Assembly: GCF_056712565.1 (NCBI RefSeq)
Contig: NZ_CM160072.1
Length of the DNA stretch: 64,000 nucleotides
Strand: one strand, 5' to 3'
Shown here: in pieces, positions 1-64,000 of the stretch
How positions within the stretch are numbered: position 1 is the first letter of the stretch
How the letters are laid out: the number at the start of each line of letters is the position of its first letter
The notes under the pieces: model-generated
Told to the model about the DNA's origin: nothing
Database searches by the model: none
Seen by the model: the letters and a program-made list of their open reading frames with translations, nothing else
Made by a program: the position numbers and the translations under genes

Positions 1-309
1 CACAACGAGCGTAAGAATCTCGATGTTGTGGAAACCATTTGCGAGCTGCTGGAAGAACTGGCTCCGAATAAGCCGCACGGCGTGGCGCACTATCGTGACC
101 TGATCACCTTTGTCGCTGACCGTCCGGGGCATGATCTGCGTTATGCCATTGATGCTTCGAAAATTGCCCGTGAACTTGGCTGGCTGCCGCAGGAAACCTT
201 TGAAAGTGGAATGCGTAAAACGGTGCAGTGGTATCTGGCTAATGAAAGCTGGTGGAAGCAGGTGCAGGACGGCAGCTATCAGGGCGAGCGTTTAGGTCTG
301 AAAGGCTAA
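1..309 (+). CDS. rffG: dTDP-glucose 4,6-dehydratase, C-terminal part (5' end lies outside window)
   Basis: Open frame from position 1 in phase with ORF 28..309; C-terminal sequence typical of RmlB/RffG; directly precedes rffH as in the ECA cluster. Confidence 0.8.
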
Positions 310-327
310 TTTTCAGCGGAGGCAAAC

Positions 328-1209
328 ATGAAAGGTATTATCTTGGCGGGCGGTTCCGGCACCCGATTGCATCCGATTACGCGCGGCGTATCGAAGCAAC
401 TGTTGCCGATTTACGATAAGCCAATGATTTACTATCCGCTGTCGGTGCTGATGCTAGCCGGTATCCGCGAAATTCTCATCATTACTACGCCGGAAGATAA
501 AGGTTATTTCCAGCGCCTGCTGGGTGACGGCAGTGAGTTCGGTATCCAGCTGGAATACGCCGAACAGCCCAGTCCGGACGGTCTGGCGCAGGCCTTTATC
601 ATCGGTGAAACCTTCCTCAACGGTGAACCTTCTTGTCTGGTGCTGGGCGATAACATCTTCTTCGGACAGGGCTTCAGTCCGAAGCTGCGTCATGTTGCGG
701 CGCGCACGGAAGGGGCGACGGTATTTGGCTATCAGGTGATGGACCCGGAACGCTTTGGCGTGGTGGAGTTTGACGACAATTTCCGCGCTATCTCGCTGGA
801 AGAAAAACCAAAACAGCCGAAATCAAACTGGGCGGTGACCGGGCTTTATTTCTACGACAGTAAAGTCGTGGAGTACGCAAAGCAGGTGAAGCCGTCGGAG
901 CGTGGTGAACTGGAGATTACCTCCATCAACCAGATGTACCTCGAGGCGGGCAACCTGACCGTTGAACTGCTCGGGCGCGGATTTGCCTGGCTGGATACCG
1001 GCACTCACGACAGCCTGATTGAGGCCAGCACTTTTGTGCAGACAGTAGAAAAACGCCAGGGCTTTAAGATTGCCTGCCTGGAAGAGATTGCCTGGCGTAA
1101 CGGCTGGCTCGATGACGAGGGTGTGAAGCGTGCTGCCAGTTCATTAGCGAAAACTGGCTACGGCCAATATCTGCTGGAGTTACTTCGTGCCCGTCCGCGC
1201 CAGTATTGA
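328..1209 (+). CDS. rffH: glucose-1-phosphate thymidylyltransferase
   Basis: 293 aa; N-terminal GGSGTRL nucleotidyltransferase motif; ECA cluster position. Confidence 0.9.
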
Positions 1210-1861
1210 GCCACTAACCTGGGAAAACGCCTTCTTTGGTGTTAACAGCGCCATCGTGCGCATTACGTCTGAAGCACCGCTCCTGACGCCAGACGCGTTA
1301 GCGCCGTGGTCACGGGTGCAGGCCAAAATTGCGGCATCAAATACGGGTGAACTGGATGCTCTGCAACAGCTGGGATTCTCCCTGGTAGAAGGTGAAGTTG
1401 ATTTGGCACTACCCGTGAACAATGTCAGTGATAGCGGTGCAGTAGTGGCACAAGAGACCGATATTCCCGCATTACGTCAGTTAGCCAGCGCCGCATTTGC
1501 GCAAAGCCGTTTTCGTGCGCCGTGGTATGCGCCTGACGCCAGCGGTCGCTTTTATGCACAGTGGATTGAAAATGCCGTGCGCGGCACCTTTGATCATCAA
1601 TGTCTGATTTTACGTGCGGCGTCCGGCGATATTCGCGGTTATGTCTCTTTACGGGAACTCAATGCGACAGATGCGCGAATTGGCCTGCTGGCTGGACGCG
1701 GTGCAGGTGCTGAGCTAATGCAAACGGCGCTAAACTGGGCGTATGCTCGCGGTAAAACAACTTTGCGGGTGGCGACCCAGATGGGCAACACCGCCGCGCT
1801 TAAACGATACATACAAAGTGGTGCGAATGTAGAAAGCACCGCGTACTGGTTATACAGGTGA
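1187..1861 (+). CDS. wecD: dTDP-fucosamine acetyltransferase
   Basis: 224 aa ORF, GTG start overlapping rffH end; ECA cluster synteny. Confidence 0.75.
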
Positions 1862-1865
1862 TCAC

Positions 1866-2996
1866 ATGATTCCATTTAACGCACCGCCGGTGGTGGGAAC
1901 CGAACTCGACTATATGCAGTCGGCAATGGGTAGCGGCAAACTGTGCGGCGATGGTGGTTTTACCCGTCGCTGCCAGCAGTGGCTGGAGCAACGTTTTGGC
2001 AGCGCCAAAGTGTTACTGACGCCATCCTGTACCGCTTCGCTGGAGATGGCGGCGCTGCTGCTCGATATCCAGCCTGGCGATGAAGTGATCATGCCGAGCT
2101 ATACCTTTGTCTCCACCGCCAATGCCTTTGTGCTGCGTGGCGCGAAAATCGTCTTTGTGGATGTTCGCCCGGACACCATGAACATCGACGAAACGCTGAT
2201 TGAAGCGGCGATCACCGACAAAACGCGCGTTATCGTGCCGGTCCATTACGCGGGTGTGGCCTGCGAAATGGACACCATTATGGCGTTGGCGAAGAAGCAT
2301 AATCTGTTTGTGGTGGAAGATGCCGCTCAGGGCGTGATGTCCACTTACAAAGGGCGTGCGCTGGGAACCATTGGTCATATTGGCTGCTTTAGCTTCCATG
2401 AAACCAAAAACTACACGGCGGGTGGTGAAGGCGGCGCGACGCTGATTAACGATAAAGCGTTGATCGAACGAGCCGAGATCATCCGTGAAAAAGGCACAAA
2501 CCGCAGCCAGTTCTTCCGTGGTCAGGTCGATAAATATACCTGGCGCGATATTGGCTCCAGCTATTTGATGTCCGATCTGCAAGCTGCGTACCTGTGGGCG
2601 CAACTGGAAGCTGCGGATCGTATCAACCAGCAACGTCTGGCGCTGTGGCAAAACTACTACGATGCGCTGGCGCCTCTGGCAAAAAATGGGCGTATCGAGC
2701 TGCCGTCGATTCCCGATGGCTGCGTGCAGAACGCGCATATGTTCTACATTAAACTGCGGGATATTGATGACCGGAGCGCATTGATTAACTTTCTGAAAGA
2801 AGCGGAAATCATGGCGGTGTTCCATTACATTCCGCTGCACGGTTGCCCTGCGGGGGAACGCTTTGGTGAGTTCCACGGTGAAGATCGCTACACCACCAAA
2901 GAGAGCGAGCGCCTGCTGCGCCTGCCGTTGTTCTACAACCTGTCGCCCGTCAATCAGCGTACGGTAATTGCGACCTTGTTGAACTACTTCTCCTGA
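1866..2996 (+). CDS. wecE: dTDP-4-amino-4,6-dideoxygalactose transaminase (DegT/DnrJ family)
   Basis: 376 aa; aminotransferase-like sequence; synteny. Confidence 0.85.
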   Translation: MIPFNAPPVVGTELDYMQSAMGSGKLCGDGGFTRRCQQWLEQRFGSAKVLLTPSCTASLEMAALLLDIQPGDEVIMPSYTFVSTANAFVLRGAKIVFVDVRPDTMNIDETLIEAAITDKTRVIVPVHYAGVACEMDTIMALAKKHNLFVVEDAAQGVMSTYKGRALGTIGHIGCFSFHETKNYTAGGEGGATLINDKALIERAEIIREKGTNRSQFFRGQVDKYTWRDIGSSYLMSDLQAAYLWAQLEAADRINQQRLALWQNYYDALAPLAKNGRIELPSIPDGCVQNAHMFYIKLRDIDDRSALINFLKEAEIMAVFHYIPLHGCPAGERFGEFHGEDRYTTKESERLLRLPLFYNLSPVNQRTVIATLLNYFS

Positions 2997-2997
2997 T

Positions 2998-4248
2998 ATG
3001 TCGTTGGCAAAAGCGTCCTTGTGGACGGCGGCCAGTACACTGGTCAAGATTGGTGCCGGGTTACTGGTCGGTAAGTTGCTGGCAGTGTCATTTGGTCCGG
3101 CGGGGCTTGGGCTGGCGGCAAATTTCCGCCAGTTGATTACCGTGCTCGGCGTGCTTGCCGGGGCAGGCATCTTTAACGGCGTAACCAAATACGTTGCCCA
3201 GTATCATGATAATCCCCAACAGCTGCGCCGCGTGGTCGGCACTTCATCAGCGATGGTACTTGGCTTCTCTACGCTAATGGCGCTGGTTTTTGTGCTGGCA
3301 GCTGCGCTAATCAGCCAGGGGTTGTTTGGTAATACCGACTATCAGGGGCTGGTGCGTTTAGTGGCGCTGGTGCAAATGGGGATTGCCTGGGGCAACCTGT
3401 TACTGGCGTTGATGAAAGGCTTTCGCGATGCCGCAGGTAATGCGTTATCTCTGATTGTCGGTAGCTTGATTGGCGTTCTCGCGTACTACGTCAGTTATCG
3501 TTTGGGCGGTTATGAAGGGGCGTTGCTGGGTCTGGCGCTGATTCCCGCGCTGGTGGTAATTCCTGCTGTTATCATGTTGATCAAACGTGGTGTCATCCCG
3601 TTAAGCTATCTGAAACCCAGCTGGGATAACGGTCTGGCAGGGCAGTTGAGCAAATTTACGCTCATGGCGTTGATTACGTCGGTGACCTTGCCTGTTGCTT
3701 ACATCATGATGCGTAAACTGCTGGCGGCGCAGTATAGCTGGGATGAAGTGGGGATCTGGCAAGGGGTGAGCAGTATTTCCGATGCCTACCTGCAATTTAT
3801 TACGGCATCGTTCAGCGTATATTTGCTGCCCACGTTGTCGCGGTTAACGGAAAAGCGCGATATCACCCGGGAAGTGGTTAAATCGCTGAAATTCGTCTTA
3901 CCGGCAGTGGCGGCGGCGAGTTTTACCGTCTGGTTGCTGCGTGATTTTGCTATCTGGCTGCTGTTGTCGAATAAATTTACCGCTATGCGCGATCTCTTTG
4001 CCTGGCAGTTGGTGGGTGATGTGTTAAAAGTGGGCGCTTATGTCTTTGGTTATCTGGTGATCGCCAAAGCGTCACTGCGGTTTTATATTCTGGCGGAAAT
4101 CAGCCAGTTCACTTTATTGATGGTATTTGCCCACTGGCTAATCCCTGCGCATGGCGCACTGGGCGCAGCACAGGCCTATATGGCAACCTATATCGTCTAT
4201 TTTTCTCTTTGTTGTGGCGTGTTTTTACTCTGGCGTAGGTGGGCATGA
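2998..4248 (+). CDS. wzxE: lipid III flippase
   Basis: 416 aa polytopic membrane protein; synteny. Confidence 0.85.
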
Positions 4249-5324
4249 CTGTACTGATTCACGTACTGGGATCGGATATCCCTCACCATAACCGAACCGT
4301 TCTGCGGTTTTTCAACGACGCGCTGGCCGCGACGAGCGGGCACGCGCGCGAGTTTATGGTTGCTGGCAAGGACGACGGCTTAAGTGATAGCTGTCCGGCG
4401 CTTTCTGTGCAATTTTTCCCTGGGAAAAAATCGCTGGCGGAAGCGGTCATCGCGAAAGCAAAAGCTAACCGTCAGCAGCGATTTTTTTTCCACGGTCAGT
4501 TCAATCCCAAACTGTGGCTGGCTCTGCTGAGTGGTGGCATTAAGCCCAGCCAGTTTTTCTGGCATATCTGGGGAGCAGACCTGTATGAGCTTTCCAGTGG
4601 CTTGAGATATAAGCTTTTTTACCCGCTACGTCGCCTGGCGCAAAAGAGAGTCGGCTGTGTATTTGCCACCCGCGGTGATTTGAGCTTTTTTGCCAAAACG
4701 CATCCAAAGGTGCGGGGAGAACTGCTGTACTTCCCGACGCGGATGGACCCTTCTCTTAATACGATGGCGAACGATCGGCAACGTGAAGGAAAAATGACCA
4801 TTCTGGTGGGGAACTCCGGTGACCGCAGCAATGAGCATATTGCTGCCTTGCGCGCCGTTCATCAGCAATTTGGCGATACGGTAAAAGTGGTGGTGCCGAT
4901 GGGATATCCGCCTAATAACGAAGCGTACATCGAGGAAGTTCGTCAGGCGGGACTGGAGTTATTCAGCGAAGAAAACCTACAAGTTCTGAGCGAAAAACTG
5001 GAATTTGACGCCTATCTGACGCTACTTCGCCAGTGCGATCTCGGTTACTTTATTTTTGCCCGCCAGCAGGGCATTGGTACGCTTTGCTTACTGATTCAGG
5101 CGGGCATTCCTTGCGTGCTTAACCGGGAAAATCCGTTCTGGCAGGATATGACGGAACAGCATTTGCCAGTACTGTTTACTACCGATGATCTCAACGAGGA
5201 TATTGTGCGTGAAGCGCAGCGCCAGTTGGCGTCGGTGGATAAAAACACCATTGCCTTCTTTAGCCCTAACTATCTACAAGGCTGGCAGCGGGCGTTGGCG
5301 ATTGCCGCCGGGGAGGTCGCATGA
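4245..5324 (+). CDS. wecF: TDP-Fuc4NAc:lipid II Fuc4NAc transferase
   Basis: Start placed at MTVLIHVLG (ORF track begins 2 codons earlier); 359 aa; synteny. Confidence 0.8.
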
Positions 5325-6673
5325 GTCTGCTGCAATTCAGTGGCCTGTTTGTTGTCTGGCTGCTCTGCACGCTGTTTATTGCCACGCTGACCTGGTTTGA
5401 GTTTCGCCGTGTGCGCTTTAACTTCAATGTCTTCTTTTCATTGCTGTTTTTGCTCACCTTTTTCTTCGGCTTTCCGCTGACCAGCGTGCTGGTATTTCGC
5501 TTTGATGTTGGTGTCGCGCCGCCAGAAATCTTGTTGCAGGCGTTGCTTTCTGCAGGCTGCTTCTACGCGGTTTACTATGTCACCTACAAAACCCGTCTAC
5601 GCAAACGCGTTGCTGATGCACCGCGCCGTCCGCTGTTTACCATGAACCGCGTGGAGACCAATCTCACGTGGGTGATCCTGATGGGCATCGCTCTGGTGAG
5701 CGTCGGCATCTTCTTCATGCACAACGGCTTTTTGCTGTTCCGGCTTAATTCTTACAGTCAGATCTTTTCCAGCGAAGTCTCCGGCGTGGCATTAAAACGC
5801 TTCTTTTACTTTTTCATCCCGGCGATGCTGGTGGTTTATTTTCTGCGCCAGGATAGCAAAGCGTGGCTGTTTTTCCTCGTCAGCACGGTTGCCTTTGGCT
5901 TGTTGACTTACATGATTGTCGGCGGCACTCGCGCCAATATCATCATCGCATTCGCTATCTTCCTGTTTATTGGCATTATTCGCGGCTGGATTTCGTTGTG
6001 GATGCTGGCGGCGGCGGGCGTGCTGGGGATTGTGGGCATGTTCTGGCTGGCGCTAAAACGCTATGGAATGAATGTGAGCGGCGATGAAGCGTTCTATACG
6101 TTTCTCTATCTCACTCGCGACACCTTCTCGCCGTGGGAGAATCTGGCGTTGCTGTTGCAGAACTACGACAACATCGACTTCCAGGGCCTGGCTCCAATTG
6201 TCCGCGATTTCTATGTCTTTATCCCTTCCTGGCTGTGGCCGGGTCGCCCGAGTATGGTGCTGAACTCCGCCAACTACTTTACCTGGGAAGTGCTGAATAA
6301 CCACTCCGGACTGGCGATCTCGCCTACGCTTATAGGCTCACTGGTTGTTATGGGCGGCGCGTTGTTCATCCCGCTCGGGGCGATTGTGGTTGGACTGATT
6401 ATCAAATGGTTCGACTGGCTGTATGAGCTGGGCAACCGCGAGACTAATCGCTATAAGGCTGCGATATTGCACAGTTTCTGCTTCGGGGCGATCTTCAATA
6501 TGATCGTGCTGGCGCGTGAAGGGCTGGATTCGTTTGTCTCACGCGTGGTCTTTTTTATCGTGGTCTTCGGCGCATGTCTGATGATCGCAAAACTGTTGTA
6601 CTGGCTTTTTGAAAGCGCCGGACTCATTCATAAACGAACAAAATCATCGCTCCGGACGCAGGTTGAAGGATAA
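5321..6673 (+). CDS. wzyE: ECA polymerase
   Basis: 450 aa polytopic membrane protein; synteny. Confidence 0.85.
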
Positions 6674-6675
6674 CA

Positions 6676-7416
6676 ATGAATAACAACACCACGGCACCGA
6701 CCTATACGCTGCGTGGCTTACAGTTGATTGGTTGGCGTGATATGCAGCACGCCCTCGATTATCTGTTCGCTGACGGGCAGCTTAAGCAGGGAACGCTGGT
6801 TGCCATTAATGCCGAAAAAATGCTGACCATTGAAGATAACGCTGAGGTCAGGGAGTTAATTAACGCTGCCGAATTTAAATATGCGGATGGCATAAGCGTT
6901 GTACGTTCAGTACGTAAAAAGTACCCGCAGGCGCAGGTTTCCCGCGTTGCTGGGGCCGATCTCTGGGAAGAGCTGATGGCGCGCGCAGGCAAAGAAGGGA
7001 CACAGGTATTTCTTGTGGGCGGTAAACCTGAAGTGCTGGCGCAAACTGAAGCTAAACTGCGCAACCAGTGGAATGTGAATATCGTTGGCAGTCAGGATGG
7101 TTATTTTAAACCCGAGCAGCGTCAGGCGCTGTTTGAACGCATTCATGCCAGCGGAGCGCAAATCGTCACCGTTGCGATGGGAGCGCCAAAGCAGGAGATC
7201 TTCATGCGCGACTGCCGTCTGGTGCATCCAGATGCGCTGTATATGGGCGTTGGCGGGACCTACGATGTTTTCACCGGTCACGTAAAACGCGCACCGAAAA
7301 TCTGGCAAACGCTGGGGCTGGAGTGGCTCTACCGCCTGCTTTCGCAGCCGAGCCGCATTAAGCGTCAGCTTCGTTTGCTGCGTTATTTACGCTGGCATTA
7401 CACCGGCAACCTCTGA
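6676..7416 (+). CDS. wecG: UDP-ManNAcA:lipid I transferase
   Basis: 246 aa; last gene of ECA cluster. Confidence 0.85.
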
Positions 7417-7434
7417 TTTTCCTCTCTTTGTAAA

Positions 7435-7472
7435 GCGACGGAGTGGTCACTTCGTCGCCTGTCTGCTTTTTT
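7435..7472 (+). terminator. possible terminator after wecG
   Basis: gcgacg...cgtcgc inverted repeat followed a few nt later by a T6 run. Confidence 0.35.
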
Positions 7473-7606
7473 ATTACACAAAGCATTCAAATTTTTAATG
7501 CTTTATTTGCCATTTCTCCTGAATTACGAAAACATTCGCAACACTCGATGTACCCATAACGATAAACGGTAACACCGGAAAGCATGCAAACACAACACGA
7601 GGATTT

Positions 7607-8992
7607 ATGGCAGATAACAAACCAGAGCTACAGCGTGGGCTGGAAGCTCGACATATCGAACTCATCGCCCTGGGGGGCACCATTGGCGTCGGCCTGTTTA
7701 TGGGGGCCGCCAGTACCCTGAAATGGGCCGGGCCATCCGTATTGTTGGCCTATATCATCGCCGGGCTGTTCGTCTTTTTCATCATGCGTTCAATGGGCGA
7801 AATGTTGTTCCTCGAACCGGTTACCGGTTCGTTCGCCGTTTACGCGCATCGTTATATGAGCCCGTTCTTTGGTTATCTCACCGCCTGGTCTTACTGGTTT
7901 ATGTGGATGGCGGTGGGGATCTCAGAAATCACCGCCATTGGCGTTTATGTCCAGTTCTGGTTCCCGGAGATGGCGCAGTGGATACCCGCATTGATCGCGG
8001 TGGCGCTGGTGGCGTTGGCGAATCTGGCTGCGGTGAGGTTGTACGGCGAAATCGAGTTCTGGTTCGCGATGATCAAAGTCACCACGATTATCGTGATGAT
8101 TGTCATTGGCCTGGGCGTGATTTTCTTTGGCTTTGGCAATGGCGGGCAGTCGATTGGTTTTAGCAATCTCACAGAGCATGGCGGTTTCTTTGCTGGTGGC
8201 TGGAAAGGGTTCCTGACCGCATTGTGTATTGTGGTGGCGTCCTACCAGGGCGTGGAGCTGATTGGCATTACTGCCGGTGAAGCGAAGAATCCGCAGGTGA
8301 CGCTGCGCAGTGCCGTAGGCAAGGTGCTGTGGCGAATCCTGATTTTCTACGTTGGCGCGATTTTCGTTATCGTTACTATCTTCCCGTGGAATGAAATAGG
8401 CAGCAACGGTAGCCCGTTCGTACTGACTTTCGCCAAAATCGGCATTACCGCAGCGGCGGGCATTATCAACTTTGTGGTTCTGACGGCTGCGCTCTCTGGC
8501 TGTAACAGCGGCATGTACAGTTGCGGACGTATGCTCTACGCACTGGCGAAAAACCGTCAGTTACCGGCGGCAATGGCGAAAGTTTCCCGTCACGGCGTAC
8601 CGGTTGCGGGTGTGGCAGTATCTATTGCTATTCTGCTAATTGGCTCATGCCTGAACTACATCATTCCCAATCCGCAGCGTGTGTTTGTTTACGTCTACAG
8701 TGCCAGCGTGCTTCCGGGGATGGTGCCATGGTTTGTGATATTGATAAGCCAGCTGCGTTTTCGTCGTGCGCATAAAGCAGCAATTGCCAGCCATCCGTTC
8801 CGCTCAATCCTGTTCCCTTGGGCCAACTACGTAACAATGGCATTCCTGATTTGCGTTTTGATCGGCATGTACTTTAATGAAGATACGCGTATGTCGCTGT
8901 TTGTCGGCATCATCTTTATGCTGGTGGTGACGGCGATTTATAAAGTTTTTGGGCTTAATCGCCACGGTAAAGCGCATAAACTGGAGGAATAA
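7607..8992 (+). CDS. yifK: APC-family amino acid permease
   Basis: 461 aa, 12-TM permease sequence; synteny. Confidence 0.85.
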
Positions 8993-9044
8993 GCAGCAAA
9001 ACGCACAAACCGTAACCAAACGCGCAATTTATTTAAAAAGGGAC

Positions 9045-9073
9045 TAGACAGAGGGGTGGGAAGTCCGTATTAT
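9045..9073 (+). promoter_or_regulatory. candidate sigma70 promoter of the tRNA operon
   Basis: TAGACA, 17 bp spacer, TATTAT, then GC-rich discriminator about 20 bp upstream of mature tRNA-Arg. Confidence 0.45.
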
Positions 9074-9094
9074 CCACCCCCGCAACGGCGCTAA

Positions 9095-9171
<77 letters not shown>

Positions 9172-9228
9172 TTTAGTCCCGGCGCTTGAGCTGCGGTGGT
9201 AGTAATACCGCGTAACAAGATTTGTAGT

Positions 9229-9305
9229 GGTGGCTATAGCTCAGTTGGTAGAGCCCTGGATTGTGATTCCAGTTGTCGTGGGTTCGAATCCCATTAGCCA
9301 CCCCA
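9229..9305 (+). tRNA. hisR: tRNA-His (anticodon GUG)
   Basis: Extra 5' G characteristic of tRNA-His; anticodon loop TTGTGAT; ends CCA. Confidence 0.9.
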
Positions 9306-9325
9306 TTATTAGAAGTTGTGACAAT

Positions 9326-9412
9326 GCGAAGGTGGCGGAATTGGTAGACGCGCTAGCTTCAGGTGTTAGTGTCCTTACGGACGTGGGGGTTCAAGTCCCC
9401 CCCCTCGCACCA
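9326..9412 (+). tRNA. leuT: tRNA-Leu (anticodon CAG)
   Basis: 87 nt with long variable arm; anticodon CAG; ends CCA. Confidence 0.9.
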
Positions 9413-9454
9413 CGACTTTAAAGAATTGAACTAAAAATTCAAAAAGCAGTATTT

Positions 9455-9531
9455 CGGCGAGTAGCGCAGCTTGGTAGCGCAACTGGTTTGGGACCAGTGG
9501 GTCGGAGGTTCGAATCCTCTCTCGCCGACCA
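9455..9531 (+). tRNA. proM: tRNA-Pro (anticodon UGG)
   Basis: 77 nt; anticodon loop TTTGGGA; ends CCA. Confidence 0.9.
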
Positions 9532-9537
9532 ATTTTG

Positions 9538-9566
9538 AACCCCGCTTCGGCGGGGTTTTTTGTTTT
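9538..9566 (+). terminator. rho-independent terminator of tRNA operon
   Basis: aaccccgc-ttcg-gcggggtt hairpin followed by a T-run. Confidence 0.8.
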
Positions 9567-9677
9567 CTGTGCATTTCGTCACTTTCCCTTCGCAATAAAC
9601 GCCCGTAATAACGTATTGCGCCACGGTATGATTTCGCCCTTAACTTATTGAAGGATGACTTCAGGCAAGGAGCGACC

Positions 9678-10913
9678 ATGCAGCAACAGGTTCCAACGCG
9701 TGCTTTTCATGTGATGGCGAAACCGAGCGGTTCTGATTGTAATCTGAACTGTGACTACTGTTTTTATCTCGAAAAACAATCCCTTTACCACGAAAAGCCA
9801 GTCACGCATATGGACGATGACACGCTGGAAGCGTATGTCCGTCACTATATCGCTGCCAGCGAAACCCAAAACGAAGTGGCTTTTACCTGGCAGGGCGGCG
9901 AACCAACGTTACTCGGGCTGGATTTTTACCGCCGTGCCGTGGCGCTACAGGCGAAATATGGTGCTGGCAGGAAGATAAGTAATAGCTTCCAGACTAACGG
10001 CGTGCTGCTCGATGACGAATGGTGTGCATTTCTGGCAGAAAATCATTTTCTTGTAGGGTTATCGCTGGATGGTCCGGCTGAGATCCACAATCAATATCGC
10101 GTGACCAAAGGTGGCAGACCAACGCATAAGCTGGTGATGCGTGCTCTGACGCTCCTGCAAAAACATCATGTCGACTATAACGTGCTGGTCTGCGTCAATC
10201 GCACCAGTGCGTTACAACCTTTGCAAGTCTATGATTTTCTGTGTGATGCAGGTGTTGAGTTCATCCAGTTTATTCCGGTGGTCGAGCGCCTGGCTGATGA
10301 AACGGCTGCTCATGCTGGACTTAAGCTACATGCTCCCGGCGATATTCAGGGCGAACTGACGGAATGGTCGGTGTGCCCGCAAGAGTTCGGTGAGTTTCTG
10401 GTGGCGATTTTCGACCACTGGATTAAGCGCGACGTCGGCAAGGTTTTCGTAATGAATATCGAATGGGCGTTCGCCAATTTTGTCGGCGCACCGGGCGCGG
10501 TTTGCCATCATCAGCCAACCTGTGGGCGCTCGGTGATTGTTGAACACAACGGCGATGTTTACGCCTGCGATCACTATGTTTATCCGCAGTATCGACTAGG
10601 GAATATGCTTCAGCAGACGATTGCAGAAATGATTGATTCCCCGCAACAGCAGGCATTTGGTGAAGATAAATTCAAGCAGTTACCGGCACAGTGTCGCAGT
10701 TGCAACGTGTTAAAAGCGTGCTGGGGAGGCTGCCCGAAACACCGCTTTATGCTCGATGCCAGCGGCAAACCCGGGCTGAATTATTTGTGTGCCGGGTATC
10801 AGCGTTATTTCCGCCATCTACCGCCATATCTTAAAGCAATGGCTGATTTGCTGGCGCACGGTCGTCCGGCCAGCGACATTATGCAGGCGCATTTGATGGT
10901 GGTGAATAAGTAG
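9678..10913 (+). CDS. aslB: anaerobic sulfatase-maturating enzyme homolog (radical SAM)
   Basis: CxxxCxxC radical-SAM motif (CNLNCDYC); start placed at ATG 7 nt after an AGGAG, 10 codons inside the ORF-track start. Confidence 0.8.
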   Translation: MQQQVPTRAFHVMAKPSGSDCNLNCDYCFYLEKQSLYHEKPVTHMDDDTLEAYVRHYIAASETQNEVAFTWQGGEPTLLGLDFYRRAVALQAKYGAGRKISNSFQTNGVLLDDEWCAFLAENHFLVGLSLDGPAEIHNQYRVTKGGRPTHKLVMRALTLLQKHHVDYNVLVCVNRTSALQPLQVYDFLCDAGVEFIQFIPVVERLADETAAHAGLKLHAPGDIQGELTEWSVCPQEFGEFLVAIFDHWIKRDVGKVFVMNIEWAFANFVGAPGAVCHHQPTCGRSVIVEHNGDVYACDHYVYPQYRLGNMLQQTIAEMIDSPQQQAFGEDKFKQLPAQCRSCNVLKACWGGCPKHRFMLDASGKPGLNYLCAGYQRYFRHLPPYLKAMADLLAHGRPASDIMQAHLMVVNK

Positions 10914-10939
10914 AAATCGGCGGCCGCCTGCGGTTGATT

Positions 10940-11043
10940 GCCGGATGCGGCGTGAACGCCTTATCCGGCCTACAATCATTGCAAATTCAATAAATTGCAG
11001 CGTTCTGTAGGCTGGATAAGATGCGTCAGCATCGCATCCGGCA
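10940..11043. repeat. REP/BIME palindromic unit pair
   Basis: gccggatgcggcgtgaacgccttatccggcctaca and an inverted copy tgtaggctggataagatgcgtcagcatcgcatccggca. Confidence 0.6.
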
Positions 11044-11070
11044 AAGGCAGATCTCAGCGATAGCGCCGGC

Positions 11071-12726
11071 TTAGTCAGATTTAATCTGCGCGCGTGGTGG
11101 ATATTTTTTCAGGATCTCCATATACGCGTGCATTTCGGTCTGTAGCGGTACACCCATCGGAATATGGCGCACGCCGATAGAGTCGCTTTCCTGCGGATCG
11201 GTGTACAGGTTAAACACCGACGATCCCGCCGTTTGCATTACTGTGCCGGTGAATCCACCCTGATATCCGCTCTGGGTATAAGCGTAAGGTTGCTGAATCA
11301 GGACGTGATACTTGAACTCATCCATACGCACAGCAGAAAGTTTACCGTTGAGGAAGTAGTGCTCGGCCTTACGGTTAGACTGACCATTTGTTCCCAGGAA
11401 GAAAGATGTCTGGTCCACACCATCGATAAAGGTGGTTTTCGGTACTAAATTCGCTACTTTCGCCCCAGGATGCCCCGCCAGATCCAGCGCCGTAGGGAAG
11501 AGATCCGCCAGATCGACAATGCCGTCAGATTTACGCGGTTGGATCATGCCTTTCCAGTAAACGAAGGTTGGCACACGAACGCCGCCTTCCCATGTAGAAC
11601 CTTTCGCACCGCGGAACGGCGTGCGACCGTGCGGCGGAACTTCGGCTTCCGGACCGTTATCAGAGGTGAACACAATCAGCGTGTTATCAAGCTGACCGTT
11701 TTTCTCCAGTGCTTTATACAGATTGGCGAAGATATCGTTCATCTCCACCATGCAGTCGCCGTAAGAGGTGCGCGCCGGAGAGCTACCCGCATATTTGGCG
11801 TTCGGGTAGTTATCGAAGTGACAGCCGCGAGTGCCGTAATAGAGGAAGAAAGGCTTATCACTCTTCGCCATCTTGTCGAGGAACTTAACGCCATATTCCA
11901 TCCAGCGTTGATCCAGGTCTTCCATATATTTCGGCGTAATGTCGGCAATGGCTTCCTGTTCACCGCCGCGCACGGCATGAACGTCATCTTTGCTGAACGG
12001 CAGTTTTTGGATGTATTCAGAACGAGCCGGGCTCAGGGCGACTTCCGGGTTGACATGAACATCACGCCATTCGGTATACATATCGGACACCGAGTTAAAG
12101 CCGCGGAAATCATCAAAGCCAACGTTCTGCGGCTGCGACTCTTTGTTTTCCCCCATATGCCATTTCCCGATAGCCTGGGTGACGTAGCCCTGATCGTGCA
12201 GCAACTGCGGCAGCGTGGTTAACCCTTGCAGACCGCCCGGTTGCCCGTACATTGGCGGCATCAGAATGCCGTGGTGGATGGAGTATTGTCCGGTGAGAAT
12301 CGTGGCGCGGGTTGGGGAAGAACTCGGTTGAGAATACGCCGAAGTTAAAATCAGCCCCTGGCTGGCAACGGCGTCGATATCTGGTGTAGGGTTACCCACC
12401 GCCACGCCGCCGCCGTTAAAGCCAACGTCCATCCAGCCCACATCATCCAGCAAGAAAACAACCACGTTCGGTTTCTTACCGGTTTTTTTCTCAAGTTCCG
12501 CCAGTTTCTGCTGGGTTTCTTTGTCTTGTGCAGGATGCTGCATCACCGGCATCATGTTGTCGGCAATAGTGGTCGCCGGTTTAACCAGATACTGGTTTGG
12601 GTGATCGTATCCGGCAAAGCCTTTGCGTGCGGTGGCGGTTGACGGGGTATCTGCTGCGCTGGCTATGAGAGGAAGAGCTGCGGCGACAGCAACAACAAGA
12701 AGTTTGGGTGAAAACGAAAATTCCAT
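11071..12726 (-). CDS. aslA: arylsulfatase-family protein
   Basis: 551 aa with signal peptide; sulfatase-family sequence; paired with aslB. Confidence 0.85.
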
Positions 12727-13150
12727 GCAAAATGCTCCGGTTTCATGTCGTCAAAATGATGACGTAATTAAGCATTGATAATTGAGATCCCTCTCCCTGA
12801 CAGGATGATTGCATAAATAATAGTGATAAAAATAAATTATTTATTTATCCAGAAAATGAATTGAAAAATCAGGAGAGCATTTTCAATCCTACCTCTGGCG
12901 CAGGTGATATGTAAGGCGGTGATGTTATATCGCGTTGATTATTGATGCTGTTTTTAGTTTTAACGGCAATTAATATATATGTTATTAATTGAATGACTTT
13001 TATTATTCATTATATATATGTGTAGAATTGTGCGCAGGAGAAATATTCACTCAGGAAGTTATTACTCAGGAAGCAAAGAGGATTACAGAATTATCTCATA
13101 ACAAGTGTTAAGGGATGTTATTTCCCGGTTCTCTGTGGCATAATAAACGA

Positions 13151-13357
13151 GTAGATGCTCATTCCATCTCTTATGTTCGCCTTAGTGCCTCATAAACTCC
13201 GGAATGACGCAGAGCCGTTTACGGTGCTTATCGTCCACTGACAGATGTCGCTTATGCCTCATCAGACACCATGGACACAACGTTGAGTGAAGCACCCACT
13301 TGTTGTCATACAGACCTGTTTTAACGCCTGCTCCGTAATAAGAGCAGGCGTTTTTTT
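13151..13357 (+). ncRNA. glmZ: small RNA GlmZ
   Basis: Sequence recognised as GlmZ (begins GTAGATGCTCATTCC), ending in intrinsic terminator aacgcctgctc-cgtaataa-gagcaggcgtttttttt; aslA-hemY intergenic location; TGgCATAAT extended -10 just upstream. Confidence 0.85.
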
Positions 13358-13404
13358 ATATATCAGAAAGGCCCCGGAGGTGCTTGCCTCCGGGTGAGAA
13401 AGAG

Positions 13405-14601
13405 CTACTGTGGCGGGTTGTTCTGCAACGTTAACATCAAACCGTCGCGACGCATCGCTGCGGCTTCTTCCGGCTTGTGCAGTCTGTCCAGCGCGTCGGC
13501 AAGCCATGCGTAATCGTAGGCGTCCGGACGTTGTTTCAGCGCTGCGCGGAAGGCGAGCGATGCTTCCTGCCATTCTCCGTGTTTCATCAGCGACTGACCC
13601 AGTGTGCTCCACAACAGCGGGCGATCGCCCACGTTTTTGATCTGTTGGCGCAGCACTTTTTCCAGCTGTTCCGGGTTATTGGTTTTCAGACGCGGGATCG
13701 GCAGCAGCAGGCGATCGTCATACTGGCGTTTCAGGCCATCGATGATAATTTGCTGGGCAGTATCATGATCGTCACACTCAATAAGATGTTCCGCCATTGC
13801 CACCTGCAAGGCCACCTGATGACGCGTTTTCCGGCTTTGGTTTTTCCACCAGTTACGCAAACCTTCACTACCGTTATCGGCACGCGCCTGATCCATCAGG
13901 CCAATCCATGCCTGTTGTTCCAGCATTGCACGATGTTCTTCATCACCAACATGGGCTTTCGCCATTGATGGGATGATATCCAGCAGCGAACTCCATGCAC
14001 CAGTGCGGATATACGCCTGTTCCGCCAGACGTAATACTTCCGGATGGCGTGGCGTAACTTCCAGCAGCTTATCCACGCCGTGACGTGCTGCATGGTTTTC
14101 ATTACGGGCCAGTTGCAGACGTACACGGGTGATTTCTACCGGAATGGTGTCATTGCCGGCCAGCTCCGCTGCGCGTTCCAGATGTTGGTTGGCGCGTGCT
14201 TCATCACCACGTTGTTGCGCGGCTTCGGCTGCCAGTAGATAGTTCACCACCGGTTGTTCAGCGTGATCGGCATTTTTCGCCATCAGCTTTTCAACTTGCT
14301 GATAATCGCCTTCCGCCAGTTTCAGCAGCGCCTGTTCGGTCTGCTTACGTGCACGGCGACGCTTACGTCCGACAAACCACCCACGGGTGTGCGCGCCTGT
14401 GCGGAAGATTCGCCGCAGTAGCCACTCAATGGCAAACAGCACTACCATCGCCAGAATCAAAATAATCGCGAGGCCCGTGACGCTGGTTTCAATATTGTAG
14501 TTGTCGGTCTGGATCAGCACGTAACCCTGATGGCCGGCAATCATCGGGCCAACCACGATCCCCGCAATCAGCAACACAAAGAGCAATAACACTTTTAGCA
14601 T
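13405..14601 (-). CDS. hemY: HemY (TPR-containing heme biosynthesis-associated protein)
   Basis: 398 aa; N-terminal TM segments; hemCDXY operon synteny. Confidence 0.85.
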   Translation of the reverse strand: MLKVLLLFVLLIAGIVVGPMIAGHQGYVLIQTDNYNIETSVTGLAIILILAMVVLFAIEWLLRRIFRTGAHTRGWFVGRKRRRARKQTEQALLKLAEGDYQQVEKLMAKNADHAEQPVVNYLLAAEAAQQRGDEARANQHLERAAELAGNDTIPVEITRVRLQLARNENHAARHGVDKLLEVTPRHPEVLRLAEQAYIRTGAWSSLLDIIPSMAKAHVGDEEHRAMLEQQAWIGLMDQARADNGSEGLRNWWKNQSRKTRHQVALQVAMAEHLIECDDHDTAQQIIIDGLKRQYDDRLLLPIPRLKTNNPEQLEKVLRQQIKNVGDRPLLWSTLGQSLMKHGEWQEASLAFRAALKQRPDAYDYAWLADALDRLHKPEEAAAMRRDGLMLTLQNNPPQ

Positions 14602-14603
14602 GG

Positions 14604-15797
14604 TTATTCTCCTTGCGGCGCGGCTGCCGGAGCATCAGCTTGCGGTGCAGGTGCAGGTGCAGGTGCAGGTTTAGCTTCCGTTGTCCCTGCTGCCGGTTGT
14701 GCCAGCAGGTTACGCACGCGGGTCTGCATCAATTTTTCCAGCATCGCCTGGCTTTGCAGGGTTTCCGGAAGATCCATCGAGATATTTTGCTGGCTTAACT
14801 GGTCCACCTCGTCGAGGAACGCTTTGGTGGTGGCATCATCAGTATCGTAGTAAGCACGTACCCAGGTGGAGACGTTCTCCAGCGCCTGGCGATAAGTCTC
14901 TTCCTGGTGACGCGGTACAGCTTGTGCTGCGACCAGCAGGCGAGAGCGAATATTTTCGCGCAGATAGATATCCTGATTTGGCGCTAACAGCGGTACGGCG
15001 GTGTCATCACGACGGCGAATCGTAATGAAGTTGTCCATAAAGTTCTGCCAGCTTTTTTGCAGATTGATACGCCATTCGCTGATGGAACTGGAAAGCTCTT
15101 CACCGTCGGAATCCATCGGCGAACCATCGCTGTCATTATCGGCCAGACGCAGATTATCTACCTGATTTGAAAGCTGATTAAGCTTAAGGATGATACCGTC
15201 ATAATCCACCTGCGATACCGCAGAAAGGCTGGCGATATCATCGGTAATTGCCCGGCGAACGGTAATCAGACTCGGGTCATTCATATCCGCCAGGCTGGCG
15301 TCTGCACTTTTCAGCAACGCTGCAGCGGTCGTGACGTCCTGATCGCTCCACAGCTTCCGTCCGGCGAGTTTCACCAGAAAATCGGCCTGGGCCAGCAGCC
15401 AGGTTTTAGCATCGCTGCCGGAAATGGTGGCGACCTTTTGTTGGACTTCATCCAGCTGTTTTGCCAGCGTTTCTTGCTGACGATTCGCCTGCTCAAGCTG
15501 TACAGCTTGTTGCTTGATAATGCCTTCCAGCTCGGCTTTTTGGCTCTCCTGGGCTTTTTGCAGTGCCGTAAGTTGGTTAGCCAGGGCATCGCTGGTGGCA
15601 GTCTGATTGACGGCCTGTTGTTTACCCCAGCCATACAAACCGACGCCCGCCGCCAGAGCAATAGCGATAGCCACCGCGCTGAGAATCAATGCGGTATTGT
15701 TCTTACTCTTTTTTTCTGTTGCGACAGGTTGTGACGTGGTGTCCACGGCCTCCCTGGTCTCTTCAACCACGGCGGAGGTTTTTTCTTGTTCCGTCAT
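14604..15797 (-). CDS. hemX: HemX
   Basis: 397 aa with coiled-coil and C-terminal Pro-Ala repeat; synteny. Confidence 0.8.
14641..14670. repeat. hexanucleotide tandem repeat (GCAGGT x4 plus one variant) inside hemX
   Basis: tgcggt gcaggt gcaggt gcaggt gcaggt; encodes PAPAPAPA on the minus strand. Confidence 0.7.
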
Positions 15798-15818
15798 TAT
15801 GGCTTCCTGTTATGAGAG

Positions 15819-16559
15819 TTATTGTAATGCCCGTAAAAGCGCATCGTTGTCAGCGTTATCGGCGACCTTAATGTCTTGCCAGCCCAGTTCCCGGGCGAGT
15901 TTCGCCAAACGCTCACTGACGACCAATAGTCGACAGCGTAGTAACCAGTGCTCACGATACCATTGTGGGATCAGCGACCAGAGTTGCTGCAACATTTCAC
16001 CGCTGGTAACAACGACCGTCGTCACCTCGCGGGATTGCCAGCGCATCGCTTCTTCTGCACCATCGTAATGGATTGCGCATCGTTGATAACATTCACAAAA
16101 AGTGACCTCAGCACCGCGCGCCGTCAGGGAATCCCCAATTAGCTCACGACCGCCATTGCCACGTAATATCAGCGCACGTTTGCCCGCAATATTTTGTAAT
16201 TCAGGTAATTGTAGCAAGACTTCGCTGATTTCCCGATCCTGCGGGTAGAGAATCTTCTGTCCGCTTACGGTATGTAGTGCCAGCGCGGTGGTGCGTCCAA
16301 TGGCGAAATAATCAGGTAGTCGGGGCCATTTACGATCTTGCTGATGCAGCTGTGATTGGGCAAAAGCAACCGCGTGTTGCGAGAGGGCAAACAACAGATC
16401 GCTCTCTCCCAGCGCTGCCAGTTGATCAGCAAGTTGCGGTAATTGTCGACCCGGAGAAAACTCAATCAGCGGAAAATGCCAGGCCACCTGCCCCAGTGTG
16501 CGCAGACGGCTCACTAACTCTTCTCCTGCGGGAGACGGGCGGGTGACCAGGATACTCAT
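15819..16559 (-). CDS. hemD: uroporphyrinogen-III synthase
   Basis: 246 aa; 4-nt overlap with hemC; synteny. Confidence 0.85.
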
Positions 16560-17497
16560 GCCGGGGCGTCTCCGTTATAGACTTCAGCGAGGATCTCGCG
16601 CGCGCCGTTATTCAGTAGCTCTTCTGCCAGCGAAATCCCCATTTGTTCGGCATCTTGCGGCGCACCGCGGCGTTCACCGCGAATAATCTGCGAACCGTCC
16701 GGCGCGCCGACCAACGCACGCAGCCAGATTTCGCCATCAATAAGCTCGGCGTAGCTACCAATTGGCACCTGACATCCGCCTTCGAGACGGGTATTCATGG
16801 CGCGTTCGGCGGTAACGCGCAGTGCAGTTTCGTGGTGATTCAGCGCGGCGAGCAGCTCGCGAGTGCGTGCATCATCAAGGCGGCATTCAATGCCCACCGC
16901 ACCTTGCCCTACCGCCGGAAGAGAAATCTCGGGTGGCAACGCGGCGCGAATGCGGGACTCCAGACCTAAACGTTTTAGTCCGGCTACGGCAAGAATGATG
17001 GCATCATATTCGCCGTTATCCAGTTTGCTCAGACGAGTGCCGACGTTGCCGCGCAGGGAGCGGATAATCAGATCCGGGCGGCGTTCAGCCAGTTGGCACT
17101 GGCGACGTAAACTGGACGTCCCGACGATACTGCCTGCCGGTAACGCATCCAGACTGTCATAGGTGTTGGATACAAAGGCATCGCGGGGATCTTCGCGCTT
17201 GCAAATGGTGACCAGCCCCAGACCTTGCGGGAATTCAACCGGCACATCTTTCATTGAATGTACGGCGATATCGGCGCGATTTTCGAGGAGCGCGACTTCC
17301 AGCTCTTTCACAAATAAGCCTTTTCCGCCTACTTTCGCCAGCGGCGTATCAAGAATCACATCGCCGCGCGTCACCATCGGTACCAGTTCAACGACCAGGC
17401 CCGGATGGCTCGCCATCAACTTGTCTTTGACATAGTGTGCCTGCCAGAGTGCAAGTGGGCTTTGGCGTGTGGCAATTCTTAAAACATTGTCTAACAT
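16556..17497 (-). CDS. hemC: porphobilinogen deaminase (hydroxymethylbilane synthase)
   Basis: Start placed at [14 protein letters not shown] (313 aa), 7 codons inside the ORF-track start. Confidence 0.85.
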
Positions 17498-17883
17498 GCT
17501 TGTTACCGTCATTATCATCCGTGGTCCATCCTAACATCCTTGCCAGAGCGATGTCAGTGTTGTGGTGAAACGTAGACGCCTGCGCAAACCGTAAAATGAG
17601 GTCTGGCAGTGGATCCTGACAGGCGCTTTGAGCCTTCGTAATAAGGAATTTACAGAGAATAAACGGTGCTACACTTGTATGTAGCGCATCTTTCTTTACG
17701 GTCAATCAGCAAGGTGTTAAATTGATCACGTTTTAGACCATTTTTTCGTCGTGAAACTAAAAAAACCAGGCGCGAAAAGTGGTAACGGTTACCTTTGACA
17801 TACGAAATATCCCGAATGCCGCGTGTTACCGTTGATGTTGGCGGAATCACAGTCATGACGGGTAGCAAATCAGGCGATACGTC

Positions 17884-20430
17884 TTGTACCTCTATATTGA
17901 GACTCTGAAACAGAGACTGGATGCCATAAATCAATTGCGTGTGGATCGCGCGCTTGCTGCTATGGGGCCTGCATTCCAACAGGTCTACAGTCTACTGCCG
18001 ACATTGTTGCACTATCACCATCCGCTAATGCCGGGTTACCTTGATGGTAACGTTCCCAAAGGCATTTGCCTTTACACGCCTGATGAAACTCAACGCCACT
18101 ACCTGAACGAGCTTGAACTGTATCGTGGAATGTCAGTACAGGACCCACCGAAAGGTGAGCTTCCAATTACTGGTGTATACACCATGGGCAGCACCTCGTC
18201 CGTAGGGCAAAGTTGTTCCTCTGACCTGGATATCTGGGTCTGTCATCAATCCTGGCTCGATAGCGAAGAGCGCCAGTTGCTACAACGTAAATGTAGTCTG
18301 CTGGAAAGCTGGGCCGCCTCGCTGGGTGTGGAAGTCAGCTTCTTCCTGATTGATGAAAACCGCTTCCGTCATAATGAAAGCGGCAGCCTGGGGGGCGAAG
18401 ATTGTGGCTCCACCCAGCATATACTGCTGCTTGACGAATTTTATCGTACCGCCGTGCGTCTCGCCGGTAAGCGTATTCTGTGGAATATGGTGCCGTGCGA
18501 CGAAGAAGAGCATTACGACGACTATGTGATGACGCTTTACGCGCAGGGCGTGTTGACGCCAAATGAATGGCTGGATCTTGGTGGCTTAAGCTCGCTTTCT
18601 GCTGAAGAGTACTTTGGTGCCAGCCTTTGGCAGCTCTACAAGAGTATCGATTCCCCATACAAAGCGGTGCTGAAAACACTGCTGCTGGAAGCCTATTCCT
18701 GGGAATACCCGAACCCACGTCTGCTGGCGAAAGATATCAAACAGCGTTTGCACGACGGCGAAATAGTGTCGTTTGGTCTCGACCCGTATTGCATGATGCT
18801 GGAGCGCGTCACTGAATATCTGACGGCGATCGAAGATTTTACTCGTCTGGATTTAGTTCGCCGATGCTTCTATTTAAAAGTTTGCGAAAAACTCAGCCGT
18901 GAACGCGCCTGCGTAGGCTGGCGTCGTGAAGTGTTAAGCCAGTTGGTGAAAGAGTGGGAATGGGACGATGCTCGTCTGGCGATGCTTGATAATCGCGCTA
19001 ACTGGAAGATTGATCAGGTGCGTGAGGCGCACAACGAGTTGCTCGACGCGATGATGCAGAGCTACCGCAATCTGATCCGCTTTGCGCGTCGCAATAACCT
19101 TAGCGTTTCCGCCAGCCCGCAGGATATCGGTGTTCTGACACGTAAACTGTACGCCGCGTTTGAAGCGTTACCGGGTAAAGTGACGCTGGTAAACCCGCAG
19201 ATTTCACCCGATCTCTCGGAACCGAATCTGACCTTTATTTATGTGCCGCCGGGCCGGGCTAACCGTTCAGGTTGGTATCTGTATAACCGCGCGCCAAATA
19301 TTGAGTCGATCATCAGCCATCAGCCGCTGGAATATAACCGTTACCTGAATAAACTGGTGGCGTGGGCATGGTTTAACGGCCTGCTGACCTCGCGCACCCG
19401 CTTGTATATTAAAGGTAACGGCATTGTCGATTTGCCTAAGTTGCAGGAGATGGTCGCCGACGTGTCGCACCATTTCCCGCTGCGCTTACCTGCACCGACA
19501 CCGAAGGCGCTCTACAGCCCGTGTGAGATCCGCCATCTGGCGATTATCGTTAACCTGGAATATGACCCGACAGCTGCGTTCCGCAATCAGGTGGTGCATT
19601 TTGATTTCCGTAAGCTGGATGTCTTCAGCTTTGGCGAGAATCAAAATTGCCTGGTAGGTAGCGTTGACCTGCTGTATCGCAACTCGTGGAACGAAGTGCG
19701 TACGCTGCACTTCAACGGCGAGCAATCGATGATCGAAGCCCTGAAAACTATTCTCGGCAAAATGCATCAGGACGCCGCGCCGCCAGATAGCGTGGAAGTC
19801 TTCTGTTATAGCCAGCATCTGCGCGGCTTAATCCGTACTCGCGTGCAGCAACTGGTTTCTGAGTGTATTGAACTGCGTCTTTCCAGCACCCGCCAGGAAA
19901 CCGGGCGCTTCAAGGCGCTGCGCGTCTCCGGTCAAACCTGGGGCTTGTTCTTCGAACGGCTGAATGTCTCGGTACAGAAACTGGAAAACGCCATCGAGTT
20001 TTATGGCGCTATTTCGCATAACAAACTGCACGGCCTGTCAGTGCAGGTTGAAACCAATCACGTCAAATTACCGGCGGTGGTGGACGGCTTTGCCAGCGAA
20101 GGGATCATCCAGTTTTTCTTCGAAGAAACGCAAGACGAGAATGGCTTTAATATCTACATTCTCGACGAAAGCAACCGGGTTGAGGTGTATCACCACTGCG
20201 AAGGCAGCAAAGAGGAACTGGTGCGTGACGTCAGTCGCTTCTACTCGTCTTCGCACGACCGTTTCACCTACGGCTCAAGCTTCATCAACTTCAACCTGCC
20301 GCAGTTCTATCAGATTGTGAAGGTTGATGGTCGTGAACAGGTGATTCCGTTTCGCACCAAATCTATCGGTAACATGCCACCTGCCAATCAGGAGCATGAC
20401 GCGCCGCTGTTGCAGCAGTATTTTTCGTGA
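17884..20430 (+). CDS. cyaA: adenylate cyclase (class I)
   Basis: 848 aa; TTG initiation codon at 17884; N-terminal [17 protein letters not shown]. Confidence 0.9.
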
Positions 20431-20469
20431 TGAAAGTGCCGGAAAGCGAGGCTTATCCGGCATGCAATC

Positions 20470-20790
20470 TTAGCGGAAACTAACTGTTTCACCCGCCTGC
20501 TGCGTCGCCGCCTGTTCCAGCAAATCCCAGAAGGTTTCACCGCTACGATCGCAAATCCACTCGTCGCCTTTCAGATCAAAATGGTAGCCACCCTGTTTGG
20601 TTGCCAGCCACACCTGGTGCAGTGGTTCCTGGCGGTTGATAATGATTTTGCTGCCGTTCTCAAAGGTAATGGTTAGTACACCGCCGTTGATTTCACAGTC
20701 GATATCGCTGTCGCCATCCCAGTCGTCCAGATGTTCTTCAATGGTCAGCCACAGTTGATCAGCCAGGCGATGAAATTCACTGTCGTTCAT
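20470..20790 (-). CDS. cyaY: frataxin homolog CyaY
   Basis: 106 aa; convergent with cyaA. Confidence 0.9.
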
Positions 20791-20837
20791 TGTTGTATCC
20801 TGTTTTTAAGTGATGGCGGCAGTATAGCGGCATGGGG

Positions 20838-22154
20838 TCAGGGCTTCAAAGTTTGCCCGTCTGCTGCTGCGTTCCGGCATGATTCATCCGTCACCGGAAT
20901 AATAATGTCGCTGTTATGAATTTCACGGACATTCTCTTCTCTGACGCGTGTTTTCGCCGGGCAGTGGGAGGGCGTAATCCTTACCTCTGTATCAGTCCAG
21001 GTATAAACATTGCGATCGTCATAAGCGAAGCGATCGTTTTTAGTTAGCGGACCGTTAACTGGAATAATTTGCACGCTCTTGCGTGACCGTAATTGGCGGA
21101 TAAAGTAAGCATGTTGTTTGCCGCTATTAAATGAGTCATCAATGACCAGGTCTGGCGTATCCAGCGGGATTATCTCAAGCTGGTCTTCACCAAAAGTCGA
21201 TAATTTTGTTACATACAGTCGATCTTTATACTGCGCAATATTGTCAGTAATCAGATGAAATTGTTCAGGTTCAATACCCGGTAGGTCTATCCACTTGCTC
21301 CACTGACGGTCGGGCGTGAGCTGTTTACGCCAGCGAACGCGACTTTCCCCTACTTCAAAAGAGACGTCATCATCTACGGGTATCGCTTTGCCAGATAATT
21401 GACCAAAGGGATAACGATGCAGACCCTTATTGTCGCGAAAAACCAGCAGTGAATGAGGTATCCAGCGAATTATCTCAAATGAGTCTGCATTCGCCGTAAG
21501 GTGAGCGCCATTTAAATAAATATTCTGCCCACTGCGGATAAGCAGATCATTGGAATACAAATTTCTGTTTACACTCATAAGACGTGGATTAATACCCCAC
21601 CATCTTTTTTCTAATACAGTAACATTACTGCTGCTCCCCTGACGTCGACCGGACAAGTAGAGATTTTTACTATCCACCAGCGTGGTAGAGTTACCTTCGA
21701 TAGCTTTTAGTGTCGCCAGATCAACACGTGACGCGCCGCTATTACTTTCGGTACGCTGTCCGTCAAAATAGAGGCTATATTTATCGACCGCGAAGCGGCC
21801 CATAGCCTGAAAGCTGGCAATATCGACAGTGGGTGTTCCCGGTGGATTGCTAACGATTTTGCCACGCCAGAGAATAACGTGGCCGTCTGTCACCCAGTGA
21901 TATTCCTCATTTTCTATGCTTATTTCATCGGAAGGTATATAACCCGTCTTCCCAGAGATATTTTTCACAAGGCGCAAATCGGCCCTGTTCATCTCCGGAA
22001 ATTGGGCAATGATTTTCTTATCCCCCCAATAACCTTTACCGTAAGACATGACACTGTGATCATTGTAATAGTCGAACCCTATGGCCTGTACAGGAGGTGT
22101 CAGAAATGTGTTCCCCAACAGGATGAGTGCAACTGTGATTATTTGACCATTCAT
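20838..22154 (-). CDS. secreted repeat protein with recurring D-K/R-x-(L/V/I)-Y motifs (DKNYY-like), function unknown
   Basis: 438 aa; N-terminal signal peptide; motifs DKYSLYFDG, KNLYLSG, QNIYLNG, DRLYVTK, DRNVYTW; not in K-12 gene order as I recall it. Confidence 0.6.
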   Translation of the reverse strand: MNGQIITVALILLGNTFLTPPVQAIGFDYYNDHSVMSYGKGYWGDKKIIAQFPEMNRADLRLVKNISGKTGYIPSDEISIENEEYHWVTDGHVILWRGKIVSNPPGTPTVDIASFQAMGRFAVDKYSLYFDGQRTESNSGASRVDLATLKAIEGNSTTLVDSKNLYLSGRRQGSSSNVTVLEKRWWGINPRLMSVNRNLYSNDLLIRSGQNIYLNGAHLTANADSFEIIRWIPHSLLVFRDNKGLHRYPFGQLSGKAIPVDDDVSFEVGESRVRWRKQLTPDRQWSKWIDLPGIEPEQFHLITDNIAQYKDRLYVTKLSTFGEDQLEIIPLDTPDLVIDDSFNSGKQHAYFIRQLRSRKSVQIIPVNGPLTKNDRFAYDDRNVYTWTDTEVRITPSHCPAKTRVREENVREIHNSDIIIPVTDESCRNAAADGQTLKP

Positions 22155-23650
22155 TTTGTTGCCTCATTGCGTGGGGCAGGAATAAATTCGCCGTCATCGG
22201 TAATTTTTCCGTCCAGATATCCCGTTTTGTAATTTACGCCATAGCCATATCCCGAATGTTGTTCCTTCCAGATTAAGCGAACTTGTTTCGGATCAGCGGT
22301 GCGGTATCGCCAGAGCTGCGCGCCATCAAAGCTGTAAACGTAGCGGTTATCGCGGGCATACCATCTGCGCAAAAAGGGATGGTCATTAAGATGGGCTTCG
22401 CGTTCATCCGGAGAGCGGTTATCCAGTAAGATCAGCGGTCCGTCAGATTCAAACACGTGTAAACTGGAATGGTTTACCCACCCTTCGGCACGCGTAAGTA
22501 AATAGCCGTGGCGTTTCCCGGCGTTGAAACGTTTGTTGATAATAAGATTGGGGTCATCGAGTTTTACGATCTCCAACTTGCGGTCACCAGACTCTGTTTC
22601 GATGATGGTATAAAGCGAATCCTGATACTGGGCGACAGCATCACTGATGGGGTGGAACTGTTCAGGATCGAGTCCGGATAATTCTTCCTGTTTACAAGCA
22701 GGCCCTTTACGCCAGAACACTTTCTTTTCCTGCAGAGAAAAATCCAGACAGTGCTTTGTTAAATCTTCATCCCACGCCAGATTTTCCTTGTCGAGGACTT
22801 TACGCTACAGCCCGTTTTTATCACGCCAGGTGAAGAGTGAGCCGGGCATCCAGCGCACGACGGAAAAGGTGTCCGGGTCGGCATCCAGTTGTTCTCCGTT
22901 GATCATGATTTTCGTCTGTGTGCGGGCTAGCGTATCCCAGGGGCCAAATGGGGCAGGAAGGCAGGGATTAAATGCTGTAGAGAATTTACCGCGCTGATCC
23001 CATGACTTTTGAGCCAGTACCGTAAAGGTGTCGGGATCATCAAGGCGCTGACCATTTGCGTAAAGATAGTGCTTGTCACGGAGAATCAAACCTAGCCAGT
23101 CTGGTTTCCATTGCGGGTTAAATTCTACCTGACGCAACGTTCGGCGGTTTAGTTGCTGGTTGCTATCGGTGCGTTTGCCTTCGTAATAGAGGCTGTACTT
23201 ATCTGCGGCAAAATCACCCCATGCCTGAAATGACGAGATATCGACTGGCGGTGTGCCTGGAGGGTTTTGCACAATCTCGCCAGCGTAGAGAATAGCGCGA
23301 CCATCGCTATAGTAAGAGTAATGGGGAAGAGTTGCGTTTGCGCCGCTGTAGACAACGTCTGTCATGAGATTGGTAGCCGGGGGCACCGTTTCCCAATCCT
23401 CCAGTTTGGTTGGGTCAATTAGCAAATTCGGTAACAGACGCAGACGCTTGTAGTTAATCTGCGGTAGCGAAAGATTGGTCTTTTCATAAGGGCGCAAATA
23501 CACCACGCCTTTTCCCTGTTTCTGGTAAATATTATGTTCCGGCTCATCAAGCCGACATCCCCATGCCGACGATAAAAACAACGAACAAGACAATAAACAA
23601 ACCACATTGCGATAGTGCATAAAGCCATCCTGGCGCGAGGTGCCGATCAC
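22151..23650 (-). pseudogene. paralog of the adjacent DKNYY-like gene interrupted by one in-frame TAG (minus-strand codon at 22805..22807)
   Basis: ORFs 22805..23650 and 22151..22720 are in the same frame; read-through joins them without further stops and the product aligns along the neighbouring 438 aa protein (EPEQFH, DKYSLY blocks). Confidence 0.6.
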
Positions 23651-23808
23651 GAAACTACCAGCAAAACATAAATCCCCACGTGTAAGCGTTATACTCGCAG
23701 CATTTCCTCACTTTTCAGACTTCATAAAGAGTCGCTAAACGCTTGCTTTTACGCCTTCTCCTGCGATGATAGAAAGCAGAAAGCGATGAACTTTACAGGC
23801 AATCCATA

Positions 23809-24012
23809 ATGAAAAACGTGTTTAAGGCACTCACTGTATTACTTACTCTCTTCAGCCTGACGGGCTGCGGTCTGAAAGGTCCGCTCTATTTCCCGCCTGC
23901 AGATAAAAACGCACCGCCGCCGACCAAACCGGTAGAGACGCAAACGCAATCCACGGTGCCGGACAAAAACGACCGCGCCACTGGCGATGGTCCATCCCAG
24001 GTGAATTACTAA
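23809..24012 (+). CDS. yifL: small lipoprotein YifL
   Basis: 67 aa; lipobox LTGC; immediately upstream of dapF. Confidence 0.8.
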   Translation: MKNVFKALTVLLTLFSLTGCGLKGPLYFPPADKNAPPPTKPVETQTQSTVPDKNDRATGDGPSQVNY

Positions 24013-24048
24013 AAGTCAGTTTCTGTACCCGCGTGATTGGAGTAAATG

Positions 24049-24873
24049 ATGCAGTTCTCGAAAATGCATGGCCTTGGCAACGATTTTATGGTCGTCGACG
24101 CGGTAACGCAGAATGTCTTTTTTTCACCGGAGCTGATTCGTCGCCTGGCGGATCGGCACCTGGGGGTAGGGTTTGACCAATTGCTGGTGGTTGAGCCGCC
24201 GTATGATCCTGAACTGGATTTTCACTATCGCATTTTCAATGCTGATGGCAGTGAAGTGGCGCAGTGCGGCAACGGCGCGCGCTGCTTTGCCCGTTTTGTG
24301 CGCCTGAAAGGGCTGACCAATAAGCGCGATATCCGCGTCAGCACCGCCAACGGGCGGATGGTTCTGACCGTCACCGATGATGATCTGGTCCGCGTAAATA
24401 TGGGCGAACCCAACTTCGAACCTTCCGCCGTGCCGTTTCGCGCTAACAAAGCGGAAAAGACCTATATTATGCGCGCCGCCGAGCAGACAATCTTATGCGG
24501 CGTGGTGTCGATGGGAAATCCACATTGCGTGATTCAGGTCGATGATGTCGATACCGCTGCGGTAGAAACGCTTGGTCCTGTTCTGGAAAGCCACGAACGT
24601 TTCCCGGAGCGCGCCAATATCGGTTTTATGCAAGTGGTTAAGCGCGAGCATATTCGTTTACGCGTTTATGAGCGTGGGGCAGGAGAAACCCAGGCCTGCG
24701 GCAGCGGCGCGTGTGCGGCGGTTGCAGTAGGGATCCAGCAAGGTTTGCTGGCCGAAGAAGTACGCGTGGAGCTCCCCGGCGGTCGTCTTGATATCGCCTG
24801 GAAAGGTCCGGGTCACCCGTTATATATGACTGGCCCGGCGGTACATGTCTACGACGGATTTATTCATCTATGA
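24049..24873 (+). CDS. dapF: diaminopimelate epimerase
   Basis: Start at [13 protein letters not shown] (274 aa); two catalytic Cys motifs (GNGARC, GSGACA). Confidence 0.9.
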
Positions 24874-25577
24874 AGCAACCAGGGGAAGAACTGCAGGAAA
24901 CACTCACGGAGCTTGATGACCGGGCGGTTGTCGATTATCTGATTAAAAATCCTGAGTTTTTTATCCGCAATGCGCGCGCAGTAGAAGCGATACGTGTGCC
25001 GCATCCGGTACGCGGCACCGTTTCGTTGGTCGAGTGGCACATGGCCCGCGCACGTAATCATATTCATGTTCTGGAAGAGAACATGGCGCTGTTGATGGAA
25101 CAGGCAATCGCCAACGAAGGCCTGTTTTATCGTCTACTCTACCTGCAGCGCAGTCTCACCGCCGCCAGCAGTCTCGATGATATGCTGATGCGCTTTCACC
25201 GCTGGGCGCGCGATCTCGGCCTGGCAGGTGCGAGTCTGCGCCTGTTTCCGGATCGCTGGCGCTTAGGTGCGCCGTCGAACCACACTCATCTGGCATTAAG
25301 CCGTCAGTCTTTCGAACCGCTGCGTATTCAGCGTCTGGGGCAGGAACAGCACTATCTGGGGCCGCTTAACGGACCGGAGCTTCTGGTGGTGCTACCGGAA
25401 GCGAAAGCGGTGGGATCGGTGGCGATGTCGATGCTGGGAAGCGATGCTGATTTGGGTGTTGTGCTGTTTACCAGTCGCGATGCCAGTCACTATCAACAAG
25501 GGCAGGGAACGCAGTTACTTCATGAAATTGCACTGATGTTGCCGGAGCTTCTGGCGCGTTGGATTGAACGCGTATGA
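24870..25577 (+). CDS. yigA: DUF484-family protein YigA
   Basis: 235 aa; dapF-yigA-xerC-yigB synteny. Confidence 0.8.
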
Positions 25578-26470
25578 CCGATTTACACACCGATGTAGAA
25601 CGCTACCTACGTTATCTGAGCGTGGAGCGCCAGCTTAGCCCGATAACCCTGCTTAACTACCAGCGACAGCTTGAGGCGATCATCCATTTTGCCAGCGAAA
25701 ATGGCCTGCAAAGCTGGCAGCAATGTGATGTGACGATGGTGCGTAATTTTGCTGTACGCAGTCGCCGTAAAGGGCTGGGAGCTGCAAGTCTGGCGTTACG
25801 GCTTTCTGCGCTACGTAGCTTTTTTGACTGGCTGGTCAGCCAGAATGAACTCAAAGCTAACCCGGCGAAAGGTGTTTCGGCACCGAAAGCGCCGCGTCAT
25901 CTGCCGAAAAACATCGACGTCGATGATATGAATCGGCTGCTGGATATTGATATCAACGATCCCCTCGCCGTGCGCGATCGGGCAATGCTGGAAGTGATGT
26001 ACGGCGCGGGTCTGCGTCTTTCCGAGCTGGTGGGGCTCGATATCAAACACCTCGACCTGGAGTCTGGCGAAGTGTGGGTGATGGGAAAAGGCAGCAAAGA
26101 GCGCCGCCTGCCGATTGGTCGCAACGCCGTGGCGTGGATTGAGCACTGGCTTGATTTGCGCGACCTGTTTGGTAGTGAAGACGACGCGCTTTTTCTGTCG
26201 AAACTGGGCAAACGCATCTCCGCGCGTAATGTGCAGAAACGCTTTGCCGAATGGGGCATAAAACAAGGGCTGAATAATCACGTTCACCCGCATAAATTAC
26301 GTCACTCGTTCGCTACCCATATGCTGGAGTCGAGCGGCGATCTTCGTGGTGTGCAGGAGCTGCTGGGTCATGCCAACCTCTCCACCACGCAAATCTATAC
26401 TCATCTTGATTTTCAACACCTTGCCTCGGTGTACGATGCGGCGCATCCACGCGCCAAACGGGGGAAATAA
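25574..26470 (+). CDS. xerC: tyrosine site-specific recombinase XerC
   Basis: 298 aa; C-terminal RHSFATH...[12 protein letters not shown] catalytic motifs. Confidence 0.9.
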
Positions 26471-27186
26471 TGCGTTTTTACCGGCCTTTGGGGCGCATCT
26501 CGGCGCTCACCTTTGACCTGGATGATACCCTTTACGATAACCGTCCGGTGATTTTGCGCACCGAGCGAGAGGCGCTTACCTTTGTGCAAAATTATCATCC
26601 GGCGCTGCGCAGCTTCCAGAATGAAGATCTGCAACGCCTGCGCCAGGCGGTACGGGAAGCGGAACCCGAGATTTATCACGACGTGACGCGCTGGCGTTTT
26701 CGTTCGATTGAACAAGCGATGCTCGACGCCGGGCTGAGTGCCGAAGAAGCCAGTGCAGGCGCACATGCAGCAATGATCAACTTTGCCAAATGGCGCAGCC
26801 GGATCGACGTCCCGCAGCAAACCCACGACACTTTAAAACAGCTGGCGAAGAAATGGCCGCTGGTGGCGATCACCAACGGTAACGCCCAGCCGGAACTGTT
26901 TGGTTTGGGGCATTATTTTGAGTTTGTGCTGCGCGCTGGCCCGCACGGGCGCTCAAAACCGTTCAGCGATATGTACTTCCTGGCGGCGGAAAAACTCAAC
27001 GTGCCGATCGGCGAGATCTTACATGTCGGGGACGATCTCACCACTGACGTGGGTGGGGCAATTCGCAGCGGAATGCAGGCCTGTTGGATCAGACCGGAAA
27101 ATGGCGATCTGATGCAAACCTGGGACAGCCGTTTACTGCCGCATCTGGAAATTTCCCGGTTGGCATCTCTGACCTCGCTGATATAA
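26470..27186 (+). CDS. yigB: HAD-family phosphatase YigB
   Basis: 238 aa; [11 protein letters not shown] motif I. Confidence 0.85.
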
Positions 27187-27195
27187 TCAGCAAAT

Positions 27196-27211
27196 CTGTA
27201 TATATACCCAG
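27196..27211. promoter_or_regulatory. LexA (SOS) box upstream of uvrD
   Basis: CTGTATATATACCCAG matches CTGT-N8-ACAG-type consensus; about 60 bp upstream of the uvrD start. Confidence 0.6.
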
Positions 27212-27269
27212 CTTTTTGGCGGAGGGCGTTGCGCTTCTCCGCCCAACCTATTTTTACGCGGCGGTGCCA

Positions 27270-29432
27270 ATGGACGTTTCTTACCTGCTCGACAGCCTTA
27301 ATGACAAACAGCGCGAAGCGGTGGCCGCGCCACGCAGCAACCTTCTGGTGCTGGCGGGCGCGGGCAGTGGTAAGACGCGCGTACTGGTGCATCGTATCGC
27401 CTGGCTGATGAGCGTGGAAAACTGCTCGCCATACTCGATTATGGCGGTAACGTTTACCAACAAAGCGGCGGCGGAGATGCGTCATCGTATCGGGCAGCTG
27501 ATGGGCACCAGCCAGGGCGGCATGTGGGTCGGCACCTTCCACGGGCTGGCGCACCGTCTGCTGCGTGCGCACCATATGGACGCCAATCTGCCGCAGGATT
27601 TTCAGATCCTCGACAGCGAGGACCAGCTACGCCTGCTCAAACGCCTAATCAAGGCGATGAACCTCGACGAGAAGCAGTGGCCGCCGCGCCAGGCAATGTG
27701 GTACATCAACAGCCAGAAAGATGAGGGGCTGCGTCCGCATCATATTCAGAGCTACGGTAATCCGGTGGAGCAGACCTGGCAGAAGGTGTATCAGGCGTAT
27801 CAGGAAGCGTGTGACCGCGCGGGCCTGGTGGACTTCGCCGAGCTGCTGCTACGTGCTCACGAGTTGTGGCTTAACAAGCCGCATATCCTTCAGCACTATC
27901 GCGAACGGTTTACCAATATCCTGGTGGACGAATTCCAGGATACCAACAACATTCAGTATGCGTGGATCCGACTGCTGGCAGGCGATACTGGCAAAGTGAT
28001 GATCGTTGGCGATGACGACCAGTCAATCTACGGCTGGCGCGGAGCGCAGGTGGAGAATATTCAGCGTTTCCTCAATGATTTCCCCGGTGCTGAAACTATC
28101 CGTCTGGAGCAGAACTACCGCTCTACCAGCAATATTCTGAGCGCCGCTAACGCCCTGATTGAAAACAATAACGGGCGTCTGGGTAAAAAACTGTGGACCG
28201 ATGGCGCGGACGGTGAGCCTATTTCCCTCTATTGCGCTTTTAACGAACTCGACGAAGCGCGTTTTGTGGTTAACCGCATCAAAACCTGGCAGGACAACGG
28301 CGGGGCGCTTGCCGAGTGCGCCATTCTCTACCGCAGCAACGCCCAGTCGCGTGTGCTGGAAGAGGCGTTATTGCAGGCGAGTATGCCGTATCGTATTTAC
28401 GGCGGGATGCGCTTCTTCGAACGCCAGGAAATCAAAGATGCGCTCTCGTATCTGCGCCTGATTGCCAACCGCAACGACGACGCGGCCTTTGAGCGTGTGG
28501 TTAATACGCCAACGCGGGGTATTGGTGACCGGACGCTGGACGTGGTACGTCAGACATCGCGCGATCGCCAGTTAACACTCTGGCAGGCATGTCGTGAACT
28601 GTTGCAGGAAAAAGCCCTCGCCGGACGTGCTGCCAGCGCCTTACAGCGGTTTATGGAGCTGATCGACGCCTTAGCGCAGGAAACTGCCGATATGCCGCTG
28701 CATGTACAGACTGACCGGGTAATTAAAGACTCCGGCCTGCGCACCATGTACGAGCAGGAGAAGGGCGAAAAAGGTCAGACGCGTATCGAAAACTTAGAGG
28801 AACTGGTGACGGCAACGCGCCAGTTCAGCTACAACGAAGAAGACGAAGATTTAATGCCGCTGCAGGCATTCCTCTCCCATGCGGCGCTGGAAGCGGGCGA
28901 GGGGCAGGCGGATACCTGGCAGGACGCGGTGCAGTTGATGACGCTACACTCGGCGAAAGGTCTGGAATTCCCGCAGGTGTTTATCGTTGGTATGGAAGAG
29001 GGCATGTTCCCAAGCCAGATGTCGCTGGATGAAGGCGGGCGTCTGGAAGAAGAACGCCGTCTGGCCTACGTTGGCGTAACCCGCGCGATGCAGAAACTGA
29101 CGCTGACCTACGCGGAAACCCGCCGTCTATATGGCAAAGAGGTTTACCATCGCCCGTCGCGCTTTATCGGTGAGTTGCCGGAAGAGTGTGTGGAAGAGGT
29201 GCGCCTGCGCGCCACGGTAAGCCGCCCGGTCAGCCATCAACGGATGGGGACGCCGATGGTCGAGAACGACAGCGGCTACAAGCTCGGCCAGCGCGTACGC
29301 CACGCTAAGTTTGGTGAAGGCACCATCGTCAATATGGAAGGCAGCGGTGAGCATAGCCGTTTGCAGGTGGCGTTCCAGGGCCAGGGTATTAAATGGCTGG
29401 TGGCGGCTTACGCCCGGTTGGAGACGGTGTGA
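27270..29432 (+). CDS. uvrD: DNA helicase II
   Basis: Start at MDVSYLLDSLN (720 aa); Walker A GAGSGKT; the ORF-track 782 aa version is an artefactual upstream extension into yigB. Confidence 0.9.
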   Translation: MDVSYLLDSLNDKQREAVAAPRSNLLVLAGAGSGKTRVLVHRIAWLMSVENCSPYSIMAVTFTNKAAAEMRHRIGQLMGTSQGGMWVGTFHGLAHRLLRAHHMDANLPQDFQILDSEDQLRLLKRLIKAMNLDEKQWPPRQAMWYINSQKDEGLRPHHIQSYGNPVEQTWQKVYQAYQEACDRAGLVDFAELLLRAHELWLNKPHILQHYRERFTNILVDEFQDTNNIQYAWIRLLAGDTGKVMIVGDDDQSIYGWRGAQVENIQRFLNDFPGAETIRLEQNYRSTSNILSAANALIENNNGRLGKKLWTDGADGEPISLYCAFNELDEARFVVNRIKTWQDNGGALAECAILYRSNAQSRVLEEALLQASMPYRIYGGMRFFERQEIKDALSYLRLIANRNDDAAFERVVNTPTRGIGDRTLDVVRQTSRDRQLTLWQACRELLQEKALAGRAASALQRFMELIDALAQETADMPLHVQTDRVIKDSGLRTMYEQEKGEKGQTRIENLEELVTATRQFSYNEEDEDLMPLQAFLSHAALEAGEGQADTWQDAVQLMTLHSAKGLEFPQVFIVGMEEGMFPSQMSLDEGGRLEEERRLAYVGVTRAMQKLTLTYAETRRLYGKEVYHRPSRFIGELPEECVEEVRLRATVSRPVSHQRMGTPMVENDSGYKLGQRVRHAKFGEGTIVNMEGSGEHSRLQVAFQGQGIKWLVAAYARLETV

Positions 29433-29476
29433 CGTTGCGGAATGCGGTGCGCCATACCGCATTCCGCATCAGCACC

Positions 29477-30379
29477 TTACTTAGCGCACTTCTTCACATC
29501 AATATTCCAGTCAGCACCAGACGCAACCTGATGTTTCTGCGCGAAATTATCCATATTCAGCGCCACGGAAACATTCAATAAGCTGTTCAGATACACCATC
29601 GGCTGGCCTTCCGGCACATCGCCGAAGCTTGCGACATACGGCATTTTCCCTGCGTATTTTTGCTGGGAACCTTCGGAAATGGTCACACACAACGTGTCGT
29701 TGAGTTTGATTCCTGCCTGATTCAGCAACTCGTCGCTGATATTGCTCCAGACGTTGCCGTACTGAATATCGAGAATCGGGATATTGCCCTTCACTTCACC
29801 TTTTGTTGCTTTGGCTTTCTGATAAGAAAGTTCGACAACTTTTGCAGGAAGCTCTGGCCCCACCTGCTCGAACGTGATCGCCCCGGAAGCCAGACGTGCA
29901 CCGGTGTAGGCATACACGTCACGACCGTGGAAGGTATATGACTTTTCGGAACCTTTCAGACGGTTGGTTTTTTCATCGATTTGCCGGACGCTCTCAATAC
30001 CCAGCGATTCCGCCACCAACGTGAGCGTACCGTTATCTGGTGAAACGAAGTACTGACCATTTTTGGTTTTCAGCACTACCGATTTACGGTCTGTACCAAC
30101 ACCTGGATCGACCACGCTAACAAACACCGAACCTTGCGGCCAGTAACTGGCAGTCTGATACAGGCGGTAAGCGCCTTCCCAGATGTTATACGGTGGAATT
30201 TCGTGTGTTAAATCAAATATTTTAAGATTATGGTCAACGCCGAAAGCGACCCCTTTCATCGCCGAGACGGCGCCATCTTTCAGGCTAAAATCCGTTTGTA
30301 AAATCAAAGCGTTATCCGCATAAGCGGATGATGACCCCAGACAGGTTAATAAAAATAATGTTGCGAGCGTTTTTTTCAT
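29477..30379 (-). CDS. signal-peptide-bearing DUF62-like (SAM hydroxide adenosyltransferase family) protein
   Basis: 300 aa; predicted signal peptide MKKTLATLFLLTCLGSSSAYA; motifs TDFSLKDGAVSAMKGV and VVDPGVGTDR resemble the DUF62/fluorinase family; not in K-12 as I recall. Confidence 0.55.
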   Translation of the reverse strand: MKKTLATLFLLTCLGSSSAYADNALILQTDFSLKDGAVSAMKGVAFGVDHNLKIFDLTHEIPPYNIWEGAYRLYQTASYWPQGSVFVSVVDPGVGTDRKSVVLKTKNGQYFVSPDNGTLTLVAESLGIESVRQIDEKTNRLKGSEKSYTFHGRDVYAYTGARLASGAITFEQVGPELPAKVVELSYQKAKATKGEVKGNIPILDIQYGNVWSNISDELLNQAGIKLNDTLCVTISEGSQQKYAGKMPYVASFGDVPEGQPMVYLNSLLNVSVALNMDNFAQKHQVASGADWNIDVKKCAK

Positions 30380-30461
30380 TTTTGTTTCCCTTCATTTATC
30401 TGATGATTTTCCAGCTGTGTAGCCAGCCCCAGTTTGTCTGGCCTCCTCGAGTGTACAATGT

Positions 30462-31226
30462 TTAACCTTTCTGCTCGACGGAAATCATGGTGACAAAAGG
30501 ATAGCGTTGCCACGGGATTGCCTCGCCTTTCATATACATATGTGAAATTGTGCCATCAAGATAAAGCAGCTGCTCAACGTTCAGTTTCGCTTTGGCATAA
30601 CAGGCAAAATCATAAAAATTTGTCGCCTGCTGGCTCAACAAAAACACGGCGTTCCCATGTTTATTAATCCCAACACCGTTACGAATTTTACGTGAGGCGA
30701 CGTTGGGATGAATACGCGGATTAATTACACCGTTTTCCATCAACAATGGCCCTGACTGCACCGCAAACTGAATCTCTTTACTGGTTTTAAAGGCATCCAG
30801 ACGAACGATGCCGACTTTATCTCCCGCGACATAAAACACTCCGCCAGGACGAATAAAGAAATTCCCTTCACCTGAAGCGAGATTTAACGCCACCTTCTGC
30901 TGACCGTTTTCGATGTACAAACCGAGCGGCGCATAGCTTTCATCATAGATGCCGCCGTTCATCGCCATCTGCACCTGACCCTGACTATTAATATCCGCCA
31001 GCAGAGCATGTAACGTTCCCCACGCTTCGCCATTGGCTTTTTGCCAGTACATTTTCACCCGCTCTGTTTGAGGATTAACGGTATACGCCTGTACGGTCAG
31101 CGTCGGATCTGAGGGTGCGCAATCATCAGCGGCAACAGCAAACAAGGGAAGTAAGGTGAGGGTGAGAAAAATCCGTTTGAGATTCAAGGTGATCATTCCT
31201 TTACCAATGAATAGCCGATGCGCCAT
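30462..31226 (-). CDS. yigE: DUF2233-family exported protein YigE
   Basis: 254 aa with signal peptide; between uvrD and corA. Confidence 0.7.
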   Translation of the reverse strand: MAHRLFIGKGMITLNLKRIFLTLTLLPLFAVAADDCAPSDPTLTVQAYTVNPQTERVKMYWQKANGEAWGTLHALLADINSQGQVQMAMNGGIYDESYAPLGLYIENGQQKVALNLASGEGNFFIRPGGVFYVAGDKVGIVRLDAFKTSKEIQFAVQSGPLLMENGVINPRIHPNVASRKIRNGVGINKHGNAVFLLSQQATNFYDFACYAKAKLNVEQLLYLDGTISHMYMKGEAIPWQRYPFVTMISVEQKG

Positions 31227-31595
31227 TATAGGCCCTGAATGTGGGATTTTTTTATCCTGTTAGCGACCTTGACGAGTACCAAAAAGCGCGAAGTTCAACT
31301 ATTGTTCTGTGGTGTTCTGTTGCGTGTTGACGGCAAAATTTTGCTGGCGTAACATGCGCGCACGATCACTCTAAGAGGACATTCGCCTTGGACACACCCA
31401 GTAGATACTGGCTCATTATCCTGTCATCCAGGATCAACTCCTAAGGCTATCCCTTTTTGCTGATAGCCTTAGCGGTTGTCAGCGACCTCAATTTTTCCCG
31501 TCGCGCTGAGTCAGGCTGTTTAATGGTCTGAAACCCAATTTGTTTCTGTGTGCCCACCGAACTGTCCGATATTTTAAGCATTGGGAGTCCCGGTC

Positions 31596-32546
31596 ATGCT
31601 GAGCGCATTTCAACTGGAAAATAACCGACTGACCCGGCTGGAAGTCGAAGAGTCACAACCCCTTGTAAATGCAGTATGGATTGATCTTGTCGAACCGGAC
31701 GACGACGAGCGACTGCGCGTACAATCTGAACTTGGCCAGAGCCTGGCAACCCGCCCGGAACTGGAAGACATCGAAGCATCGGCACGTTTCTTTGAAGACG
31801 ATGACGGCCTGCATATTCACTCCTTCTTCTTCTTTGAAGATGCGGAAGATCACGCCGGTAACTCCACTGTGGCATTTACCATCCGTGATGGTCGTCTGTT
31901 TACTCTGCGTGAGCGTGAACTGCCCGCTTTTCGTCTGTATCGTATGCGTGCCCGTAGCCAGTCAATGGTGGACGGTAACGCCTACGAGCTGCTGCTGGAT
32001 CTGTTCGAAACCAAAATCGAACAGTTGGCAGATGAAATTGAAAATATCTACAGCGACCTGGAGCAGTTGAGCCGGGTAATTATGGAAGGGCATCAGGGCG
32101 ATGAGTACGACGAGGCGCTCTCCACGCTGGCGGAACTGGAAGATATCGGCTGGAAAGTTCGCCTGTGTCTGATGGATACCCAGCGCGCGCTCAACTTCCT
32201 GGTACGTAAAGCACGCTTACCGGGTGGGCAACTGGAGCAGGCGCGTGAAATCCTGCGAGATATCGAATCCCTGCTGCCGCATAACGAATCCCTGTTCCAG
32301 AAGGTGAACTTCCTGATGCAGGCGGCGATGGGCTTTATCAATATCGAGCAGAACCGCATCATCAAAATCTTCTCGGTGGTATCCGTGGTGTTCCTGCCAC
32401 CGACGCTGGTCGCTTCCAGCTACGGGATGAACTTTGAGTTTATGCCGGAACTGAAGTGGAGCTTCGGCTACCCAGGCGCGATTATCTTTATGATCCTCGC
32501 GGGCCTGGCACCGTATCTGTACTTTAAGCGGAAGAACTGGTTGTAA
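31596..32546 (+). CDS. corA: Mg2+/Co2+ transporter CorA
   Basis: Start at MLSAFQLEN (316 aa); C-terminal YGMNF motif and two TM helices. Confidence 0.9.
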
Positions 32547-32581
32547 TATAAATGCCGGGTAAAGATTGTTCTTTATCCGGC

Positions 32582-33079
32582 TTATTGCTGAAAATTGTCT
32601 TTTTCAAAGTCATGCGGGTTGAACACTCGCTCTATCTTATTTTCCTGGGTTAGTTGATACTCATTGTTATCAGCAATAAAAAAATGAGTATTACGGTAAG
32701 GATATTCATTAATAACCATTAAATAGTTTTTTACGATGCAATTATCATTGCTCTTAATCGTCGGGAAACAGTAGAGATCTTCATACGGCCCTTCGATATA
32801 TTTTTTATAGTCAGTGAAGCCATTACCGATATCAATAACATACCAGGTATGCCAACTATCTTCTGGTAGGGGATTTTGACTTTTAATTTCATCCTGATGC
32901 TTCAGATACCAATTTATTTTATCGCTATCAGTCCATGGCAGATGATCAACGACCAGAAAGACTGAATTGCCAGCATCAGAGTATGTATACAAAATCTGTA
33001 CAGGACGCAATATCCATAAATTATAGATGCAGCATAGAAGAAATAAATATAATATAATTTTCTGGAGTTTTCTTTTCAT
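32582..33079 (-). CDS. small membrane-anchored protein, candidate immunity/partner protein (possibly DUF943-like)
   Basis: 165 aa; N-terminal hydrophobic anchor; very AT-rich codon usage; 4-nt overlap with upstream gene. Confidence 0.5.
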   Translation of the reverse strand: MKRKLQKIILYLFLLCCIYNLWILRPVQILYTYSDAGNSVFLVVDHLPWTDSDKINWYLKHQDEIKSQNPLPEDSWHTWYVIDIGNGFTDYKKYIEGPYEDLYCFPTIKSNDNCIVKNYLMVINEYPYRNTHFFIADNNEYQLTQENKIERVFNPHDFEKDNFQQ

Positions 33080-33924
33080 AGATAATTTTCGATTCTTTCG
33101 ATAGTGTTAAAATTGGTGAAAAAAGGTTTGAAAGCAAAGTCTTTATGCCGTTGTAAAAAGAACCATATGCGAAAAAATCTATACTTGTTGTAAATCTTGT
33201 TTTTTATATCAGTCACATCCAAACCAAAGTGGTCTTGTGCTATGAAATGAATGGTAGCGCTCCAGCCCATAGGATATTTTTGAAAATTTAAAAGAGATAT
33301 TTTTTGAGCTGAGATATCATGAATGCTGATTCCCAGGCCATTAAAATTATCTTTAAAATCATTGAATTTATTTAGTCTTGATGAAAGTAATTCGGTCTTA
33401 ATCTTTTGTAGGAGAAGAGGCCGGTATCCTATCGTAGGTGTTGAAGAAATATCATTTTCGATACATTCTTTGATTACACGTATTGGGCTATTATAATCAT
33501 ATTTGTTTATTCGTTCATGAAAAGATAAGTTCAATTCCTGGCTATGGAAACTGTTGCCATTTTCATATCTAAAATGATCAATCAGATCCTGGATGAGTGT
33601 TTTGTATTGTCCAAAAAAGGAAAACATTTTTGCCAGATCTTTCATTTCTGCAAATAAAATATCAATACATTCACTTTGTGATATTTTTGTTCCAGAAGTT
33701 GGAACACTAAAAGCACCATAAGTAGAATTCGGCCCAGGAAAATGGTATTTAATGAGGCGGTAAGGATCAACTTTTGCAGAGATGTCGCTTAAGCCGAGAG
33801 AGAGAAAATCTTGTTCTTCCATATCCCCATACTGCATATCATCAGCAGAAAAATCATCGAATAAAGTAATAGTTTCGAAAAGTGTACAGGGCATATTAAT
33901 TGATGAGCCTAATATGTTGTTCAT
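33076..33924 (-). CDS. hypothetical protein, candidate toxin/effector-like (possibly DUF3289-like)
   Basis: 282 aa; no signal peptide; AT-rich; translationally coupled to the downstream 165 aa gene; occupies the slot held by yigF/yigG in K-12. Confidence 0.5.
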   Translation of the reverse strand: MNNILGSSINMPCTLFETITLFDDFSADDMQYGDMEEQDFLSLGLSDISAKVDPYRLIKYHFPGPNSTYGAFSVPTSGTKISQSECIDILFAEMKDLAKMFSFFGQYKTLIQDLIDHFRYENGNSFHSQELNLSFHERINKYDYNSPIRVIKECIENDISSTPTIGYRPLLLQKIKTELLSSRLNKFNDFKDNFNGLGISIHDISAQKISLLNFQKYPMGWSATIHFIAQDHFGLDVTDIKNKIYNKYRFFRIWFFLQRHKDFAFKPFFTNFNTIERIENYL

Positions 33925-34234
33925 TTATATTCTCCTTTCTTATAATTAAGGGCAATGTTAATTTGATAAGAAATAATAGGGTAAAAAAATTTTAAAAAAG
34001 AAATGCACTTCACATTTTTTATTACATTCTGAAGATAACTTGGTTAATGATTGGTCTTGCTCATCGCTAATAACATAATGATGAATTTACCAAAAATGAA
34101 ATTTATTAAAGCAAATGAAAATATACAACGACGTCTGGAAATTCTGCCTTTCCTTATGTGAGTCTCCTGTCAGCATGGCAATATGCCCACTCTCATGCAA
34201 GAGTCGGCATATTTTTTCAGAATATATTTATTTT

Positions 34235-35125
34235 TTATTTGGACGTTCTACGCTGCGTATAAATCGCATCCATCACAAAAATTGCCAGCGCCACCCAAAT
34301 AAAGGTGAAAGTTACCATCTTATCGGCACCCGGTTTTTCACCATAAAACGTCACAGCCAGCAGGAACATCAGCGTCGGACCAATGTACTGGAAAAAGCCT
34401 AACGTTGAGAGACGCAGGCGTGTCGCCGCTGCAGTAAAACACAACAGTGGCACGGTGGTGACAATACCGGCGGCGATCAGCAGTAAATTCAGCGACATCG
34501 GGTTTTGCCCCATATGACTGGTTGAGCTGTCGGCAATAGCAAACAGGTAAATCGCCGCCACGGGCAGCAACCACATAGTTTCGATTAACATGCCGGTTTG
34601 CGCTTCAACAGCAATCTTCTTGCGCACCAGGCCGTAGAAAGCAAAACTAAACGCCAGCCCCAGCGCGATGATCGGCAGTGAACCAAAAGTCCACAACTGA
34701 ACCAGCACTCCACATATCGCCAGAATCACCGCCAGCCATTGCATCCGGCGGAATCGCTCGCCGAGGAAAATCATCCCCAGCACAATGTTCACCAGCGGGT
34801 TAATAAAGTAACCAAGGCTCGCTTCCAGCATATGGTGATTGTTCACCGCCCAGATAAACAGTAGCCAGTTGCCGCCAATCAGCACGGCAGAGACTGCCAG
34901 CATAAAAATTTTCTGTGGCGTCTGAATCAGCGTTTTTAAATAGGACCACTGGCGGCAAATGCTCATCAGCACCACCATAAAGAAAAACGACCAGATCACG
35001 CGATGCGTCAGGATCTCATCGGCGGGCACGTAGTAAATCAGTTTGAAGTACGCTGGCGCAATACCCCAAATAAAATAAGCGGCAAGAGCGAGTAATACGC
35101 CCTGCCGCGTTTGTTTTGCATCCAT
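34235..35125 (-). CDS. rarD: EamA-family transporter RarD
   Basis: 296 aa, 10-TM protein; synteny. Confidence 0.85.
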   Translation of the reverse strand: MDAKQTRQGVLLALAAYFIWGIAPAYFKLIYYVPADEILTHRVIWSFFFMVVLMSICRQWSYLKTLIQTPQKIFMLAVSAVLIGGNWLLFIWAVNNHHMLEASLGYFINPLVNIVLGMIFLGERFRRMQWLAVILAICGVLVQLWTFGSLPIIALGLAFSFAFYGLVRKKIAVEAQTGMLIETMWLLPVAAIYLFAIADSSTSHMGQNPMSLNLLLIAAGIVTTVPLLCFTAAATRLRLSTLGFFQYIGPTLMFLLAVTFYGEKPGADKMVTFTFIWVALAIFVMDAIYTQRRTSK

Positions 35126-35176
35126 CGGGAATACTCATTTTTAATTGGTAACAGCAGTTTACCTGCTTTTATGTCT

Positions 35177-35644
35177 TCAACCTACCATATAGGTGGCGGT
35201 GGCACTGGCAATATAAAGCTGTTCTTCATTGTGTAATTCAACGCGGGCGACGGCGACTTTATTGCCTGCACGTAACAGGCTACTGGTAGCAGTAAAACGC
35301 TCGCCTCTGCCTGGGCGCAGATAATCGACGCGAAGATCAATGGTCCCCATCCGCGATAGCCGCTGGCGTAGTTCATCTTCACTGATGGTTTCGTGGCGGG
35401 TTAAGGTACTTCCCACGCACACCAGACCTGCGGCGACATCCAGCGCCGACGCAATGACCCCGCCGTGTAAAATGCTTTGCGCCCAGTTGCCCACCATCAT
35501 CGGCTGATTTTTAAAGGCCAGCTGTGCGAACTCTTTTTCGTAACGCTCCAGTTCCATCCCCAATGCGCGGTTAAATGGTATGTGATAAACAAACATCTCA
35601 CCCACTAATTTGAGGGCTTGTTCAGCGGTCAGTACGGCAGACAT
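35177..35644 (-). CDS. yigI: hotdog-fold thioesterase YigI
   Basis: Start at MSAVLTAEQ (155 aa); synteny. Confidence 0.8.
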
Positions 35645-35808
35645 AACATCCTTACACTTCATTGGTTAATGAAATGTTGATTTTATGCTTCTTTGTTGTT
35701 GGTTTCTACTTTAGGAAGGGATAACTAACGGCTATGGAGTTAAGTATGTAAAATAGCCCGCAGAAAAATATTCACCTTATCAATAATTCGTTACGGAGAA
35801 CACGAGCG

Positions 35809-36678
35809 ATGCGGACTCTGCAGGGCTGGTTGTTGCCGGTGTTTATGTTGCCTATGGCAGTATATGCACAAGAGGCAACGGTGAAAGAGGTGCATGACGC
35901 GCCAGCGGTGCGTGGCAGTATTATCGCCAATATGCTGCAGGAGCATGACAATCCGTTCACCCTTTATCCTTATGACACCAACTACATCATCTACACCCAA
36001 ACCAGCGATCTGAATAAAGAAGCGATTGCCAGTTACGACTGGGCGGAAAACGCGCGTAAGGATGAAGTAAAGTTCCAGTTGAGCCTGGCGTTTCCGCTGT
36101 GGCGTGGGATTTTGGGGCCAAACTCTGTACTGGGCGCCTCCTACACACAGAAATCCTGGTGGCAGCTTTCTAATAGCGATGAGTCATCACCGTTTCGTGA
36201 AACTAACTACGAACCGCAATTGTTCCTCGGTTTTGCCACGGATTACAACTTTGCTGGCTGGACGCTGCGCGATGTGGAAATGGGCTACAACCACGACTCA
36301 AACGGGCGTTCAGACCCGACTTCCCGCAGCTGGAACCGCCTTTATACCCGCCTGATGGCAGAAAACGGTAACTGGCTGGTAGAGGTGAAGCCGTGGTATG
36401 TGGTGGGGAATACGGACGATAACCCGGACATCACCAAATATATGGGTTACTACCAGCTTAAAATCGGCTATCACCTCGGTGATGCGGTACTGAGCGCGAA
36501 AGGGCAGTACAACTGGAACACCGGTTACGGCGGCGCGGAGTTAGGCTTAAGCTACCCGATCACCAAACATGTGCGCCTTTATACTCAGGTTTACAGCGGT
36601 TACGGCGAATCGCTCATCGACTATAACTTCAACCAGACCCGCGTTGGTGTGGGAGTTATGCTAAACGACCTGTTTTGA
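35809..36678 (+). CDS. pldA: outer membrane phospholipase A
   Basis: 289 aa with signal peptide; OMPLA sequence. Confidence 0.9.
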   Translation: MRTLQGWLLPVFMLPMAVYAQEATVKEVHDAPAVRGSIIANMLQEHDNPFTLYPYDTNYIIYTQTSDLNKEAIASYDWAENARKDEVKFQLSLAFPLWRGILGPNSVLGASYTQKSWWQLSNSDESSPFRETNYEPQLFLGFATDYNFAGWTLRDVEMGYNHDSNGRSDPTSRSWNRLYTRLMAENGNWLVEVKPWYVVGNTDDNPDITKYMGYYQLKIGYHLGDAVLSAKGQYNWNTGYGGAELGLSYPITKHVRLYTQVYSGYGESLIDYNFNQTRVGVGVMLNDLF

Positions 36679-36753
36679 TGAATGGTTGGCAAATCTGGAA
36701 TCCAGCATCCAGGATTACCCTCTCAGAGACTAAAAGCATTGCAGTTTCTCGCG

Positions 36754-36783
36754 CAGGCGCTGAAAATAGCGCCTGTTTTTATT
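36754..36783 (+). terminator. rho-independent terminator after pldA
   Basis: caggcgct-gaaaat-agcgcctg hairpin followed by tttttatt. Confidence 0.6.
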
Positions 36784-36802
36784 TCAGGCAATCGGGGTGA
36801 AT

Positions 36803-38632
36803 GTGGCGCAGGCGGAAGTGTTGAATCTGGAGTCCGGAGCTAAACAGGTTTTACAAGAAACCTTTGGCTACCAACAGTTTCGCCCCGGCCAGGAAGAGAT
36901 TATCGACACCGTACTTTCCGGTCGCGATTGCCTGGTCGTCATGCCCACTGGTGGCGGAAAATCCCTTTGCTATCAAATCCCTGCCTTATTGCTAAACGGC
37001 CTTACCGTGGTTGTTTCACCGCTGATTTCCTTGATGAAAGATCAGGTGGATCAACTGCAAGCCAACGGCGTGGCGGCGGCGTGCCTTAACTCGACGCAAA
37101 CCCGCGAGCAGCAACTTGAAGTTATGACAGGCTGTCGCACCGGGCAAATCCGCCTGCTTTATATCGCGCCGGAACGCCTGATGCTGGATAACTTTCTTGA
37201 GCATCTGGCGCACTGGAATCCGGTGTTATTAGCCGTTGATGAAGCGCACTGTATCTCCCAATGGGGCCACGATTTCCGCCCGGAATACGCTGCCCTCGGT
37301 CAGCTGCGTCAGCGTTTTCCGACGCTGCCGTTTATGGCGCTGACTGCCACCGCCGACGACACCACGCGCCAGGATATCGTGCGCCTGCTGGGGCTGAACG
37401 ATCCGCTAATTCAAATCAGCAGTTTTGACCGTCCGAATATTCGCTACATGCTGATGGAGAAATTCAAACCGCTCGATCAGTTGATGCGTTATGTACAGGA
37501 ACAACGCGGTAAGTCGGGGATTATTTACTGTAATAGTCGTGCGAAAGTAGAAGACACCGCTGCGCGCCTGCAAAGCAAGGGAATTAGCGCGGCGGCCTAT
37601 CATGCCGGGCTGGAAAATAATGTTCGCGCTGATGTGCAGGAAAAATTCCAGCGCGATGACCTGCAAATTGTGGTGGCGACGGTGGCGTTCGGCATGGGCA
37701 TCAACAAGCCTAACGTTCGCTTCGTGGTGCATTTTGATATTCCGCGCAATATCGAATCCTATTATCAGGAAACTGGACGCGCCGGGCGTGATGGCCTGCC
37801 CGCGGAAGCGATGCTGTTTTACGATCCGGCTGATATGGCGTGGCTGCGCCGTTGTCTGGAAGAGAAGCCGCAGGGGCAGTTGCAGGATATCGAACGTCAT
37901 AAACTCAATGCGATGGGCGCGTTTGCCGAAGCGCAAACTTGTCGTCGTTTGGTATTGCTGAACTATTTTGGCGAAGGGCGTCAGGAGCCGTGCGGGAACT
38001 GCGATATCTGCCTCGATCCGCCGAAACAGTACGACGGTTCAACCGATGCTCAGATTGCCCTTTCCACCATTGGTCGTGTGAATCAGCGGTTTGGGATGGG
38101 TTATGTGGTGGAAGTGATTCGCGGTGCTAATAACCAGCGTATCCGCGACTATGGTCATGACAAACTGAAAGTCTATGGCATGGGCCGTGATAAAAGCCAT
38201 GAACATTGGGTGAGCGTGATCCGCCAGCTGATTCACCTCGGCCTGGTGACGCAAAATATTGCCCAGCATTCTGCCCTACAACTGACAGAGGCTGCGCGTC
38301 CGGTGCTGCGCGGCGAATCCTCTTTGCAACTTGCCGTGCCGCGTATCGTGGCGCTCAAACCGAAAGCGATGCAGAAATCGTTCGGCGGCAACTATGATCG
38401 CAAACTGTTCGCCAAATTACGCAAACTGCGTAAATCGATTGCCGATGAAAGCAATGTCCCGCCGTACGTGGTGTTTAACGACGCAACCTTGATTGAGATG
38501 GCGGAGCAGATGCCGATCACCGCCAGCGAAATGCTCAGCGTTAACGGCGTTGGTATGCGCAAGCTGGAACGCTTTGGCAAACCGTTTATGGCGCTGATTC
38601 GTGCGCATGTCGATGGTGACGACGAAGAGTAG
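36803..38632 (+). CDS. recQ: ATP-dependent DNA helicase RecQ
   Basis: GTG start giving [12 protein letters not shown] (609 aa); helicase motifs, zinc-binding and HRDC regions. Confidence 0.9.
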
Positions 38633-38695
38633 TCAGCAGCATAAAAAAGTGCCAGGATGAAGACTCCGTAAACGTTTCCCCCGCGAGTCTAATGT

Positions 38696-39316
38696 ATGTT
38701 GATGTTATTCCTCACCGTCGCCATGGTGCACATTGTGGCGCTTATGAGCCCCGGTCCCGATTTCTTTTTTGTCTCTCAGACCGCTGTTAGTCGTTCCCGT
38801 AAAGAAGCGATGATGGGCGTGCTGGGCATTACCTGCGGCGTAATGGTTTGGGCTGGGATTGCGTTGCTTGGCCTACATTTGATTATCGAAAAAATGGCCT
38901 GGCTGCATACGCTGATTATGGTGGGCGGTGGCCTGTATCTCTGCTGGATGGGTTACCAGATGCTACGTGGTGCACTGAAAAAAGAGGTTGTTTCTGCCCC
39001 TGCGCCACAAGTCGAACTGGCGAAAAGCGGGCGCAGTTTTCTTAAGGGCTTACTGACCAATCTCGCGAACCCTAAAGCGATTATCTACTTTGGTTCGGTG
39101 TTCTCGCTGTTTGTCGGTGATAATGTCGGCACCACCGAACGCTGGGGCATTTTCGCGTTGATTATTGTCGAAACACTGGCGTGGTTTACCGTCGTTGCCA
39201 GCCTGTTTGCTCTGCCGCAAATGCGCCGTGGTTATCAACGTCTGGCGAAGTGGATTGATGGTTTTGCCGGGGCGTTATTTGCCGGATTTGGCATTCATTT
39301 GATTATTTCGCGTTAA
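38696..39316 (+). CDS. rhtC: threonine efflux protein (LysE family)
   Basis: 206 aa; synteny. Confidence 0.85.
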   Translation: MLMLFLTVAMVHIVALMSPGPDFFFVSQTAVSRSRKEAMMGVLGITCGVMVWAGIALLGLHLIIEKMAWLHTLIMVGGGLYLCWMGYQMLRGALKKEVVSAPAPQVELAKSGRSFLKGLLTNLANPKAIIYFGSVFSLFVGDNVGTTERWGIFALIIVETLAWFTVVASLFALPQMRRGYQRLAKWIDGFAGALFAGFGIHLIISR

Positions 39317-39339
39317 TGCCAGATGCGTCATCAGAGTAA

Positions 39340-39369
39340 GTCGGATAAGGCGTTTACGCCGCATCCGAC
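39340..39369. repeat. REP-like palindrome between rhtC and rhtB
   Basis: gtcggataaggcgtttacgccgcatccgac. Confidence 0.5.
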
Positions 39370-39376
39370 ATTATTT

Positions 39377-39997
39377 TCACGCATGCCTCGCCGATGCTAA
39401 CAGCGCTCCCACCAGCATAAATAACGAGCCGAAAATCTTATTCAGCGCCTTCATCTGCTTTGGTCCTTTAATCCATAGAGCAATCCGTTGAGCAAGGGTG
39501 GCGTAACCGATCATCACAATAATATCGACCACAATAGTGGTGACGCCGAGCACGATATACTGCATCAGTTGTGGCTGCTGCGGCATGATGAATTGCGGAA
39601 ATAGCGCCGCCAGAAACACAATACTTTTGGGATTGGTGAGATTCACAAAAACTGCGCGCTGGAACAAATGTCGACGCGATTGAGTGGAGGCCAGCGATTT
39701 AAGATCAATTGCGCCAGCGGCGCGCCATTGCTGTATTCCCAGCCAAATCAAGTAAGCTGCGCCTGCCCACTTCAACACTTCAAACGCAATCACTGAGCGG
39801 GAAAATAGCGTCCCCAACCCCACGCCAACCAGCACAATATGAATCGCCAGTCCGGTCTGAAGCCCAGCAATAGACGCCACCGCGCCGCGATAACCGTGGT
39901 TGAGCGAGGTGGTCATGGTGTTGATTGCGCCAGAGCCTGGCGACAGGCTTAAAATGATCGATGTCAGCAGGTAGGCAAACCACCATTCTAAGGTCAT
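39377..39997 (-). CDS. rhtB: homoserine/homoserine lactone efflux protein (LysE family)
   Basis: 206 aa; synteny. Confidence 0.85.
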
Positions 39998-40107
39998 GAT
40001 GAACTCCCGGTGTGTCTATTTTTGTGCCACAATACGCTACTGTCGCAGCGTTGTGTCAGGCACGCTTAAAAAAACGATTTTACGTGGTTTAAGAGGCAGA
40101 TTACCCG

Positions 40108-41130
40108 ATGTTTCAGCAGCAAAAAGACTGGGAAACAAGAGAAAACGCGTTTGCTGCTTTTACCATGGGACCGCTGACTGATTTCTGGCGTCAGCGTGAT
40201 GAAGCAGAGTTTACTGGTGTGGATGACATTCCGGTTCGCTTTGTCCGTTTTCGCGCACAGCACCATGACCGGGTGGTAGTCATCTGTCCGGGGCGTATTG
40301 AGAGCTACGTAAAATATGCGGAACTGGCCTACGACCTGTTCCATTTGGGGTTTGATGTTTTAATCATCGACCATCGCGGGCAGGGACGTTCCGGTCGCCT
40401 GTTAGGCGATCCACATCTCGGGCATGTTAATCGCTTTAATGATTATGTTGATGATCTGGCGGCATTCTGGCAACAGGAGGTTCAGCCCGGTCCGTGGCGT
40501 AAACGCTATATACTGGCACATTCGATGGGCGGTGCGATCTCCACATTATTTCTGCAACGCCATCCAGGTGTATGTGACGCCATTGCGCTAACTGCGCCAA
40601 TGTTTGGGATTGTGATTCGTATGCCGTCATTTATGGCACGGCAGATCCTCAATTGGGCCGAAGCGCATCCACGTTTCCGTGATGGCTATGCGATAGGCAC
40701 CGGGCGCTGGCGCGCGTTGCCGTTTGCTATCAACGTACTGACCCACAGCAGACAGCGATATCGACGTAACTTACGTTTCTATGCTGATGACCCAACGATT
40801 CGCGTCGGTGGGCCGACCTACCATTGGGTACGCGAAAGTATTCTGGCTGGCGAACAGGTGTTAGCCGGTGCGGGTGATGACGCCACGCCAACGCTTCTCT
40901 TACAAGCTGAAGAGGAACGCGTGGTGGATAACCGCATGCACGACCGTTTTTGTGAACTACGCACCGCTGCGGGCCATCCTGTCGAAGGAGGACGGCCGTT
41001 GGTAATTAAAGGTGCGTACCATGAGATCCTTTTTGAAAAGGACGCAATGCGCTCAGTCGCGCTCCACGCTATCGTTGATTTTTTCAACAGGCATAACTCA
41101 CCCAGCGGAAACCGCTCTACAGAGGTTTAA
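40108..41130 (+). CDS. pldB: lysophospholipase L2
   Basis: 340 aa; alpha/beta hydrolase with GHSMGG. Confidence 0.85.
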   Translation: MFQQQKDWETRENAFAAFTMGPLTDFWRQRDEAEFTGVDDIPVRFVRFRAQHHDRVVVICPGRIESYVKYAELAYDLFHLGFDVLIIDHRGQGRSGRLLGDPHLGHVNRFNDYVDDLAAFWQQEVQPGPWRKRYILAHSMGGAISTLFLQRHPGVCDAIALTAPMFGIVIRMPSFMARQILNWAEAHPRFRDGYAIGTGRWRALPFAINVLTHSRQRYRRNLRFYADDPTIRVGGPTYHWVRESILAGEQVLAGAGDDATPTLLLQAEEERVVDNRMHDRFCELRTAAGHPVEGGRPLVIKGAYHEILFEKDAMRSVALHAIVDFFNRHNSPSGNRSTEV

Positions 41131-41137
41131 ATTTCTT

Positions 41138-41938
41138 ATGTACCAGGTTGTTGCGTCTGATTTAGATGGCACGTTACTTTCTCCCGACCATACGTTATCC
41201 CCTTACGCCAAAGAAACTCTGAAGCTGCTCACCGCGCGCGGCATCAACTTTGTGTTTGCGACCGGTCGTCACCACGTTGATGTGGGGCAAATTCGCGATA
41301 ATCTGGAGATTAAGTCTTACATGATTACCTCCAATGGCGCGCGCGTTCACGACCTCGATGGCAACCTGATTTTTGCTCATAACCTGGATCGCGACATTGC
41401 CAGTGACCTGTTTGGCGTAGTCAACGACAATCCGGACATCATTACTAACGTTTATCGCGACGACGAATGGTTTATGAATCGCCATCGCCCGGAAGAGATG
41501 CGCTTTTTTAAAGAAGCGGTGTTCAAATATGCGCTGTATGAGCCGGGATTGCTGGAGCCGGAAGGCGTCAGCAAAGTGTTCTTCACCTGCGATTCCCATG
41601 AAAAACTTCTGCCACTGGAGCAAGCGATTAACGCTCGCTGGGGCGATCGCGTCAATGTCAGTTTCTCTACCTTAACCTGCCTGGAAGTCATGGCTGGCGG
41701 CGTTTCAAAAGGCCATGCGCTGGAAGCGGTGGCTAAGAAACTGGGCTACAGTCTGAAGGATTGTATTGCGTTTGGTGATGGGATGAACGACGCCGAAATG
41801 CTGTCGATGGCGGGGAAAGGCTGCATTATGGGCAGTGCGCACCAGCGTCTGAAAGATCTGCATCCAGAGCTGGAAGTGATTGGTACTAACGCCGAAGACG
41901 CAGTGCCGCATTATCTGCGTAAGCTCTATTTATCGTAA
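41138..41938 (+). CDS. yigL: HAD-family sugar phosphatase YigL
   Basis: Start at MYQVVASDLDGTLL (266 aa); Cof-type HAD motifs. Confidence 0.85.
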   Translation: MYQVVASDLDGTLLSPDHTLSPYAKETLKLLTARGINFVFATGRHHVDVGQIRDNLEIKSYMITSNGARVHDLDGNLIFAHNLDRDIASDLFGVVNDNPDIITNVYRDDEWFMNRHRPEEMRFFKEAVFKYALYEPGLLEPEGVSKVFFTCDSHEKLLPLEQAINARWGDRVNVSFSTLTCLEVMAGGVSKGHALEAVAKKLGYSLKDCIAFGDGMNDAEMLSMAGKGCIMGSAHQRLKDLHPELEVIGTNAEDAVPHYLRKLYLS

Positions 41939-42013
41939 TCGTTCTTTATTTGGTCAGTTGTCAACCTGATACTTCGCTACAATGGCTACTCGTTAATCAA
42001 AGAGTTTTCCATT

Positions 42014-42913
42014 GTGGCGCTACTTATCATCACCACGATTCTGTGGGCCTTCTCCTTTAGCTTTTATGGCGAGTACCTTGCGGGGCACGTCGATAGCTAT
42101 TTTGCGGTGCTGGTGCGCGTTGGCCTGGCGGCACTCGTTTTTCTGCCGTTTCTGCGTACCCGTGGCAATAGCCTGAAAACGGTCGGCCTGTATATGCTGG
42201 TGGGCGCGATGCAGCTCGGTGTGATGTATATGCTGAGTTTCCGCGCCTATCTCTACCTGACGGTCTCCGAACTGTTGCTGTTCACCGTACTGACGCCGCT
42301 CTACATCACGCTGATTTATGACATCATGAGTAAGCGCCGTCTGCGCTGGGGCTATGCCTTTAGCGCCTTGCTGGCGGTGATTGGTGCCGGGATTATTCGC
42401 TATGATCAGGTCACCGACCATTTCTGGACTGGCTTATTGCTGGTGCAACTCTCCAATATCACTTTTGCCATCGGCATGGTGGGTTACAAACGTCTGATGG
42501 AAACTCGCCCGATGCCGCAGCATAACGCCTTTGCGTGGTTCTATCTTGGCGCGTTCCTGGTGGCAGTGATTGCATGGTTCTTGCTGGGAAATGCGCAGAA
42601 AATGCCGCAAACCACGTTGCAATGGGGCATTCTGGTGTTTCTTGGTGTGGTGGCTTCCGGGATTGGCTACTTTATGTGGAACTACGGCGCGACGCAGGTG
42701 GACGCCGGAACGCTGGGCATTATGAATAATATGCACGTTCCGGCAGGGCTGCTGGTAAACCTGGCTATCTGGCACCAACAGCCGCACTGGCCAACGTTTA
42801 TTACAGGCGCGCTGGTGATCCTGGCCTCACTGTGGGTGCATCGTAAGTGGGTCGCTCCGCGCTCTTCACAAACGGCAGATGATCGCAGGCGTGATTGCGC
42901 GCTGAACGAATAA
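42014..42913 (+). CDS. yigM: EamA-family transporter YigM (biotin transporter BioP)
   Basis: 299 aa; GTG start; 3' end overlaps the convergent metR by about 113 bp. Confidence 0.75.
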
Positions 42914-43754
42914 ACGCTTCCGTAATCGGCTGACGCTGCTCGCCATCGCGCACGGCGGCGTACAGTCGGCTCCACAAGCCTTCGCCCAGGGTTTTGGTGA
43001 CCACCAGACCCTGGCGTTCAAAACTCTCCACCACCCAATGCGGTAGTGCGGCAATACCCATCCGTGCGGCAACCATCTGAATCAACAATAAGGTGTTATC
43101 GACGCTTTTCAGTGACGGGCTGACGCCTGCTGGCTGAAGAAAATGCCGCCAGACATCCAGTCGGCTACGCTGCACCGGATAAATCAACAGCGTTTCGCTG
43201 GCGAGGTCTTCCGGCGTGATTCGCGTTTTCGCCGCCAGTGGATGGTCAGGTGCTAACACCAGACGCACTTCATAGTCGAACATCGGCGAATAATGCAGGC
43301 CACTGCGCGGCAGAATATCGGAGGTCATCACCAGATCCAGCTCACCCTGCTGCAACGCGGGCTGCGGGTCAAACGTCACGCCCGATTTAAAATCCATCTC
43401 CACCTGCGGCCAGTTCTTATGGAAATTTTCTAACGCGGGCGTCAGCCACTGAATACAGCTATGGCACTCAATGGCAATGCGCAGGCGCGTCTGCTGCGGT
43501 TCATTGCAGGCTTGCAGTGCCTGGCTGATTTGCGGCAGCACCTGATTCGCCAGTTGCAACAGGATTTCTCCCTGCGGTGTAAACCGAAGCGGCTGGCTTT
43601 TACGCACAAATAGCCGGAAGCCAAGGCGTTGTTCCAGATCGCTAAACTGGTGAGACAGGGCGGATTGCGTTTGATGCAACGTCGCCGCAGCGGCTGCGAG
43701 TGAGCCGCAGTTCCGCAACGCTTGTAGCGTTTTCAGGTGTTTTACTTCGATCAT
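42801..43754 (-). CDS. metR: LysR-family regulator MetR
   Basis: 317 aa; N-terminal HTH; divergent from metE. Confidence 0.9.
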
Positions 43755-43871
43755 GAAAGTCCTTCACTTCGGCATGAATAATTTGCGCTTGAGGAATATA
43801 CAGTAACCGCCAATTATGGATGTGTAAACATCTGGACGGCTAAATACTAAAAATTCCATAAGGGGCATATA
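43755..43871. promoter_or_regulatory. metR/metE divergent control region with putative MetJ boxes
   Basis: Tandem 8-bp units aaacatct-ggacggct near 43825..43840 resemble AGACGTCT met boxes. Confidence 0.45.
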
Positions 43872-46133
43872 ATGACAATTCTTAATCACACCCTCGGTTT
43901 CCCTCGCGTTGGCCTGCGTCGCGAGCTGAAAAAAGCGCAAGAGAGTTATTGGGCGGGGAACTCCACGCGTGAAGAACTGCTGGCGGTAGGGCGTGAATTG
44001 CGTGCTCGTCACTGGGATCAACAAAAGCAAGCGGGTATCGACCTGCTGCCGGTGGGCGATTTTGCCTGGTACGATCATGTACTGACCACCAGTCTGCTGC
44101 TGGGTAATGTTCCGCAACGTCATCAGAACAACGATGGTTCGGTAGATATCGACACCCTGTTCCGTATTGGTCGTGGACGTGCACCGACTGGCGAACCTGC
44201 GGCGGCAGCGGAAATGACCAAATGGTTTAACACCAACTATCACTACATGGTGCCGGAGTTCGTTAAAGGCCAACAGTTCAAACTGACCTGGACGCAGCTG
44301 CTGGAGGAAGTGGACGAGGCGCTGGCGCTGGGCCACAAGGTGAAACCTGTGCTGCTGGGGCCGATTACCTACCTGTGGCTGGGTAAAGTGAAAGGTGAAC
44401 AGTTTGATCGCCTGAGCCTGCTGAACGACATTCTGCCGGTTTATCAGCAAGTGCTGGCAGAACTGGCGAAACGCGGCATCGAGTGGGTACAGATTGATGA
44501 ACCCGCGTTGGTACTGGAACTGCCGCAGGCGTGGCTGAACGCATACAAACCCGCTTACGACGCGCTCCAGGGACAGGTGAAACTGCTGCTGACCACCTAT
44601 TTTGAAGGCGTAACGCCAAATCTCGACACGATTACTGCGCTGCCTGTTCAGGGTCTGCATGTCGATCTTGTACATGGTAAAGATGACGTTGCTGAACTGC
44701 ACAAGCGTCTGCCTTCTGACTGGCTGCTGTCTGCGGGTCTTATCAATGGTCGTAACGTCTGGCGCGCCGATCTTACCGAGAAATATGCGCAAATTAAGGA
44801 CATTGTCGGCAAACGCGATTTGTGGGTGGCATCTTCCTGCTCGTTGCTGCACAGCCCCATCGACCTGAGCGTGGAAACGCGTCTTGATGCAGAAGTGAAA
44901 AGCTGGTTTGCCTTCGCCCTGCAAAAATGTCATGAACTGGCATTGCTGCGCGATGCGCTAAACAGTGGTGATACGGCAGCTCTGGCAGAGTGGAGCGCTC
45001 CGATTCAGGCGCGTCGTCACTCTACTCGTGTACATAATCCGGCAGTAGAAAAGCGTCTGGCGGCGATCACCGCCCAGGACAGTCAGCGTGCGAATGTCTA
45101 TGAAGTGCGTGCTGAAGCCCAGCGTGCGCGTTTTAAACTGCCCGCATGGCCGACCACCACGATTGGTTCCTTCCCGCAAACCACGGAGATTCGTACCCTG
45201 CGTCTGGATTTTAAAAAGGGTAATCTCGACGCCAATAACTACCGCACGGGCATTGCGGAACATATCAAGCAGGCCATTGTTGAGCAGGAACGTTTGGGAC
45301 TGGATGTGCTGGTACATGGCGAGGCCGAGCGTAATGACATGGTGGAATACTTTGGCGAGCACCTCGACGGGTTTGTCTTTACGCAAAACGGTTGGGTACA
45401 GAGCTACGGTTCCCGCTGCGTGAAGCCACCGATTGTTATTGGTGACGTTAGTCGTCCGGCGCCGATTACCGTGGAGTGGGCAAAATATGCGCAATCCCTG
45501 ACTGATAAACCGGTGAAAGGGATGTTGACCGGCCCGGTGACTATTCTCTGCTGGTCGTTCCCGCGTGAAGATGTCAGCCGTGAAACCATCGCCAAACAAA
45601 TTGCGCTGGCGCTGCGTGATGAAGTCGCGGACCTGGAAGCCGCTGGAATTGGCATCATTCAGATTGACGAACCGGCATTGCGCGAAGGTTTACCACTGCG
45701 TCGCAGCGACTGGGATGCCTATCTCCAGTGGGGCGTGGAGGCTTTCCGTATCAACGCCGCCGTGGCGAAAGATGACACACAAATCCACACTCACATGTGT
45801 TACTGCGAGTTCAACGACATCATGGATTCGATTGCGGCGCTGGACGCAGACGTCATCACCATCGAAACCTCGCGTTCCGACATGGAGTTGCTGGAGTCGT
45901 TTGAAGAGTTTGATTATCCAAATGAAATCGGTCCTGGCGTCTATGACATTCACTCGCCAAACGTACCGAGCGTGGAATGGATTGAAGCCTTGCTGAAGAA
46001 AGCGGCAAAACGCATTCCGGCAGAGCGTCTGTGGGTCAACCCGGACTGTGGCCTGAAAACGCGCGGCTGGCCAGAAACCCGCGCGGCACTGGCGAACATG
46101 GTGCAGGCGGCGCAGAATTTGCGTCGGGGATGA
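43872..46133 (+). CDS. metE: cobalamin-independent methionine synthase
   Basis: 753 aa; [20 protein letters not shown]-terminus. Confidence 0.9.
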
Positions 46134-46172
46134 TGAGTATTAACGAGTCATTGTAAATTGCAGTACGATAAT

Positions 46173-46199
46173 GGCTTCCAGTACTGGAAGCCATTTTGC
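46173..46199 (+). terminator. probable metE terminator
   Basis: Perfect 20-nt palindrome ggcttccagtactggaagcc followed by attttgc. Confidence 0.5.
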
Positions 46200-46301
46200 A
46201 TGAGTGCCAGATTGAAGCAGATCTTCAGGAGTAGAAATAACCGAATCGTTTTTTTCGCAAAACACAGTTTTGAGTGATTCCGTTCAGTAATCAACGCTAC
46301 G

Positions 46302-46562
46302 TTATTTATTCTCACGTTGCACGAGATTGTATCCCTTTTCACTAACGTGGTAGTGAGGCATAGACTTATGCCCGCTATCCTCAATAATAACCAAACCTTC
46401 GTTAGCTAATTTGTTAACAATATTAACAACATTACCGAATCCTGGTATTTGCCTTATGGATAGTGTGCGATCGAGATTCATCCAGTTCCAGTTTATATCT
46501 TTCTCAGTCATAACGTTCAGCACGTTAAGTTCATTTTTAGTGATCACGATATTCTGTACCAA
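46302..46562 (-). CDS. small protein, candidate orphan immunity protein (paralog 2)
   Basis: 86 aa; high identity to the adjacent 85 aa protein by eye; AT-rich. Confidence 0.5.
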   Translation of the reverse strand: MVQNIVITKNELNVLNVMTEKDINWNWMNLDRTLSIRQIPGFGNVVNIVNKLANEGLVIIEDSGHKSMPHYHVSEKGYNLVQRENK

Positions 46563-46621
46563 AATTGATGAGTATCTTATTGAAAGATCACAATGTAAAT
46601 CATGCTCCTGTAATGGCTGGA

Positions 46622-46879
46622 TCAGAAGAGGTTGTCTTGTTGTTCTTTGATAAGATTCAATCCATATTGAGAAACTCTGTAGCGTGGTTTAGAGTTGCCC
46701 TCACCATTTACGATATCAACCAACCCATGATTAACCAGCTTTGTTACGATATTCGCTACGTTGCCAAATTCTGGAATATTTCGTATAGCTAAAGTACGAT
46801 CCAGCACCATCCAGCTCCAGTCAATATCTTTCTCAGCCATAACTTTCAGCACGTTAAATTCAACTATCGTAATCGTCAT
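46622..46879 (-). CDS. small protein, candidate cognate immunity protein (paralog 1)
   Basis: 85 aa; start overlaps the stop of the upstream toxin-domain ORF by 4 nt. Confidence 0.5.
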   Translation of the reverse strand: MTITIVEFNVLKVMAEKDIDWSWMVLDRTLAIRNIPEFGNVANIVTKLVNHGLVDIVNGEGNSKPRYRVSQYGLNLIKEQQDNLF

Positions 46880-48054
46880 TTTTTTGCATCCGGATGAAAT
46901 AAGTCAGTATCTTTAATTTTAAAGTCTTCTAGAGTTGCAGTATGTGCATTATTCCATAATTCATATCCATCTAAACCATTCGGTTCACCTGTTTCCCATC
47001 CTAAATTACAATAACGCTGATACTCGCGGCATTCATGAGTATAGTAGTTCAGATCGTATTTTTCAGGAAGCAATTCTTTATTTGCTATTTTTTTTAGCCT
47101 TGAAATCATTACATCATTAGCTGGATCATGATCAAATCTGGAGATATGCTTTTCAACAATAGCGATACCTTCCCTATTGATTGTTACGCCATCTATCGTC
47201 AGGTTTTCTATTGGACCACCGGCAAGGTCGGGATTAAATGGTCTTCCTGATACTGCTCCTCTGGCTCCGAAATGCTCAAATGATTCCAAATCAGGGAATC
47301 TCATTCTTCCCAGAACAACTCCAGCAACTATTGAAGCACCAGCGATGAGTAACCCTTTGTTATCCATAACTTGATCGTAACCAGCAGGTGCATCTCCTCC
47401 CAACTTGTTTGCTGTTTCCCTGAATCCTTCGATATTCCCATTGTATATGCCGCCAGCAGCAAGCAGTCTGCCAACCGCTTTACTATTGAGTGTTTTGAGG
47501 CCATTATTATCTTTAGTTTTTTGCCGTGGTATAAACAGACGGTTGTAGTTATCGGGAAATGCCAAATGACTAAATTCAGTATTAGCAATCAGATGCCTGG
47601 AGAGTATATATTCATAACTGACAGTGATGGTTTCTGTATCCAGATTGTTCTCAGTAAACAGGTGATTGATTGCTGATAAGAGCGCGCCGCGGAGTTGAAT
47701 GTTGTAATATTTCTCCTATCGACCAAATCTATTGATCCGATAGAAGTCAAACTCCATGAACAACTGCTCGTTATTGTTAATAGCGTTAATAAGTAACGGG
47801 GAGCTTTTGTCAATCAACTTACAGAAACTAAGGCCATGTAATTGTGACCCTTTGCCTGTATTCGTAATACTATTAGATAGCGAGAACGCGAAGATTTCAT
47901 CTTCATGGCCAATCTGCCAGCGATTACCTATTGATGCGCTCGTTCCGCAACGAGAGGAAATACATCCTTGTTGTTCTCCGGTTATGGTCAGGTAAATTTC
48001 ATCACTCATCTTTGATGAACTCTCTTTATTGCTTGATGTTTTAAAAATAAACAA
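46876..48054 (-). pseudogene. Hcp (T6SS tube protein) fused to a C-terminal extension domain, interrupted by in-frame TAG at 47716..47718
   Basis: N-terminal ORF matches Hcp (YLTITGEQQG..., LSFCKLIDKSSP); the frame continues past one TAG through the rest of the Hcp fold into the 229 aa domain; likely true start MSDEIYL at 48009. Confidence 0.6.
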
Positions 48055-48493
48055 TATTGCTATTTGTTTATAATTATTTACTCCTCAAGTTAATGGATTT
48101 AAATATGGGAAATAAAATGTTTCACTTTAGACCAGTTTTCATGAGGAAAATCTGTAATCATTAATAATAAACATGAATATTTTGCAGTGATTAATATTTG
48201 TTATGAATATAATCTATAACAATGAAGAGTTATCAGTTGTTCGGTGTATAGCCAGAGACGAGTTCAGTTTGTGATTTTTACAGGGCAGTTACAGCCGCAA
48301 AATTTTATGGCTGATTTCACCTTCCCCTCAAGCTTATCTTTCTTAAAAAGAGAAATAATTCTTAAATTCAAATAGTTATATACAATCTACTCTCTTTCTT
48401 GTGACTAGCTTCACATTTCATACTGATGCATTGGAATGAAATAAAATTTCATGAGATTTTGTGTTTGAGAAAAATTATTTCATTAGGTGTGAA

Positions 48494-49051
48494 ATGGACG
48501 CAAAGCTGTACATCACTGAGATCATCAATGAATTAACCTTCGTTAAGGACTCTATCCGTGAGGATGACTGCACCAAATTGATCGACGCTATTCAGCAAAG
48601 CCAGCGCGTTTTCTGCTATGGCCTGGGGCGTGCCGGCTTTTCCATGAAAGCCTTCACCATGCGCCTGATGCATATGGGCAAAGAGGTTTACTTCCTGACG
48701 GAAACCATTACGCCGAACTTTGGGCCTGGCGATCTGTTTATCGTTTCTTCCGCTTCCGGTGAGACAGCACAACTGGTGGCACTGGCGAAAAAAGCACGTC
48801 AGTTTGGCGGCGCTGTGGCGGTGTTAACCACGAATCGACACGCCACTATCACCGAGTTTGTCGACGTCATCGTGCAAATCAATGCCCCTTCCAAAAATCA
48901 AAAAGATTCTGTTTTCCGCTCGGCACAGCCGATGGCGTCGTTGTATGAGCAAGCTTTGCTGGTGATTGCCGATGCATTAGTGATGAAGATGGCTGCTGAA
49001 AGCGGTGCGCCGGAAAGTGAACTGTTTAAGCGCCACGCCAATCTGGAATAG
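48494..49051 (+). CDS. SIS-domain protein (6-phospho-3-hexuloisomerase-like sugar-phosphate isomerase)
   Basis: About 185 aa from ATG at 48494 preceded by AGGTG; SIS phosphosugar-binding pattern. Confidence 0.55.
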   Translation: MDAKLYITEIINELTFVKDSIREDDCTKLIDAIQQSQRVFCYGLGRAGFSMKAFTMRLMHMGKEVYFLTETITPNFGPGDLFIVSSASGETAQLVALAKKARQFGGAVAVLTTNRHATITEFVDVIVQINAPSKNQKDSVFRSAQPMASLYEQALLVIADALVMKMAAESGAPESELFKRHANLE

Positions 49052-49092
49052 TCGTCGCCGTTATTTGCTCGATACCCTACAGGAGAATAAAA

Positions 49093-50601
49093 ATGAGCAA
49101 AAAAATAACATCCTTGTTTAACTTCAAGAAGTTGCAGAAATTTTCTTCTGCTCTGATGTTACCAATCGCCATTCTTCCGGCGGCGGGTTTGATTTTAGCC
49201 ATCGGGATTTCATTTAACATTGAGCTGCTGGCGAATTGCGGCGGCCTGATTTTCGCCAACCTTCCTTTGCTGTTTTGTGTCGGTATTGTGATTGGCCTGA
49301 CAGGTGATGGTTCTTCATCACTTTCAGCGATTATCAGCTACATGATCATGAATGCCACGATGGGAACGCAACTTGGCATTACCGCGGAGTCCGTTGCAGC
49401 CAGTAACGGTGACTATGCGATGATCCTCGGGGTACCGACGTTACAAACGGGAGTGTTTGGCGGTTTGATTGTCGCCATCTTTGTTTATCTGCTCTATACC
49501 CGCTTCCACAATATTGAATTGCCTCAGTTTCTTGGTTTCTTCGGTGGAAAACGCTTTGTACCGATTATTACGGCGGTGGCGGCAATTATTGTCGGCTATT
49601 TATTGCCGTGGCTGTGGATACCGGTACAAAAAGGTCTGGCGTCGCTTTCAACGCTGGTGACCAGTGGGCATAACGCGAACTTCGCGGCCTTTATTTACGC
49701 CGTTGGCGAACGTTCGCTGATTCCTTTTGGCCTGCATCATATCTGGAACGTGCCGTTTTATTACAACTTTGGCGACTACATGACCAAATCCGGGCAACTG
49801 GTGACGGGCGATATTCCGGTGTTCTTTGCCCAATTGCGCGACGGTGTTCCGTTGACGGCGGGGTTGTTTATGACAGGTCGTTTCCCAATCATGATGTTTG
49901 CGTTACCTGCCGCCGCGTTGGCGATGTATCAGGAAGCAAAACCGGAACGTAAGGCGCTGATTAAAGGCCTTTTACTCTCCGGTGCGCTGACCACATTTGT
50001 TACCGGGATTACGGAGCCGCTGGAATATGCATTTTTGTTTGCAGCTCCGGTTCTCTACATCATTCACATCTTCTTATATGCCACTTCATTTGTGCTGATG
50101 AACATCCTGAATGTGCACATTGGTCATCCTTTTGCTGGCGGTCTTATTGATTTCGTACTGAATGGCGTTATGCCAAACCGCACGCCGTGGTATCTGGTGT
50201 TCCTGGCAGGCGCGGGCTATGCAGCGATTTACTACACCGTATTTCGGGTACTGATCCGCAAGTTGAATCTGAAAACACCGGGACGTGAGGATGAAGAGAT
50301 TGCCGTTGCAACCACATTAACGCGCGAAGAACGTCCATACCAAATCATCGAGGCAGTAGGTGGTTTCGACAATATCGAAGATGTGGATGCCTGCGCAACA
50401 CGCCTGAGGCTGGCGCTGGTAGACGATAAGAAAGTGAATGAAAAACGGCTGAAGGAGTTGGGGGCTGCGGGTTTAGTGAAACTGGGTGATGGCGGTGTAC
50501 AGGTGATATTTGGCGGCAAATCGCAAATCCTGCGCGACGAAATCAAAACCGTAATGAGCAGACCGCGCCCGACAGAAATGACAGTGGCCTGTGCTAACTA
50601 A
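49093..50601 (+). CDS. PTS glucose-family EIICB component
   Basis: 502 aa; polytopic EIIC followed by C-terminal EIIB with CATRLR phosphorylation motif; AGGAG 7 nt upstream. Confidence 0.75.
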   Translation: MSKKITSLFNFKKLQKFSSALMLPIAILPAAGLILAIGISFNIELLANCGGLIFANLPLLFCVGIVIGLTGDGSSSLSAIISYMIMNATMGTQLGITAESVAASNGDYAMILGVPTLQTGVFGGLIVAIFVYLLYTRFHNIELPQFLGFFGGKRFVPIITAVAAIIVGYLLPWLWIPVQKGLASLSTLVTSGHNANFAAFIYAVGERSLIPFGLHHIWNVPFYYNFGDYMTKSGQLVTGDIPVFFAQLRDGVPLTAGLFMTGRFPIMMFALPAAALAMYQEAKPERKALIKGLLLSGALTTFVTGITEPLEYAFLFAAPVLYIIHIFLYATSFVLMNILNVHIGHPFAGGLIDFVLNGVMPNRTPWYLVFLAGAGYAAIYYTVFRVLIRKLNLKTPGREDEEIAVATTLTREERPYQIIEAVGGFDNIEDVDACATRLRLALVDDKKVNEKRLKELGAAGLVKLGDGGVQVIFGGKSQILRDEIKTVMSRPRPTEMTVACAN

Positions 50602-50651
50602 TTCGAGATTAGCGGGCTGGTTTCAGCCCGCCAGACAGAGAGAGCTGAAGT

Positions 50652-52649
50652 ATGAATTCACAATTACTGGCTAACGCCATCCGAATGTTAAGTGTTGATG
50701 CGATCCAGAAAGCGAACTCCGGTCATCCGGGCGCGCCGATGGGGATGGCGGATATTGCCGAAGTGGTCTGGCGTCGTCACCTGCGTCATAACCCAAAAAA
50801 TCCGCAGTGGTTTAACCGCGACCGCTATATTCAGTCGAACGGGCACGGTTCCATGTTGATTTACGCTTTGCTGCATCTTACAGGCTACGACCTGTCGATG
50901 GATGATATTCGCGACTTTCGTCAGCTCCACTCCCGCACGCCAGGTCATCCAGAATATGGTTATACGCCGGGTGTTGAAACCACCACCGGCCCGTTGGGGC
51001 AGGGCGTAGCTAATGCGGTGGGGATGGCGATTGCGGAGAAGGCGCTGGCGGCAGAATTTAACAAACCGGGCTTTAATATTGTTGATCATCACACATGGCT
51101 ATTTTTGGGTGATGGCTGCCTGATGGAAGGGATCTCCCACGAGGCCTGTGGTCTTGCAGGAACGCTGAAGCTCGGCAATCTGATTGCTATCTGGGACGAT
51201 AACGGTATTTCGATCGATGGTCACGTAGAAGGCTGGTTTGCTGAAGATACGGCTGCCCGTTTTCGTGCCTACGGCTGGCATGTCATTGAAGGCGTTGATG
51301 GTCACGATCCAGAAGAGGTAGATGCTGCGGTGCGTGAAGCGAAAAGCGTCACGGATAAGCCCAGTCTGCTGTGCTGCAAAACGATTATCGGTTTTGGTTC
51401 GCCAAATAAAGCCAACAGCCACGATTGCCACGGCTCGGCGCTGGGTGCAGATGAAGTGGCGCTGGTGCGTGAACGTCTGCAATGGCCGTATGCCCCTTTC
51501 GAAATTCCTGGTGAAATTTATGCCGCATGGGATGCGACCGAGAAAGGCGCGCAGGTTCAACAGGAATGGGATGCACTGTTTGCTGACTACGCGAAGCAGT
51601 GGCCGGAACTGGCGGCGGAGTTTACTCGTCGCATGAAGGGTGATTTGCCTGCTGGCTGGGCCGAGAATATGCAGAAATATGTGCACGATCTGCAATCCCA
51701 TCCGGCGGCGCTGGCAACCCGTCAGGTCAGCCAGAAATGCCTCAATCACTTCGCGGATATGCTGCCGGAACTGATGGGCGGCTCGGCGGACTTGTCGCCC
51801 TCTAACCTGACTCGCCATCAGAAATCGGTTGATTTCACCGGGGAAAATCCGGCGGGGAATTACATCTCCTATGGCGTGCGTGAATTTGGTATGTCGGCCA
51901 TCATGAACGGTCTTGCGCTGCATGGTGGGTTTATCCCTTACGGCGGTACTTTCCTGATGTTTATGGAATATGCGCGTAATGCACTGCGCATGGCGGCGCT
52001 GATGAAGATCCGCTCGGTGTTTGTTTATACCCACGATACCATCGGCCTGGGCGAAGACGGCCCGACACATCAGCCCGTTGAGCAACTGGCGTCGCTGCGT
52101 CTGACGCCGAATATGGAAACCTGGCGCGGTTGCGATCAGGTGGAAGTGGCGGTAGCCTGGCAACAGGCGATTGAGCGCAAAGATGGCCCAACGTCGTTGG
52201 TATTAACGCGCCAACCTCTGGCGCAACAGCCGCGCACCGCTGCACAGTTGGCAGAGATTGCGCGTGGTGGTTATGTACTGAGTGATTGTGACGGTCAGCC
52301 TGAGATGATCCTCATTTCTGCGGGTTCAGAGATTGAGTTAGTGGTCAGCGCCGCAAAAGCGTTAACGGAAGAAGGGCGTAAAGTTCGCGTGGTTTCCATG
52401 CCGTGTACCGAGCGTTTCGATAATCAGGATGCGGCGTACAAAGAGTCGGTATTGCCAAAAGCTGTACGCAAACGTCTGGCGGTAGAAGCCAGCATCGCCG
52501 GATTCTGGGAACGCTACGTCGGCCTGGACGGTAAAGTGATCGGCATGACGAGCTTTGGTGAGTCTGCTCCGGCGAATGTGTTGTTCAAACACTTTGGTTT
52601 TACGCCGGAAAATGTCCTGGCGCAGGCGCGTGAGCTACTGAACAGCTAA
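50652..52649 (+). CDS. transketolase paralog
   Basis: 665 aa; collinear with TktA by eye ([29 protein letters not shown], ThDP-binding regions). Confidence 0.85.
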
Positions 52650-52678
52650 ACCTGCACAAGGGGTGAAAGGATGACCTT

Positions 52679-53524
52679 TTACCCCTTGAAACGGGAGCCA
52701 AGAAACTCTTCACGGGTGCGGTATTTCTCGTAATGCGCCTTGTTTTTATACATAAACAACAGCACCAGCATATCAATAACGCCCATTGCCGGAACGCGAG
52801 TGGAGTCGAAGGCTTCAAAGAAGATTTTATCGCTGACCGCGGTATTGAGTTGATGGGTGGAGAGTTTTGATAACGGAGATTTAATATAGTTAGTGATACA
52901 AACGGATTTGGCACCGCGCTCTTTCACCACTTTAAAGATATCGACCATTAAGTTGGTGCTGCCAGAGTTAGAAATACCAATCGCCAGGTCACGTTTCCCC
53001 ATAGAATATGCCGCATTAATTTGCATTTCCGGGCTGACGTGAACAACGGTTTTTAATCCGAGTTGGCTGAATTTATAAGCACCATAAACGGCCAGAGGGT
53101 TTGAATTTCCGGCAGCAAAAAAGAAAATAGTGTCGCAATTAGCAAGTAGTTTGAGAATGGACTCAAGCACTTCGGCATTAAAAAATTGCGTTGATTGTAT
53201 TAAATCTTCGGCCTGTTTTTTTAATAAAAATGTGGCCAGCGACGTTATATCGGTAAAATCGGTATTATCAGGATAGCTATTGTCAGGATTAATGACTTCT
53301 TTTGCTAATGCAATTTTTAAATGGTAATAACCCTGATAACCTAATTTCTTACAGGTGCGTACGATAGTCGCTTCACTGGCATGGCTTTTTTCTGATAGTT
53401 CAGTGACACTATAGTTCACGACTTCATGTGCGTGGCTAAGAATATAGTCAGCGACCTTTTTTTCCGCCTGATGCAGTGTAGGGTAATTGCTTTGAATCAG
53501 ACTTTTTACGGTTATGTTATTCAT
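52679..53524 (-). CDS. RpiR/MurR-family transcriptional regulator (HTH plus SIS domain)
   Basis: 281 aa; N-terminal HTH, C-terminal SIS; convergent with the PTS-SIS-transketolase genes. Confidence 0.7.
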   Translation of the reverse strand: MNNITVKSLIQSNYPTLHQAEKKVADYILSHAHEVVNYSVTELSEKSHASEATIVRTCKKLGYQGYYHLKIALAKEVINPDNSYPDNTDFTDITSLATFLLKKQAEDLIQSTQFFNAEVLESILKLLANCDTIFFFAAGNSNPLAVYGAYKFSQLGLKTVVHVSPEMQINAAYSMGKRDLAIGISNSGSTNLMVDIFKVVKERGAKSVCITNYIKSPLSKLSTHQLNTAVSDKIFFEAFDSTRVPAMGVIDMLVLLFMYKNKAHYEKYRTREEFLGSRFKG

Positions 53525-53724
53525 AATTAGTAAATTTCATTCTGACAGAAAGTGCTGATTATAACATAGTTTTCAGGCGTGGATAGGTGTGAAAAAAATG
53601 AAGGTGTGCAGTGAACGTAATGATTAACAGACCGGTTAATTTTCATGAATTACGTCAACTGCACAAAAATAATTTAAACGGGTGCTCTAATTAAAGCAAA
53701 ACTTATATTTTTATCATTGTATTG

Positions 53725-54630
53725 TCAATTAAATACAAATTGTGTCATTAATTGTGGGTTTCTTAAATATTCTATGCACCACTGACAGGCTTTGCCCATA
53801 CCATCGGAACGAGCGGCAAGAAATAACTTGGTGGCGTGTTTATGTTCGCGCATTGGCTTTTTAAGCAATTTACCGCTGTTCAATAACGGCAATGCCAGAT
53901 GATGTGGAATATAACCAATACCGACGTTTTGTTCTATTAAGGCGATTGCCGTAGCGAAGTCAGGAACAAAAATGGGTTTTTGTCCTTCCAACAACCAGGC
54001 TTGCATCGGGGGGAAGTTAACGGAGGTATCGCGGATACAAATCGCTGGATAGTGACGCAATTCACTGTTTTCTAATGGATGCCGCTTCGCTGCCAGTGGG
54101 TGGAGTGGGCTGACGACAAAATCCCATTCCATTTGTCCGACCGGTTCGCTAATGATGCCTTCACTGCTTGGTACTGCATGAGGAGCACCGTAGACCAGAT
54201 CAGCACGCTTACTGTACAGCGCATCCCAGCAGCCGTTGTATACCTCAAGATCTACCGTCAGTGTTGTTGATGTGAATTGCCGTTCAAAATCTCGAATAAA
54301 TGCCACCAGCAAATCACCAGGAATAATATTGTTCACCGCAATTGTCAGTTCACGCTCAATACCATCGTGAATCAGCACTGTGTTGCGCTTTAATGCTTCC
54401 AGGTCGCCAAGAATAGTTTTGCTATGTTCGATGAAGTAACTTCCCGCTGGCGATAATTCAATATAGCGTCCCTTACGAATGAACAGTTCAACGCCCAGGC
54501 TCTCTTCCGCTTTCTTGATGGTGTAACTGATGGCGGAAGGGACTTTATTTAACTGCTCGGCTGCGGTGGTAATGCTCTGGTGTCTGGCGACCAGATGAAT
54601 AACACGAAGCGTTTCGTCTGAGATGAACAT
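53725..54630 (-). CDS. LysR-family transcriptional regulator
   Basis: 301 aa; N-terminal LysR-type HTH. Confidence 0.75.
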   Translation of the reverse strand: MFISDETLRVIHLVARHQSITTAAEQLNKVPSAISYTIKKAEESLGVELFIRKGRYIELSPAGSYFIEHSKTILGDLEALKRNTVLIHDGIERELTIAVNNIIPGDLLVAFIRDFERQFTSTTLTVDLEVYNGCWDALYSKRADLVYGAPHAVPSSEGIISEPVGQMEWDFVVSPLHPLAAKRHPLENSELRHYPAICIRDTSVNFPPMQAWLLEGQKPIFVPDFATAIALIEQNVGIGYIPHHLALPLLNSGKLLKKPMREHKHATKLFLAARSDGMGKACQWCIEYLRNPQLMTQFVFN

Positions 54631-54707
54631 AAGGCTCCCTGGTCAGTGGTAAAGTGGCTGAATCTCTCCAGATTCAGCCGTAATCATTGCCTGAGTATAC
54701 CCAGGAA

Positions 54708-55931
54708 TTAGCGGTGTTGACTTGCCCGACTGAGAATCGCATACGCGATACATGCCACCAGAATCGAGTCTACCGAAGGGATCGTCGTCAGGGTGAATAA
54801 GCCTTTTACGGTCATAAAGCCAACCGCTGCGCCTATGATCCATGCTGCGAATGTCAGCACTTTAATCTGTGACTCCTGGGCTAACACTGACTCTTGATAG
54901 CCATTACGGCGATAAAGGAAAAAGTCAGCGATATAAATTCCGGCAACGGGTGGCGTGGCGATACCCAGGAACAGCAGAAACGGAATAAACCACGCCATAA
55001 TATCCATACTGCCTACGATGGCGGAAAGGATACCCAGCGCCACGGTAATCTGCCATTTGGGAAAGCGGGTAAGCAGTGTGGAAACCACCAGCGTGCCCTG
55101 GAACATATTGCCCGCGTTACCGGTGACGCAGGCGAAAATCAACAACAGCGCCGCAGGCAGAACCGCACCGAATACCGCCATCGCACCCAGTAAAGATCCC
55201 TGACCACTAATGGCGCTCGGCGTTGCACCCGCCCAGTAGAGCAGAGGGTAGGCAACCAGAAACGTCACGCCTGCGGCAATCAGCGCATGTTTGCGGTTAT
55301 GCACAAAACTACCGAAATCAGGCAGTGTGGCAACCAGCACAATAATGGTGCCAACAACGGTGGAAACGGCGACACCTGTATTCATCTCCACAATCGCCGC
55401 TGGTACTGCCACTTCGGTATGGGTTGCCACATAGAGGATGTAACACAGCACCAGCGCGATAACCGGCACGGCAACCTGGGCAATTTTTCCCAGAACGGCA
55501 AAGCCAAATGCCGTAGAGGCGACAAAAATGACACAGCCAGCCGCCACTAACAGTGCCAGTGGAACTTCCAGTCCATGTTGAGCCAGTAAGTCATGTACCG
55601 AATGACCAAACATATTGGCGGTAACGGCAATCCAGCCGAACAGACTTATCGCCATCAAAATGTTAATGGCGATGGCCCCTTTTTCGCCAAACGAATATTT
55701 CACAATGCCATACGTTGGCAGGCGGGCTTTTTCTCCCACGCTAATGGTGATGGCTGAAAGTAAGGTCAGAATGACGCCGCCTAACAATACGACGCTAATT
55801 AAACTGCCGCTGGAAAGTTGATTGCCGAGGCTTGAGGATGACAACAGCACAGGTGTGACGGCAATACCCAGCAAAATCATGGCAATACGCAATCCTGATG
55901 CCGTATTCAGATTCTCTTCTTTTTTACGCAT
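54708..55931 (-). CDS. NCS1-family nucleobase permease (CodB-like)
   Basis: 407 aa, about 12 TM; resembles cytosine permease CodB around GIYIADFFLYRRNG. Confidence 0.65.
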   Translation of the reverse strand: MRKKEENLNTASGLRIAMILLGIAVTPVLLSSSSLGNQLSSGSLISVVLLGGVILTLLSAITISVGEKARLPTYGIVKYSFGEKGAIAINILMAISLFGWIAVTANMFGHSVHDLLAQHGLEVPLALLVAAGCVIFVASTAFGFAVLGKIAQVAVPVIALVLCYILYVATHTEVAVPAAIVEMNTGVAVSTVVGTIIVLVATLPDFGSFVHNRKHALIAAGVTFLVAYPLLYWAGATPSAISGQGSLLGAMAVFGAVLPAALLLIFACVTGNAGNMFQGTLVVSTLLTRFPKWQITVALGILSAIVGSMDIMAWFIPFLLFLGIATPPVAGIYIADFFLYRRNGYQESVLAQESQIKVLTFAAWIIGAAVGFMTVKGLFTLTTIPSVDSILVACIAYAILSRASQHR

Positions 55932-55956
55932 AGTATGTTCCCTTTATAAATGCGCG

Positions 55957-56346
55957 TTACACAGTATGAAAATGCCCGGTGTATTTGCGCCAGCTACCCA
56001 GTTCTGTAATTTCCCGTTGGCCTTCGGTCAGCCAGTTTTCTGCCAGTACGCCCAGCACTTCGCTACCATCGGCAAGTTTGATTTTGCCAATTGCCAGCCC
56101 AGCGGGTTCGCTCATTAACAGAGCGGCAAAACTGGCCAGCGGTAATTGCCAAATTTCTACGTCGACGTGTGTTCCTCCTTCATTCACGCGAATCATTCCC
56201 GGATGGCGATCATTAATACTCCACAACCGGTAATGGGCGTCAGTTCGGTCTTCACGGACAAAAATACCGCCCGCTTTTTGCATATTTGGGTTGAGTTCCA
56301 GGCCGCGCATCAGCGTTCCGTTAACGGCTAAAAGCGTTGTAGTCAT
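55957..56346 (-). CDS. gamma-glutamylcyclotransferase-like (AIG2 / allophanate hydrolase C-terminal domain-like) protein
   Basis: 129 aa; LAVNGTLMRG N-terminal motif typical of GGCT-fold proteins. Confidence 0.5.
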   Translation of the reverse strand: MTTTLLAVNGTLMRGLELNPNMQKAGGIFVREDRTDAHYRLWSINDRHPGMIRVNEGGTHVDVEIWQLPLASFAALLMSEPAGLAIGKIKLADGSEVLGVLAENWLTEGQREITELGSWRKYTGHFHTV

Positions 56347-56362
56347 TGTGTTCTCCAGAGAA

Positions 56363-57319
56363 TTAAAGGGTTATCCATGTACCGCTCTGATGCGCCAGGG
56401 CTGCTTTTATGGTTTGCGGTGAAGTAATCAGGCCGCTGGCCTGTTTGCCTTGTTGCTGGCTGGCATTGATGAAATCAACAATGGCTTCCACTTTGGGTTG
56501 CATACTGCCGACACCAAACTGACCTTCCCGCAACAGCGTTTGCGCTTCGGCAACGCTGATAGCGTCGAGCCACTGTTGTTGTGGTGTACCAAAGTTAATC
56601 GCTACTTTTTCTACACCGGTGGGGATCACCAGCAGATCTGCGCCTAACTGACTGGCGAGCAGCGCGGAGGCCAGATCTTTATCGATCACGGCTTCTACAC
56701 CTTTCAGTTGTTGCCCGTCTCGCACCACCGGAATACCGCCGCCGCCGCAGGCAATAACCAGATATCCCTGGCGCACCAGGTGAGCGATGGTGTCGTGCTC
56801 AATAATTTCCAGTGGTGCAGGAGAGGGAACTGTACGCCGCCAACCACGCCCGGCGTCCTCCATCAGCGTCCAGCCGAGTTGTTGTTGGCGTTGTTGGGCC
56901 GTTGCTTCATCGAGAAACGCGCCAATTGGTTTACTGGGGCTGGCGAAAGCATCGTCATGTGGGCTGACTCGCGTTTGTGTCACCAGGGCAATTACCGGTT
57001 TGTTTATGCCACGGCGAGCCAATTCGTTATGCAGCGCTTTCTGGAACATGTAGCCAATTGCACCTTGTGTATCACCCACGGCGTAATCAAGTGGAACCGG
57101 AGAAACTTCGTTACTGGCGAGTTCAGAGCGGCGCAGAATAAAGCCCACCTGCGGGCCATTACCGTGGGTTAGTACCAGGTCCCATCCGGCTTCAACCATA
57201 TCAACGATATGTTGCACGCTTTCCATCACTGCAACATATTGATCGGGAATACTATTGCGTTGCTCGTCCTGAATGAGCGCATTGCCGCCAACCGCGACGA
57301 CAGCCAGTGGCTTAACCAT
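56363..57319 (-). CDS. carbamate kinase
   Basis: Start at MVKPLAVVAVGGNAL (318 aa), overlapping the upstream stop; carbamate kinase family pattern. Confidence 0.75.
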   Translation of the reverse strand: MVKPLAVVAVGGNALIQDEQRNSIPDQYVAVMESVQHIVDMVEAGWDLVLTHGNGPQVGFILRRSELASNEVSPVPLDYAVGDTQGAIGYMFQKALHNELARRGINKPVIALVTQTRVSPHDDAFASPSKPIGAFLDEATAQQRQQQLGWTLMEDAGRGWRRTVPSPAPLEIIEHDTIAHLVRQGYLVIACGGGGIPVVRDGQQLKGVEAVIDKDLASALLASQLGADLLVIPTGVEKVAINFGTPQQQWLDAISVAEAQTLLREGQFGVGSMQPKVEAIVDFINASQQQGKQASGLITSPQTIKAALAHQSGTWITL

Positions 57320-58736
57320 GATGGTTCTCCTTTGCGACGATCTCCGCCAGTGCACGTACAGCGGCGACAAAACAGGCCATCGGCGCAGTGGTGATCCCGG
57401 CACCAATTTGCCCGACCCCCGCTTGTTTGTGGGCGATACCCGTATTGATGACCGGTAAAATGCCGCGATCGGTCACTTTACGCGCATCAATTCCTGCTGC
57501 GGTGGGGGCAAAATTGAGGGCTGGAAGTGTAAATGCGGGGTTACCGCCGAGGGTGATGGCTTGCATCCGACGGCTGTTATTGGTGGCATCGGCAGGGGTG
57601 CCTCCCACAAATTTGACGATCGCCGGAGACGACGCCATCGCGAAGCCACCCATACCTGCGGTTTCAGTAATTGCGCTATCACCCAGGTCAGCAGCAGCGT
57701 CGTCAACGCCAAATCCGGGGAAGAACAGACCTTCAACGGCATTGGCAGGAGCCTGGAACCAGCGATCGCTAGTACCGGAAAGCCGAATACCAAAACTCAC
57801 CCCGTTACGCGCCATCACCGTAACCATTGAACTGAACGGTACATTGGCGGCGGCATCCATCATTGCTTTACAGGCGGCCATCGACAGATTGAGGAAGAAG
57901 TGATCGTTACCGGTGATAAATGCCACGACGCGCTGGATATGTTCCTGTGGAAGAGAGCAGGCCAGCAATGCCGGGAGCAGGCGCTTAATCAGCAAACCGG
58001 TAGCGGCAGCATTGCGGTTATGAACTTCATCCCCCATATGCAGCGCCTGCGCCATTAATGGCTTGAGTTCCAGCTCGCCGTGTTGTGCGATTGCTGCTTT
58101 CATTGCCGGCGCCAGTTCATCGCGCATCCAGGCCAGACGATTGAGAACTTCATCGTTATTGGCGCCAAAACGGAGAACCTTACCCAGACCTTCATTGAAA
58201 TTGCTAAAAGTACGATGGCCGTTGGTTTTGTTTTCTACCACCCATAACGGCATCGACGGGCTGATGATGCCTGCCATTGGGCCAACCGCGTGATAATGAT
58301 GACAAGGGGCAAGGTCGATTTCGCCTGCGTTTATTTGGTTTTCAGCGTCTTGCTGGCTGGTGGCCCAACCTTCGTACAGCATGGCACCAATAATCGCCCC
58401 TTTTACCGGACCACACATCTCTTCCCAGGCAATCGGCGGGCCAGAGTGCAAAATACGTTTTTGTTCAGCCATTGCTGGAATGGCCTCTTTAGCGAGCATG
58501 ACATCCACCAGCATGGGCTGTGCTTCGAGATAACGTGTCATGGCGATTTGGTTGGCATTTTCTACCAGGGGATGACGTAGCAACGATGCCAGATCCAATC
58601 CAGCGTCAATATCGCCTTGTGCTGGTGGCTGCCAGTTGAGTGCAATTGCGCTTCCCCCGGCATGTTGAATATTGTCAGCAAAACTGTGTAGTCCCGCGTT
58701 CACAACCTTCAAAGGCTGATTAAATAAGGTATTCAT
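57312..58736 (-). CDS. DUF1116-family protein (YlbE-like)
   Basis: 474 aa; start immediately follows the FdrA-like stop; assignment mainly from size and operon context. Confidence 0.5.
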   Translation of the reverse strand: MNTLFNQPLKVVNAGLHSFADNIQHAGGSAIALNWQPPAQGDIDAGLDLASLLRHPLVENANQIAMTRYLEAQPMLVDVMLAKEAIPAMAEQKRILHSGPPIAWEEMCGPVKGAIIGAMLYEGWATSQQDAENQINAGEIDLAPCHHYHAVGPMAGIISPSMPLWVVENKTNGHRTFSNFNEGLGKVLRFGANNDEVLNRLAWMRDELAPAMKAAIAQHGELELKPLMAQALHMGDEVHNRNAAATGLLIKRLLPALLACSLPQEHIQRVVAFITGNDHFFLNLSMAACKAMMDAAANVPFSSMVTVMARNGVSFGIRLSGTSDRWFQAPANAVEGLFFPGFGVDDAAADLGDSAITETAGMGGFAMASSPAIVKFVGGTPADATNNSRRMQAITLGGNPAFTLPALNFAPTAAGIDARKVTDRGILPVINTGIAHKQAGVGQIGAGITTAPMACFVAAVRALAEIVAKENHHG

Positions 58737-60292
58737 GCGTTTAGCCCCTTTTTCTGCAACTGAGTCTGTGCAACGGTGCTGGCCCATAGCGCCGCCTGTG
58801 CATTGCTGCTGGCGATGATGACCCCTGCATTTTGTAGTGCTCTTATCTGCTGACTGCGTATTTGCGGATCAGCTTCCGTTCCGCAAACGTGCGCAATCAG
58901 CAACGGTGCGTTATTCATGTCGATGTGTGAAAGTTGGTCCAGTAATTCGCTGGCAGGCGCCGTGGAAGCGCCATAACCAAGTACCAGGTCGAATAACACG
59001 ACGGCAGTGTGTGAGTCGTTGAGTTCGTTGAGCAGACGTTGATTGCGCAGAGTCGGGTCGATCATTGGATGCGGTTTGCCACGGGTGAAATCATCGTCGC
59101 CCATATCGATCAACGTGTGATCTTCGCTTTGCCAGATATTTGCCAGAGCACGATTACCCGCAACTGGCGTATTGGAAGCTGCGCTGAATCCCTTTTGTTG
59201 GCAGATAAGTTGCGCTTCGTAGCAGAAGGTTCCTCCGGCGAAAACACCGCGTATCGCCTGGCGATGGGCTGGCAGGCGCTGACAGGCGTTTTGTAACATT
59301 GTGAGATCGGCGCAGGAAATCTCGGTCTCGACAGCCGGAAGTGGCTGAGCATTCAGTAACGCTACGGCGATATTTGCGGCGCTGGCAAGTGTGGTGGCCG
59401 CGGTGATATTGGGACGTGCCAGATCATGCGGATTCGCACCGAGGAAATTCACCACCACGGGTTTTCCACAAGCCTCGGCGCGCTCCAGAATAGTCTGGGC
59501 AACGATCGGTGAAGGCGGTTTTGAAATCAGCACAATCACGCGAGTTTCATCGTCTTGCGCCAGCGCATCTAAAGCGAAGAGCATCGATATTCCACCAATC
59601 TCTTCACTGAGATCATGCCCACCGGTTCCCAACGCCTGAGAAATACCCGCTCCGAGCTGGTCGATTCGGCAAGTCACTTCCTGTAGCCCGGTGCCTGACG
59701 CGCCAATAACACCAATTGCTCCGCGTTTCACCACATTAGCGAAGCCTAACGGAATGCCGTTAACAATGGCGGTTCCACAGTCAGGTCCCATTACGATGCG
59801 CTGACGTTCTCGGGCAAGCGTTTTGATAGATTTTTCCTGCCCGATACTGACGTTATCGCTGAACATCATCACGTTCATTCCGAGGTTTAACGCTTTAATT
59901 GCTTCGGCGGCGGCGTAGTCTCCCGGTACAGAAATGAGTGCCAGGTTGGCTTCGGGTTCGGCTTCCAGTGCCATTTCCAGGCTGACCTTTTCCGGTGTTT
60001 TAATGCCACTATCCGTTTCATCATCGGGTTTGCTGGTCAGACGTTGCTGGGCCAGTACCAGTGCTTCATTGCAAATATCTTCTTCACCCATGACTGCAAT
60101 CACTAAATCATTGGGACTGGCGTTGATTTCGTTACCCAGACCCGCATCGCGCAATTGTTCGAGATTATTGGGCGTTCCCATGACGACCGAGGCCTGTTGA
60201 ATACCGGGCAACTTGCTGATTTGCGCGGAAATCTGCATCAGAGAAACTGAGTCCTGATAAAGATTACTGAAAACTTTATATTTAACTTTCAT
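58733..60292 (-). CDS. FdrA-family protein (succinyl-CoA synthetase alpha-like fold)
   Basis: 519 aa; blocks YQDSVSLM, MMFSDNV, MGPDCGT, GVIGASGTG, PHPMIDPTLRNQ match E. coli FdrA. Confidence 0.75.
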   Translation of the reverse strand: MKVKYKVFSNLYQDSVSLMQISAQISKLPGIQQASVVMGTPNNLEQLRDAGLGNEINASPNDLVIAVMGEEDICNEALVLAQQRLTSKPDDETDSGIKTPEKVSLEMALEAEPEANLALISVPGDYAAAEAIKALNLGMNVMMFSDNVSIGQEKSIKTLARERQRIVMGPDCGTAIVNGIPLGFANVVKRGAIGVIGASGTGLQEVTCRIDQLGAGISQALGTGGHDLSEEIGGISMLFALDALAQDDETRVIVLISKPPSPIVAQTILERAEACGKPVVVNFLGANPHDLARPNITAATTLASAANIAVALLNAQPLPAVETEISCADLTMLQNACQRLPAHRQAIRGVFAGGTFCYEAQLICQQKGFSAASNTPVAGNRALANIWQSEDHTLIDMGDDDFTRGKPHPMIDPTLRNQRLLNELNDSHTAVVLFDLVLGYGASTAPASELLDQLSHIDMNNAPLLIAHVCGTEADPQIRSQQIRALQNAGVIIASSNAQAALWASTVAQTQLQKKGLNA

Positions 60293-60386
60293 GCTGTTAC
60301 GCCTGTTTCATTCCGCCCGATAGCAAAATTCGGGCAAAGCATCCCCGTGTAGCCCCATAAACGGGCTACGGGAGAAAAGGTTGAAA

Positions 60387-61247
60387 TCAATTCATGGTGT
60401 TCAGGGTTCGAAAGCCATGCAGCATTCCTGCAAGGCAATCTACTCCTGACGTTGCGCCAAATTGCATGACCTGTTCTGCACAGGATGCGATTGTCATTGC
60501 CGATGCGCTCCCAACCAGTTGTGCGAGTAACTGGCAAATCGGTTCTGAAAAATGTCCCTGAAGCGCACGCTCCAGATAATGACGACTGATATCCGTGGTG
60601 TTGTGCGCATGTTGATCAATTGCCTGCTGCAACCGGTATTGATGATCGGCAAGTGGTGCAGGGAGTTGCCATAACCAGAGCGCTGCCAGATAGCCCAACA
60701 AATAGTCATCTCCATCGGGCGTTAAGCCTTTACCAAAGCCGATCAGTTGTGGCACCTGGCGTTCCAGCGCATCTGGATGCTCCATAATTGCTAATCCCTG
60801 GTGCGTGAGACTATCCGGCAGGTGCAATGTGCTTTGAACGTTATGTTCCAGACAAAATAAAAGCCGTTGCGATGCCATCGTTGGGTAGTGCTGGAAAACC
60901 AAAGGGAATGCCTCAAGTGTCAGCATTCTCCCCACAAATGGCGACTGCCAGAGCGTTGCGTTTTCGAGCGCCACACAAAATCGAGGTGTCCGCAGTAAGC
61001 CTTGGGTTAACTGAATGGGATCTGAATGGGCAATCTCTCTTCGCCAGTCCCAACATTCAGGTAGCCAGACTCTGGCAGCATCAGGGAGATTCAGATACGT
61101 TTGCGCACACAACAGAGTGATGAATGTTCCCGCGTCTGAATACAGATTTACCGCATGTTTAAAAGCGCTATGTAGACGTAAATCTTGCGTTTCATTCTGC
61201 GGGAAAAGATATCCCAACGACGATGCGCAAAGCGTAACCTGTACCAT
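60387..61247 (-). CDS. hypothetical protein, possibly DUF2877 (YlbF-like)
   Basis: 286 aa; assignment inferred from position beside FdrA-like and DUF1116-like genes, not from a recognised motif. Confidence 0.4.
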   Translation of the reverse strand: MVQVTLCASSLGYLFPQNETQDLRLHSAFKHAVNLYSDAGTFITLLCAQTYLNLPDAARVWLPECWDWRREIAHSDPIQLTQGLLRTPRFCVALENATLWQSPFVGRMLTLEAFPLVFQHYPTMASQRLLFCLEHNVQSTLHLPDSLTHQGLAIMEHPDALERQVPQLIGFGKGLTPDGDDYLLGYLAALWLWQLPAPLADHQYRLQQAIDQHAHNTTDISRHYLERALQGHFSEPICQLLAQLVGSASAMTIASCAEQVMQFGATSGVDCLAGMLHGFRTLNTMN

Positions 61248-61252
61248 CGGCG

Positions 61253-61921
61253 TTAGCCTTCCAGACCTGCAATAATGGCTTTGGAATCAGTAACCCAACC
61301 GAAAATGGCACCTTGTGCTTTGATCATCTCGAGGGCGTATTTCTGGAATTCCGGGAAATAGGAGCCGACACAATCTTCCGGGATAATGCATTCATAGCCA
61401 CGATCATTTGCTTCGCGCACGGTGGTGGTTACGCAAACTTCGGTTGTTACACCACAAACTATCAGCGTCTTGATACCGTGGTTTTGCAAAATCAGATGTA
61501 AGTCGGTTTGATAAAACGCGCCTTTGCCAGGCTTATCAATCACCGGTTCGCCTGCCACCGGGTACAGTTCAGGAATGATGTCATGACCTGCTTCACCTCT
61601 GACCAGAATGCGTCCCATCGGTCCTGGTTCACCAATAAAGGTTTTTCCGCCGCGCGTCAGTTTGGCTGGCGGGCAGTCGCTTAAGTCTGCACGATGGCCT
61701 TCACGAGTATGAATAACCATAATTCCTTTTTGACGTGCGGCTGCCAGCACCTCTGTACATGGTGCGATAGCCGTGCGTACCAGTGAAACATCATTGCCCA
61801 GAGCCTCACCGAAGCCCCCTGCTTCGACAAAGTCACGCTGCATGTCGATCATGACCAGTGCAGTTGTGCGCGGATCAAAAGGTAATTCAAAGGGTTGAGC
61901 CTGAAAAATGGATTGCGTCAT
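61253..61921 (-). CDS. isochorismatase-family cysteine hydrolase (RutB/biuret hydrolase-like amidohydrolase)
   Basis: 222 aa; VMIDMQRDF start and VCGVTTEVCV catalytic-Cys region typical of the family; first gene of the operon. Confidence 0.7.
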   Translation of the reverse strand: MTQSIFQAQPFELPFDPRTTALVMIDMQRDFVEAGGFGEALGNDVSLVRTAIAPCTEVLAAARQKGIMVIHTREGHRADLSDCPPAKLTRGGKTFIGEPGPMGRILVRGEAGHDIIPELYPVAGEPVIDKPGKGAFYQTDLHLILQNHGIKTLIVCGVTTEVCVTTTVREANDRGYECIIPEDCVGSYFPEFQKYALEMIKAQGAIFGWVTDSKAIIAGLEG

Positions 61922-62177
61922 GGTAAATCTCCTGTCTGATGTTTAAACGATCCAGTTGTTCTGAGAACGAGTATTCAGGAGAAAAGCGACACAAAACAGG
62001 AAAAAAGTTTGCCGCACAGCAACGAAATTTTTGCATTCAGCAGGTGGTGTGATGACGAATGTGAAGGGAGTCAAAGAGTGGCATACAGCAACAAATTTTT
62101 TGATGCTGTATGGTTTTGAGATTAAAAAAATCGTTGAAATTGTGTGAGCTTAATCATCAGATTTAGCGACTATGGCG

Positions 62178-62987
62178 TTACTTTTTAACACCATACTGTG
62201 TAAACCATTCCAACATTCGCTGCCAGCCGTCTTTCGCAGATTCGGCATGATAGCTCGGACGATAATCGGCGTTGAACGCATGCCCTGCATCCGGGTACAC
62301 GATAATCTCTGCTTTCGCGTTTGCTGCCCGCAGCGCCTGGCGCATCGTTTCCACGCTCTCTTGCGGAATGCTGTTATCCTGGCCGCCATATAAGCCGAGA
62401 ACCGGAGCGTTAAGATCGGTTGCGATATCAACAGGTTGTTTCGGTGAATTCAGCGACTTATCGCCCGTCAGTTTGCCGTACCACGCCACTGCGGCTTTTA
62501 GCTGTGGATTATGCGCGGCATACAGCCAGGTGATACGTCCACCCCAGCAGAATCCGGTGATCATTAAACGATGAACATCGCCGCCGTTGCGGGAAGCCCA
62601 ACTGGCGACATGATCGAGATCGGCCAGCACCTGCGAGTCAGGCACTTTTGCTACCAGACCGCTAAGCAACGTGGGGATATCGGCAAAATCATTCGGATCG
62701 CCTTCGCGGAAGTAAAGTTCAGGTGCGATAGCCAGATACCCCTCCAGCGCCAGACGGCGACAAATGTCGCGGATATGTTCATGCACGCCAAAAATTTCCT
62801 GCACTACAATGACCACTGGCAGTGGGCCATCGCTTTGCTTTGGTCTGGCATGGTAAGCAGGCATGTTATCCCCTTGTGAAGGGATAGAGGTGAAGCCCGC
62901 CACAATCGCGTCGTCCGGAGTCTGAACGATGGTCGAAGCGAGAGGCGATGCAGCAGGTGCAAATCCAGATTGTTGTGTTGTTGCCAT
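62178..62987 (-). CDS. ysgA: dienelactone hydrolase-family protein
   Basis: Start placed at MATTQQSGF with GGAG about 8 nt upstream; conserved neighbour of udp. Confidence 0.7.
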   Translation of the reverse strand: MATTQQSGFAPAASPLASTIVQTPDDAIVAGFTSIPSQGDNMPAYHARPKQSDGPLPVVIVVQEIFGVHEHIRDICRRLALEGYLAIAPELYFREGDPNDFADIPTLLSGLVAKVPDSQVLADLDHVASWASRNGGDVHRLMITGFCWGGRITWLYAAHNPQLKAAVAWYGKLTGDKSLNSPKQPVDIATDLNAPVLGLYGGQDNSIPQESVETMRQALRAANAKAEIIVYPDAGHAFNADYRPSYHAESAKDGWQRMLEWFTQYGVKK

Positions 62988-63107
62988 GGTATTCTCCGTA
63001 CCCTTATAAAAATGTTGCGCAATGTTAACTATAGTCAGCATGCAACAAATCACATTGCCTGAATCGGCTCATCTTTTATGCAGTCCTGCAGAATGAAGAG
63101 TGATTTA

Positions 63108-63174
63108 TGTGATTTGCATCACTTTTGATGGGTAAATTTATGCAACACATTTTCGTCATGGTGATGAGTATCAC
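63108..63174. promoter_or_regulatory. udp promoter region with two CRP sites (CytR/CRP-type architecture)
   Basis: TGTGAtttgcaTCACT at 63108..63123 and gGTGAtgagtaTCACg at 63159..63174, centres about 51 bp apart. Confidence 0.6.
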
Positions 63175-63248
63175 GAAAAAATGTTAAACCCTTCGGTAAA
63201 GTGTCTTTTTGCTTCTTCTGACTAAACCGATTCACAGAGGAGTTGTAT

Positions 63249-64000
63249 ATGTCCAAGTCTGATGTTTTTCATCTCGGCCTCACTAAAAACGATTTACAAG
63301 GGGCTACGCTTGCCATCGTCCCTGGCGACCCGGATCGTGTGGAAAAGATCGCCGCGCTGATGGATAAGCCGGTTAAGCTGGCATCTCACCGCGAATTCAC
63401 CACCTGGCGTGCAGAGCTGGATGGTAAACCTGTTATCGTCTGCTCTACCGGTATCGGCGGCCCGTCTACCTCTATTGCTGTTGAAGAGCTGGCACAGCTG
63501 GGCATTCGCACCTTCCTGCGTATCGGTACAACGGGCGCTATTCAGCCGCATATTAATGTGGGTGATGTCCTGGTTACCACGGCGTCTGTTCGTCTGGATG
63601 GCGCGAGCCTGCACTTCGCACCGCTGGAATTCCCGGCTGTCGCTGATTTCGAATGTACGACTGCGCTGGTTGAAGCTGCGAAATCCATTGGCGCGACGAC
63701 TCACGTTGGCGTGACAGCTTCTTCTGATACCTTCTACCCAGGTCAGGAACGTTACGATACTTACTCTGGTCGCGTAGTTCGTCACTTTAAAGGTTCTATG
63801 GAAGAGTGGCAGGCGATGGGCGTAATGAACTATGAAATGGAATCTGCAACCCTGCTGACCATGTGTGCAAGTCAGGGCCTGCGTGCCGGTATGGTAGCGG
63901 GGGTTATCGTTAACCGCACCCAGCAAGAGATCCCGAATGCTGAGACGATGAAACAAACCGAAAGCCATGCGGTGAAAATCGTGGTGGAAGCGGCGCGTCG
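63249..64000 (+). CDS. udp: uridine phosphorylase (3' end beyond window)
   Basis: ATG at 63249; [31 protein letters not shown]; open to end of window. Confidence 0.85.

Follow-up and report, generated by a model that had tools for sequence, protein, structure and literature searches.

The window considered in the current analysis is a stretch of 64,000 nucleotides of contig NZ_CM160072.1 (RefSeq assembly GCF_056712565.1). It encodes two genes on opposite strands, bioP (also referred to as yigM) and metR, which run into each other and share the DNA of their 3' ends (Table 1). YigM is described as a high-affinity biotin transporter (PMC5120140, PMC4049904), and Ringlstetter and Finkenwirth et al. 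are credited with identifying yigM as the biotin transporter. The Pfam family EamA has been assigned to its product with an E-value of 1.9e-22 (EamA/DMT family), and the second domain ends at residue 275. MetR comprises an HTH_1 domain (residues 5-63) and a LysR_substrate domain (residues 86-288). The structure of its DNA-binding domain is available (PDB 5fo5, residues 1-92), and the regulatory domain of the N. meningitidis MetR (4ab5) aligns to residues 87-296. The Pfam assignments, the MetR structure in the PDB and the published transport of biotin by YigM identify both of the overlapping ORFs as real, functional genes.

Table 1. Genes, overlap, constraint zones and transcription-related features of the bioP/metR locus (positions in the window)
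Feature	Position	Strand	Description and basis
bioP (yigM) CDS	42014..42913	+	299 aa; ORF list, Pfam EamA, RefSeq 'bioP: biotin transporter'
metR CDS	42801..43754	-	317 aa; LysR-type activator of metE/metH; ORF list, Pfam, RefSeq
Tail-to-tail overlap	42801..42913	both	113 bp; YigM codons 263-299 and stop, MetR codons 281-317 and stop
yigM stop TAA	42911..42913	+	antisense to MetR Phe281-Ile282; from sequence
metR stop TAA	42801..42803	-	antisense to YigM Ile263-Thr264; from sequence
Zone A	42801..42847		yigM frame constrained (transmembrane helix 10, I263-K278); MetR tail T303-L317 free
Zone B	42848..42860		13-nt doubly constrained core TGGGTCGCTCCGC; YigM W279-V-A-P-R283, MetR A299-E-R-P302
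Zone C	42861..42913		metR frame constrained (F281-S298, end of regulatory domain); YigM tail S284-E299 free
Published Rho termination region (approximate)	42600..42700	+	MG1655 4011704, about window position 42642, mapped via MG1655 coordinates
C-rich, G-poor stretch on yigM read-through RNA	42950..43099	+	just past the yigM stop
Mirror C-rich stretch on metR read-through RNA	42600-42749		past the metR stop

The two reading frames meet in such a way that the first codon positions lie opposite each other, while the second position of one frame lies opposite the third position of the other and the third opposite the second. The overlap cannot be an artefact of start-codon choice, since it is set by unambiguous stop codons alone. 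The yigM frame contains 9 stops over the 318 codons of metR, and the metR frame 16 stops over the 300 codons of yigM. As stops are sparse in both antisense frames, an open run of 37 codons is unremarkable in one genome. It is the conservation of the 113-bp geometry across species that goes beyond chance, not its occurrence in a single genome.

The window region is 100% identical to that of E. coli ATCC 11775, the type strain, and about 97% identical to K-12 here. The bioP-metR region is present at an identity of at least 95% in 5,422 of 5,426 complete E. coli genomes. The 113-bp bioP/metR overlap has been annotated by RefSeq in ATCC 11775 and in the K-12 strains BW25113 and MG1655; in MG1655 (NC_000913.3) bioP is encoded at 4011076-4011975 and metR at 4011863-4012816, with the overlap at 4011863-4011975. 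A previous sequence-only reading of this DNA had described a 113-bp overlap of yigM and metR on opposite strands and had supposed the same arrangement in K-12. The ORF ends at 42913 (+) and 42801 (-), with which RefSeq agrees, and the annotation of the two K-12 genomes bear out both statements.

The overlap is therefore already known, being both annotated and published for E. coli K-12. Côté et al. 2016, mBio (PMC5120140) state that yigM 'overlaps substantially' with metR and that deletion of metR disrupts yigM. There the Keio metR deletion is found to phenocopy the yigM deletion. Two phenotypes, the synthetic lethality of metR with bioA and the susceptibility of metR mutant cells to an inhibitor of BioA, are put down to the accompanying damage to yigM. 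The K-12 pair of Côté et al. 2016 and its 113-bp overlap are identical to those of the window, and the feature itself is no different. The zone anatomy and the stop-codon lock described below have not been found in the available parts of that account (PMC5120140).

A hospital isolate, E. coli Z135-6 (NZ_CP159632.1 2012589-2014408), has both bioP and metR annotated as pseudogenes 'missing C-terminus'. The 3' halves of the two genes, including the whole overlap (the equivalent of about 42240-43340 of the window), are replaced in this isolate by about 1.2 kb of DNA with a 211-aa hypothetical ORF. It is a natural double knock-out of bioP/metR.

The conservation of the arrangement has been analysed with one genome per species, which comprised 80 Enterobacteriaceae loci with YigM identities of 81-99%, and both stops were located in each. 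The overlap measures 113 bp in most of them (70 species); the others have 116 bp (7 species), 98 bp (2) or 68 bp (1). YigM has 299 aa in 79 of the 80 species; MetR mostly has 317 aa (71 species), less often 318 aa (7) or 312 aa (2). The orthologues agree in the position of both stops, which excludes an error or a 3' extension confined to one lineage. Hundreds of database clusters show these same two lengths, 299 and 317 aa. An earlier true stop of yigM, which would have removed the overlap, was looked for and is absent: in 79 of the 80 species, as in Yersinia and Dickeya, the gene closes at codon 300. The opinion of the sequence-only reading that the arrangement is conserved and not novel holds for the Enterobacteriaceae species and for the overlaps of Yersinia and Dickeya, and the overlap is in print (PMC5120140).

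More distant relatives have been reached by protein searches and contig look-ups. Yersinia has a YigM of 299 aa, a MetR of 317 aa and an overlap of 113 bp, which are the lengths of E. coli. Dickeya zeae and a 57%-identical relative have a YigM of 299 aa, a MetR of 312 aa and an overlap of 98 bp. The two genes of Serratia marcescens are convergent and lie 36 bp apart, encoding a YigM of 286 aa and a MetR of 314 aa. Erwinia toletana has a DUF1456 gene between yigM and metR, with a YigM of 287 aa and a MetR of 312 aa. YigM homologues at about 51% identity do not adjoin metR. Serratia and Yersinia belong to one family, and the geometry of Yersinia is exactly that of E. coli. The most parsimonious reading is therefore an ancestral overlap, which Serratia and Erwinia would have lost secondarily.

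According to Pallejà et al. 2008 (PMC2478687), only the convergent ones among prokaryotic overlaps of more than 60 bp can be real, and most such long convergent overlaps are kept only among close relatives. The bioP/metR overlap shares with the conserved long convergent overlaps of Rogozin et al. 2002, as far as these are cited in Pallejà et al. 2008 (PMC2478687), a length above 60 bp, a tail-to-tail orientation and well-characterised genes. It also resembles the overlaps of PMC2478687 in being created by 3' extension into the neighbour. Unlike most of those, it spans the Enterobacteriaceae, the Yersiniaceae (Yersinia) and the Pectobacteriaceae (Dickeya).

Per-site entropy by codon position, calculated over the 71 species with the standard geometry, divides the overlap into three zones of constraint (Table 1). 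In the left part, measured over 42801-42860, the yigM third positions, which are the metR second positions, have a mean entropy of 0.82 bits as against 0.21. The pattern flips near 42860, and in Zone C the metR third positions, which are the yigM second positions, have 0.64 bits as against 0.11. The core between them is invariant in all 71 species with the exception of position 42855 (C in 66, T in 5). Its synonymous entropy is 0 in both frames, in comparison with about 1.05 elsewhere (Mann-Whitney p = 0.002-0.003).

Only the 13-nt core shows purifying selection on the yigM and metR frames alike, the p values for the other zones ranging from 0.12 to 0.77. The four-fold sites of yigM codons 263-278 show no extra synonymous constraint with respect to the rest of the gene (p = 0.77). 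Similarly, no significant synonymous constraint is seen in metR codons 281-298 at two-fold (p = 0.17) or four-fold sites (p = 0.12). Synonymous entropy opposite the YigM tail is a little below that of the rest of metR (0.55 in comparison with 0.67, and 0.85 in comparison with 1.04), a difference that is not significant, and weak selection on the YigM tail may be present. Selection on the tails as a whole has been set aside, the synonymous-site tests not being significant.

The ends of the overlap are held by a stop-codon lock. Whichever codons metR uses for Phe-Ile (TTY-ATH), the yigM strand spells T[A/G]A opposite them, which is always a stop. In the MetR alignment F281 never varies, and I282 hardly does. 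At the other end, all 7 species with a MetR of 318 aa and an overlap of 116 bp have FILG, FIVG or FMTG in YigM, not FI[TIM]G or FL[TI]G, and these changes abolish the antisense stop of metR. The length of the overlap is fixed, because each stop is antisense to a conserved dipeptide of the partner.

The third positions of metR codons Ile282 (ATT) and Phe281 (TTT), at 42909 and 42912 of the window, show zero synonymous variation in the 71 species. Such absence of variation is rare in metR, being seen in 7 of 216 comparable codons. Phe281 TTT is also kept in Serratia and Erwinia, and Ile282 ATT is replaced there by ATC in Serratia and by GTG in Erwinia. The invariance of TTT cannot be credited to the yigM stop, because the codon is kept where yigM ends elsewhere. 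Selection on the TAA stop of yigM has been rejected as a reading on the same ground, TTT being kept in both of the non-overlapping genomes. There is a weak hint that the C-terminal Glu299 of YigM may be selected and not entirely neutral; the hint involves two comparison genomes, and natural variants without the tail are known.

A number of observations concern the tails that each protein carries beyond its conserved part. The AlphaFold model of YigM has a mean pLDDT of 85.6, and residues 286-299 fall below 50. The AlphaFold model of MetR (mean pLDDT 43.7, shallow alignment) was uninformative and has been set aside. MetR is homologous to the solved regulatory domain of the N. meningitidis protein only as far as residue 296, and the MetR tails of different families are unalignable. 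YigM of Serratia and Erwinia ends 4-7 residues past the helix, without a tail. Natural short forms of YigM (284-285 aa) have been identified in an isolate of the Enterobacteriaceae and in a cluster from Salmonella Gaminara, and short forms of MetR (312 aa) in Citrobacter gillenii and a Pluralibacter MAG. The YigM helix sequence of Citrobacter gillenii is that of its close relatives, despite the 312-aa MetR.

The strand antisense to metR in Serratia still spells the motif of the YigM tail as a phantom frame. Since this frame persists there, the 'QTADDRRR' of the YigM tail is dictated by the codons for HACDHLPFV of MetR. Judging by these naturally occurring sequences, both tails are dispensable in nature, and from the same comparison we infer that they are neutral.

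These observations make it probable that the bioP/metR overlap, a real and ancient overlap of two unrelated functional genes, persists as a frozen, essentially neutral accident and not as a device. According to this explanation, there is no spacer between the convergent genes and a ribosome would read on to the first stop in the antisense frame of the partner. Each protein would therefore gain a tail of about 15 residues; that of YigM is predicted to be disordered, and both would be dispensable. One frame would be selected at a time, the last transmembrane helix of YigM in the left 47 nt and the end of the MetR regulatory domain in the right 53 nt. The 13-nt junction would be frozen, both frames being of consequence there, and the Phe-Ile of MetR would fix the yigM stop just as the Ile-Thr of YigM would fix the metR stop.

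True dual coding, with both tails functional and the whole 113 bp selected in both frames, is an improbable alternative that is contradicted outside the core. It would account for a core frozen at all three codon positions and for a Glu299 of YigM that is invariant in the 71 species, though a synonymous change in metR would alter it. In the YigM tail, two basic residues (R291 and R293) are also largely kept. These two residues, however, are dictated by the MetR codons for Cys290 and His288 and reappear in the phantom frame of Serratia, and the TTT codon of Phe281 is equally conserved in the two genomes without an overlap. Outside the core the second positions of the tail frames vary, with amino-acid entropies of 1-3 bits. 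The natural truncations and replacements of both tails and the predicted disorder of the YigM tail further argue against functional tails.

The genomes of Serratia and Erwinia reveal how the overlap was undone. In comparison with E. coli, Yersinia and Dickeya, Serratia has a 101-nt insertion inside the 13-nt core, right after TGGGT. On the left flank of the insertion YigM keeps WVAP and then reaches a new stop. On the right flank MetR keeps ARP, and a new unrelated tail precedes it. The core of about 12 nt alone is present on both sides of the insertion. A test for tandem duplication as the route in Serratia was negative, the local alignment of the yigM 3' end with the downstream sequence being at the level of shuffled sequences. 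In Erwinia a whole gene has been inserted, and a strong hairpin follows yigM. In both genomes the overlap was undone by insertion at or beside the small, doubly constrained junction.

The Serratia marcescens spacer (L088 3340-3440) contains a hairpin with the stem GGGCCA and TGGCCC separated by 12 nt. The strong stem of Erwinia toletana (L089 3364-3410), AGCGGAGCGG-GTAA-ACCGCTCCGCT, lies directly 3' of the yigM stop. Terminator-like structures appear in these two genomes once a spacer gives room for them.

A scan of 41800-44000 of the window has revealed no intrinsic terminator above background at the junction, its single site lying far away inside metR in comparison with 2.5 expected. A bidirectional intrinsic terminator with a G+C-rich hairpin and flanking U/A tracts is also absent from the junction, and Rfam has no RNA family at the overlap or close to it. 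Folding of the 150 nt that follow each stop is more stable than that of shuffled sequences (z = -3.2 and -2.9).

A perfect 8-bp inverted repeat, CCGGAACG…CGTTCCGG, is located at 42705-42743 within yigM. Read on the metR strand, it lies about 60-95 nt beyond the metR stop and could cap the metR 3' end. It has been rejected as a functional hairpin, because the three pairs that involve third positions are not maintained in the 71 species. The repeat arises as a by-product of the codons for AGT/VPA.

Adams et al. 2021 eLife (PMC7815308, Supplementary file 2) have listed a Rho-dependent region on the + strand at MG1655 4011704, classified as 'internal, yigM', with a score of 5.07 and p = 1.3e-12. 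The reads upstream and downstream of it number 98 and 21 in untreated cells; with bicyclomycin the counts are 300 and 326. Since the windows of the method span 800 nt and the ends that it marks are processed ones, the position is approximate; at this low mapping resolution the region falls about 270 nt before the yigM stop. These data indicate that Rho holds down transcription of the yigM strand across metR (PMC7815308). The metR strand has no entry in the Rho table of Adams et al. (PMC7815308), and no Term-seq 3' ends are listed at MG1655 40115xx-40120xx.

The RNA past both stops is rich in C (Table 1). The two stretches have GC skews of -0.15 and +0.21, which fall in the 6-8% tails of the distribution in the window, with a C content of 0.33 and a G content of 0.22-0.24. 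Such composition may weakly favour the loading of Rho and is generic for the antisense RNA of coding DNA. Under the explanation of a frozen accident, the junction would have no room for a terminator hairpin, and both transcripts would therefore enter the partner as untranslated, C-rich antisense RNA. The read-through would most likely be ended by Rho, as the published data indicate for the yigM strand; for the metR strand this is suggested by the C-rich composition.

The arrangement can be compared with two further known systems. Like the bidirectional terminators of Ju et al. 2019, as summarised in bioRxiv 10.1101/2022.10.23.513370, the pair is convergent with overlapping 3' ends of transcription units. 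The sites so summarised are intergenic and Rho-independent, with a hairpin in both directions, whereas bioP/metR has no spacer and no hairpin above background, and its yigM-strand termination responds to bicyclomycin.

The second system is the excludon, a form of antisense regulation through overlapping 3' UTRs that was described in Listeria. The bioP/metR pair is similar in being convergent, with transcripts complementary over more than 100 nt. It differs in that the shared stretch is coding sequence of either gene and that Rho appears to limit read-through on at least one strand. An excludon would be marked by a long regulated antisense transcript and by reciprocal expression of the two genes, mediated in cis by their overlapping transcripts.

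A regulatory device of the excludon or convergent-interference type, in which metR transcription collides or pairs with that of bioP and the reverse, seems quite improbable. Biotin synthesis uses SAM-dependent steps. A metR gene derepressed at low methionine would by such means couple methionine/SAM status to the uptake of biotin. The lack of a terminator between the genes, so that each transcript is antisense to the other over at least 113 nt, is in keeping with such a device, as is the persistence of the arrangement in Enterobacteriaceae, Yersinia and Dickeya. Head-on collision of polymerases has also been documented as a mode of termination for convergent E. coli genes (bioRxiv 10.1101/2022.10.23.513370).

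An expression link between bioP and metR is however without support, and neither gene is present in the tables of RNase III dsRNA captured with p19 (PMC7373196). Rho appears already to curtail yigM-strand transcription, and Serratia and Erwinia have separated the genes and yet kept both. The predicted fall of bioP upon a rise of metR has no obvious physiological logic, and protein-coding constraint together with the stop-codon lock fully explain the conservation. A specific form of the device, in which a cis-antisense link joins the methionine regulon to biotin import with Rho setting the gain, and in which the 13-nt core and the ...GAATAA end of yigM serve as parts and not as by-products of two protein constraints, is very improbable. 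Mutual transcriptional interference as such, which the sequence-only reading had raised, is possible, and nothing found in the current analysis supports or refutes it. The persistence of the overlap across three families could reflect a hidden benefit.

An artefact of annotation or sequencing, by which an earlier true yigM stop or a frameshift falsely extends one of the genes, is refuted: most annotated prokaryotic overlaps above 60 bp are indeed mispredictions, including 124 of 178 long convergent ones (PMC2478687), but the bioP/metR overlap is set by unambiguous stop codons alone, has the same ends in two K-12 genomes as well as in the complete genome that is 100% identical, lies in a region kept at 95% identity or above in nearly all complete E. 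coli genomes (5,422/5,426), and shows the 299/317 aa pair again in 70 of 80 species, in Yersinia and in hundreds of clusters.

The sole demonstrated consequence of the overlap is genetic and not regulatory, in that removal of either gene damages the other. A clean deletion of metR takes away the end of the last transmembrane helix of YigM, just as a clean deletion of yigM costs MetR its conserved C-terminal end. Because each deletion cuts the end of the partner, the phenotypes of Keio mutants may belong to the neighbour. Genome engineers and annotators should treat the bioP/metR pair as one unit. The pair also provides a teaching case of a long antiparallel overlap that is deeply conserved without a function of its own, the genes alternating in constraint. 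The feature is evolutionarily tidy but ordinary, and it would pose a new biological question only if cis-regulatory coupling were demonstrated.

Other features of the window have been noted in the course of the analysis. The divergent control region between metR and metE (43755-43871) is 117 bp long here and 236 bp in K-12. An extra block of about 120 nt (…CCACCCCGGTCACTTACTTCAGTAAGCTCCCGGGGATGAAT…) is found in the metE leader of K-12 and Salmonella arizonae and is absent here and in Yersinia. Of 5,426 complete E. coli genomes, 2,100 have the block at the same site; it belongs to a dispersed repeat, of which a genome contains a median of 8 diverged copies. It probably corresponds to the ERIC/IRU element (ERIC1R and ERIC2 primer sequences).

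Four clustered tRNA genes and the sRNA GlmZ (SraJ) have been assigned by Rfam at 9095-9528 and 13151-13357 of the window; they are ordinary and unrelated to the overlap. Upstream of bioP, the ORF list extends yigL (41012-41938) upstream to a GTG at 41012, where it overlaps pldB (40108-41130). RefSeq places the start of yigL 8 nt past the pldB stop (locus positions 739 and 731), and the same-strand overlap of yigL and pldB is therefore an artefact of ORF calling.

Follow-up and report, generated by a model that had tools for sequence, protein, structure and literature searches.

The window analysed here, a 64,000-nucleotide stretch of contig NZ_CM160072.1, is a 100% match to the Escherichia coli ATCC 11775 chromosome (NZ_CP033092.2). 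According to annotation and alignment, metE ends at position 46133 and ysgA at 62178, leaving 16,044 bp between two convergent genes that are separated by 39 bp in a K-12-type genome; a sequence-only reading of the window had proposed about 16 kb of extra DNA at this site. Homology to K-12 breaks off at 46129 and returns at ~62180-62189, within the last codons of ysgA. The features of the tract are as follows (PGAP, profile searches and alignments).

43872..46133, plus strand: metE, left core flank (PGAP), 96.6% identical to K-12-type metE
46134-48202: cassette 1, GC 0.378; orphan T6SS Hcp gene with a putative toxin domain and two likely immunity genes
46134..46237, unstranded: left junction segment, 104 bp (alignment of configurations)
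46302..46562, minus strand: small ORF, 86 aa, putative immunity protein 2 (PGAP start and end, 46302-46547)
46622..46879, minus strand: small ORF, 85 aa, putative immunity protein 1 (PGAP)
46876..48009, minus strand: tssD / Hcp-ET pseudogene (PGAP, "internal stop")
48203..48377, unstranded: cassette 1/2 spacer, found in the full three-cassette configuration only
~48378-53745: cassette 2, GC 0.49; hxlB-like, PTS EIIBC, tkt1 and rpiR genes
48494..49051, plus strand: hxlB-like SIS-domain sugar-phosphate isomerase (TIGR03127, 204.9 bits, cut-off 160)
49093..50601, plus strand: glucose-family PTS EIIBC lacking an EIIA domain (TIGR02002, 608.6, cut-off 591.8)
50652..52649, plus strand: tkt1, third transketolase paralogue (TIGR00232, 1008 bits)
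52679..53524, minus strand: MurR/RpiR-family regulator of cassette 2, GC 0.41 (PGAP and profile)
53746-62190: cassette 3, GC 0.512; 8-gene operon
53725..54630, minus strand: LysR-family regulator, PunR/AllS-like, last gene of cassette 3
54708..55931, minus strand: NCS1-family permease (cytosine/hydantoin/allantoin permease family; PGAP and profile)
55957..56346, minus strand: AH_C homologue, 129 aa, stand-alone allophanate hydrolase C-terminal domain
56363..57319, minus strand: carbamate kinase (TIGR00746, 366 bits, cut-off 358)
57312..58736, minus strand: AllG/YlbE/YahG-like DUF1116 subunit, 46-48% identical to YahG and AllG
58733..60292, minus strand: AllF/FdrA/YahF-like subunit (NF004760, 499 bits, cut-off 433)
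60387..61247, minus strand: AllH/YlbF/YahE-like DUF2877 subunit (PGAP DUF2877)
61253..61921, minus strand: TrtA-type isochorismatase-family cysteine hydrolase, first gene of the operon
62083..62111, unstranded: inverted repeat ATACAGCA-N13-TGCTGTAT within the 256 bp preceding the operon (read from the sequence), a candidate LysR-type binding site
62178..62987, minus strand: ysgA, right core flank

This tract has been published before as the tkt1 genomic island of B2/ExPEC E. coli and hence is not novel. Li et al. (2012; PMC3349570) described a 16-kb tkt1 genomic island in APEC O1 and B2 ExPEC, gave its position, size and G+C content (48.57%), and reported neither direct repeats nor mobility genes; position, 16-kb size, GC (48.6% in the window) and gene list all agree. 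The same island was designated GR29 (metE to ysgA) in the BEN2908 paper (2026), and identity to the window is 100% for both BEN2908 and one APEC O1:K1:H7 strain. The PGAP annotation of the window contains no integrase, transposase or IS element, the nearest tRNA genes, at 9.1-9.5 kb in the window, are 36 kb away, and an Rfam search gave no match. In E. coli genomes, none of the island's segments is repeated (median, 1 place per genome). No direct or inverted repeats flank the island ends in this window, as the sequence-only reading had also noted for direct repeats, but that statement does not extend to a variant carrying cassettes 2 and 3, in which an imperfect 24-bp duplication (22/24) of the ysgA 3′ end is present.

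Three cassettes in five configurations

The distribution of the island was assessed in 5,426 complete E. coli genomes, with presence defined as at least 80% coverage of the query. The whole block was found in 1,132 of them (21%) and is missing from K-12, which agrees with its proposed accessory status, and it is at least 99% identical wherever present. At the same threshold, the numbers of genomes with cassettes 3, 2 and 1 are 1,554, 1,133 and 727, respectively. The N-terminal part of the Hcp gene was detected in 846. Five configurations of the site were distinguished, with counts taken from summary tables rather than from per-genome typing; on this basis, the Hcp cassette occurs by itself in ~390 genomes, in two allelic forms, and the combination of cassettes 2 and 3 is more common than the full variant.

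Empty site: locus L002
Hcp only: L004; L007 carries a different allele
Cassette 3 only: L005, and L098 (E. coli B; B/BL21)
Cassettes 2 and 3: L006
All three cassettes: this window

Each cassette has its own junctions. Homology to the Hcp-only locus stops at 48202 and homology to the locus with cassettes 2 and 3 begins at 48378. The cassette 2/3 junction (53746|53747) falls inside the last codons of the LysR gene. The three spacers at the internal junctions cannot be aligned to one another. On the left, the segment 46134..46237, in which a hairpin (46171-46194) precedes a T-run, stands in place of the K-12-type metE/ysgA terminator; it is common to the Hcp-only, cassette-3-only and full configurations and differs from the metE-ysgA intergenic sequence of the K-12/E. 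albertii type. On the right, the last four codons and stop of ysgA (62178-62190, ...GVKK*) come from cassette-3 DNA, plasmid homology to cassette 3 stopping at 62190 and K-12 homology starting at ~62189, and the ysgA C-terminus is a different one in each configuration. Base composition also varies between cassettes: the AT-rich left part pointed out from the sequence is cassette 1 (GC 0.378, compared with 0.51 for the whole window), the catabolic genes of cassettes 2 and 3 are near host GC, and a second AT-rich trough in the GC profile, at 52.7-54.0 kb, corresponds to the cassette 2/3 junction. The mosaic origin suggested earlier is supported, and the island is very probably a stack of three self-contained cassettes rather than a single mobile element, with the metE/ysgA gap serving as a recombination hotspot.

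Origin and spread of the cassettes

The adjacency of udp-ysgA and metE is kept in E. albertii, Citrobacter, Enterobacter, Pantoea, Serratia, Yersinia and others; the empty site is therefore ancestral and the island acquired, as had been supposed. Among 80 ysgA loci of other species, metE lies 40-250 bp away in most, and several carry unrelated inserts of 1.5-7 kb. An insert in K. oxytoca encodes a PTS, a sulfatase, an anaerobic sulfatase maturase and a GntR regulator, and one in Kosakonia encodes an ABC transporter. The gap between the convergent terminators is very probably a hotspot that receives different small cargo in many Enterobacterales.

The boundaries of cassette 3 (53746 and 62190) coincide between chromosomes that carry it alone and IncF ColV-type plasmids. 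In PLSDB it was found on 82 conjugative plasmids, including the IncFIB/IncFIC plasmid pEC598. Its eight genes occur in conserved order in Caballeronia and Silvimonas, with unrelated flanks and host-like GC, and in Vibrio metschnikovii with the kinase and regulator repositioned. Divergence between E. coli B and a K-12-type strain is 2.4% for metE and 3.8% for ysgA, the flanks of E. coli B are nearer to the window than those of K-12 are, and the cassette 3 of E. coli B is 99.2% identical to that of the B2 window; between phylogroups, cassette 3 has diverged by 0.8% and the flanks by 1.6-2.1%. Within E. coli, the cassettes, which lack mobility machinery of their own, very probably move as passengers of homologous recombination in the metE and ysgA-udp flanks, and cassette 3 is also carried by conjugative IncF ColV-type plasmids.

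Another explanation is that the island is a decayed integrative element that inserted once in the ysgA 3′ end and lost its integrase, the smaller configurations being deletions. In the configuration with cassettes 2 and 3, the 24-bp repeat of the ysgA 3′ end lies at both sides, and a K-12-type terminator with a 42-bp ysgA remnant stands beside metE in an attL/attR-like arrangement; the new ysgA 3′ end is supplied by incoming DNA, as with many integrating elements, and a phage-type integrase gene lies ~3 kb from cassette 3 in V. metschnikovii. An integrase could have acted once in producing the 24-bp duplication. However, none of the E. coli configurations examined contains an integrase, excisionase or transposase gene or a remnant of one, and the shared ends of cassette 3 on plasmids and chromosomes mark it as a separate unit. 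The mutually unrelated spacers, the occurrence of the Hcp cassette alone as two alleles and the sharp GC differences also argue against a single element, which is accordingly improbable. The B2 phylogroup is often placed as early-branching, and this, with the strong conservation of the block, might favour ancestral E. coli DNA that K-12 and most other lineages have lost by deletion, but such a reading is already contradicted and has a negligible chance of being correct, given that ysgA lies directly beside metE not only in E. albertii but in dozens of further Enterobacterales, that both the intergenic sequence and the ysgA end of E. albertii are of the K-12 type, that the terminator and ysgA remnant retained beside cassettes 2 and 3 indicate insertion into a K-12-type site, and that cassette 3 has diverged less than its flanks.

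Predicted functions and related systems

Cassette 1 encodes an orphan T6SS effector in which an N-terminal Hcp tube domain, the only part of TssD matched by TIGR03344/PF05638, is fused to a 228-aa C-terminal extension. Many large proteins also end in this C-terminal domain, which may represent a toxin family so far without annotation. The ORF at 46622..46879 shares 4 nt with the end of tssD and matched nothing in NCBIfam and Pfam searches; its paralogue at 46302..46562 (~77% nucleotide identity) had no match in NCBIfam. Both are probably immunity genes, a role suggested for the latter by its lying downstream of the Hcp-toxin gene. Translation against the intact 377-aa L004 allele located a sole nonsense codon, W98* (47716-47718), which disables the putative toxin here; at most, therefore, immunity is left in this strain.

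In cassette 2, the EIIBC would import and phosphorylate some sugar, the HxlB-like isomerase would convert the resulting sugar phosphate, and Tkt1, which shares 69% identity with K-12 TktA along the entire protein, would feed the product into the pentose-phosphate pathway, with the RpiR regulator providing the cassette's own control. The EIIBC was rejected as an orthologue of E. coli PtsG (NF008301, 442.9; cut-off 647). The four-gene set is also found in K. pneumoniae at 78-90% identity (80% for the hxlB-like gene), and in Enterococcus a SIS protein, a split transketolase, a PTS and an RpiR regulator are similarly grouped. These gene contents suggest a sugar-import route into the pentose-phosphate pathway. 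Such a route does not predict the phenotype reported in the study that named and examined tkt1, in which Tkt1 did not complement tktA and the mutant was affected in dipeptide nitrogen use (Li et al., 2012; PMC3349570).

In the PDB, the cassette-3 hydrolase matches TrtA best (6XIX; E 9e-80, 58.7% identity) and BiuH (6AZO) less well, and it keeps 12 of the 12 residues named for TrtA, including all six that discriminate TrtA from BiuH. Assignment to the NCBIfam BiuH model was rejected (279.8; cut-off 370). The AllF-like subunit is 40-42% identical to FdrA and YahF and the AllH-like subunit 26-33% identical to YahE and YlbF; the kinase shares 49% identity with YahI and 39% with AllK/YbcF. The AH_C protein aligns to residues 472-595 and 440-562 of allophanate hydrolase models (NCBIfam), has a solved structure at 100% identity (PDB 5C5Z) and matches the C-domains of 4GYR and 4ISS. 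The Pfam families AllG (PF06545), AllH (PF11392), AH_C (PF21986) and Transp_cyt_pur are present in the proteins of orthologous cassettes. The regulator scored 288.6 bits against PunR (NF008294) and 214 bits against AllS, both under the cut-off.

Family membership and conserved gene order suggest that cassette 3 probably directs the degradation of a ureide to carbamoyl phosphate and then ATP; dedication to triuret specifically is a tentative proposal on the same grounds. As envisaged, a LysR-controlled operon would act on a urate-derived polyureide, triuret being the likeliest candidate: the NCS1 permease would take it up, a TrtA-type hydrolysis of the terminal amide would yield carboxybiuret and NH3, the AllFGH-like transcarbamylase would remove carbamoyl units by phosphorolysis, and carbamate kinase would convert carbamoyl phosphate to ATP. 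The AH_C protein might handle the N-carboxy intermediate; in allophanate hydrolase, the N and C domains catalyze sequential steps. Triuret is a product of urate oxidation and has been reported from human urine.

In Biolog assays with biuret as the nitrogen source, Nissle 1917, which carries cassette 3, grew and K-12 did not, a correlation between two strains differing in many genes. Commercial biuret contains ~1 mol% triuret. E. coli B REL606 was negative on biuret, which is weak evidence because its growth on ammonia was poor in the same run.

A somewhat unlikely alternative is that cassette 3 encodes a second oxalurate/allantoin-branch pathway, or Rut-type salvage of pyrimidines or other nucleobases, in which the hydrolase would act on a different amide, for example ureidoacrylate, oxamate or some other ureide. 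The permease belongs to the NCS1 nucleobase/hydantoin family, the regulator resembles PunR and AllS, both purine-related, and the BEN2908 paper proposed use of pyrimidine-derived nitrogen from similarity to RutB and CodB. The only substrate pair demonstrated for AllFGH is oxalurate/oxamate (PMC11326118). Against this, the hydrolase scores 270 bits with TrtA and just 105 bits with RutB and has every TrtA-specific discriminator residue; the cassette has no RutA-type monooxygenase or ring-opening amidohydrolase; its three subunits are just 33-48% identical to AllFGH and follow the gene order of yahEFG; and allFGHK for oxalurate is already present in E. coli.

The proposed ureide route can be compared with known systems. 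In the known triuret pathway, trtA is accompanied by biuH, trtB and atzF, whereas cassette 3 has none of these three companions, a difference that also favours the alternative. The limited identity of its hydrolase to the characterised TrtA (58.7%) likewise weighs against the triuret reading. AllFGH has been shown by experiment to be an oxamic transcarbamylase working with the carbamate kinase AllK (PMC11326118). Ammonia-oxidising archaea also have biuH and allFGHK, and in comammox Nitrospira trtA/biuH are collocated with allFGHK.

Insertion site, cassettes and configurations

The region 44000–64000 of the window, used as a 20-kb query, matches the chromosome of Escherichia coli ATCC 11775 (NZ_CP033092.2) at 100%, and 16 features are annotated by PGAP between metE, which ends at 46133, and ysgA (62178–62987, minus strand). 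In a K-12-type genome, the island is absent and the convergent metE and ysgA genes are separated by 39 bp. In a BLAST search of the K-12-type locus against the window, homology stops on the left at 46129, in the region of the metE stop codon, and restarts on the right at approximately 62180–62189, within the final ysgA codons; therefore, the insert, which the sequence-only reading had put at about 16 kb, measures 16,044 bp. Pairwise BLAST divided it into three separately distributed cassettes and a spacer:

46134–48202: cassette 1, the Hcp-toxin gene (tssD) and two small ORFs
48203–48377: spacer specific to configuration E
48378–53745: cassette 2, the hxlB-like, PTS EIIBC, tkt1 and rpiR genes
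53746–62190: cassette 3, an eight-gene operon with TrtA-like and AllHFG-like products

The GC content is 0.378 in cassette 1, 0.49 in cassette 2, 0.512 in cassette 3, 0.486 in the island and 0.51 in the window. The left part, at 46.2–48.5 kb, is AT-rich (0.29–0.42), as had been read from the sequence, and a second trough (0.34–0.42) was identified at 52.7–54.0 kb. Base composition deviates in cassette 1 and in rpiR (0.41) and is near that of the host in the remainder of cassettes 2 and 3. The trough at 52700–54000 spans rpiR, the gap between it and the LysR gene, and the end of the latter gene, and coincides with the junction of cassettes 2 and 3 at 53746. The PGAP annotation of the island contains no integrase, transposase or IS element, and ARAGORN identified no tRNA gene near it, the closest being 36 kb away, in agreement with what had been noted from the sequence. 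No family was identified by an Rfam gathering search of 43–64 kb, no part of the island is repeated in E. coli genomes, and searches for direct or inverted repeats across the island returned short chance matches only, none of them at its ends. Promoter and terminator predictions were set aside, since shuffled controls yielded counts at least as high.

One example was fetched for each partial coverage class of matches to the 20-kb query (100, 89, 62, 30 and 20%). This approach identified five configurations of the metE/ysgA interval, which supports the earlier reading of an accessory, mosaic island free of mobility genes.

Configurations of the metE/ysgA interval, with the loci fetched for comparison
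A: empty; K-12-type locus L002
B: Hcp-toxin and small ORFs only; L004 (intact 377-aa tssD) and L007 (second allele)
C: fdrA-type cassette (cassette 3) only; L005, and E. coli B (L098)
D: tkt cassette and fdrA-type cassette, without Hcp; L006
E: all three cassettes; the window

The ends of cassette 3 are identical in the window, in chromosomes carrying cassette 3 only (junction 46237|53747) and in a 189-kb plasmid (L003), where IS remnants lie around it. They correspond to the last codons of its own LysR gene and of ysgA, and the C-terminus of YsgA therefore varies by configuration: it reads ...GGKKSL* in K-12, ...GGKRN* in configuration B and ...GVKK* in every configuration with cassette 3. 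Configuration D retains, beside metE, the K-12-type terminator together with 42 bp left over from the K-12-type 3′-end of ysgA; hence, the island is bracketed there by an imperfect 24-bp direct repeat, CAGCATACTGCGTAAACCATTCCA / CACCATACTGTGTAAACCATTCCA, in which 22 of 24 positions match. This remnant shows that the cassettes entered a K-12-type site inside the end of ysgA. The window lacks the repeat because the Hcp cassette replaced the left remnant in configuration E; thus, the earlier statement that no flanking direct repeats are present holds for the window but not for configuration D. The spacers of configurations E (48203–48377), B (L004 4701–4915) and D (L006 2706–2858) show no homology to one another on alignment, and configuration E could therefore not be derived by simple recombination of B and D. 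None of the three matches the intergenic region of E. albertii.

To place the empty site, relatives of YsgA were scanned in one genome per species, giving 80 loci. The order udp-ysgA-metE is syntenic in most of them, with a distance of 40–250 bp between ysgA and metE, and the two genes are adjacent in E. albertii, Citrobacter, Enterobacter, Pantoea, Erwinia, Serratia, Dickeya and Yersinia, among others. The hairpin and ysgA end of E. albertii are of K-12 type, broken only by a REP-like element. The E. albertii spacer (L013:10808-11028) carries this REP/BIME-like element of approximately 180 bp inside the terminator hairpin of the K-12-type sequence. The K-12-type hairpin and ysgA end of E. albertii, together with the syntenic gap elsewhere, indicate that the empty site is ancestral. 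Neither cassette 2 nor cassette 3 occurs in these 80 loci, and an Hcp-toxin cassette is present in a second Escherichia lineage (L014).

At the same position, several genera have inserts of 1.5–7 kb, or of more than 10 kb, with unrelated content; the convergent metE/ysgA gap is a general, pan-Enterobacterales hotspot for small cargo without mobility genes. The gap is occupied in Klebsiella oxytoca (L040:10808-17188) by genes for a PTS EIIBC, a sulfatase, an anaerobic sulfatase maturase, a GntR regulator and a binding protein, and in Kosakonia cowanii (L023:10805-14674) by a three-gene ABC transporter; in several genera, metE is absent within 10 kb of ysgA. To the right of udp, beyond 64000 (L001:21049-22001, L098:15301-18444), island-bearing strains carry tripartite tricarboxylate transporter genes of the TctA/TctB/Bug family and a gene for 2-dehydro-3-deoxy-6-phosphogalactonate aldolase, at the place occupied by rmuC in K-12; these genes form the small udp-rmuC "islet" that Li et al. 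(2012; PMC3349570) also mention.

The flanking core genes bear on how the cassettes spread within E. coli. E. coli B and the K-12-type strain both belong to phylogroup A and are more than 99% identical genome-wide. At this locus, the two differ by 2.4% in metE, 3.8% in ysgA and 1.2% in udp, and the identity of metE/ysgA to the window is 97.9%/98.4% in E. coli B vs 96.6%/96.9% in K-12, while cassette 3 of E. coli B is 99.2% identical to that of the B2 window. This pattern would be expected if the cassette moves between lineages by homologous recombination, in a tract that takes in the core genes on both sides.

Occurrence in 5,426 complete E. coli genomes, with at least 80% coverage of each query
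Cassette 3: 1,554 genomes (29%), at 1,502 chromosomal and 129 plasmid places
Cassette 2: 1,133 genomes (21%)
Cassette 1 region: 727 genomes
N-terminal part of the Hcp gene: 846 genomes
Exact 76-mer with the W98* stop codon: 256 genomes

Among the cassette-1 matches, 455 show at least 99% identity, consistent with configuration E. From these summary numbers, rather than from per-genome typing, approximately 455 genomes are estimated to have configuration E, 680 configuration D, 370 configuration C and 390 configuration B, with approximately 3,500 empty or other; by the same estimate, configuration D (cassettes 2 and 3) is commoner than E. In PLSDB, cassette 3 was identified on 82 plasmids (78 from E. 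coli and four from Klebsiella), all predicted to be conjugative, for example the IncFIB/IncFIC plasmid pEC598. The chromosomal copies of cassette 3 are at least 99% identical to one another, and the plasmid copies, at approximately 94.5% identity to the window, form a distinct allele; the plasmids were accordingly rejected as the immediate source of the chromosomal cassette. The island is in use as a marker of ExPEC/B2 strains, and tkt1 is cited as a virulence-associated gene. A tkt1 PCR reports cassette 2 only (21% of genomes), whereas cassette 3 is found in 29% and is also plasmid-borne. Since the three cassettes are separable, virulence associations should be tested cassette by cassette.

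Gene content of cassettes 1 and 2

The tssD gene of the window is a pseudogene, set apart from the intact alleles (L004 and L007) by one nonsense codon (W98*). An N-terminal Hcp (TssD) domain is recognized by TIGR03344 and PF05638, which match the first ~146 residues only. Neither NCBIfam nor Pfam gave a match to the C-terminal extension or the small ORFs at a threshold as permissive as E<=10, and the extension has no sequence or fold match in the PDB; a resemblance to Fic/Doc helical proteins was weak (probability <=0.03), lacked the Fic motif and was rejected. A HMMER scan of 1.84 billion cluster representatives identified 545 relatives of the C-terminal part, and the final ~130 aa of the 228-aa extension are found again at the very C-terminal end of proteins measuring 150–5,214 aa. 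Such recurrence across proteins of varied size is a typical hallmark of a polymorphic-toxin domain, and the extension is thus a putative toxin. In an alignment of 26 members, an H, a D and the motifs H-E-x-x-E-x-x-R and W-x-x-x-H-x-x-x-x-E are invariant. The two ORFs of 85 and 86 aa downstream of tssD are paralogues, match no family and, judging from their position, may be immunity genes. The 76-mer around the W98* codon (47716–47718) is shared without change by 256 of the 846 genomes with the Hcp gene; therefore, the toxin appears to have been lost in one sub-lineage, with the two putative immunity genes retained.

Cassette 2 encodes an HxlB-type SIS isomerase (TIGR03127, 204.9 bits against a cut-off of 160), an EIIBC of the glucose family distinct from E. 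coli PtsG, a bona fide transketolase and a MurR/RpiR regulator, as assigned by NCBIfam. Tkt1 is 69% identical to K-12 TktA over its full length. In K. pneumoniae, the four genes are present in the same order with 78–90% protein identity, and in Enterococcus a SIS protein, a split transketolase, a PTS EIIBCA and an RpiR regulator occur together; therefore, the transketolase is an integral, conserved part of the unit. In Serratia ficaria, hxlB and the PTS gene are present but tkt is missing, and no hxlA was found in the island or in the Klebsiella, Serratia and Enterococcus relatives. In K. pneumoniae (L093:13211-16558) and Serratia ficaria (L094:647-7762), the hxlB-PTS unit is located beside genes for a GFO/IDH/MocA oxidoreductase, an AP_endonuc_2 (xylose-isomerase-like) protein, an alpha/beta hydrolase and a MOFRL/DUF4147 protein, and these neighbors may hint at the sugar chemistry served by cassette 2. 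In the study by Li et al. (2012; PMC3349570), tktA was not complemented by Tkt1, and a tkt1 mutant was impaired with Pro-Ala and Phe-Ala as nitrogen sources. A sugar-pathway reading of cassette 2 does not explain this dipeptide-nitrogen phenotype.

Cassette 3 and a predicted polyureide pathway

Cassette 3 consists of eight genes in the same orientation, several of which overlap their neighbors at the stop and start codons; the products are:

Isochorismatase-family cysteine hydrolase
DUF2877/AllH-like protein
FdrA/AllF-like protein (above the NCBIfam cut-off)
DUF1116/AllG-like protein
Carbamate kinase (above the cut-off)
AH_C protein of 129 aa
NCS1 permease
LysR regulator like PunR/AllS

The best solved relative of the hydrolase is TrtA of Herbaspirillum (6XIX; E 9e-80, 58.7% identity), which scores ahead of biuret hydrolases (237 bits) and RutB (105 bits); against the BiuH model NF050097, the hydrolase scores 279.8 bits, below the cut-off of 370. 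TrtA hydrolyzes triuret, and its activity on biuret is approximately 10^4-fold lower (Tassoulas et al., 2020). The same study defined the catalytic triad D24/K129/C162, the further residues K132, F29 and Q202, and six residues that discriminate TrtA from BiuH (F35, N41, A134, E160, Y187 and I205). On alignment to 6XIX, all 12 of these residues are of TrtA type in the E. coli hydrolase, and at the six discriminators BiuH of Rhizobium instead has Y, Y, S, D, T and V.

The AllF/G/H-like proteins and the kinase show 26–49% identity to both K-12 sets, allFGHK and yahEFG-yahI; their genes are arranged as in the yah set (yahE-yahF-yahG-yahI). AllFGH has been shown biochemically to be an oxamic transcarbamylase, which converts oxalurate and Pi to oxamate and carbamoyl phosphate, and allFGH is co-transcribed with the catabolic carbamate kinase gene allK (PMC11326118). 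The cassette-3 subunits are 33–48% identical to AllFGH and no all genes are located nearby, and they are not considered orthologues. The 129-aa protein matches the C-terminal domain of allophanate hydrolase only and is 100% identical to PDB 5C5Z.

Orthologues of the hydrolase with 80–88% identity occur across gamma- and betaproteobacteria. All eight genes occur together in Caballeronia and Silvimonas terrae, in the order found in cassette 3, and in Vibrio metschnikovii, with the kinase and regulator repositioned; the flanks of these three cassettes are unrelated and their GC content is host-like (0.40–0.65). Therefore, cassette 3 is an old functional unit and not a chance neighborhood. The Pfam families AllF_N, AllG and AllH were found in the orthologous cassettes, and no biuH, trtB or atzF was found in cassette 3 or in its Vibrio, Caballeronia and Silvimonas orthologues. 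In V. metschnikovii (L010:8466-20663), the carbamate kinase is of another type (35% identity) and follows the permease, the LysR gene precedes the operon instead of closing it, and a phage-type integrase gene lies approximately 2.4 kb past the cassette. In an independent study, trtA/biuH was collocated with allFGHK in comammox Nitrospira, and ammonia-oxidizing archaea had biuH and allFGHK. Within the 256-bp region upstream of the E. coli operon, an inverted repeat, ATACAGCA-N13-TGCTGTAT, was identified at 62083–62111, with a similar half-site, AAAAATTTCGTTGCTGT, approximately 60 bp downstream of it; the repeat is a plausible candidate for a LysR-type operator.

One possible reading, advanced tentatively from the gene content, is that cassette 3 (53746–62190) encodes a so far undescribed energy-conserving route for polyureides derived from urate oxidation, in which a TrtA-type enzyme, an AllFGH-like enzyme, AH_C and carbamate kinase would lead to ATP. 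The NCS1 permease would take up the substrate, and the TrtA-type enzyme would hydrolyze triuret to carboxybiuret and NH3. The AllFGH-like enzyme would then cleave N-carbamoyl bonds with phosphate, converting carboxybiuret to allophanate and allophanate to carbamate, with carbamoyl phosphate released at each cleavage step, and the carbamate kinase would convert the carbamoyl phosphate to ATP. The AH_C protein would act on an N-carboxy intermediate; in allophanate hydrolase, the C-domain catalyzes the second of two sequential steps.

Some circumstantial observations favor the route. Triuret has been reported in human urine as an oxidation product of urate. E. coli Nissle 1917 carries cassette 3, and this strain grew on Biolog biuret as a nitrogen source whereas K-12 did not; commercial biuret contains approximately 1 mol% triuret (Tassoulas et al., 2020). 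The route is weakened by an identity to TrtA of only 58.7%, by the lack of biuH, trtB and atzF, and by the biuret-negative score of REL606, although this strain barely grew on ammonia in that run; the PM3 plate of BL21(DE3) was discarded because its negative control scored positive. No literature linking this E. coli operon to triuret was found in the searchable library. If the proposed route is correct, approximately 29% of complete E. coli genomes would obtain both nitrogen and ATP, the latter by substrate-level phosphorylation, from a compound reported in human urine, the carriers including most B2 ExPEC, Nissle 1917, E. coli B/BL21 and ColV plasmids; a function would be assigned to an eight-gene operon widely conserved in beta- and gammaproteobacteria, and the yah/all-type FdrA-DUF1116-DUF2877 family would have a physiological role beyond oxalurate. 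The prediction is testable in common strains, as BL21 and Nissle have the cassette and K-12 does not. E. coli B (L098 4988–13175) carries cassette 3 with the TrtA-like hydrolase, and its presence in BL21(DE3) (hit H87) is deduced from a junction of the cassette-3-only type. Recombinant TrtA was expressed in BL21(DE3) (Tassoulas et al., 2020), and host background activity from cassette 3 may be relevant to such assays.

Relation to known systems

The island is already known as the tkt1 genomic island; it is not a discovery and is ordinary as a genomic feature. Li et al. (2012; PMC3349570, BMC Microbiol 12:51) described an insertion of 16 kb between metE and ysgA in APEC O1, a genomic island that the sequence-only reading came upon independently, with a G+C content of 48.57% and 15 ORFs, including tkt1, PTS IIBC, carbamate kinase-like, permease and regulator genes. 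The two agree in locus, size (16 kb), GC content (48.6%), ORF set and association with B2/ExPEC, neither integrase nor direct repeats were reported there either, and there is no sequence difference from the window. BEN2908 and one APEC O1:K1:H7 strain are 100% identical to the window over cassettes 1 and 2, and the paper on APEC BEN2908 (PLoS One, 2026) designates the region metE..ysgA as GR29, with uncharacterized ORFs homologous to CodB, YqeA, YahG, FdrA and RutB. The present analysis adds to Li et al. (2012) the dissection into three cassettes and their exact boundaries, how often these occur among 5,426 genomes, the duplicated ysgA end of configuration D, the plasmid copies of cassette 3, the outgroup-based ancestral state, the hotspot evidence, the functional prediction for cassette 3 and the Hcp-fused putative toxin domain of an unannotated family. 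Compared with the Hacker-Kaper description of genomic islands (quoted in PMC3349570), the island shows deviant base composition (cassette 1 and rpiR) but neither tRNA adjacency (nearest 36 kb) nor mobility genes or IS elements; direct repeats are absent from the window, and the variant with cassettes 2 and 3 has the 24-bp (22/24) repeat.

Cassette 1 resembles the Hcp-ET effectors of E. coli, in which Hcp is fused to C-terminal toxins (Ma et al., 2017, as cited in PMC6730261), in its N-terminal Hcp, its C-terminal extension and the duplicated small genes that follow in the immunity position. [quoted passage not shown]

Cassette 2 shares with PTS-SIS-RpiR modules and the HxlB of the RuMP pathway a glucose-family EIIBC, a SIS sugar-phosphate enzyme and a divergent RpiR regulator, but differs in having a dedicated full-length transketolase and no HxlA partner. 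One such PTS-SIS-RpiR sugar module is murP-murQ-murR; unlike modules of that type, cassette 2 is associated with a published tkt1 mutant phenotype in dipeptide nitrogen use.

In cassette 3, the trio of FdrA-like, DUF1116 and DUF2877 subunits beside a carbamate kinase is shared with allFGHK and yahEFG-yahI of K-12, and by analogy with allFGHK the expected working would be phosphorolysis of an N-carbamoyl bond to carbamoyl phosphate and then ATP. In contrast to those sets, in which the partners are allantoin genes (the all cluster) or YahJ, cassette 3 pairs the trio with a TrtA-like hydrolase, AH_C and an NCS1 permease. The pathway of Herbaspirillum sp. BH-1 (TrtA, TrtB, BiuH and AtzF; Tassoulas et al., 2020) likewise begins with a TrtA-type enzyme, but the two hydrolases are 58.7% identical and the cassette lacks BiuH, TrtB and the AtzF amidase. 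The BH-1 pathway is hydrolytic and belongs to a plant/soil bacterium, whereas the downstream steps of cassette 3, in an animal-associated E. coli, would be phosphorolytic and ATP-yielding.

Follow-up and report, generated by a model that had tools for sequence, protein, structure and literature searches.

In Enterobacteriaceae, Hcp-ET effectors join an N-terminal Hcp domain to a C-terminal toxin, are followed directly by one or more immunity genes and often lie at orphan loci (Ma et al. 2017, Virulence 8:1189, via PMC6730261/PMC6099711). [quoted passage not shown] A further Hcp-linked pair, T6EC4/T6IC4, has been described in Citrobacter koseri FDAARGOS_164, where T6EC4 poisoned E. coli from the cytoplasm and its immunity protein relieved the toxicity (Geller et al. 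2024, PMC11148199).

Among bacteriocins, pyocin SX2, pyocin G, carocin D and carocin S3 have one cytotoxic domain in common, which bears no structural similarity to known bacteriocin domains (PMC10422930). The biochemistry reported for this domain is contradictory: carocin D and S3 have been reported as DNases, whereas pyocin SX2, supplied with Mg, Zn or Ni, did not act as a DNase and lowered in vitro transcription-translation by only 50% (PMC10422930; PMC7461348).

We analyzed a stretch of 64,000 nucleotides (the window) that is E. coli phylogroup-B2-like and that carries an Hcp-toxin gene with two small genes behind it (Table 1). [quoted passage not shown] As a decayed Hcp-ET module it is ordinary but instructive. 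It shares with the Hcp-ET effectors the fused toxin, the putative immunity gene directly downstream and the orphan position, and it differs from them in being a pseudogene copy and in its toxin, which has no Pfam family and falls in none of the five clans as these are listed in the sources above.

Table 1. Features of the Hcp-toxin locus, in coordinates of the window
Feature	Position	Strand	Remarks
Low-GC accessory island enclosing the whole module	46200..48450	.	Inserted beside metE; GC 28-44%
Hcp(TssD)-toxin fusion gene	46876..48009	-	377 codons + stop; one nonsense codon; pseudogene
Hcp/TssD tube-protein domain, aa 1-147	47569..48009	-	PF05638 + TIGR03344
In-frame TAG, codon 98; inferred ancestral codon TGG (Trp)	47716..47718	-	Alignment with L002 and L003
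Pre-toxin segment, aa 172-246	47272..47496	-	Two Gly/Ala-rich hydrophobic stretches, AVGRLLAAGGIY and GLLIAGASIVAGVVLG
Toxin core, aa 247-377, predicted all-alpha polymorphic-toxin C-terminal domain	46879..47271	-	
Candidate cognate immunity gene, 85 aa, winged-helix-like	46622..46879	-	Start overlaps toxin stop (ATGA)
Putative orphan immunity gene, 81 aa from GTG 46547 (longest ORF from TTG 46562, 86 aa)	46302..46547	-	

The Hcp domain, its nonsense codon and the genomic setting

On the minus strand, one continuous frame of 378 codons runs from ATG 48009 to TGA 46876..46878 (ORF listing and translation). The Hcp hallmarks recorded for it in the initial annotation were borne out by profile matches well beyond chance: PF05638 (T6SS_HCP) matches residues 6-135 (E=4.8e-14, Pfam), and TIGR03344 scores 124.9 bits over residues 1-147 (cut-off 58.9; E=2.8e-36, NCBIfam). 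These scans used the intact AR_0067 allele, from which the window allele differs by point changes only. Behind the Hcp domain, the extension continues in frame for ~230 aa, beyond the >60-120 aa taken as sufficient for a domain in an Hcp-ET extension. The in-frame TAG and the open frame after it had also been noticed earlier, and both are as described. The TAG is the single one in the frame, the largest ORF downstream of it has 229 aa (TTG 47565 to 46876), and every family-invariant toxin residue is kept in this otherwise open part. With TAG at codon 98, the window copy does not encode an uninterrupted, complete Hcp fold.

The module was found in 848 of 5426 complete E. coli genomes, about one in six. 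The exact TAG-containing 61-mer occurs in 256 complete genomes, including those of ATCC 11775, S88 and Nissle 1917, which amounts to roughly a third of about 846 carrier genomes. TGG haplotypes account for 235 and 299 genomes, so that at least 534 carriers keep TGG together with the intact 377-aa protein, the form also present in AR_0067. The initial annotation had proposed to look for CAG or AAG at this position in other isolates; a sense codon is indeed found there, but it is TGG. The TAG is inherited in the window's lineage and goes back to a single G->A change, Trp98 to stop, and the alignment marks the Hcp-toxin gene of this lineage as a pseudogene, in agreement with RefSeq (tssD, 'internal stop', pseudogene). 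Because Trp98 became TAG, no secretable Hcp-toxin would be possible in this lineage.

The GC content of the module is 36-40%, compared with 53-56% in the flanks, and the stretch upstream of the fusion gene (48010..48460) is AT-rich. In E. coli 55989, the insertion site is empty and metE abuts ysgA. The identity of the toxin with Hcp-ET1 was rejected because 55989, the strain that carries Hcp-ET1, has no gene at the metE site. Hcp-ET3-4 (UTI89_C0121) lies at a different genomic site from the window's locus. The locus sequence is 100% identical to those of ATCC 11775 and S88, and for ATCC 11775, whose sequence is identical, RefSeq lists no T6SS structural genes within the 64-kb window. S88 encodes a complete T6SS cluster elsewhere, at aspV. 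The earlier description, an orphan Hcp-ET-like fusion with immunity-like genes and no T6SS cluster nearby, thus stands, and the cluster that it proposed to locate elsewhere in the genome exists in a strain with the identical locus. A promoter and terminator scan of the locus gave no signal above background, and the sole match in a tblastn search of a phage collection was a misfiled Salmonella contig.

The C-terminal extension

The pre-toxin segment is the hydrophobicity maximum of the whole protein, and AF2 confidence over it is low. It is conserved behind three N-terminal domains (Hcp, DUF8093 and one third type) and matches phrog_31266 and phrog_14497 (E~3e-15); a Ralstonia PAAR protein can be aligned over 200 columns. 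On ~450 IncHI2-type plasmids, the segment precedes a true HNH toxin, which is followed by a YrhA family gene. One such protein, the IncHI2 'HNH endonuclease' WP_000902297.1, has the hydrophobic segment in common with the window's protein at 64% identity, and in its N-terminal domain it is similar to the forms of the window's toxin found in Pantoea and Lonsdalea. It differs in that its toxin is a true HNH domain, its next gene is annotated as a YrhA family protein and the gene lies within a conjugative plasmid's transfer region. Judged from these alignments, the pre-toxin segment behaves as a mobile module that is placed in front of different toxins, and it is a candidate membrane-translocation module common to unrelated toxins.

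The 130-aa toxin core has eight invariant residues, H288, D319, Y323, H325, E326, E329, W352 and H356, along with several conserved Arg residues. The AF2 model of the C-terminal domain is all-alpha and has no beta-beta-alpha-metal finger. The initial annotation had assigned the extension to no recognized family and had suggested a novel toxin type. The former holds as far as Pfam and the PDB are concerned: the C-terminal domain matched no Pfam family even at E<=10, Tox-REase-5 (PF15648) among them, and the toxin core gave no fold match and no nuclease structure in the PDB. Nothing useful came from querying NCBIfam, PADLOC and the PDB sequences with this domain or with the small proteins. The latter was not upheld, because the core belongs, by sequence comparison, to a large polymorphic-toxin C-terminal family. 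This family comprises 549 clusters at 50% identity and spans many phyla; the GTDB species representatives hold 212 relatives, which range from Enterobacterales to cyanobacteria. Its members form the very C-terminal end of proteins of the Rhs, TcdB/SpvB-like, LysM, PAAR, Hcp, DUF8093 and Pyocin_S kinds. One domain thus follows unrelated delivery regions, the arrangement of a polymorphic toxin, and we regard the core as a classic polymorphic-toxin C-terminal domain of a widespread and poorly understood family. T6SS effectors, Rhs, PAAR and Tc-like toxins and diffusible bacteriocins all use this domain, which has neither a Pfam family nor a solved structure.

Bacteriocins that contain Pyocin_S end in the toxin core with 44-50% identity. 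In E. coli itself, the ColE1-type plasmid pS19_141-d (NZ_CP075644.1) carries a colicin operon with activity, immunity and lysis genes. Its colicin-like bacteriocin has the same toxin core (48% identity over query residues 79-207) and a 90-aa immunity gene next to it with an ATGA overlap; unlike the window's protein, it is a secreted, plasmid-borne protein of 747 aa, accompanied by a lysis gene and by an immunity protein of the ImSX2 type. In pyocin-type loci of the toxin family, the next gene belongs to an immunity family whose members read 'M(M)LDLEGIYKNESVEDVL...FVTEKKYGIE'; likewise, the immunity family found behind bacteriocins with the toxin core (A4) starts with M(M)LDLEG and ends with FVTEKKYGI(E/K). 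The primers used to clone ImSX2 encode MLDLEG... and ...EKKYGIV (PMC10422930), and the bacteriocins ending in the core are thus followed by an ImSX2-type immunity gene. Because of these ImSX2-like termini and the shared architecture, the toxin core is, by indirect evidence, the cytotoxic domain that pyocin SX2, pyocin G and carocin D carry; the link to PyoG (ETV05907.1), SX2 (EHF11209.1) and carocin D (ADH95192.1) was drawn from immunity termini and architecture. Consistent with this assignment, the domain of SX2, pyocin G, carocin D and S3 resembles the core in its ~130-150 aa, in an immunity protein of ~85-90 aa, in the ATGA overlap and in having no reported structural relative (PMC10422930, PMC7322526, PMC7461348). 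The SX2/pyocin G group differs in its TonB-dependent import, where delivery by T6SS Hcp fusion is predicted for the window's module, in having a Pyocin_S (IMT) domain in place of the hydrophobic pre-toxin segment and in its ImSX2-like immunity proteins, where the window has a winged-helix-like family. A profile comparison of the two immunity families gave E=0.021 and a probability of 2% (hhalign), values that do not show them to be related. Carocin S2 was rejected as a relative, being a colicin-D-like RNase.

T6EC4 resembles the window's protein in several ways: it is Hcp-linked and orphan, its C-terminal extension (227 aa) carries no annotation, and its immunity gene lies directly downstream (PMC11148199). 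The comparison is by published description; the paper gives IMG gene numbers only (PMC11148199). For T6EC4, Tox-REase-5-like structure matches are given in PMC11148199, whereas there is none for the all-alpha model among the 50 matches listed. C. koseri does carry the window's toxin family, with an 86-aa gene downstream; the copy that is common in C. koseri is truncated at its 5' end, and Pfam finds no Hcp domain in it.

The two small downstream genes

The overlap of the toxin stop with the start of the 85-aa gene was confirmed. The initial annotation gave its second paralog as 86 aa, which is correct for the longest ORF; the GTG start, used by RefSeq and by the homologous gene in other strains, gives the shorter protein. 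The two proteins are 58-61% identical to each other. The 85-aa protein has 163 homologues, and in 45 of 79 loci from different phyla the toxin is directly followed by a homologous small ORF, which often overlaps its stop; the same synteny was found in Lonsdalea and Atlantibacter and in Rhs and TcdB-like contexts. The AF2 model of the 85-aa protein (pLDDT 87) has the topology H-b-H-H-b-b-H. No Pfam or NCBIfam model matched the small proteins, which have weak profile matches to HxlR/MarR/PadR/AspA winged-helix regions (E 0.0015-0.2). Their relatives are named 'MarR family transcriptional regulator' by NCBI. A MarR regulator has a profile match, ~140 aa and dimerization helices, which these proteins of 81-85 aa lack; despite the names, the searches did not place them in an unrelated characterized family, the finding that would have spoken against the earlier immunity proposal.

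The toxin alleles of E. coli are of two types that diverge in the last ~85-90 aa, where they are 67% identical, and the immunity type tracks the C-terminal allele of the toxin across species and N-terminal domains. The 81-aa protein is 90% identical to the sole immunity gene product behind the type-2 toxin allele of MFDS1019527, and the DNA homology of the second small gene with the MFDS1019527 locus begins at the start codon. Based on these comparisons, the 85-aa protein is the candidate cognate immunity protein, and the second gene is identified as a putative orphan immunity gene because of its 90% identity to the sole immunity gene of the type-2 allele, that is, as one matched to the alternative toxin allele of other E. 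coli. The two tandem immunity-like genes are therefore paralogs, as had been stated, but not simple tandem duplicates. This is the pattern left when a toxin tip is replaced together with its immunity gene and the former immunity gene stays behind as an orphan.

Alternative readings and proposed function

The gene might still function, either by readthrough or recoding of the TAG or by a restart (e.g., at TTG 47565) that yields an intracellular 229-aa toxin checked by the small proteins in the manner of a toxin-antitoxin pair. The frame is open after the TAG with all invariant toxin residues kept, and the UTI89 229-aa ORF is listed as a protein in UniProt; an intact frame after the stop is, however, equally explained by a recent mutation. 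Moreover, the homologous codon is a plain Trp TGG in at least 534 genomes, the 229-aa ORF is preceded by neither ATG, GTG nor a Shine-Dalgarno-like sequence, the 97-aa Hcp fragment would be unable to form the tube fold and RefSeq calls a pseudogene, so that we consider a functional gene very unlikely. To our knowledge, no TAG recoding occurs in E. coli. A sequencing or assembly error masking an intact gene would agree with the one-base difference from the intact alleles, but this reading is refuted, for practical purposes, because the identical TAG 61-mer recurs in 256 independent genomes, the three named strains included.

As for the small proteins, they could be winged-helix transcription regulators of the operon instead of immunity proteins. 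Their modeled topology is that of a classical winged helix, typical of DNA-binding regulators, and the weak HxlR, MarR, PadR and AspA matches fall over the recognition helix and wing, in line with the NCBI name of their relatives. Nevertheless, at ~85 aa and without the MarR dimerization helices they match no Pfam or NCBIfam family, their genes stay directly behind the toxin domain, often overlapping it, whatever the N-terminal delivery domain or phylum, and the tracking of toxin alleles with an orphan copy kept is a signature of polymorphic-toxin immunity. A purely regulatory role is thus improbable, and the regulator and immunity roles are not mutually exclusive. It is also very improbable that the C-terminal domain is an HNH or colicin-type DNase, as the NCBI names of protein fragments ('HNH endonuclease', 'colicin'), the published Hcp-ET1 class and the DNase reports for carocin D and S3 would suggest. 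Neither Pfam HNH nor Colicin-DNase matched at E<=10, the all-alpha model has neither the metal finger nor a nuclease structure match, and 55989, the Hcp-ET1 carrier, has no gene at this site. The 'HNH' name arose because the shared pre-toxin segment precedes a real HNH domain on IncHI2 plasmids.

Under the preferred reading of a decayed effector module with retained immunity genes, the N-terminal Hcp domain of the intact 377-aa protein would be built into the T6SS tube, and a T6SS encoded elsewhere on the chromosome would fire the tube and carry the attached extension into a neighboring bacterium. The pre-toxin segment may help to cross or engage the inner membrane of the target. Like the related bacteriocins pyocin SX2, pyocin G and carocin D, the toxin core would then act in the cytoplasm as a metal-dependent enzyme (H288, D319, H325-E326, E329, H356) on nucleic acid or the translation apparatus. 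Cognate immunity would come from the 85-aa winged-helix-like protein, whose translation is coupled to that of the toxin, and the 81-aa protein would provide orphan immunity against the alternative allele that circulates in E. coli. It is possible, although doubtful, that the core is a new four-helix metal enzyme (H288...H325-E326-x-x-E329...H356-x4-E361) whose target lies in the translation machinery and not in bulk DNA, that the winged-helix immunity family had previously gone unrecognized and that the pre-toxin segment does in contact-dependent delivery what the IMT domain does in bacteriocins, taking different toxins through the inner membrane.

The G->A change at the Trp98 codon would have removed the weapon and left both immunity genes intact. 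A strain with the TAG allele has probably stopped attacking with this toxin and is still protected from relatives that fire either allele. In about one carrier in three, among them Nissle 1917, the meningitis strain S88 and the type strain, a single nonsense mutation would thus have cost the weapon while both shields were kept. This illustrates clearly how, in nature, an effector is lost and its immunity retained, and it predicts who kills whom among E. coli of the gut. With their two natural toxin/immunity specificities, the E. coli alleles offer a convenient system for solving the mechanism of the toxin. A nonsense allele that arose independently, E133*, is present in 3 genomes.

Gene structure, premature stop codon and genomic setting

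A nonsense mutation has inactivated the orphan Hcp-toxin module at this locus, which includes two candidate immunity genes, one cognate and one orphan. The reading frame, the TAG, the 229-aa ORF and the ATGA overlap reported in the initial annotation were all recovered (see the table below). Of the lengths of 85 and 86 aa proposed for the two small paralogs, the first was reproduced, while the second is that of the longest ORF, from TTG 46562, and the start used by RefSeq and by the homologous gene in other strains gives 81 aa. This second gene is located 74 nt beyond the 85-aa gene, and the two products are 58-61% identical. Within the block ~46200-48450, the GC content is 28-44%; metE and the sugar-metabolism genes on its flanks have 53-56%.

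Features of the Hcp-toxin module
Feature	Position	Strand	Basis
Hcp-toxin frame, 378 codons	ATG 48009 to TGA 46876..46878	-	ORF listing and translation
In-frame TAG, codon 98, the only one in the frame	47716..47718	-	translation
229-aa ORF, the longest 3′ of the TAG	start TTG 47565	-	ORF listing
85-aa gene, ATG overlapping the toxin stop as ATGA	46622..46879	-	ORF listing
Second small gene, 81 aa	start GTG 46547	-	RefSeq and homologous gene in other strains

Profile scans of the intact 377-aa allele from strain AR_0067 bore out the Hcp identity of the N-terminal ORF, with a Pfam T6SS_HCP match at residues 6-135 (E=4.8e-14) and an NCBIfam TIGR03344 score of 124.9 bits (cut-off, 58.9). In the alignment, codon 98 is TGG (Trp) in intact alleles and TAG in the window. 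Counts of exact 61-mers across complete genomes gave 256 genomes with the TAG haplotype, Nissle 1917 among them, and 235 and 299 for the two TGG haplotypes; therefore, the TAG is a real, inherited nonsense mutation carried by ~30% of carriers, and these haplotypes rule out a sequencing error or a recoding signal. A search of other isolates for CAG or AAG at this position had been suggested; the sense codon in the intact alleles is TGG. The frame 3′ of the TAG is undamaged and keeps every family-invariant residue, which points to a recent inactivation. The 229-aa ORF has no plausible start, as neither an ATG or GTG nor a ribosome-binding site is available to it. Three genomes from a different allele group carry a separate nonsense mutation, GAA to TAA at codon 133.

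Over its 2.1 kb, the locus shares 100% identity with E. coli ATCC 11775, S88 and other strains, and 848 of the 5426 complete E. coli genomes carry it, always on the chromosome. RefSeq describes the large gene as "tssD, type VI secretion system tube protein, internal stop" and both small genes as hypothetical proteins. No T6SS structural genes are annotated within the whole 64-kb window, in agreement with the proposed orphan status; at the aspV tRNA locus, elsewhere in its genome, S88 has a full T6SS cluster with tssA-M, Hcp and VgrG. In strain 55989, metE and ysgA are directly adjoining with no module between them; thus, the module is an accessory insertion.

In the window's lineage, a 13.4-kb accessory island (~48494-61921; cysteine hydrolase, DUF2877, fdrA, DUF1116, carbamate kinase, permease, LysR, RpiR, transketolase, PTS IIBC and hxlB) separates ysgA from the Hcp module, whereas the Hcp gene adjoins ysgA in AR_0067 and MFDS1019527. 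The window holds a second accessory gene inactivated by a nonsense mutation (~22151-23620, minus strand), which RefSeq lists as "DKNYY family protein" and flags for an internal stop. It is located between lptM and cyaY and is followed there by a gene for a 438-aa hypothetical protein (~20838-22154, minus strand). Between rarD and corA, there is a YPO3983-family and DUF943 gene pair (~32582-33924, minus strand), which in 55989 lies beside a partial corA duplicate that looks like an insertion scar.

Small proteins and toxin alleles

From their genomic context, the small proteins are strong candidates for immunity proteins. In 45 of 79 loci from different phyla, an HMM of the 85-aa family identified a small ORF directly 3′ of the toxin, frequently overlapping the toxin stop, and this pairing is independent of the N-terminal delivery domain. 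Neither small protein matched a Pfam or NCBIfam model; many of the 163 homologues of the 85-aa protein are named "MarR family transcriptional regulator" by NCBI. AlphaFold2 predicts a confident winged-helix topology for this protein (pLDDT 87), and a profile search of PDB sequences gave weak matches to the recognition-helix and wing region of HxlR/MarR/PadR/AspA (E 0.0015-0.2).

The two E. coli toxin alleles, type-1 and type-2, are near-identical to ~residue 290 and then share 67% identity over the last ~90 aa. The type-2 allele, as in MFDS1019527, has a single immunity gene behind the toxin; compared with the small genes of the window, this gene is 90% identical to the second and just ~62% identical to the first, and the DNA homology of the window and MFDS1019527 loci begins at the start codon of the second small gene. 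Therefore, the window carries a type-1 tip and its cognate immunity gene before a retained type-2 immunity gene, an order that cassette replacement typically leaves behind at polymorphic toxin loci. The architecture initially proposed, an orphan Hcp-toxin fusion with small immunity-like genes, was right; the tandem genes are indeed immunity-like paralogs, but the second is an orphan matching the type-2 allele.

The C-terminal extension and its bacteriocin relatives

Based on homologue searches, the conserved C-terminal unit starts at 'KTLNSKAVGRLLAAGG' (aa 172), and the extension consists of two modules, aa 172-246 and aa 247-377. Module 1 has two hydrophobic stretches rich in Gly and Ala, one of which is the most hydrophobic part of the entire protein, and its AlphaFold confidence is low. 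It occurs behind Hcp in E. coli, Salmonella and Citrobacter, behind DUF8093 in Atlantibacter, Cronobacter and others, and behind a third N-terminal domain in Pantoea, Lonsdalea and Klebsiella. Matches were obtained to two PHROG families without an assigned function (E~3e-15), and an alignment with a Ralstonia PAAR protein spans 200 columns. On ~450 large conjugative plasmids, of the IncHI2 type in the one record examined, a 353-aa protein carries module 1 ahead of a genuine HNH toxin, and a YrhA family gene lies directly downstream; this explains the NCBI label "HNH endonuclease" on fragments of the window's protein. We infer that module 1 is a carrier or translocation module.

In the record examined, the Salmonella IncHI2 plasmid p628-mcr (comparison locus L097, 2578-4155), the gene for this 353-aa protein adjoins traG and a lytic transglycosylase gene. 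The protein has an N-terminal domain that matches those of the window's toxin versions in Pantoea and Lonsdalea; thus, its delivery route may be linked to conjugation. In Atlantibacter hermannii (comparison locus L008, 6301-9393), the interval from glpD to glgP holds two tandem DUF8093-toxin and immunity pairs, and T6SS genes are absent from the vicinity.

The extension had been proposed as a possible novel toxin type, which is not borne out. A HMMER search of 1.84 billion representatives placed the toxin core (aa 247-377) in 549 clusters, in nearly all of which it forms the last ~130 residues of proteins of 130 to 5200 aa, including Rhs proteins, a SpvB/TcdB-type protein, PAAR proteins and many S-type-pyocin/colicin-like bacteriocins. 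A scan of one genome per species gave 212 relatives, in Enterobacterales, Pseudomonas, Serratia, Burkholderiales, many cyanobacteria, Planctomycetes, Bacteroidota and Acidimicrobiia. The window's toxin is thus a member of a widespread family, shared with bacteriocins, that lacks both a Pfam entry and a solved structure.

One cytotoxic domain is reported to be common to pyocin SX2, pyocin G (PyoG), carocin D and carocin S3 (PMC10422930). This domain has a predicted structure unlike any known bacteriocin domain; pyocin SX2 showed no DNase activity and lowered in vitro transcription-translation by 50% (PMC10422930), whereas carocin D and carocin S3 were reported to be DNases. The SX2 immunity protein, ImSX2, is 87 aa long; judging by its cloning primers, it begins with MLDLEG... 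and finishes in ...EKKYGIV (PMC10422930). In the bacteriocin-type loci examined, the winged-helix family is replaced by an ImSX2-type downstream family of ~85-90 aa, 'M(M)LDLEGIYKNESVEDVL...KGPNWKxPxFVTEKKYGI(E/K)'; profile-profile comparison of the two families gave E=0.021 and a probability of 2%. The match to both primer-encoded ImSX2 termini, together with the shared architecture, suggests that the window's toxin core is very likely the PyoG/SX2/carocin D domain.

On a ColE1-type E. coli plasmid, pS19_141-d (comparison locus L098, 2637-5385), a 747-aa colicin-like bacteriocin ends in the toxin core and is followed by an ImSX2-type immunity gene and a lysis gene; to our knowledge, no name has been published for this type of colicin. 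A similar gene is present on Klebsiella 5.8-kb plasmids. In cyanobacteria (comparison loci L040-L059), the core often occupies a short reading frame of 131-165 aa, and the winged-helix-type immunity gene is usually 74-137 nt downstream, overlapping in a few loci; these frames may be stand-alone or orphan cassettes.

Comparison with known Hcp effectors

[quoted passage not shown] Hcp-ET1 is present in 55989, whose metE site is empty, and Hcp-ET3-4 corresponds to UTI89_C0121; both are different loci. T6EC4 of Citrobacter koseri is an orphan Hcp effector that resembles the window's module in its 227-aa extension and adjacent immunity gene (predicted complex ipTM 0.93); it is toxic in the E. coli cytoplasm, and its immunity protein rescues (PMC11148199). 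Tox-REase-5-like structure matches were reported for T6EC4 (PMC11148199) but were not seen for the window's toxin among the 50 matches listed. C. koseri carries the window's toxin family, and T6EC4 may be the same protein as the window's Hcp-toxin.

At a chromosomal site other than the window's, C. koseri also has a 5′-deleted Hcp-toxin copy (comparison locus L093, 2752-4147) of 298 aa, in which the final ~66 aa are all that remains of Hcp; the accompanying 86-aa immunity gene is intact. This copy represents another route, in which the delivery domain is lost and the toxin and immunity genes are kept.

Follow-up and report, generated by a model that had tools for sequence, protein, structure and literature searches.

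A four-gene sugar-uptake unit with a third transketolase in the tkt1 genomic island of Escherichia coli

The locus and its features

The window considered here, a stretch of 64,000 nucleotides analysed as a whole (GCF_056712565.1, NZ_CM160072.1), carries the tkt1 genomic island of ExPEC and APEC described by Li et al. (2012, BMC Microbiol 12:51, PMC3349570), and a four-gene sugar-uptake unit makes up the left half of that island. The match to E. coli K-12 (blastn) stops at 46129 and restarts at 62180, leaving an insert of 16.05 kb that is not in K-12. The published island is about 16 kb long, is inserted at metE/ysgA, and has an ORF list comprising a putative sugar isomerase, PTS IIBC, tkt1, two regulators, a permease, carbamate kinase and yahEFG-like genes (PMC3349570); insertion site, size and ORF list are the same in the window, with no sequence difference. 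Furthermore, the island has the same extent in the annotation of ATCC 11775, where the region is identical, and the gene order is that of Table 2 of PMC3349570. The published primers tkt1-F/R, tkt1E-F/R and tkt1C-F/R, both deletion arms and the left-junction primers piaL-F/R all match the window exactly; the right-junction primers piaR-F/R have no exact match in the window, where allelic differences are possible. The preliminary description of this DNA, made from the sequence alone, had missed the earlier publication and its naming of the island. Of 5426 complete E. coli genomes, 1134 (21%) carry the locus, among them ATCC 11775, Nissle 1917 and BEN5202, an APEC strain. The features of the locus are as follows.

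46130..62179, no strand assigned: whole tkt1 genomic island, 16.05 kb, inserted between metE and ysgA
48393..48493, plus strand: conserved segment with the putative promoter and leader of the hxlB-EIICB-tkt1 operon, kept in strains without the upstream Hcp segment
48437..48451, no strand assigned: candidate operator 1, perfect palindrome TGAAATAAAATTTCA (TGAAAT-N3-ATTTCA), putatively bound by RpiR
48468..48482, no strand assigned: candidate operator 2, AGAAAAATTATTTCA, putative, abutting the hxlB ribosome-binding site
48494..49051, plus strand: hxlB-like single-SIS-domain sugar-phosphate isomerase, 185 aa (TIGR03127, alignment to YckF/HxlB)
49093..50601, plus strand: Glc-family PTS EIICB, 502 aa, without an EIIA domain (TIGR02002)
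50612..50631, plus strand: small GC hairpin with an 8-bp stem and no T-tract, between EIICB and tkt1
50652..52649, plus strand: tkt1, full-length transketolase, 665 aa, third paralog (TIGR00232; published primers map here)
52657..52688, no strand assigned: hairpin with a 14-bp stem and a 4-nt loop, between convergent tkt1 and rpiR (folding energy)
52679..53524, minus strand: RpiR/MurR-family regulator, HTH_6 and SIS, 281 aa (NCBIfam family-level matches)
53525..53724, minus strand: rpiR upstream region with an extended -10-like TGTTATAAT, the reverse complement of 53558..53566

The three co-directional genes with ribosome-binding sites that had been recognised from the sequence (SIS isomerase-like, PTS EIICB and transketolase) are intact and score above their family cut-offs, and the convergent gene does encode an RpiR-type regulator with HTH and SIS domains; the whole unit is intact in the 1134 carrier genomes. 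The isomerase gene starts with an ATG that has AGGTG 4 nt upstream; a GTG at 48461 is an unlikely alternative start, because every ortholog is 185 aa long. The EIICB gene has AGGAG 7 nt upstream, and tkt1 has a weak GAGAG at the same distance. The regulator gives full-length family-level matches to the HexR, AlsR and MurR models, all below the equivalog cut-offs (NCBIfam), and its orthologs have Pfam HTH_6 and SIS on record; HexR, MurR, AlsR and RpiR proper were rejected as identities, since the score falls short of every named equivalog cut-off. Purifying selection is strong on each of the four genes. Within E. coli omega is 0.03-0.11 (0.064 for the isomerase gene, 0.027 for EIICB, 0.092 for tkt1 and 0.106 for rpiR), and against an enterobacterial contig, L002, which has the same four-gene unit in a different neighbourhood, dN is 0.07-0.14 with dS saturated.

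The leader segment ahead of hxlB aligns with L002 and with Serratia, and in strain 4/1-1 homology restarts at its first position, 48393. The plus strand of this segment gave no sigma-70 consensus call. The palindrome TGAAATAAAATTTCA within it is the sole zero-mismatch match in the window; L002 keeps its half-sites, and Serratia has related ATTTCATGAAAT repeats. The second candidate operator is a 2-mismatch match to this palindrome; its core, AAWTTATTTCAT, does not vary among E. coli, L002 and Serratia. On the other side of the unit, TGTTATAAT is common to E. coli and L002 in a spacer that is otherwise poorly conserved, and is a candidate rpiR promoter element.

Two hairpins punctuate the unit. 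The preliminary description had placed a long hairpin at the convergent ends of tkt1 and rpiR, with the regulator's stop codon inside and the 3' end of the transketolase gene sharing it. The hairpin is real (dG -29 kcal/mol on the plus strand, z = -6.5, none of 200 shuffles as stable; dG -23.6 kcal/mol on the minus strand), and the rpiR stop, the reverse complement of 52679..52681, does lie within its 3' arm, but the tkt1 stop (52647..52649) lies outside, 7 nt before it. Since there is no T-tract, a canonical intrinsic terminator on the plus strand was rejected, and the hairpin is probably a bidirectional 3'-end element. At the same position L002 has a stem that is longer, carries A- and T-tracts and is not homologous in sequence, again with the rpiR stop inside. 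The smaller hairpin, between EIICB and tkt1, is less stable (dG about -17 to -18 kcal/mol, z = -2.1); its stem CGGGCTG/CAGCCCG is kept in L002 despite diverged flanks, and it may serve in mRNA processing or stability.

Isomerase, transporter and transketolase

The SIS protein scores 204.9 bits against the HxlB model TIGR03127 (cut-off 160, NCBIfam), and its residues 5-185 align with residues 6-186 of B. subtilis YckF/HxlB (PDB 1M3S; E = 9e-39). It is thus a full-length homolog, above the equivalog cut-off, of the HxlB that acts with HxlA in RuMP formaldehyde detoxification in B. subtilis. Unlike that enzyme, the island protein has no HxlA partner and is linked to a PTS transporter, a transketolase and RpiR, and its true substrate may be other than D-arabino-3-hexulose-6-phosphate. 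No OMPdecase/HPS gene was found in the island or adjoining the orthologs in nine contexts (L002, L015, L016, L018, L019, L021, L024, L025 and L026); the single OMPdecase-family gene among the 10 ortholog contexts, in L027, has another SIS paralog as its partner.

The EIICB protein (608.6 bits against TIGR02002, cut-off 591.8, NCBIfam) resembles K-12 PtsG (IICB-Glc) in its IIC-IIB order, its GITE motif and its EIIB cysteine, with 44% identity. It keeps the PtsG contacts E202, R203, H211, H212, N215, T297, E298 and F337, and departs from the PtsG sugar site at K257M, S338A and, at the gate, Q219Y. In PtsG, K257 and S338 touch OH-2/OH-3 of the sugar (structures 8QSR and others, PMC11393339). All three changes are common to the EIICB orthologs from four phyla, and this conservation argues for a sugar different from the glucose of PtsG.

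Tkt1 gives a full-length match to TIGR00232 (1008.4 bits, cut-off 682.25, NCBIfam). All 22 of the catalytic, ThDP, Mg and substrate-phosphate residues checked are identical to those of TktA; in TktA numbering these are H26, H66, H100, D155, N185, I187, H261, R358, S385, E411, H461, D469, H473, R520 and others. Tkt1 shares the full-length ThDP transketolase fold of TktA and TktB and looks catalytically complete. It is nevertheless no ordinary tktA or tktB ortholog, since it shares 68.6% of its residues with TktA and 65.4% with TktB and its locus is that of a minority of genomes: two tkt places at 60-80% nucleotide identity occur in every genome and a third in the tkt1 carriers, which agrees with the earlier view of an extra transketolase in an accessory island. 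When compared with TktA and TktB, Tkt1 falls outside that pair, with other SIS-linked transketolases, and this group has 23 common signature substitutions, some adjoining phosphate-binding residues. Operon-encoded transketolases that cleave unusual ketoses are known from the apulose-4-phosphate transketolase of D-apiose catabolism and from the sulfo-TK pathway for sulfoquinovose. These resemble the tkt1 unit in placing a pathway-specific transketolase and an isomerase within a sugar utilisation cluster, but they are split N/C transketolases with non-PTS substrates, whereas Tkt1 is full-length and PTS-linked. A further difference from TktA is the reported lack of complementation: arabinose-induced tkt1 did not restore growth on arabinose to a K-12 tktA mutant (PMC3349570). 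Substrate screening of a deletion mutant, suggested in the preliminary description, is available as published Biolog PM1-8 data, in which tkt1 deletion made no carbon-source difference (PM1-2; PMC3349570). This null could reflect masking by TktA/TktB or the absence of the substrate from the plates.

The core unit in other bacteria

Across phyla (Serratia, Sebaldella, Rhodococcus, Enterococcus), orthologs of SIS, EIICB and RpiR occur together as a core, which is accompanied either by a transketolase or by a trio of Gfo/Idh/MocA, AP_endonuc_2 and α/β-hydrolase proteins. In Sebaldella the order is SIS-TktN-TktC-EIICB-RpiR, with EIICB 70% and RpiR 42% identical to the E. coli proteins, and in Enterococcus it is SIS-TktN-TktC-PTS-RpiR, with RpiR 46% identical. 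Tkt1 shares only about 27% identity with the transketolases of the Gram-positive-type modules, which implies that this core acquired a transketolase on at least two occasions. The oxidoreductase/TIM-barrel/hydrolase trio stands in place of the transketolase in Serratia, Rhodococcus and Glutamicibacter; the Rhodococcus EIICBA, 62% identical to EIICB, is in the same operon as the SIS gene.

PMC3349570 deals with tkt1 only, and the isomerase-PTS-tkt1-RpiR unit, its orthologs in other phyla and the transporter binding site are outside its analysis. The locus itself is therefore not new; what is added here is the cross-phylum core, its two partner sets and the binding-site changes of the transporter.

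Proposed function and alternatives

On balance, and with moderate confidence, we read the four genes as an accessory operon under RpiR control for the catabolism of a sugar that is glucose-like but not glucose and that enters the pentose phosphate pathway. The order of reactions that we infer begins with EIICB, which would import the sugar and phosphorylate an exocyclic hydroxyl; because EIICB lacks an EIIA of its own, the phosphate would probably come from the housekeeping EIIA-Glc (Crr). The HxlB-type isomerase would then move the carbonyl of the sugar phosphate, converting a 3-ulose or an aldose to a 2-ulose, and Tkt1 would pass carbon to the pentose phosphate pathway, either by direct cleavage of the ketose phosphate or by providing extra transketolase flux. 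The SIS domain of RpiR would sense a phosphosugar intermediate, and the regulator is probably a repressor of the operon that acts at the TGAAAT-N3-ATTTCA palindrome and at the second box, which overlaps the hxlB ribosome-binding site; the convergent transcripts would stop at the shared hairpin. A dedicated route from the PTS into the pentose phosphate pathway had been put forward earlier, and it gains strength from other phyla, in which the SIS-PTS-RpiR core is again found with a transketolase, though it is still a proposal. In favour of the catabolic operon there is also the chicken experiment of PMC3349570, in which a tkt1 transposon mutant lost the competition. If the SIS enzyme simply made fructose-6-phosphate, the need for a dedicated transketolase would not be obvious. 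We would look first at C2/C3-modified hexoses (2-keto or 3-keto and anhydro sugars) and at heptoses or heptuloses as substrates. The published nulls, on carbon sources and on tktA complementation, are neither for nor against a catabolic route.

A broader and more tentative suggestion, which we rate somewhat below even, is that the SIS-EIICB-RpiR core marks an uncharacterised cross-phylum sugar pathway with two interchangeable downstream versions, one with transketolase and one with the trio, whose substrate would be a glucose-like compound modified on its C2/C3 face or a heptose.

The trio also underlies the alternative that survives best, although it is unlikely: the E. coli unit would be the transport step and tail end of a larger pathway, missing the Gfo/Idh/MocA dehydrogenase, the AP_endonuc_2 enzyme and the α/β-hydrolase, plus a glycerate-kinase-like protein, so that in E. 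coli the unit would deal only with an intermediate that other microbes release in processed form, or would add little. The trio adjoins the SIS/PTS genes in L002, Serratia, Glutamicibacter and Rhodococcus and is absent from all 5426 E. coli genomes, from which it follows that the E. coli pathway could be incomplete, and the tkt1 mutant had no carbon-source phenotype (PMC3349570). However, Sebaldella and Enterococcus lack the trio and carry the same minimal SIS-Tkt-PTS-RpiR set, which thus appears self-sufficient, and both the strong purifying selection on all four E. coli genes and their intactness in so many genomes speak against a remnant of little use.

A rather less probable alternative is that the unit relieves phosphosugar stress and has no role in nutrition. 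A non-metabolisable glucose look-alike, such as 1-deoxy or 2-modified glucose, would be imported, and the isomerase and transketolase would drain the dead-end phosphate ester. The SIS-PTS pair of Serratia has, directly upstream, a gene for an SgrR-like regulator (SgrR score 240 bits, below the cut-off); PtsG binds 1-deoxyglucose and methyl-glucoside well (PMC11393339), and the EIICB changes are on the OH-2/OH-3 side. Yet a dedicated high-affinity importer of a toxin is hard to justify, and that SgrR-like gene is absent from E. coli; detoxification and catabolism, moreover, look alike at the level of sequence.

It is more improbable still that Tkt1 is no working transketolase and has its role in dipeptide nitrogen metabolism, as Li et al. 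concluded (PMC3349570). Their tkt1 mutant was defective only on Pro-Ala and Phe-Ala as nitrogen sources, a defect that was complemented, and the failure of tkt1 to complement tktA points the same way (PMC3349570). Against this stand the similarity of Tkt1 to TktA with all checked catalytic, ThDP, Mg and phosphate-binding residues kept, its score on the transketolase equivalog model, and its place in a sugar PTS operon whose counterparts in other phyla also have transketolases. Nor do we know of any biochemical link between transketolase and dipeptide use. PMC3349570 reports no enzyme assay, and its complementation is reported without an expression check.

A transketolase is also part of the regeneration branch of RuMP metabolism. 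RuMP-type fixation or detoxification of formaldehyde, as by B. subtilis hxlAB, would suit the HxlB-level score and full alignment of the SIS protein, but it is very improbable here, given that a 3-hexulose-6-phosphate synthase gene is absent from the island and from nine of the 10 ortholog contexts, that the L027 gene has another SIS partner, and that a PTS transporter and a phosphosugar-sensing RpiR would make no sense for formaldehyde.

If the broader cross-phylum pathway suggested above is real, B2 E. coli would gain a host- or diet-derived sugar that is closed to K-12-type strains, and access to it would partly explain the link of the island with extraintestinal fitness.

Identity of the locus and its four genes

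The sequence at 48494..53524 is 100% identical to that of E. coli ATCC 11775, and the window is E. coli. Homology to K-12 breaks off at 46129, where metE ends, and restarts at 62180 (ysgA), which defines a 16.05-kb insertion. This insertion is the published tkt1 genomic island, reported as 16 kb with 15 ORFs at the metE/ysgA site and enriched in phylogroup-B2 APEC, UPEC and NMEC (PMC3349570). The published primers for tkt1 PCR, expression, complementation and deletion, and for the left junction (PMC3349570), all have exact matches in the window. At 95-100% identity the locus is present in 1134 of the 5426 complete E. coli genomes; its detection here rediscovers an island that already has a name and does not add a new element. 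The preliminary description is confirmed in its observations and reasonable in its interpretation of a locus that was already known and named; two of the checks that it proposed were already in print, with uninformative results. All four of the genes that it had described were found:

48494..49051, + strand: single-SIS-domain protein, 185 aa; HxlB model, 204.9 bits against a cut-off of 160 (NCBIfam)
49093..50601, + strand: PTS EIICB, 502 aa; glucose-type IIBC model, 608.6 bits against a cut-off of 591.8 (NCBIfam)
50652..52649, + strand: transketolase tkt1, 665 aa; transketolase model, 1008 bits against a cut-off of 682 (NCBIfam)
52679..53524, - strand: RpiR-type regulator, 281 aa, convergent; RpiR/MurR-family models matched at family level only (NCBIfam)

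Each of the three co-directional genes has a Shine-Dalgarno-like sequence ahead of it: AGGTG for the SIS gene, AGGAG for EIICB and GAGAG, which is weaker, for tkt1. Set against an E. coli allele of 98.9% identity, the allele in the window gave omega values of 0.064 for hxlB, 0.027 for EIICB, 0.092 for tkt1 and 0.106 for rpiR, and comparison with the diverged copy on CACSKA010000003.1 (L002) gave dN of 0.07-0.14 with dS saturated. Judged by these values, all four are kept up as working genes.

The island is among the markers most strongly tied to B2 ExPEC; in chickens, attenuation of a tkt1 mutant has been reported (PMC3349570). On the function of the module, the literature search found only Li et al. 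2012 and a 2026 comparative-genomics paper, which still gives the role of tkt1 through the 2012 data, and no later functional work.

The island transketolase and relatives of the unit

Each E. coli genome has two other tkt1-like places, tktA and tktB (60-80% nucleotide identity), so that tkt1 is a third copy in carriers. Identity to Tkt1 is 68.6% for TktA and 65.4% for TktB, against 75.5% between TktA and TktB, and in a small distance tree Tkt1 clusters outside the TktA/TktB pair with three other SIS-linked full-length transketolases. The possibility that Tkt1 is an ordinary tktA or tktB ortholog is ruled out by the third copy and by this placement, and the preliminary proposal of a transketolase beyond the usual two is thereby borne out. 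At the 22 catalytic, cofactor and substrate-binding positions compared, which follow the TktA structures, Tkt1 and TktA are identical (22/22). The four clustered proteins have 23 signature substitutions in common, several of which (A383S, S463T, S519T and N522P) adjoin phosphate-binding residues; these clade-specific changes could reflect a shifted substrate preference.

Li et al. concluded against a transketolase function for Tkt1 from failed complementation of tktA alone: pBAD-tkt1 did not restore arabinose growth of a K-12 tktA mutant, and an enzyme assay was absent (PMC3349570). A cloning artefact in the form of a truncated clone was considered as the cause and rejected, as no NcoI or XbaI site lies within tkt1 and the primers fall where they should.

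Related units were traced by following SIS homologs of decreasing similarity into their gene neighbourhoods. In strain 4/1-1 the Hcp-toxin segment (46130..48392) is missing, and the four genes are retained with about 100 bp upstream. In L002 the four genes keep their arrangement and lie in an unrelated neighbourhood. Its SIS protein has its nearest named homologs in Klebsiella at only 86% identity, so that assignment to Klebsiella was set aside, and by sequence it would be an enterobacterial-type copy from an uncertain species. More distant contexts were as follows.

Gene neighbourhoods of distant SIS homologs
Serratia ficaria: RpiR, MOFRL kinase-like, α/β-hydrolase, AP_endonuc_2, Gfo/Idh/MocA, SgrR-like, SIS, EIICB; without tkt
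Two metagenomic contigs: tkt-SIS adjoining ROK kinases, sugar ABC transporter, hydrolase and AP_endonuc_2
Glutamicibacter and Rhodococcus: SIS-PTS-(HPr-EI)-Gfo-AP_endonuc_2-hydrolase, as a single operon
Enterococcus: AKR-SIS-TktN-TktC-PTS-RpiR
Sebaldella: SIS-TktN-TktC-EIICB-RpiR
Enterocloster: ABC-PfkB-FeADH-ROK-SIS-aldolase-TktN-TktC
L027 (a further contig): SIS-TktN-TktC adjoining a related EIICBA

These contexts have a recurring core with variable partners. The E. coli island EIICB is 84% identical to that of Serratia, 70% to that of Sebaldella and 62% to that of Rhodococcus, and only 44% to E. coli PtsG, while the island RpiR is 42-46% identical to the module regulators of Sebaldella and Enterococcus. 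The split transketolases (TktN/TktC) have only about 27% identity to Tkt1, so that a transketolase must have joined the core at least twice, and this in turn argues that transketolase activity is genuinely used by the pathway. In the literature searched, no description was found of the SIS-EIICB-RpiR core as conserved across phyla.

In Proteobacteria and Actinobacteria the SIS/PTS core is repeatedly flanked by a conserved trio of Gfo/Idh/MocA oxidoreductase, AP_endonuc_2 TIM barrel and α/β-hydrolase (L002, 12776..16890; L015 from Serratia, 1801..5872; L021 from Glutamicibacter, 9782..12530; L026 from Rhodococcus, 11830..14558), accompanied in the enterobacterial case by a MOFRL glycerate-kinase-like gene. 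The trio proteins have a weak likeness to glycoside or levoglucosan 3-dehydrogenases and enol-lactonases, and none of the accessory enzymes of the related clusters reached an NCBIfam equivalog cut-off. The dehydrogenase/TIM-barrel/hydrolase/kinase operon had no match in the 5426 E. coli genomes.

Proposed regulation, transporter specificity and pathway

Footprinting against L002 and Serratia found two boxes upstream of hxlB, which we infer to be candidate RpiR operators placed for repression; these and the element between the convergent genes are:

48437..48451: perfect palindrome TGAAATAAAATTTCA, candidate RpiR operator; sole exact match in the window
48468..48482: box AGAAAAATTATTTCA, candidate RpiR operator; abuts the hxlB ribosome-binding site
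52657..52688: hairpin with a 14-bp stem between tkt1 and rpiR; dG -29 kcal/mol, z -6.5, 0 of 200 shuffles fold as well

The hairpin had been described as shared with the transketolase 3' end; the rpiR stop codon does lie inside it, in the 3' arm, with the tkt stop 7 nt upstream of the stem. With no T-tract on the + strand, the hairpin does not qualify as a textbook intrinsic terminator. At the same position L002 has a different, longer stem with A- and T-tracts that again contains the rpiR stop, and the architecture therefore appears functional rather than accidental. Upstream of rpiR there is a conserved TGTTATAAT, and L002 retains a small GC hairpin that sits in the EIICB-tkt1 interval. The leader and intergenic regions had no Rfam match at E <= 0.1, and a consensus scan for canonical promoters and terminators found nothing at the expected positions.

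Among the glucose contacts reported for PtsG, K257 and S338 touch OH-2/OH-3 (PMC11393339). Eight of the PtsG contacts (E202, R203, H211, H212, N215, T297, E298 and F337) and the EIIB cysteine are kept in the island EIICB and its orthologs from four phyla, whereas K257M, S338A and Q219Y are uniform in these proteins. Since the replaced residues include the OH-2/OH-3 contacts, the substrate is probably a pyranose that resembles glucose in its C4-C6 part and departs from it on the C2/C3 face. No EIIA gene is present on the island, from which dependence of EIICB on Crr is inferred.

The evidence best fits a PTS catabolic operon under RpiR control that serves a sugar other than glucose, in which the HxlB-type isomerase and the transketolase would link the imported sugar to the pentose phosphate pathway. 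Chemical reasoning offers two ideas for the substrate: heptoses or heptuloses, whose phosphates exit to central metabolism only via transketolase or transaldolase, and 2-keto, 3-keto or anhydro hexoses (1,5-anhydro and 3-keto sugars), which would fit 2-ulose/3-ulose isomerase chemistry. The four-gene unit may also be a fragment of a larger pathway, or it may handle a toxic analogue. A role for Tkt1 in dipeptide-nitrogen metabolism rather than sugar use has one phenotype behind it, but it is without biochemical rationale and runs against the sequence evidence. A RuMP/formaldehyde reading of the SIS protein and transketolase fails, because the hexulose-phosphate synthase partner is absent. The remaining interest of the locus lies in its substrate and in the core conserved across phyla: the identity of the sugar would account for a widespread fitness island and would also give a function to a module common to enterobacteria, Fusobacteriota, Firmicutes and Actinobacteria.

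Other features of the island, window and related contigs

An orphan type VI secretion islet occupies the left end of the island (46302..48054, - strand). Its Hcp/TssD gene has a C-terminal extension and an internal stop that splits it into ORFs 47716..48054 and 46876..47565, is annotated as a pseudogene in ATCC 11775, and is followed by two small paralogous ORFs (46622..46879 and 46302..46562) that look immunity-type. The right half (53725..61921, - strand) is a separate co-directional cluster with a LysR regulator (PunR/AllS-like, under cut-off), an NCS1 cytosine-permease-like transporter, an allophanate-hydrolase-related small protein, carbamate kinase, DUF1116, FdrA, DUF2877 and a cysteine hydrolase. 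This cluster resembles the K-12 yahEFG-yahI and fdrA-ylbEF-arcC sets. It may serve to break down a nitrogen-rich heterocycle or ureide, and outside E. coli it is not linked to the sugar unit.

In NZ_CP124467.1 (AVS0747) the match ends after the first 80% of the query, with hxlB, EIICB and most of tkt covered, and an isocitrate/isopropylmalate-dehydrogenase-family gene is annotated at the break point, a sign that the island may be rearranged or truncated in some strains. The 555-kb contig CACSKA010000003.1, labelled Chryseobacterium sp. 18061, carries enterobacterial-type genes at 50.6% GC over the examined stretch and a PTS 90% identical to the island EIICB; it is probably mislabelled, or from a contaminant or co-culture partner.

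After udp, ATCC 11775 has a tripartite tricarboxylate transporter (TctABC-type) islet, whereas K-12 has a direct udp-rmuC junction; it matches a 5-kb islet noted in Li et al. 2012 (PMC3349570), and only its edge could fall inside the window (62180..64000 and beyond). A sharp GC dip at 32582..33924 between rarD and corA (31% in the 33-34 kb bin), whose counterpart in ATCC 11775 has two annotated genes, for a YPO3983-family protein and a DUF943 protein, is probably a further small accessory islet.
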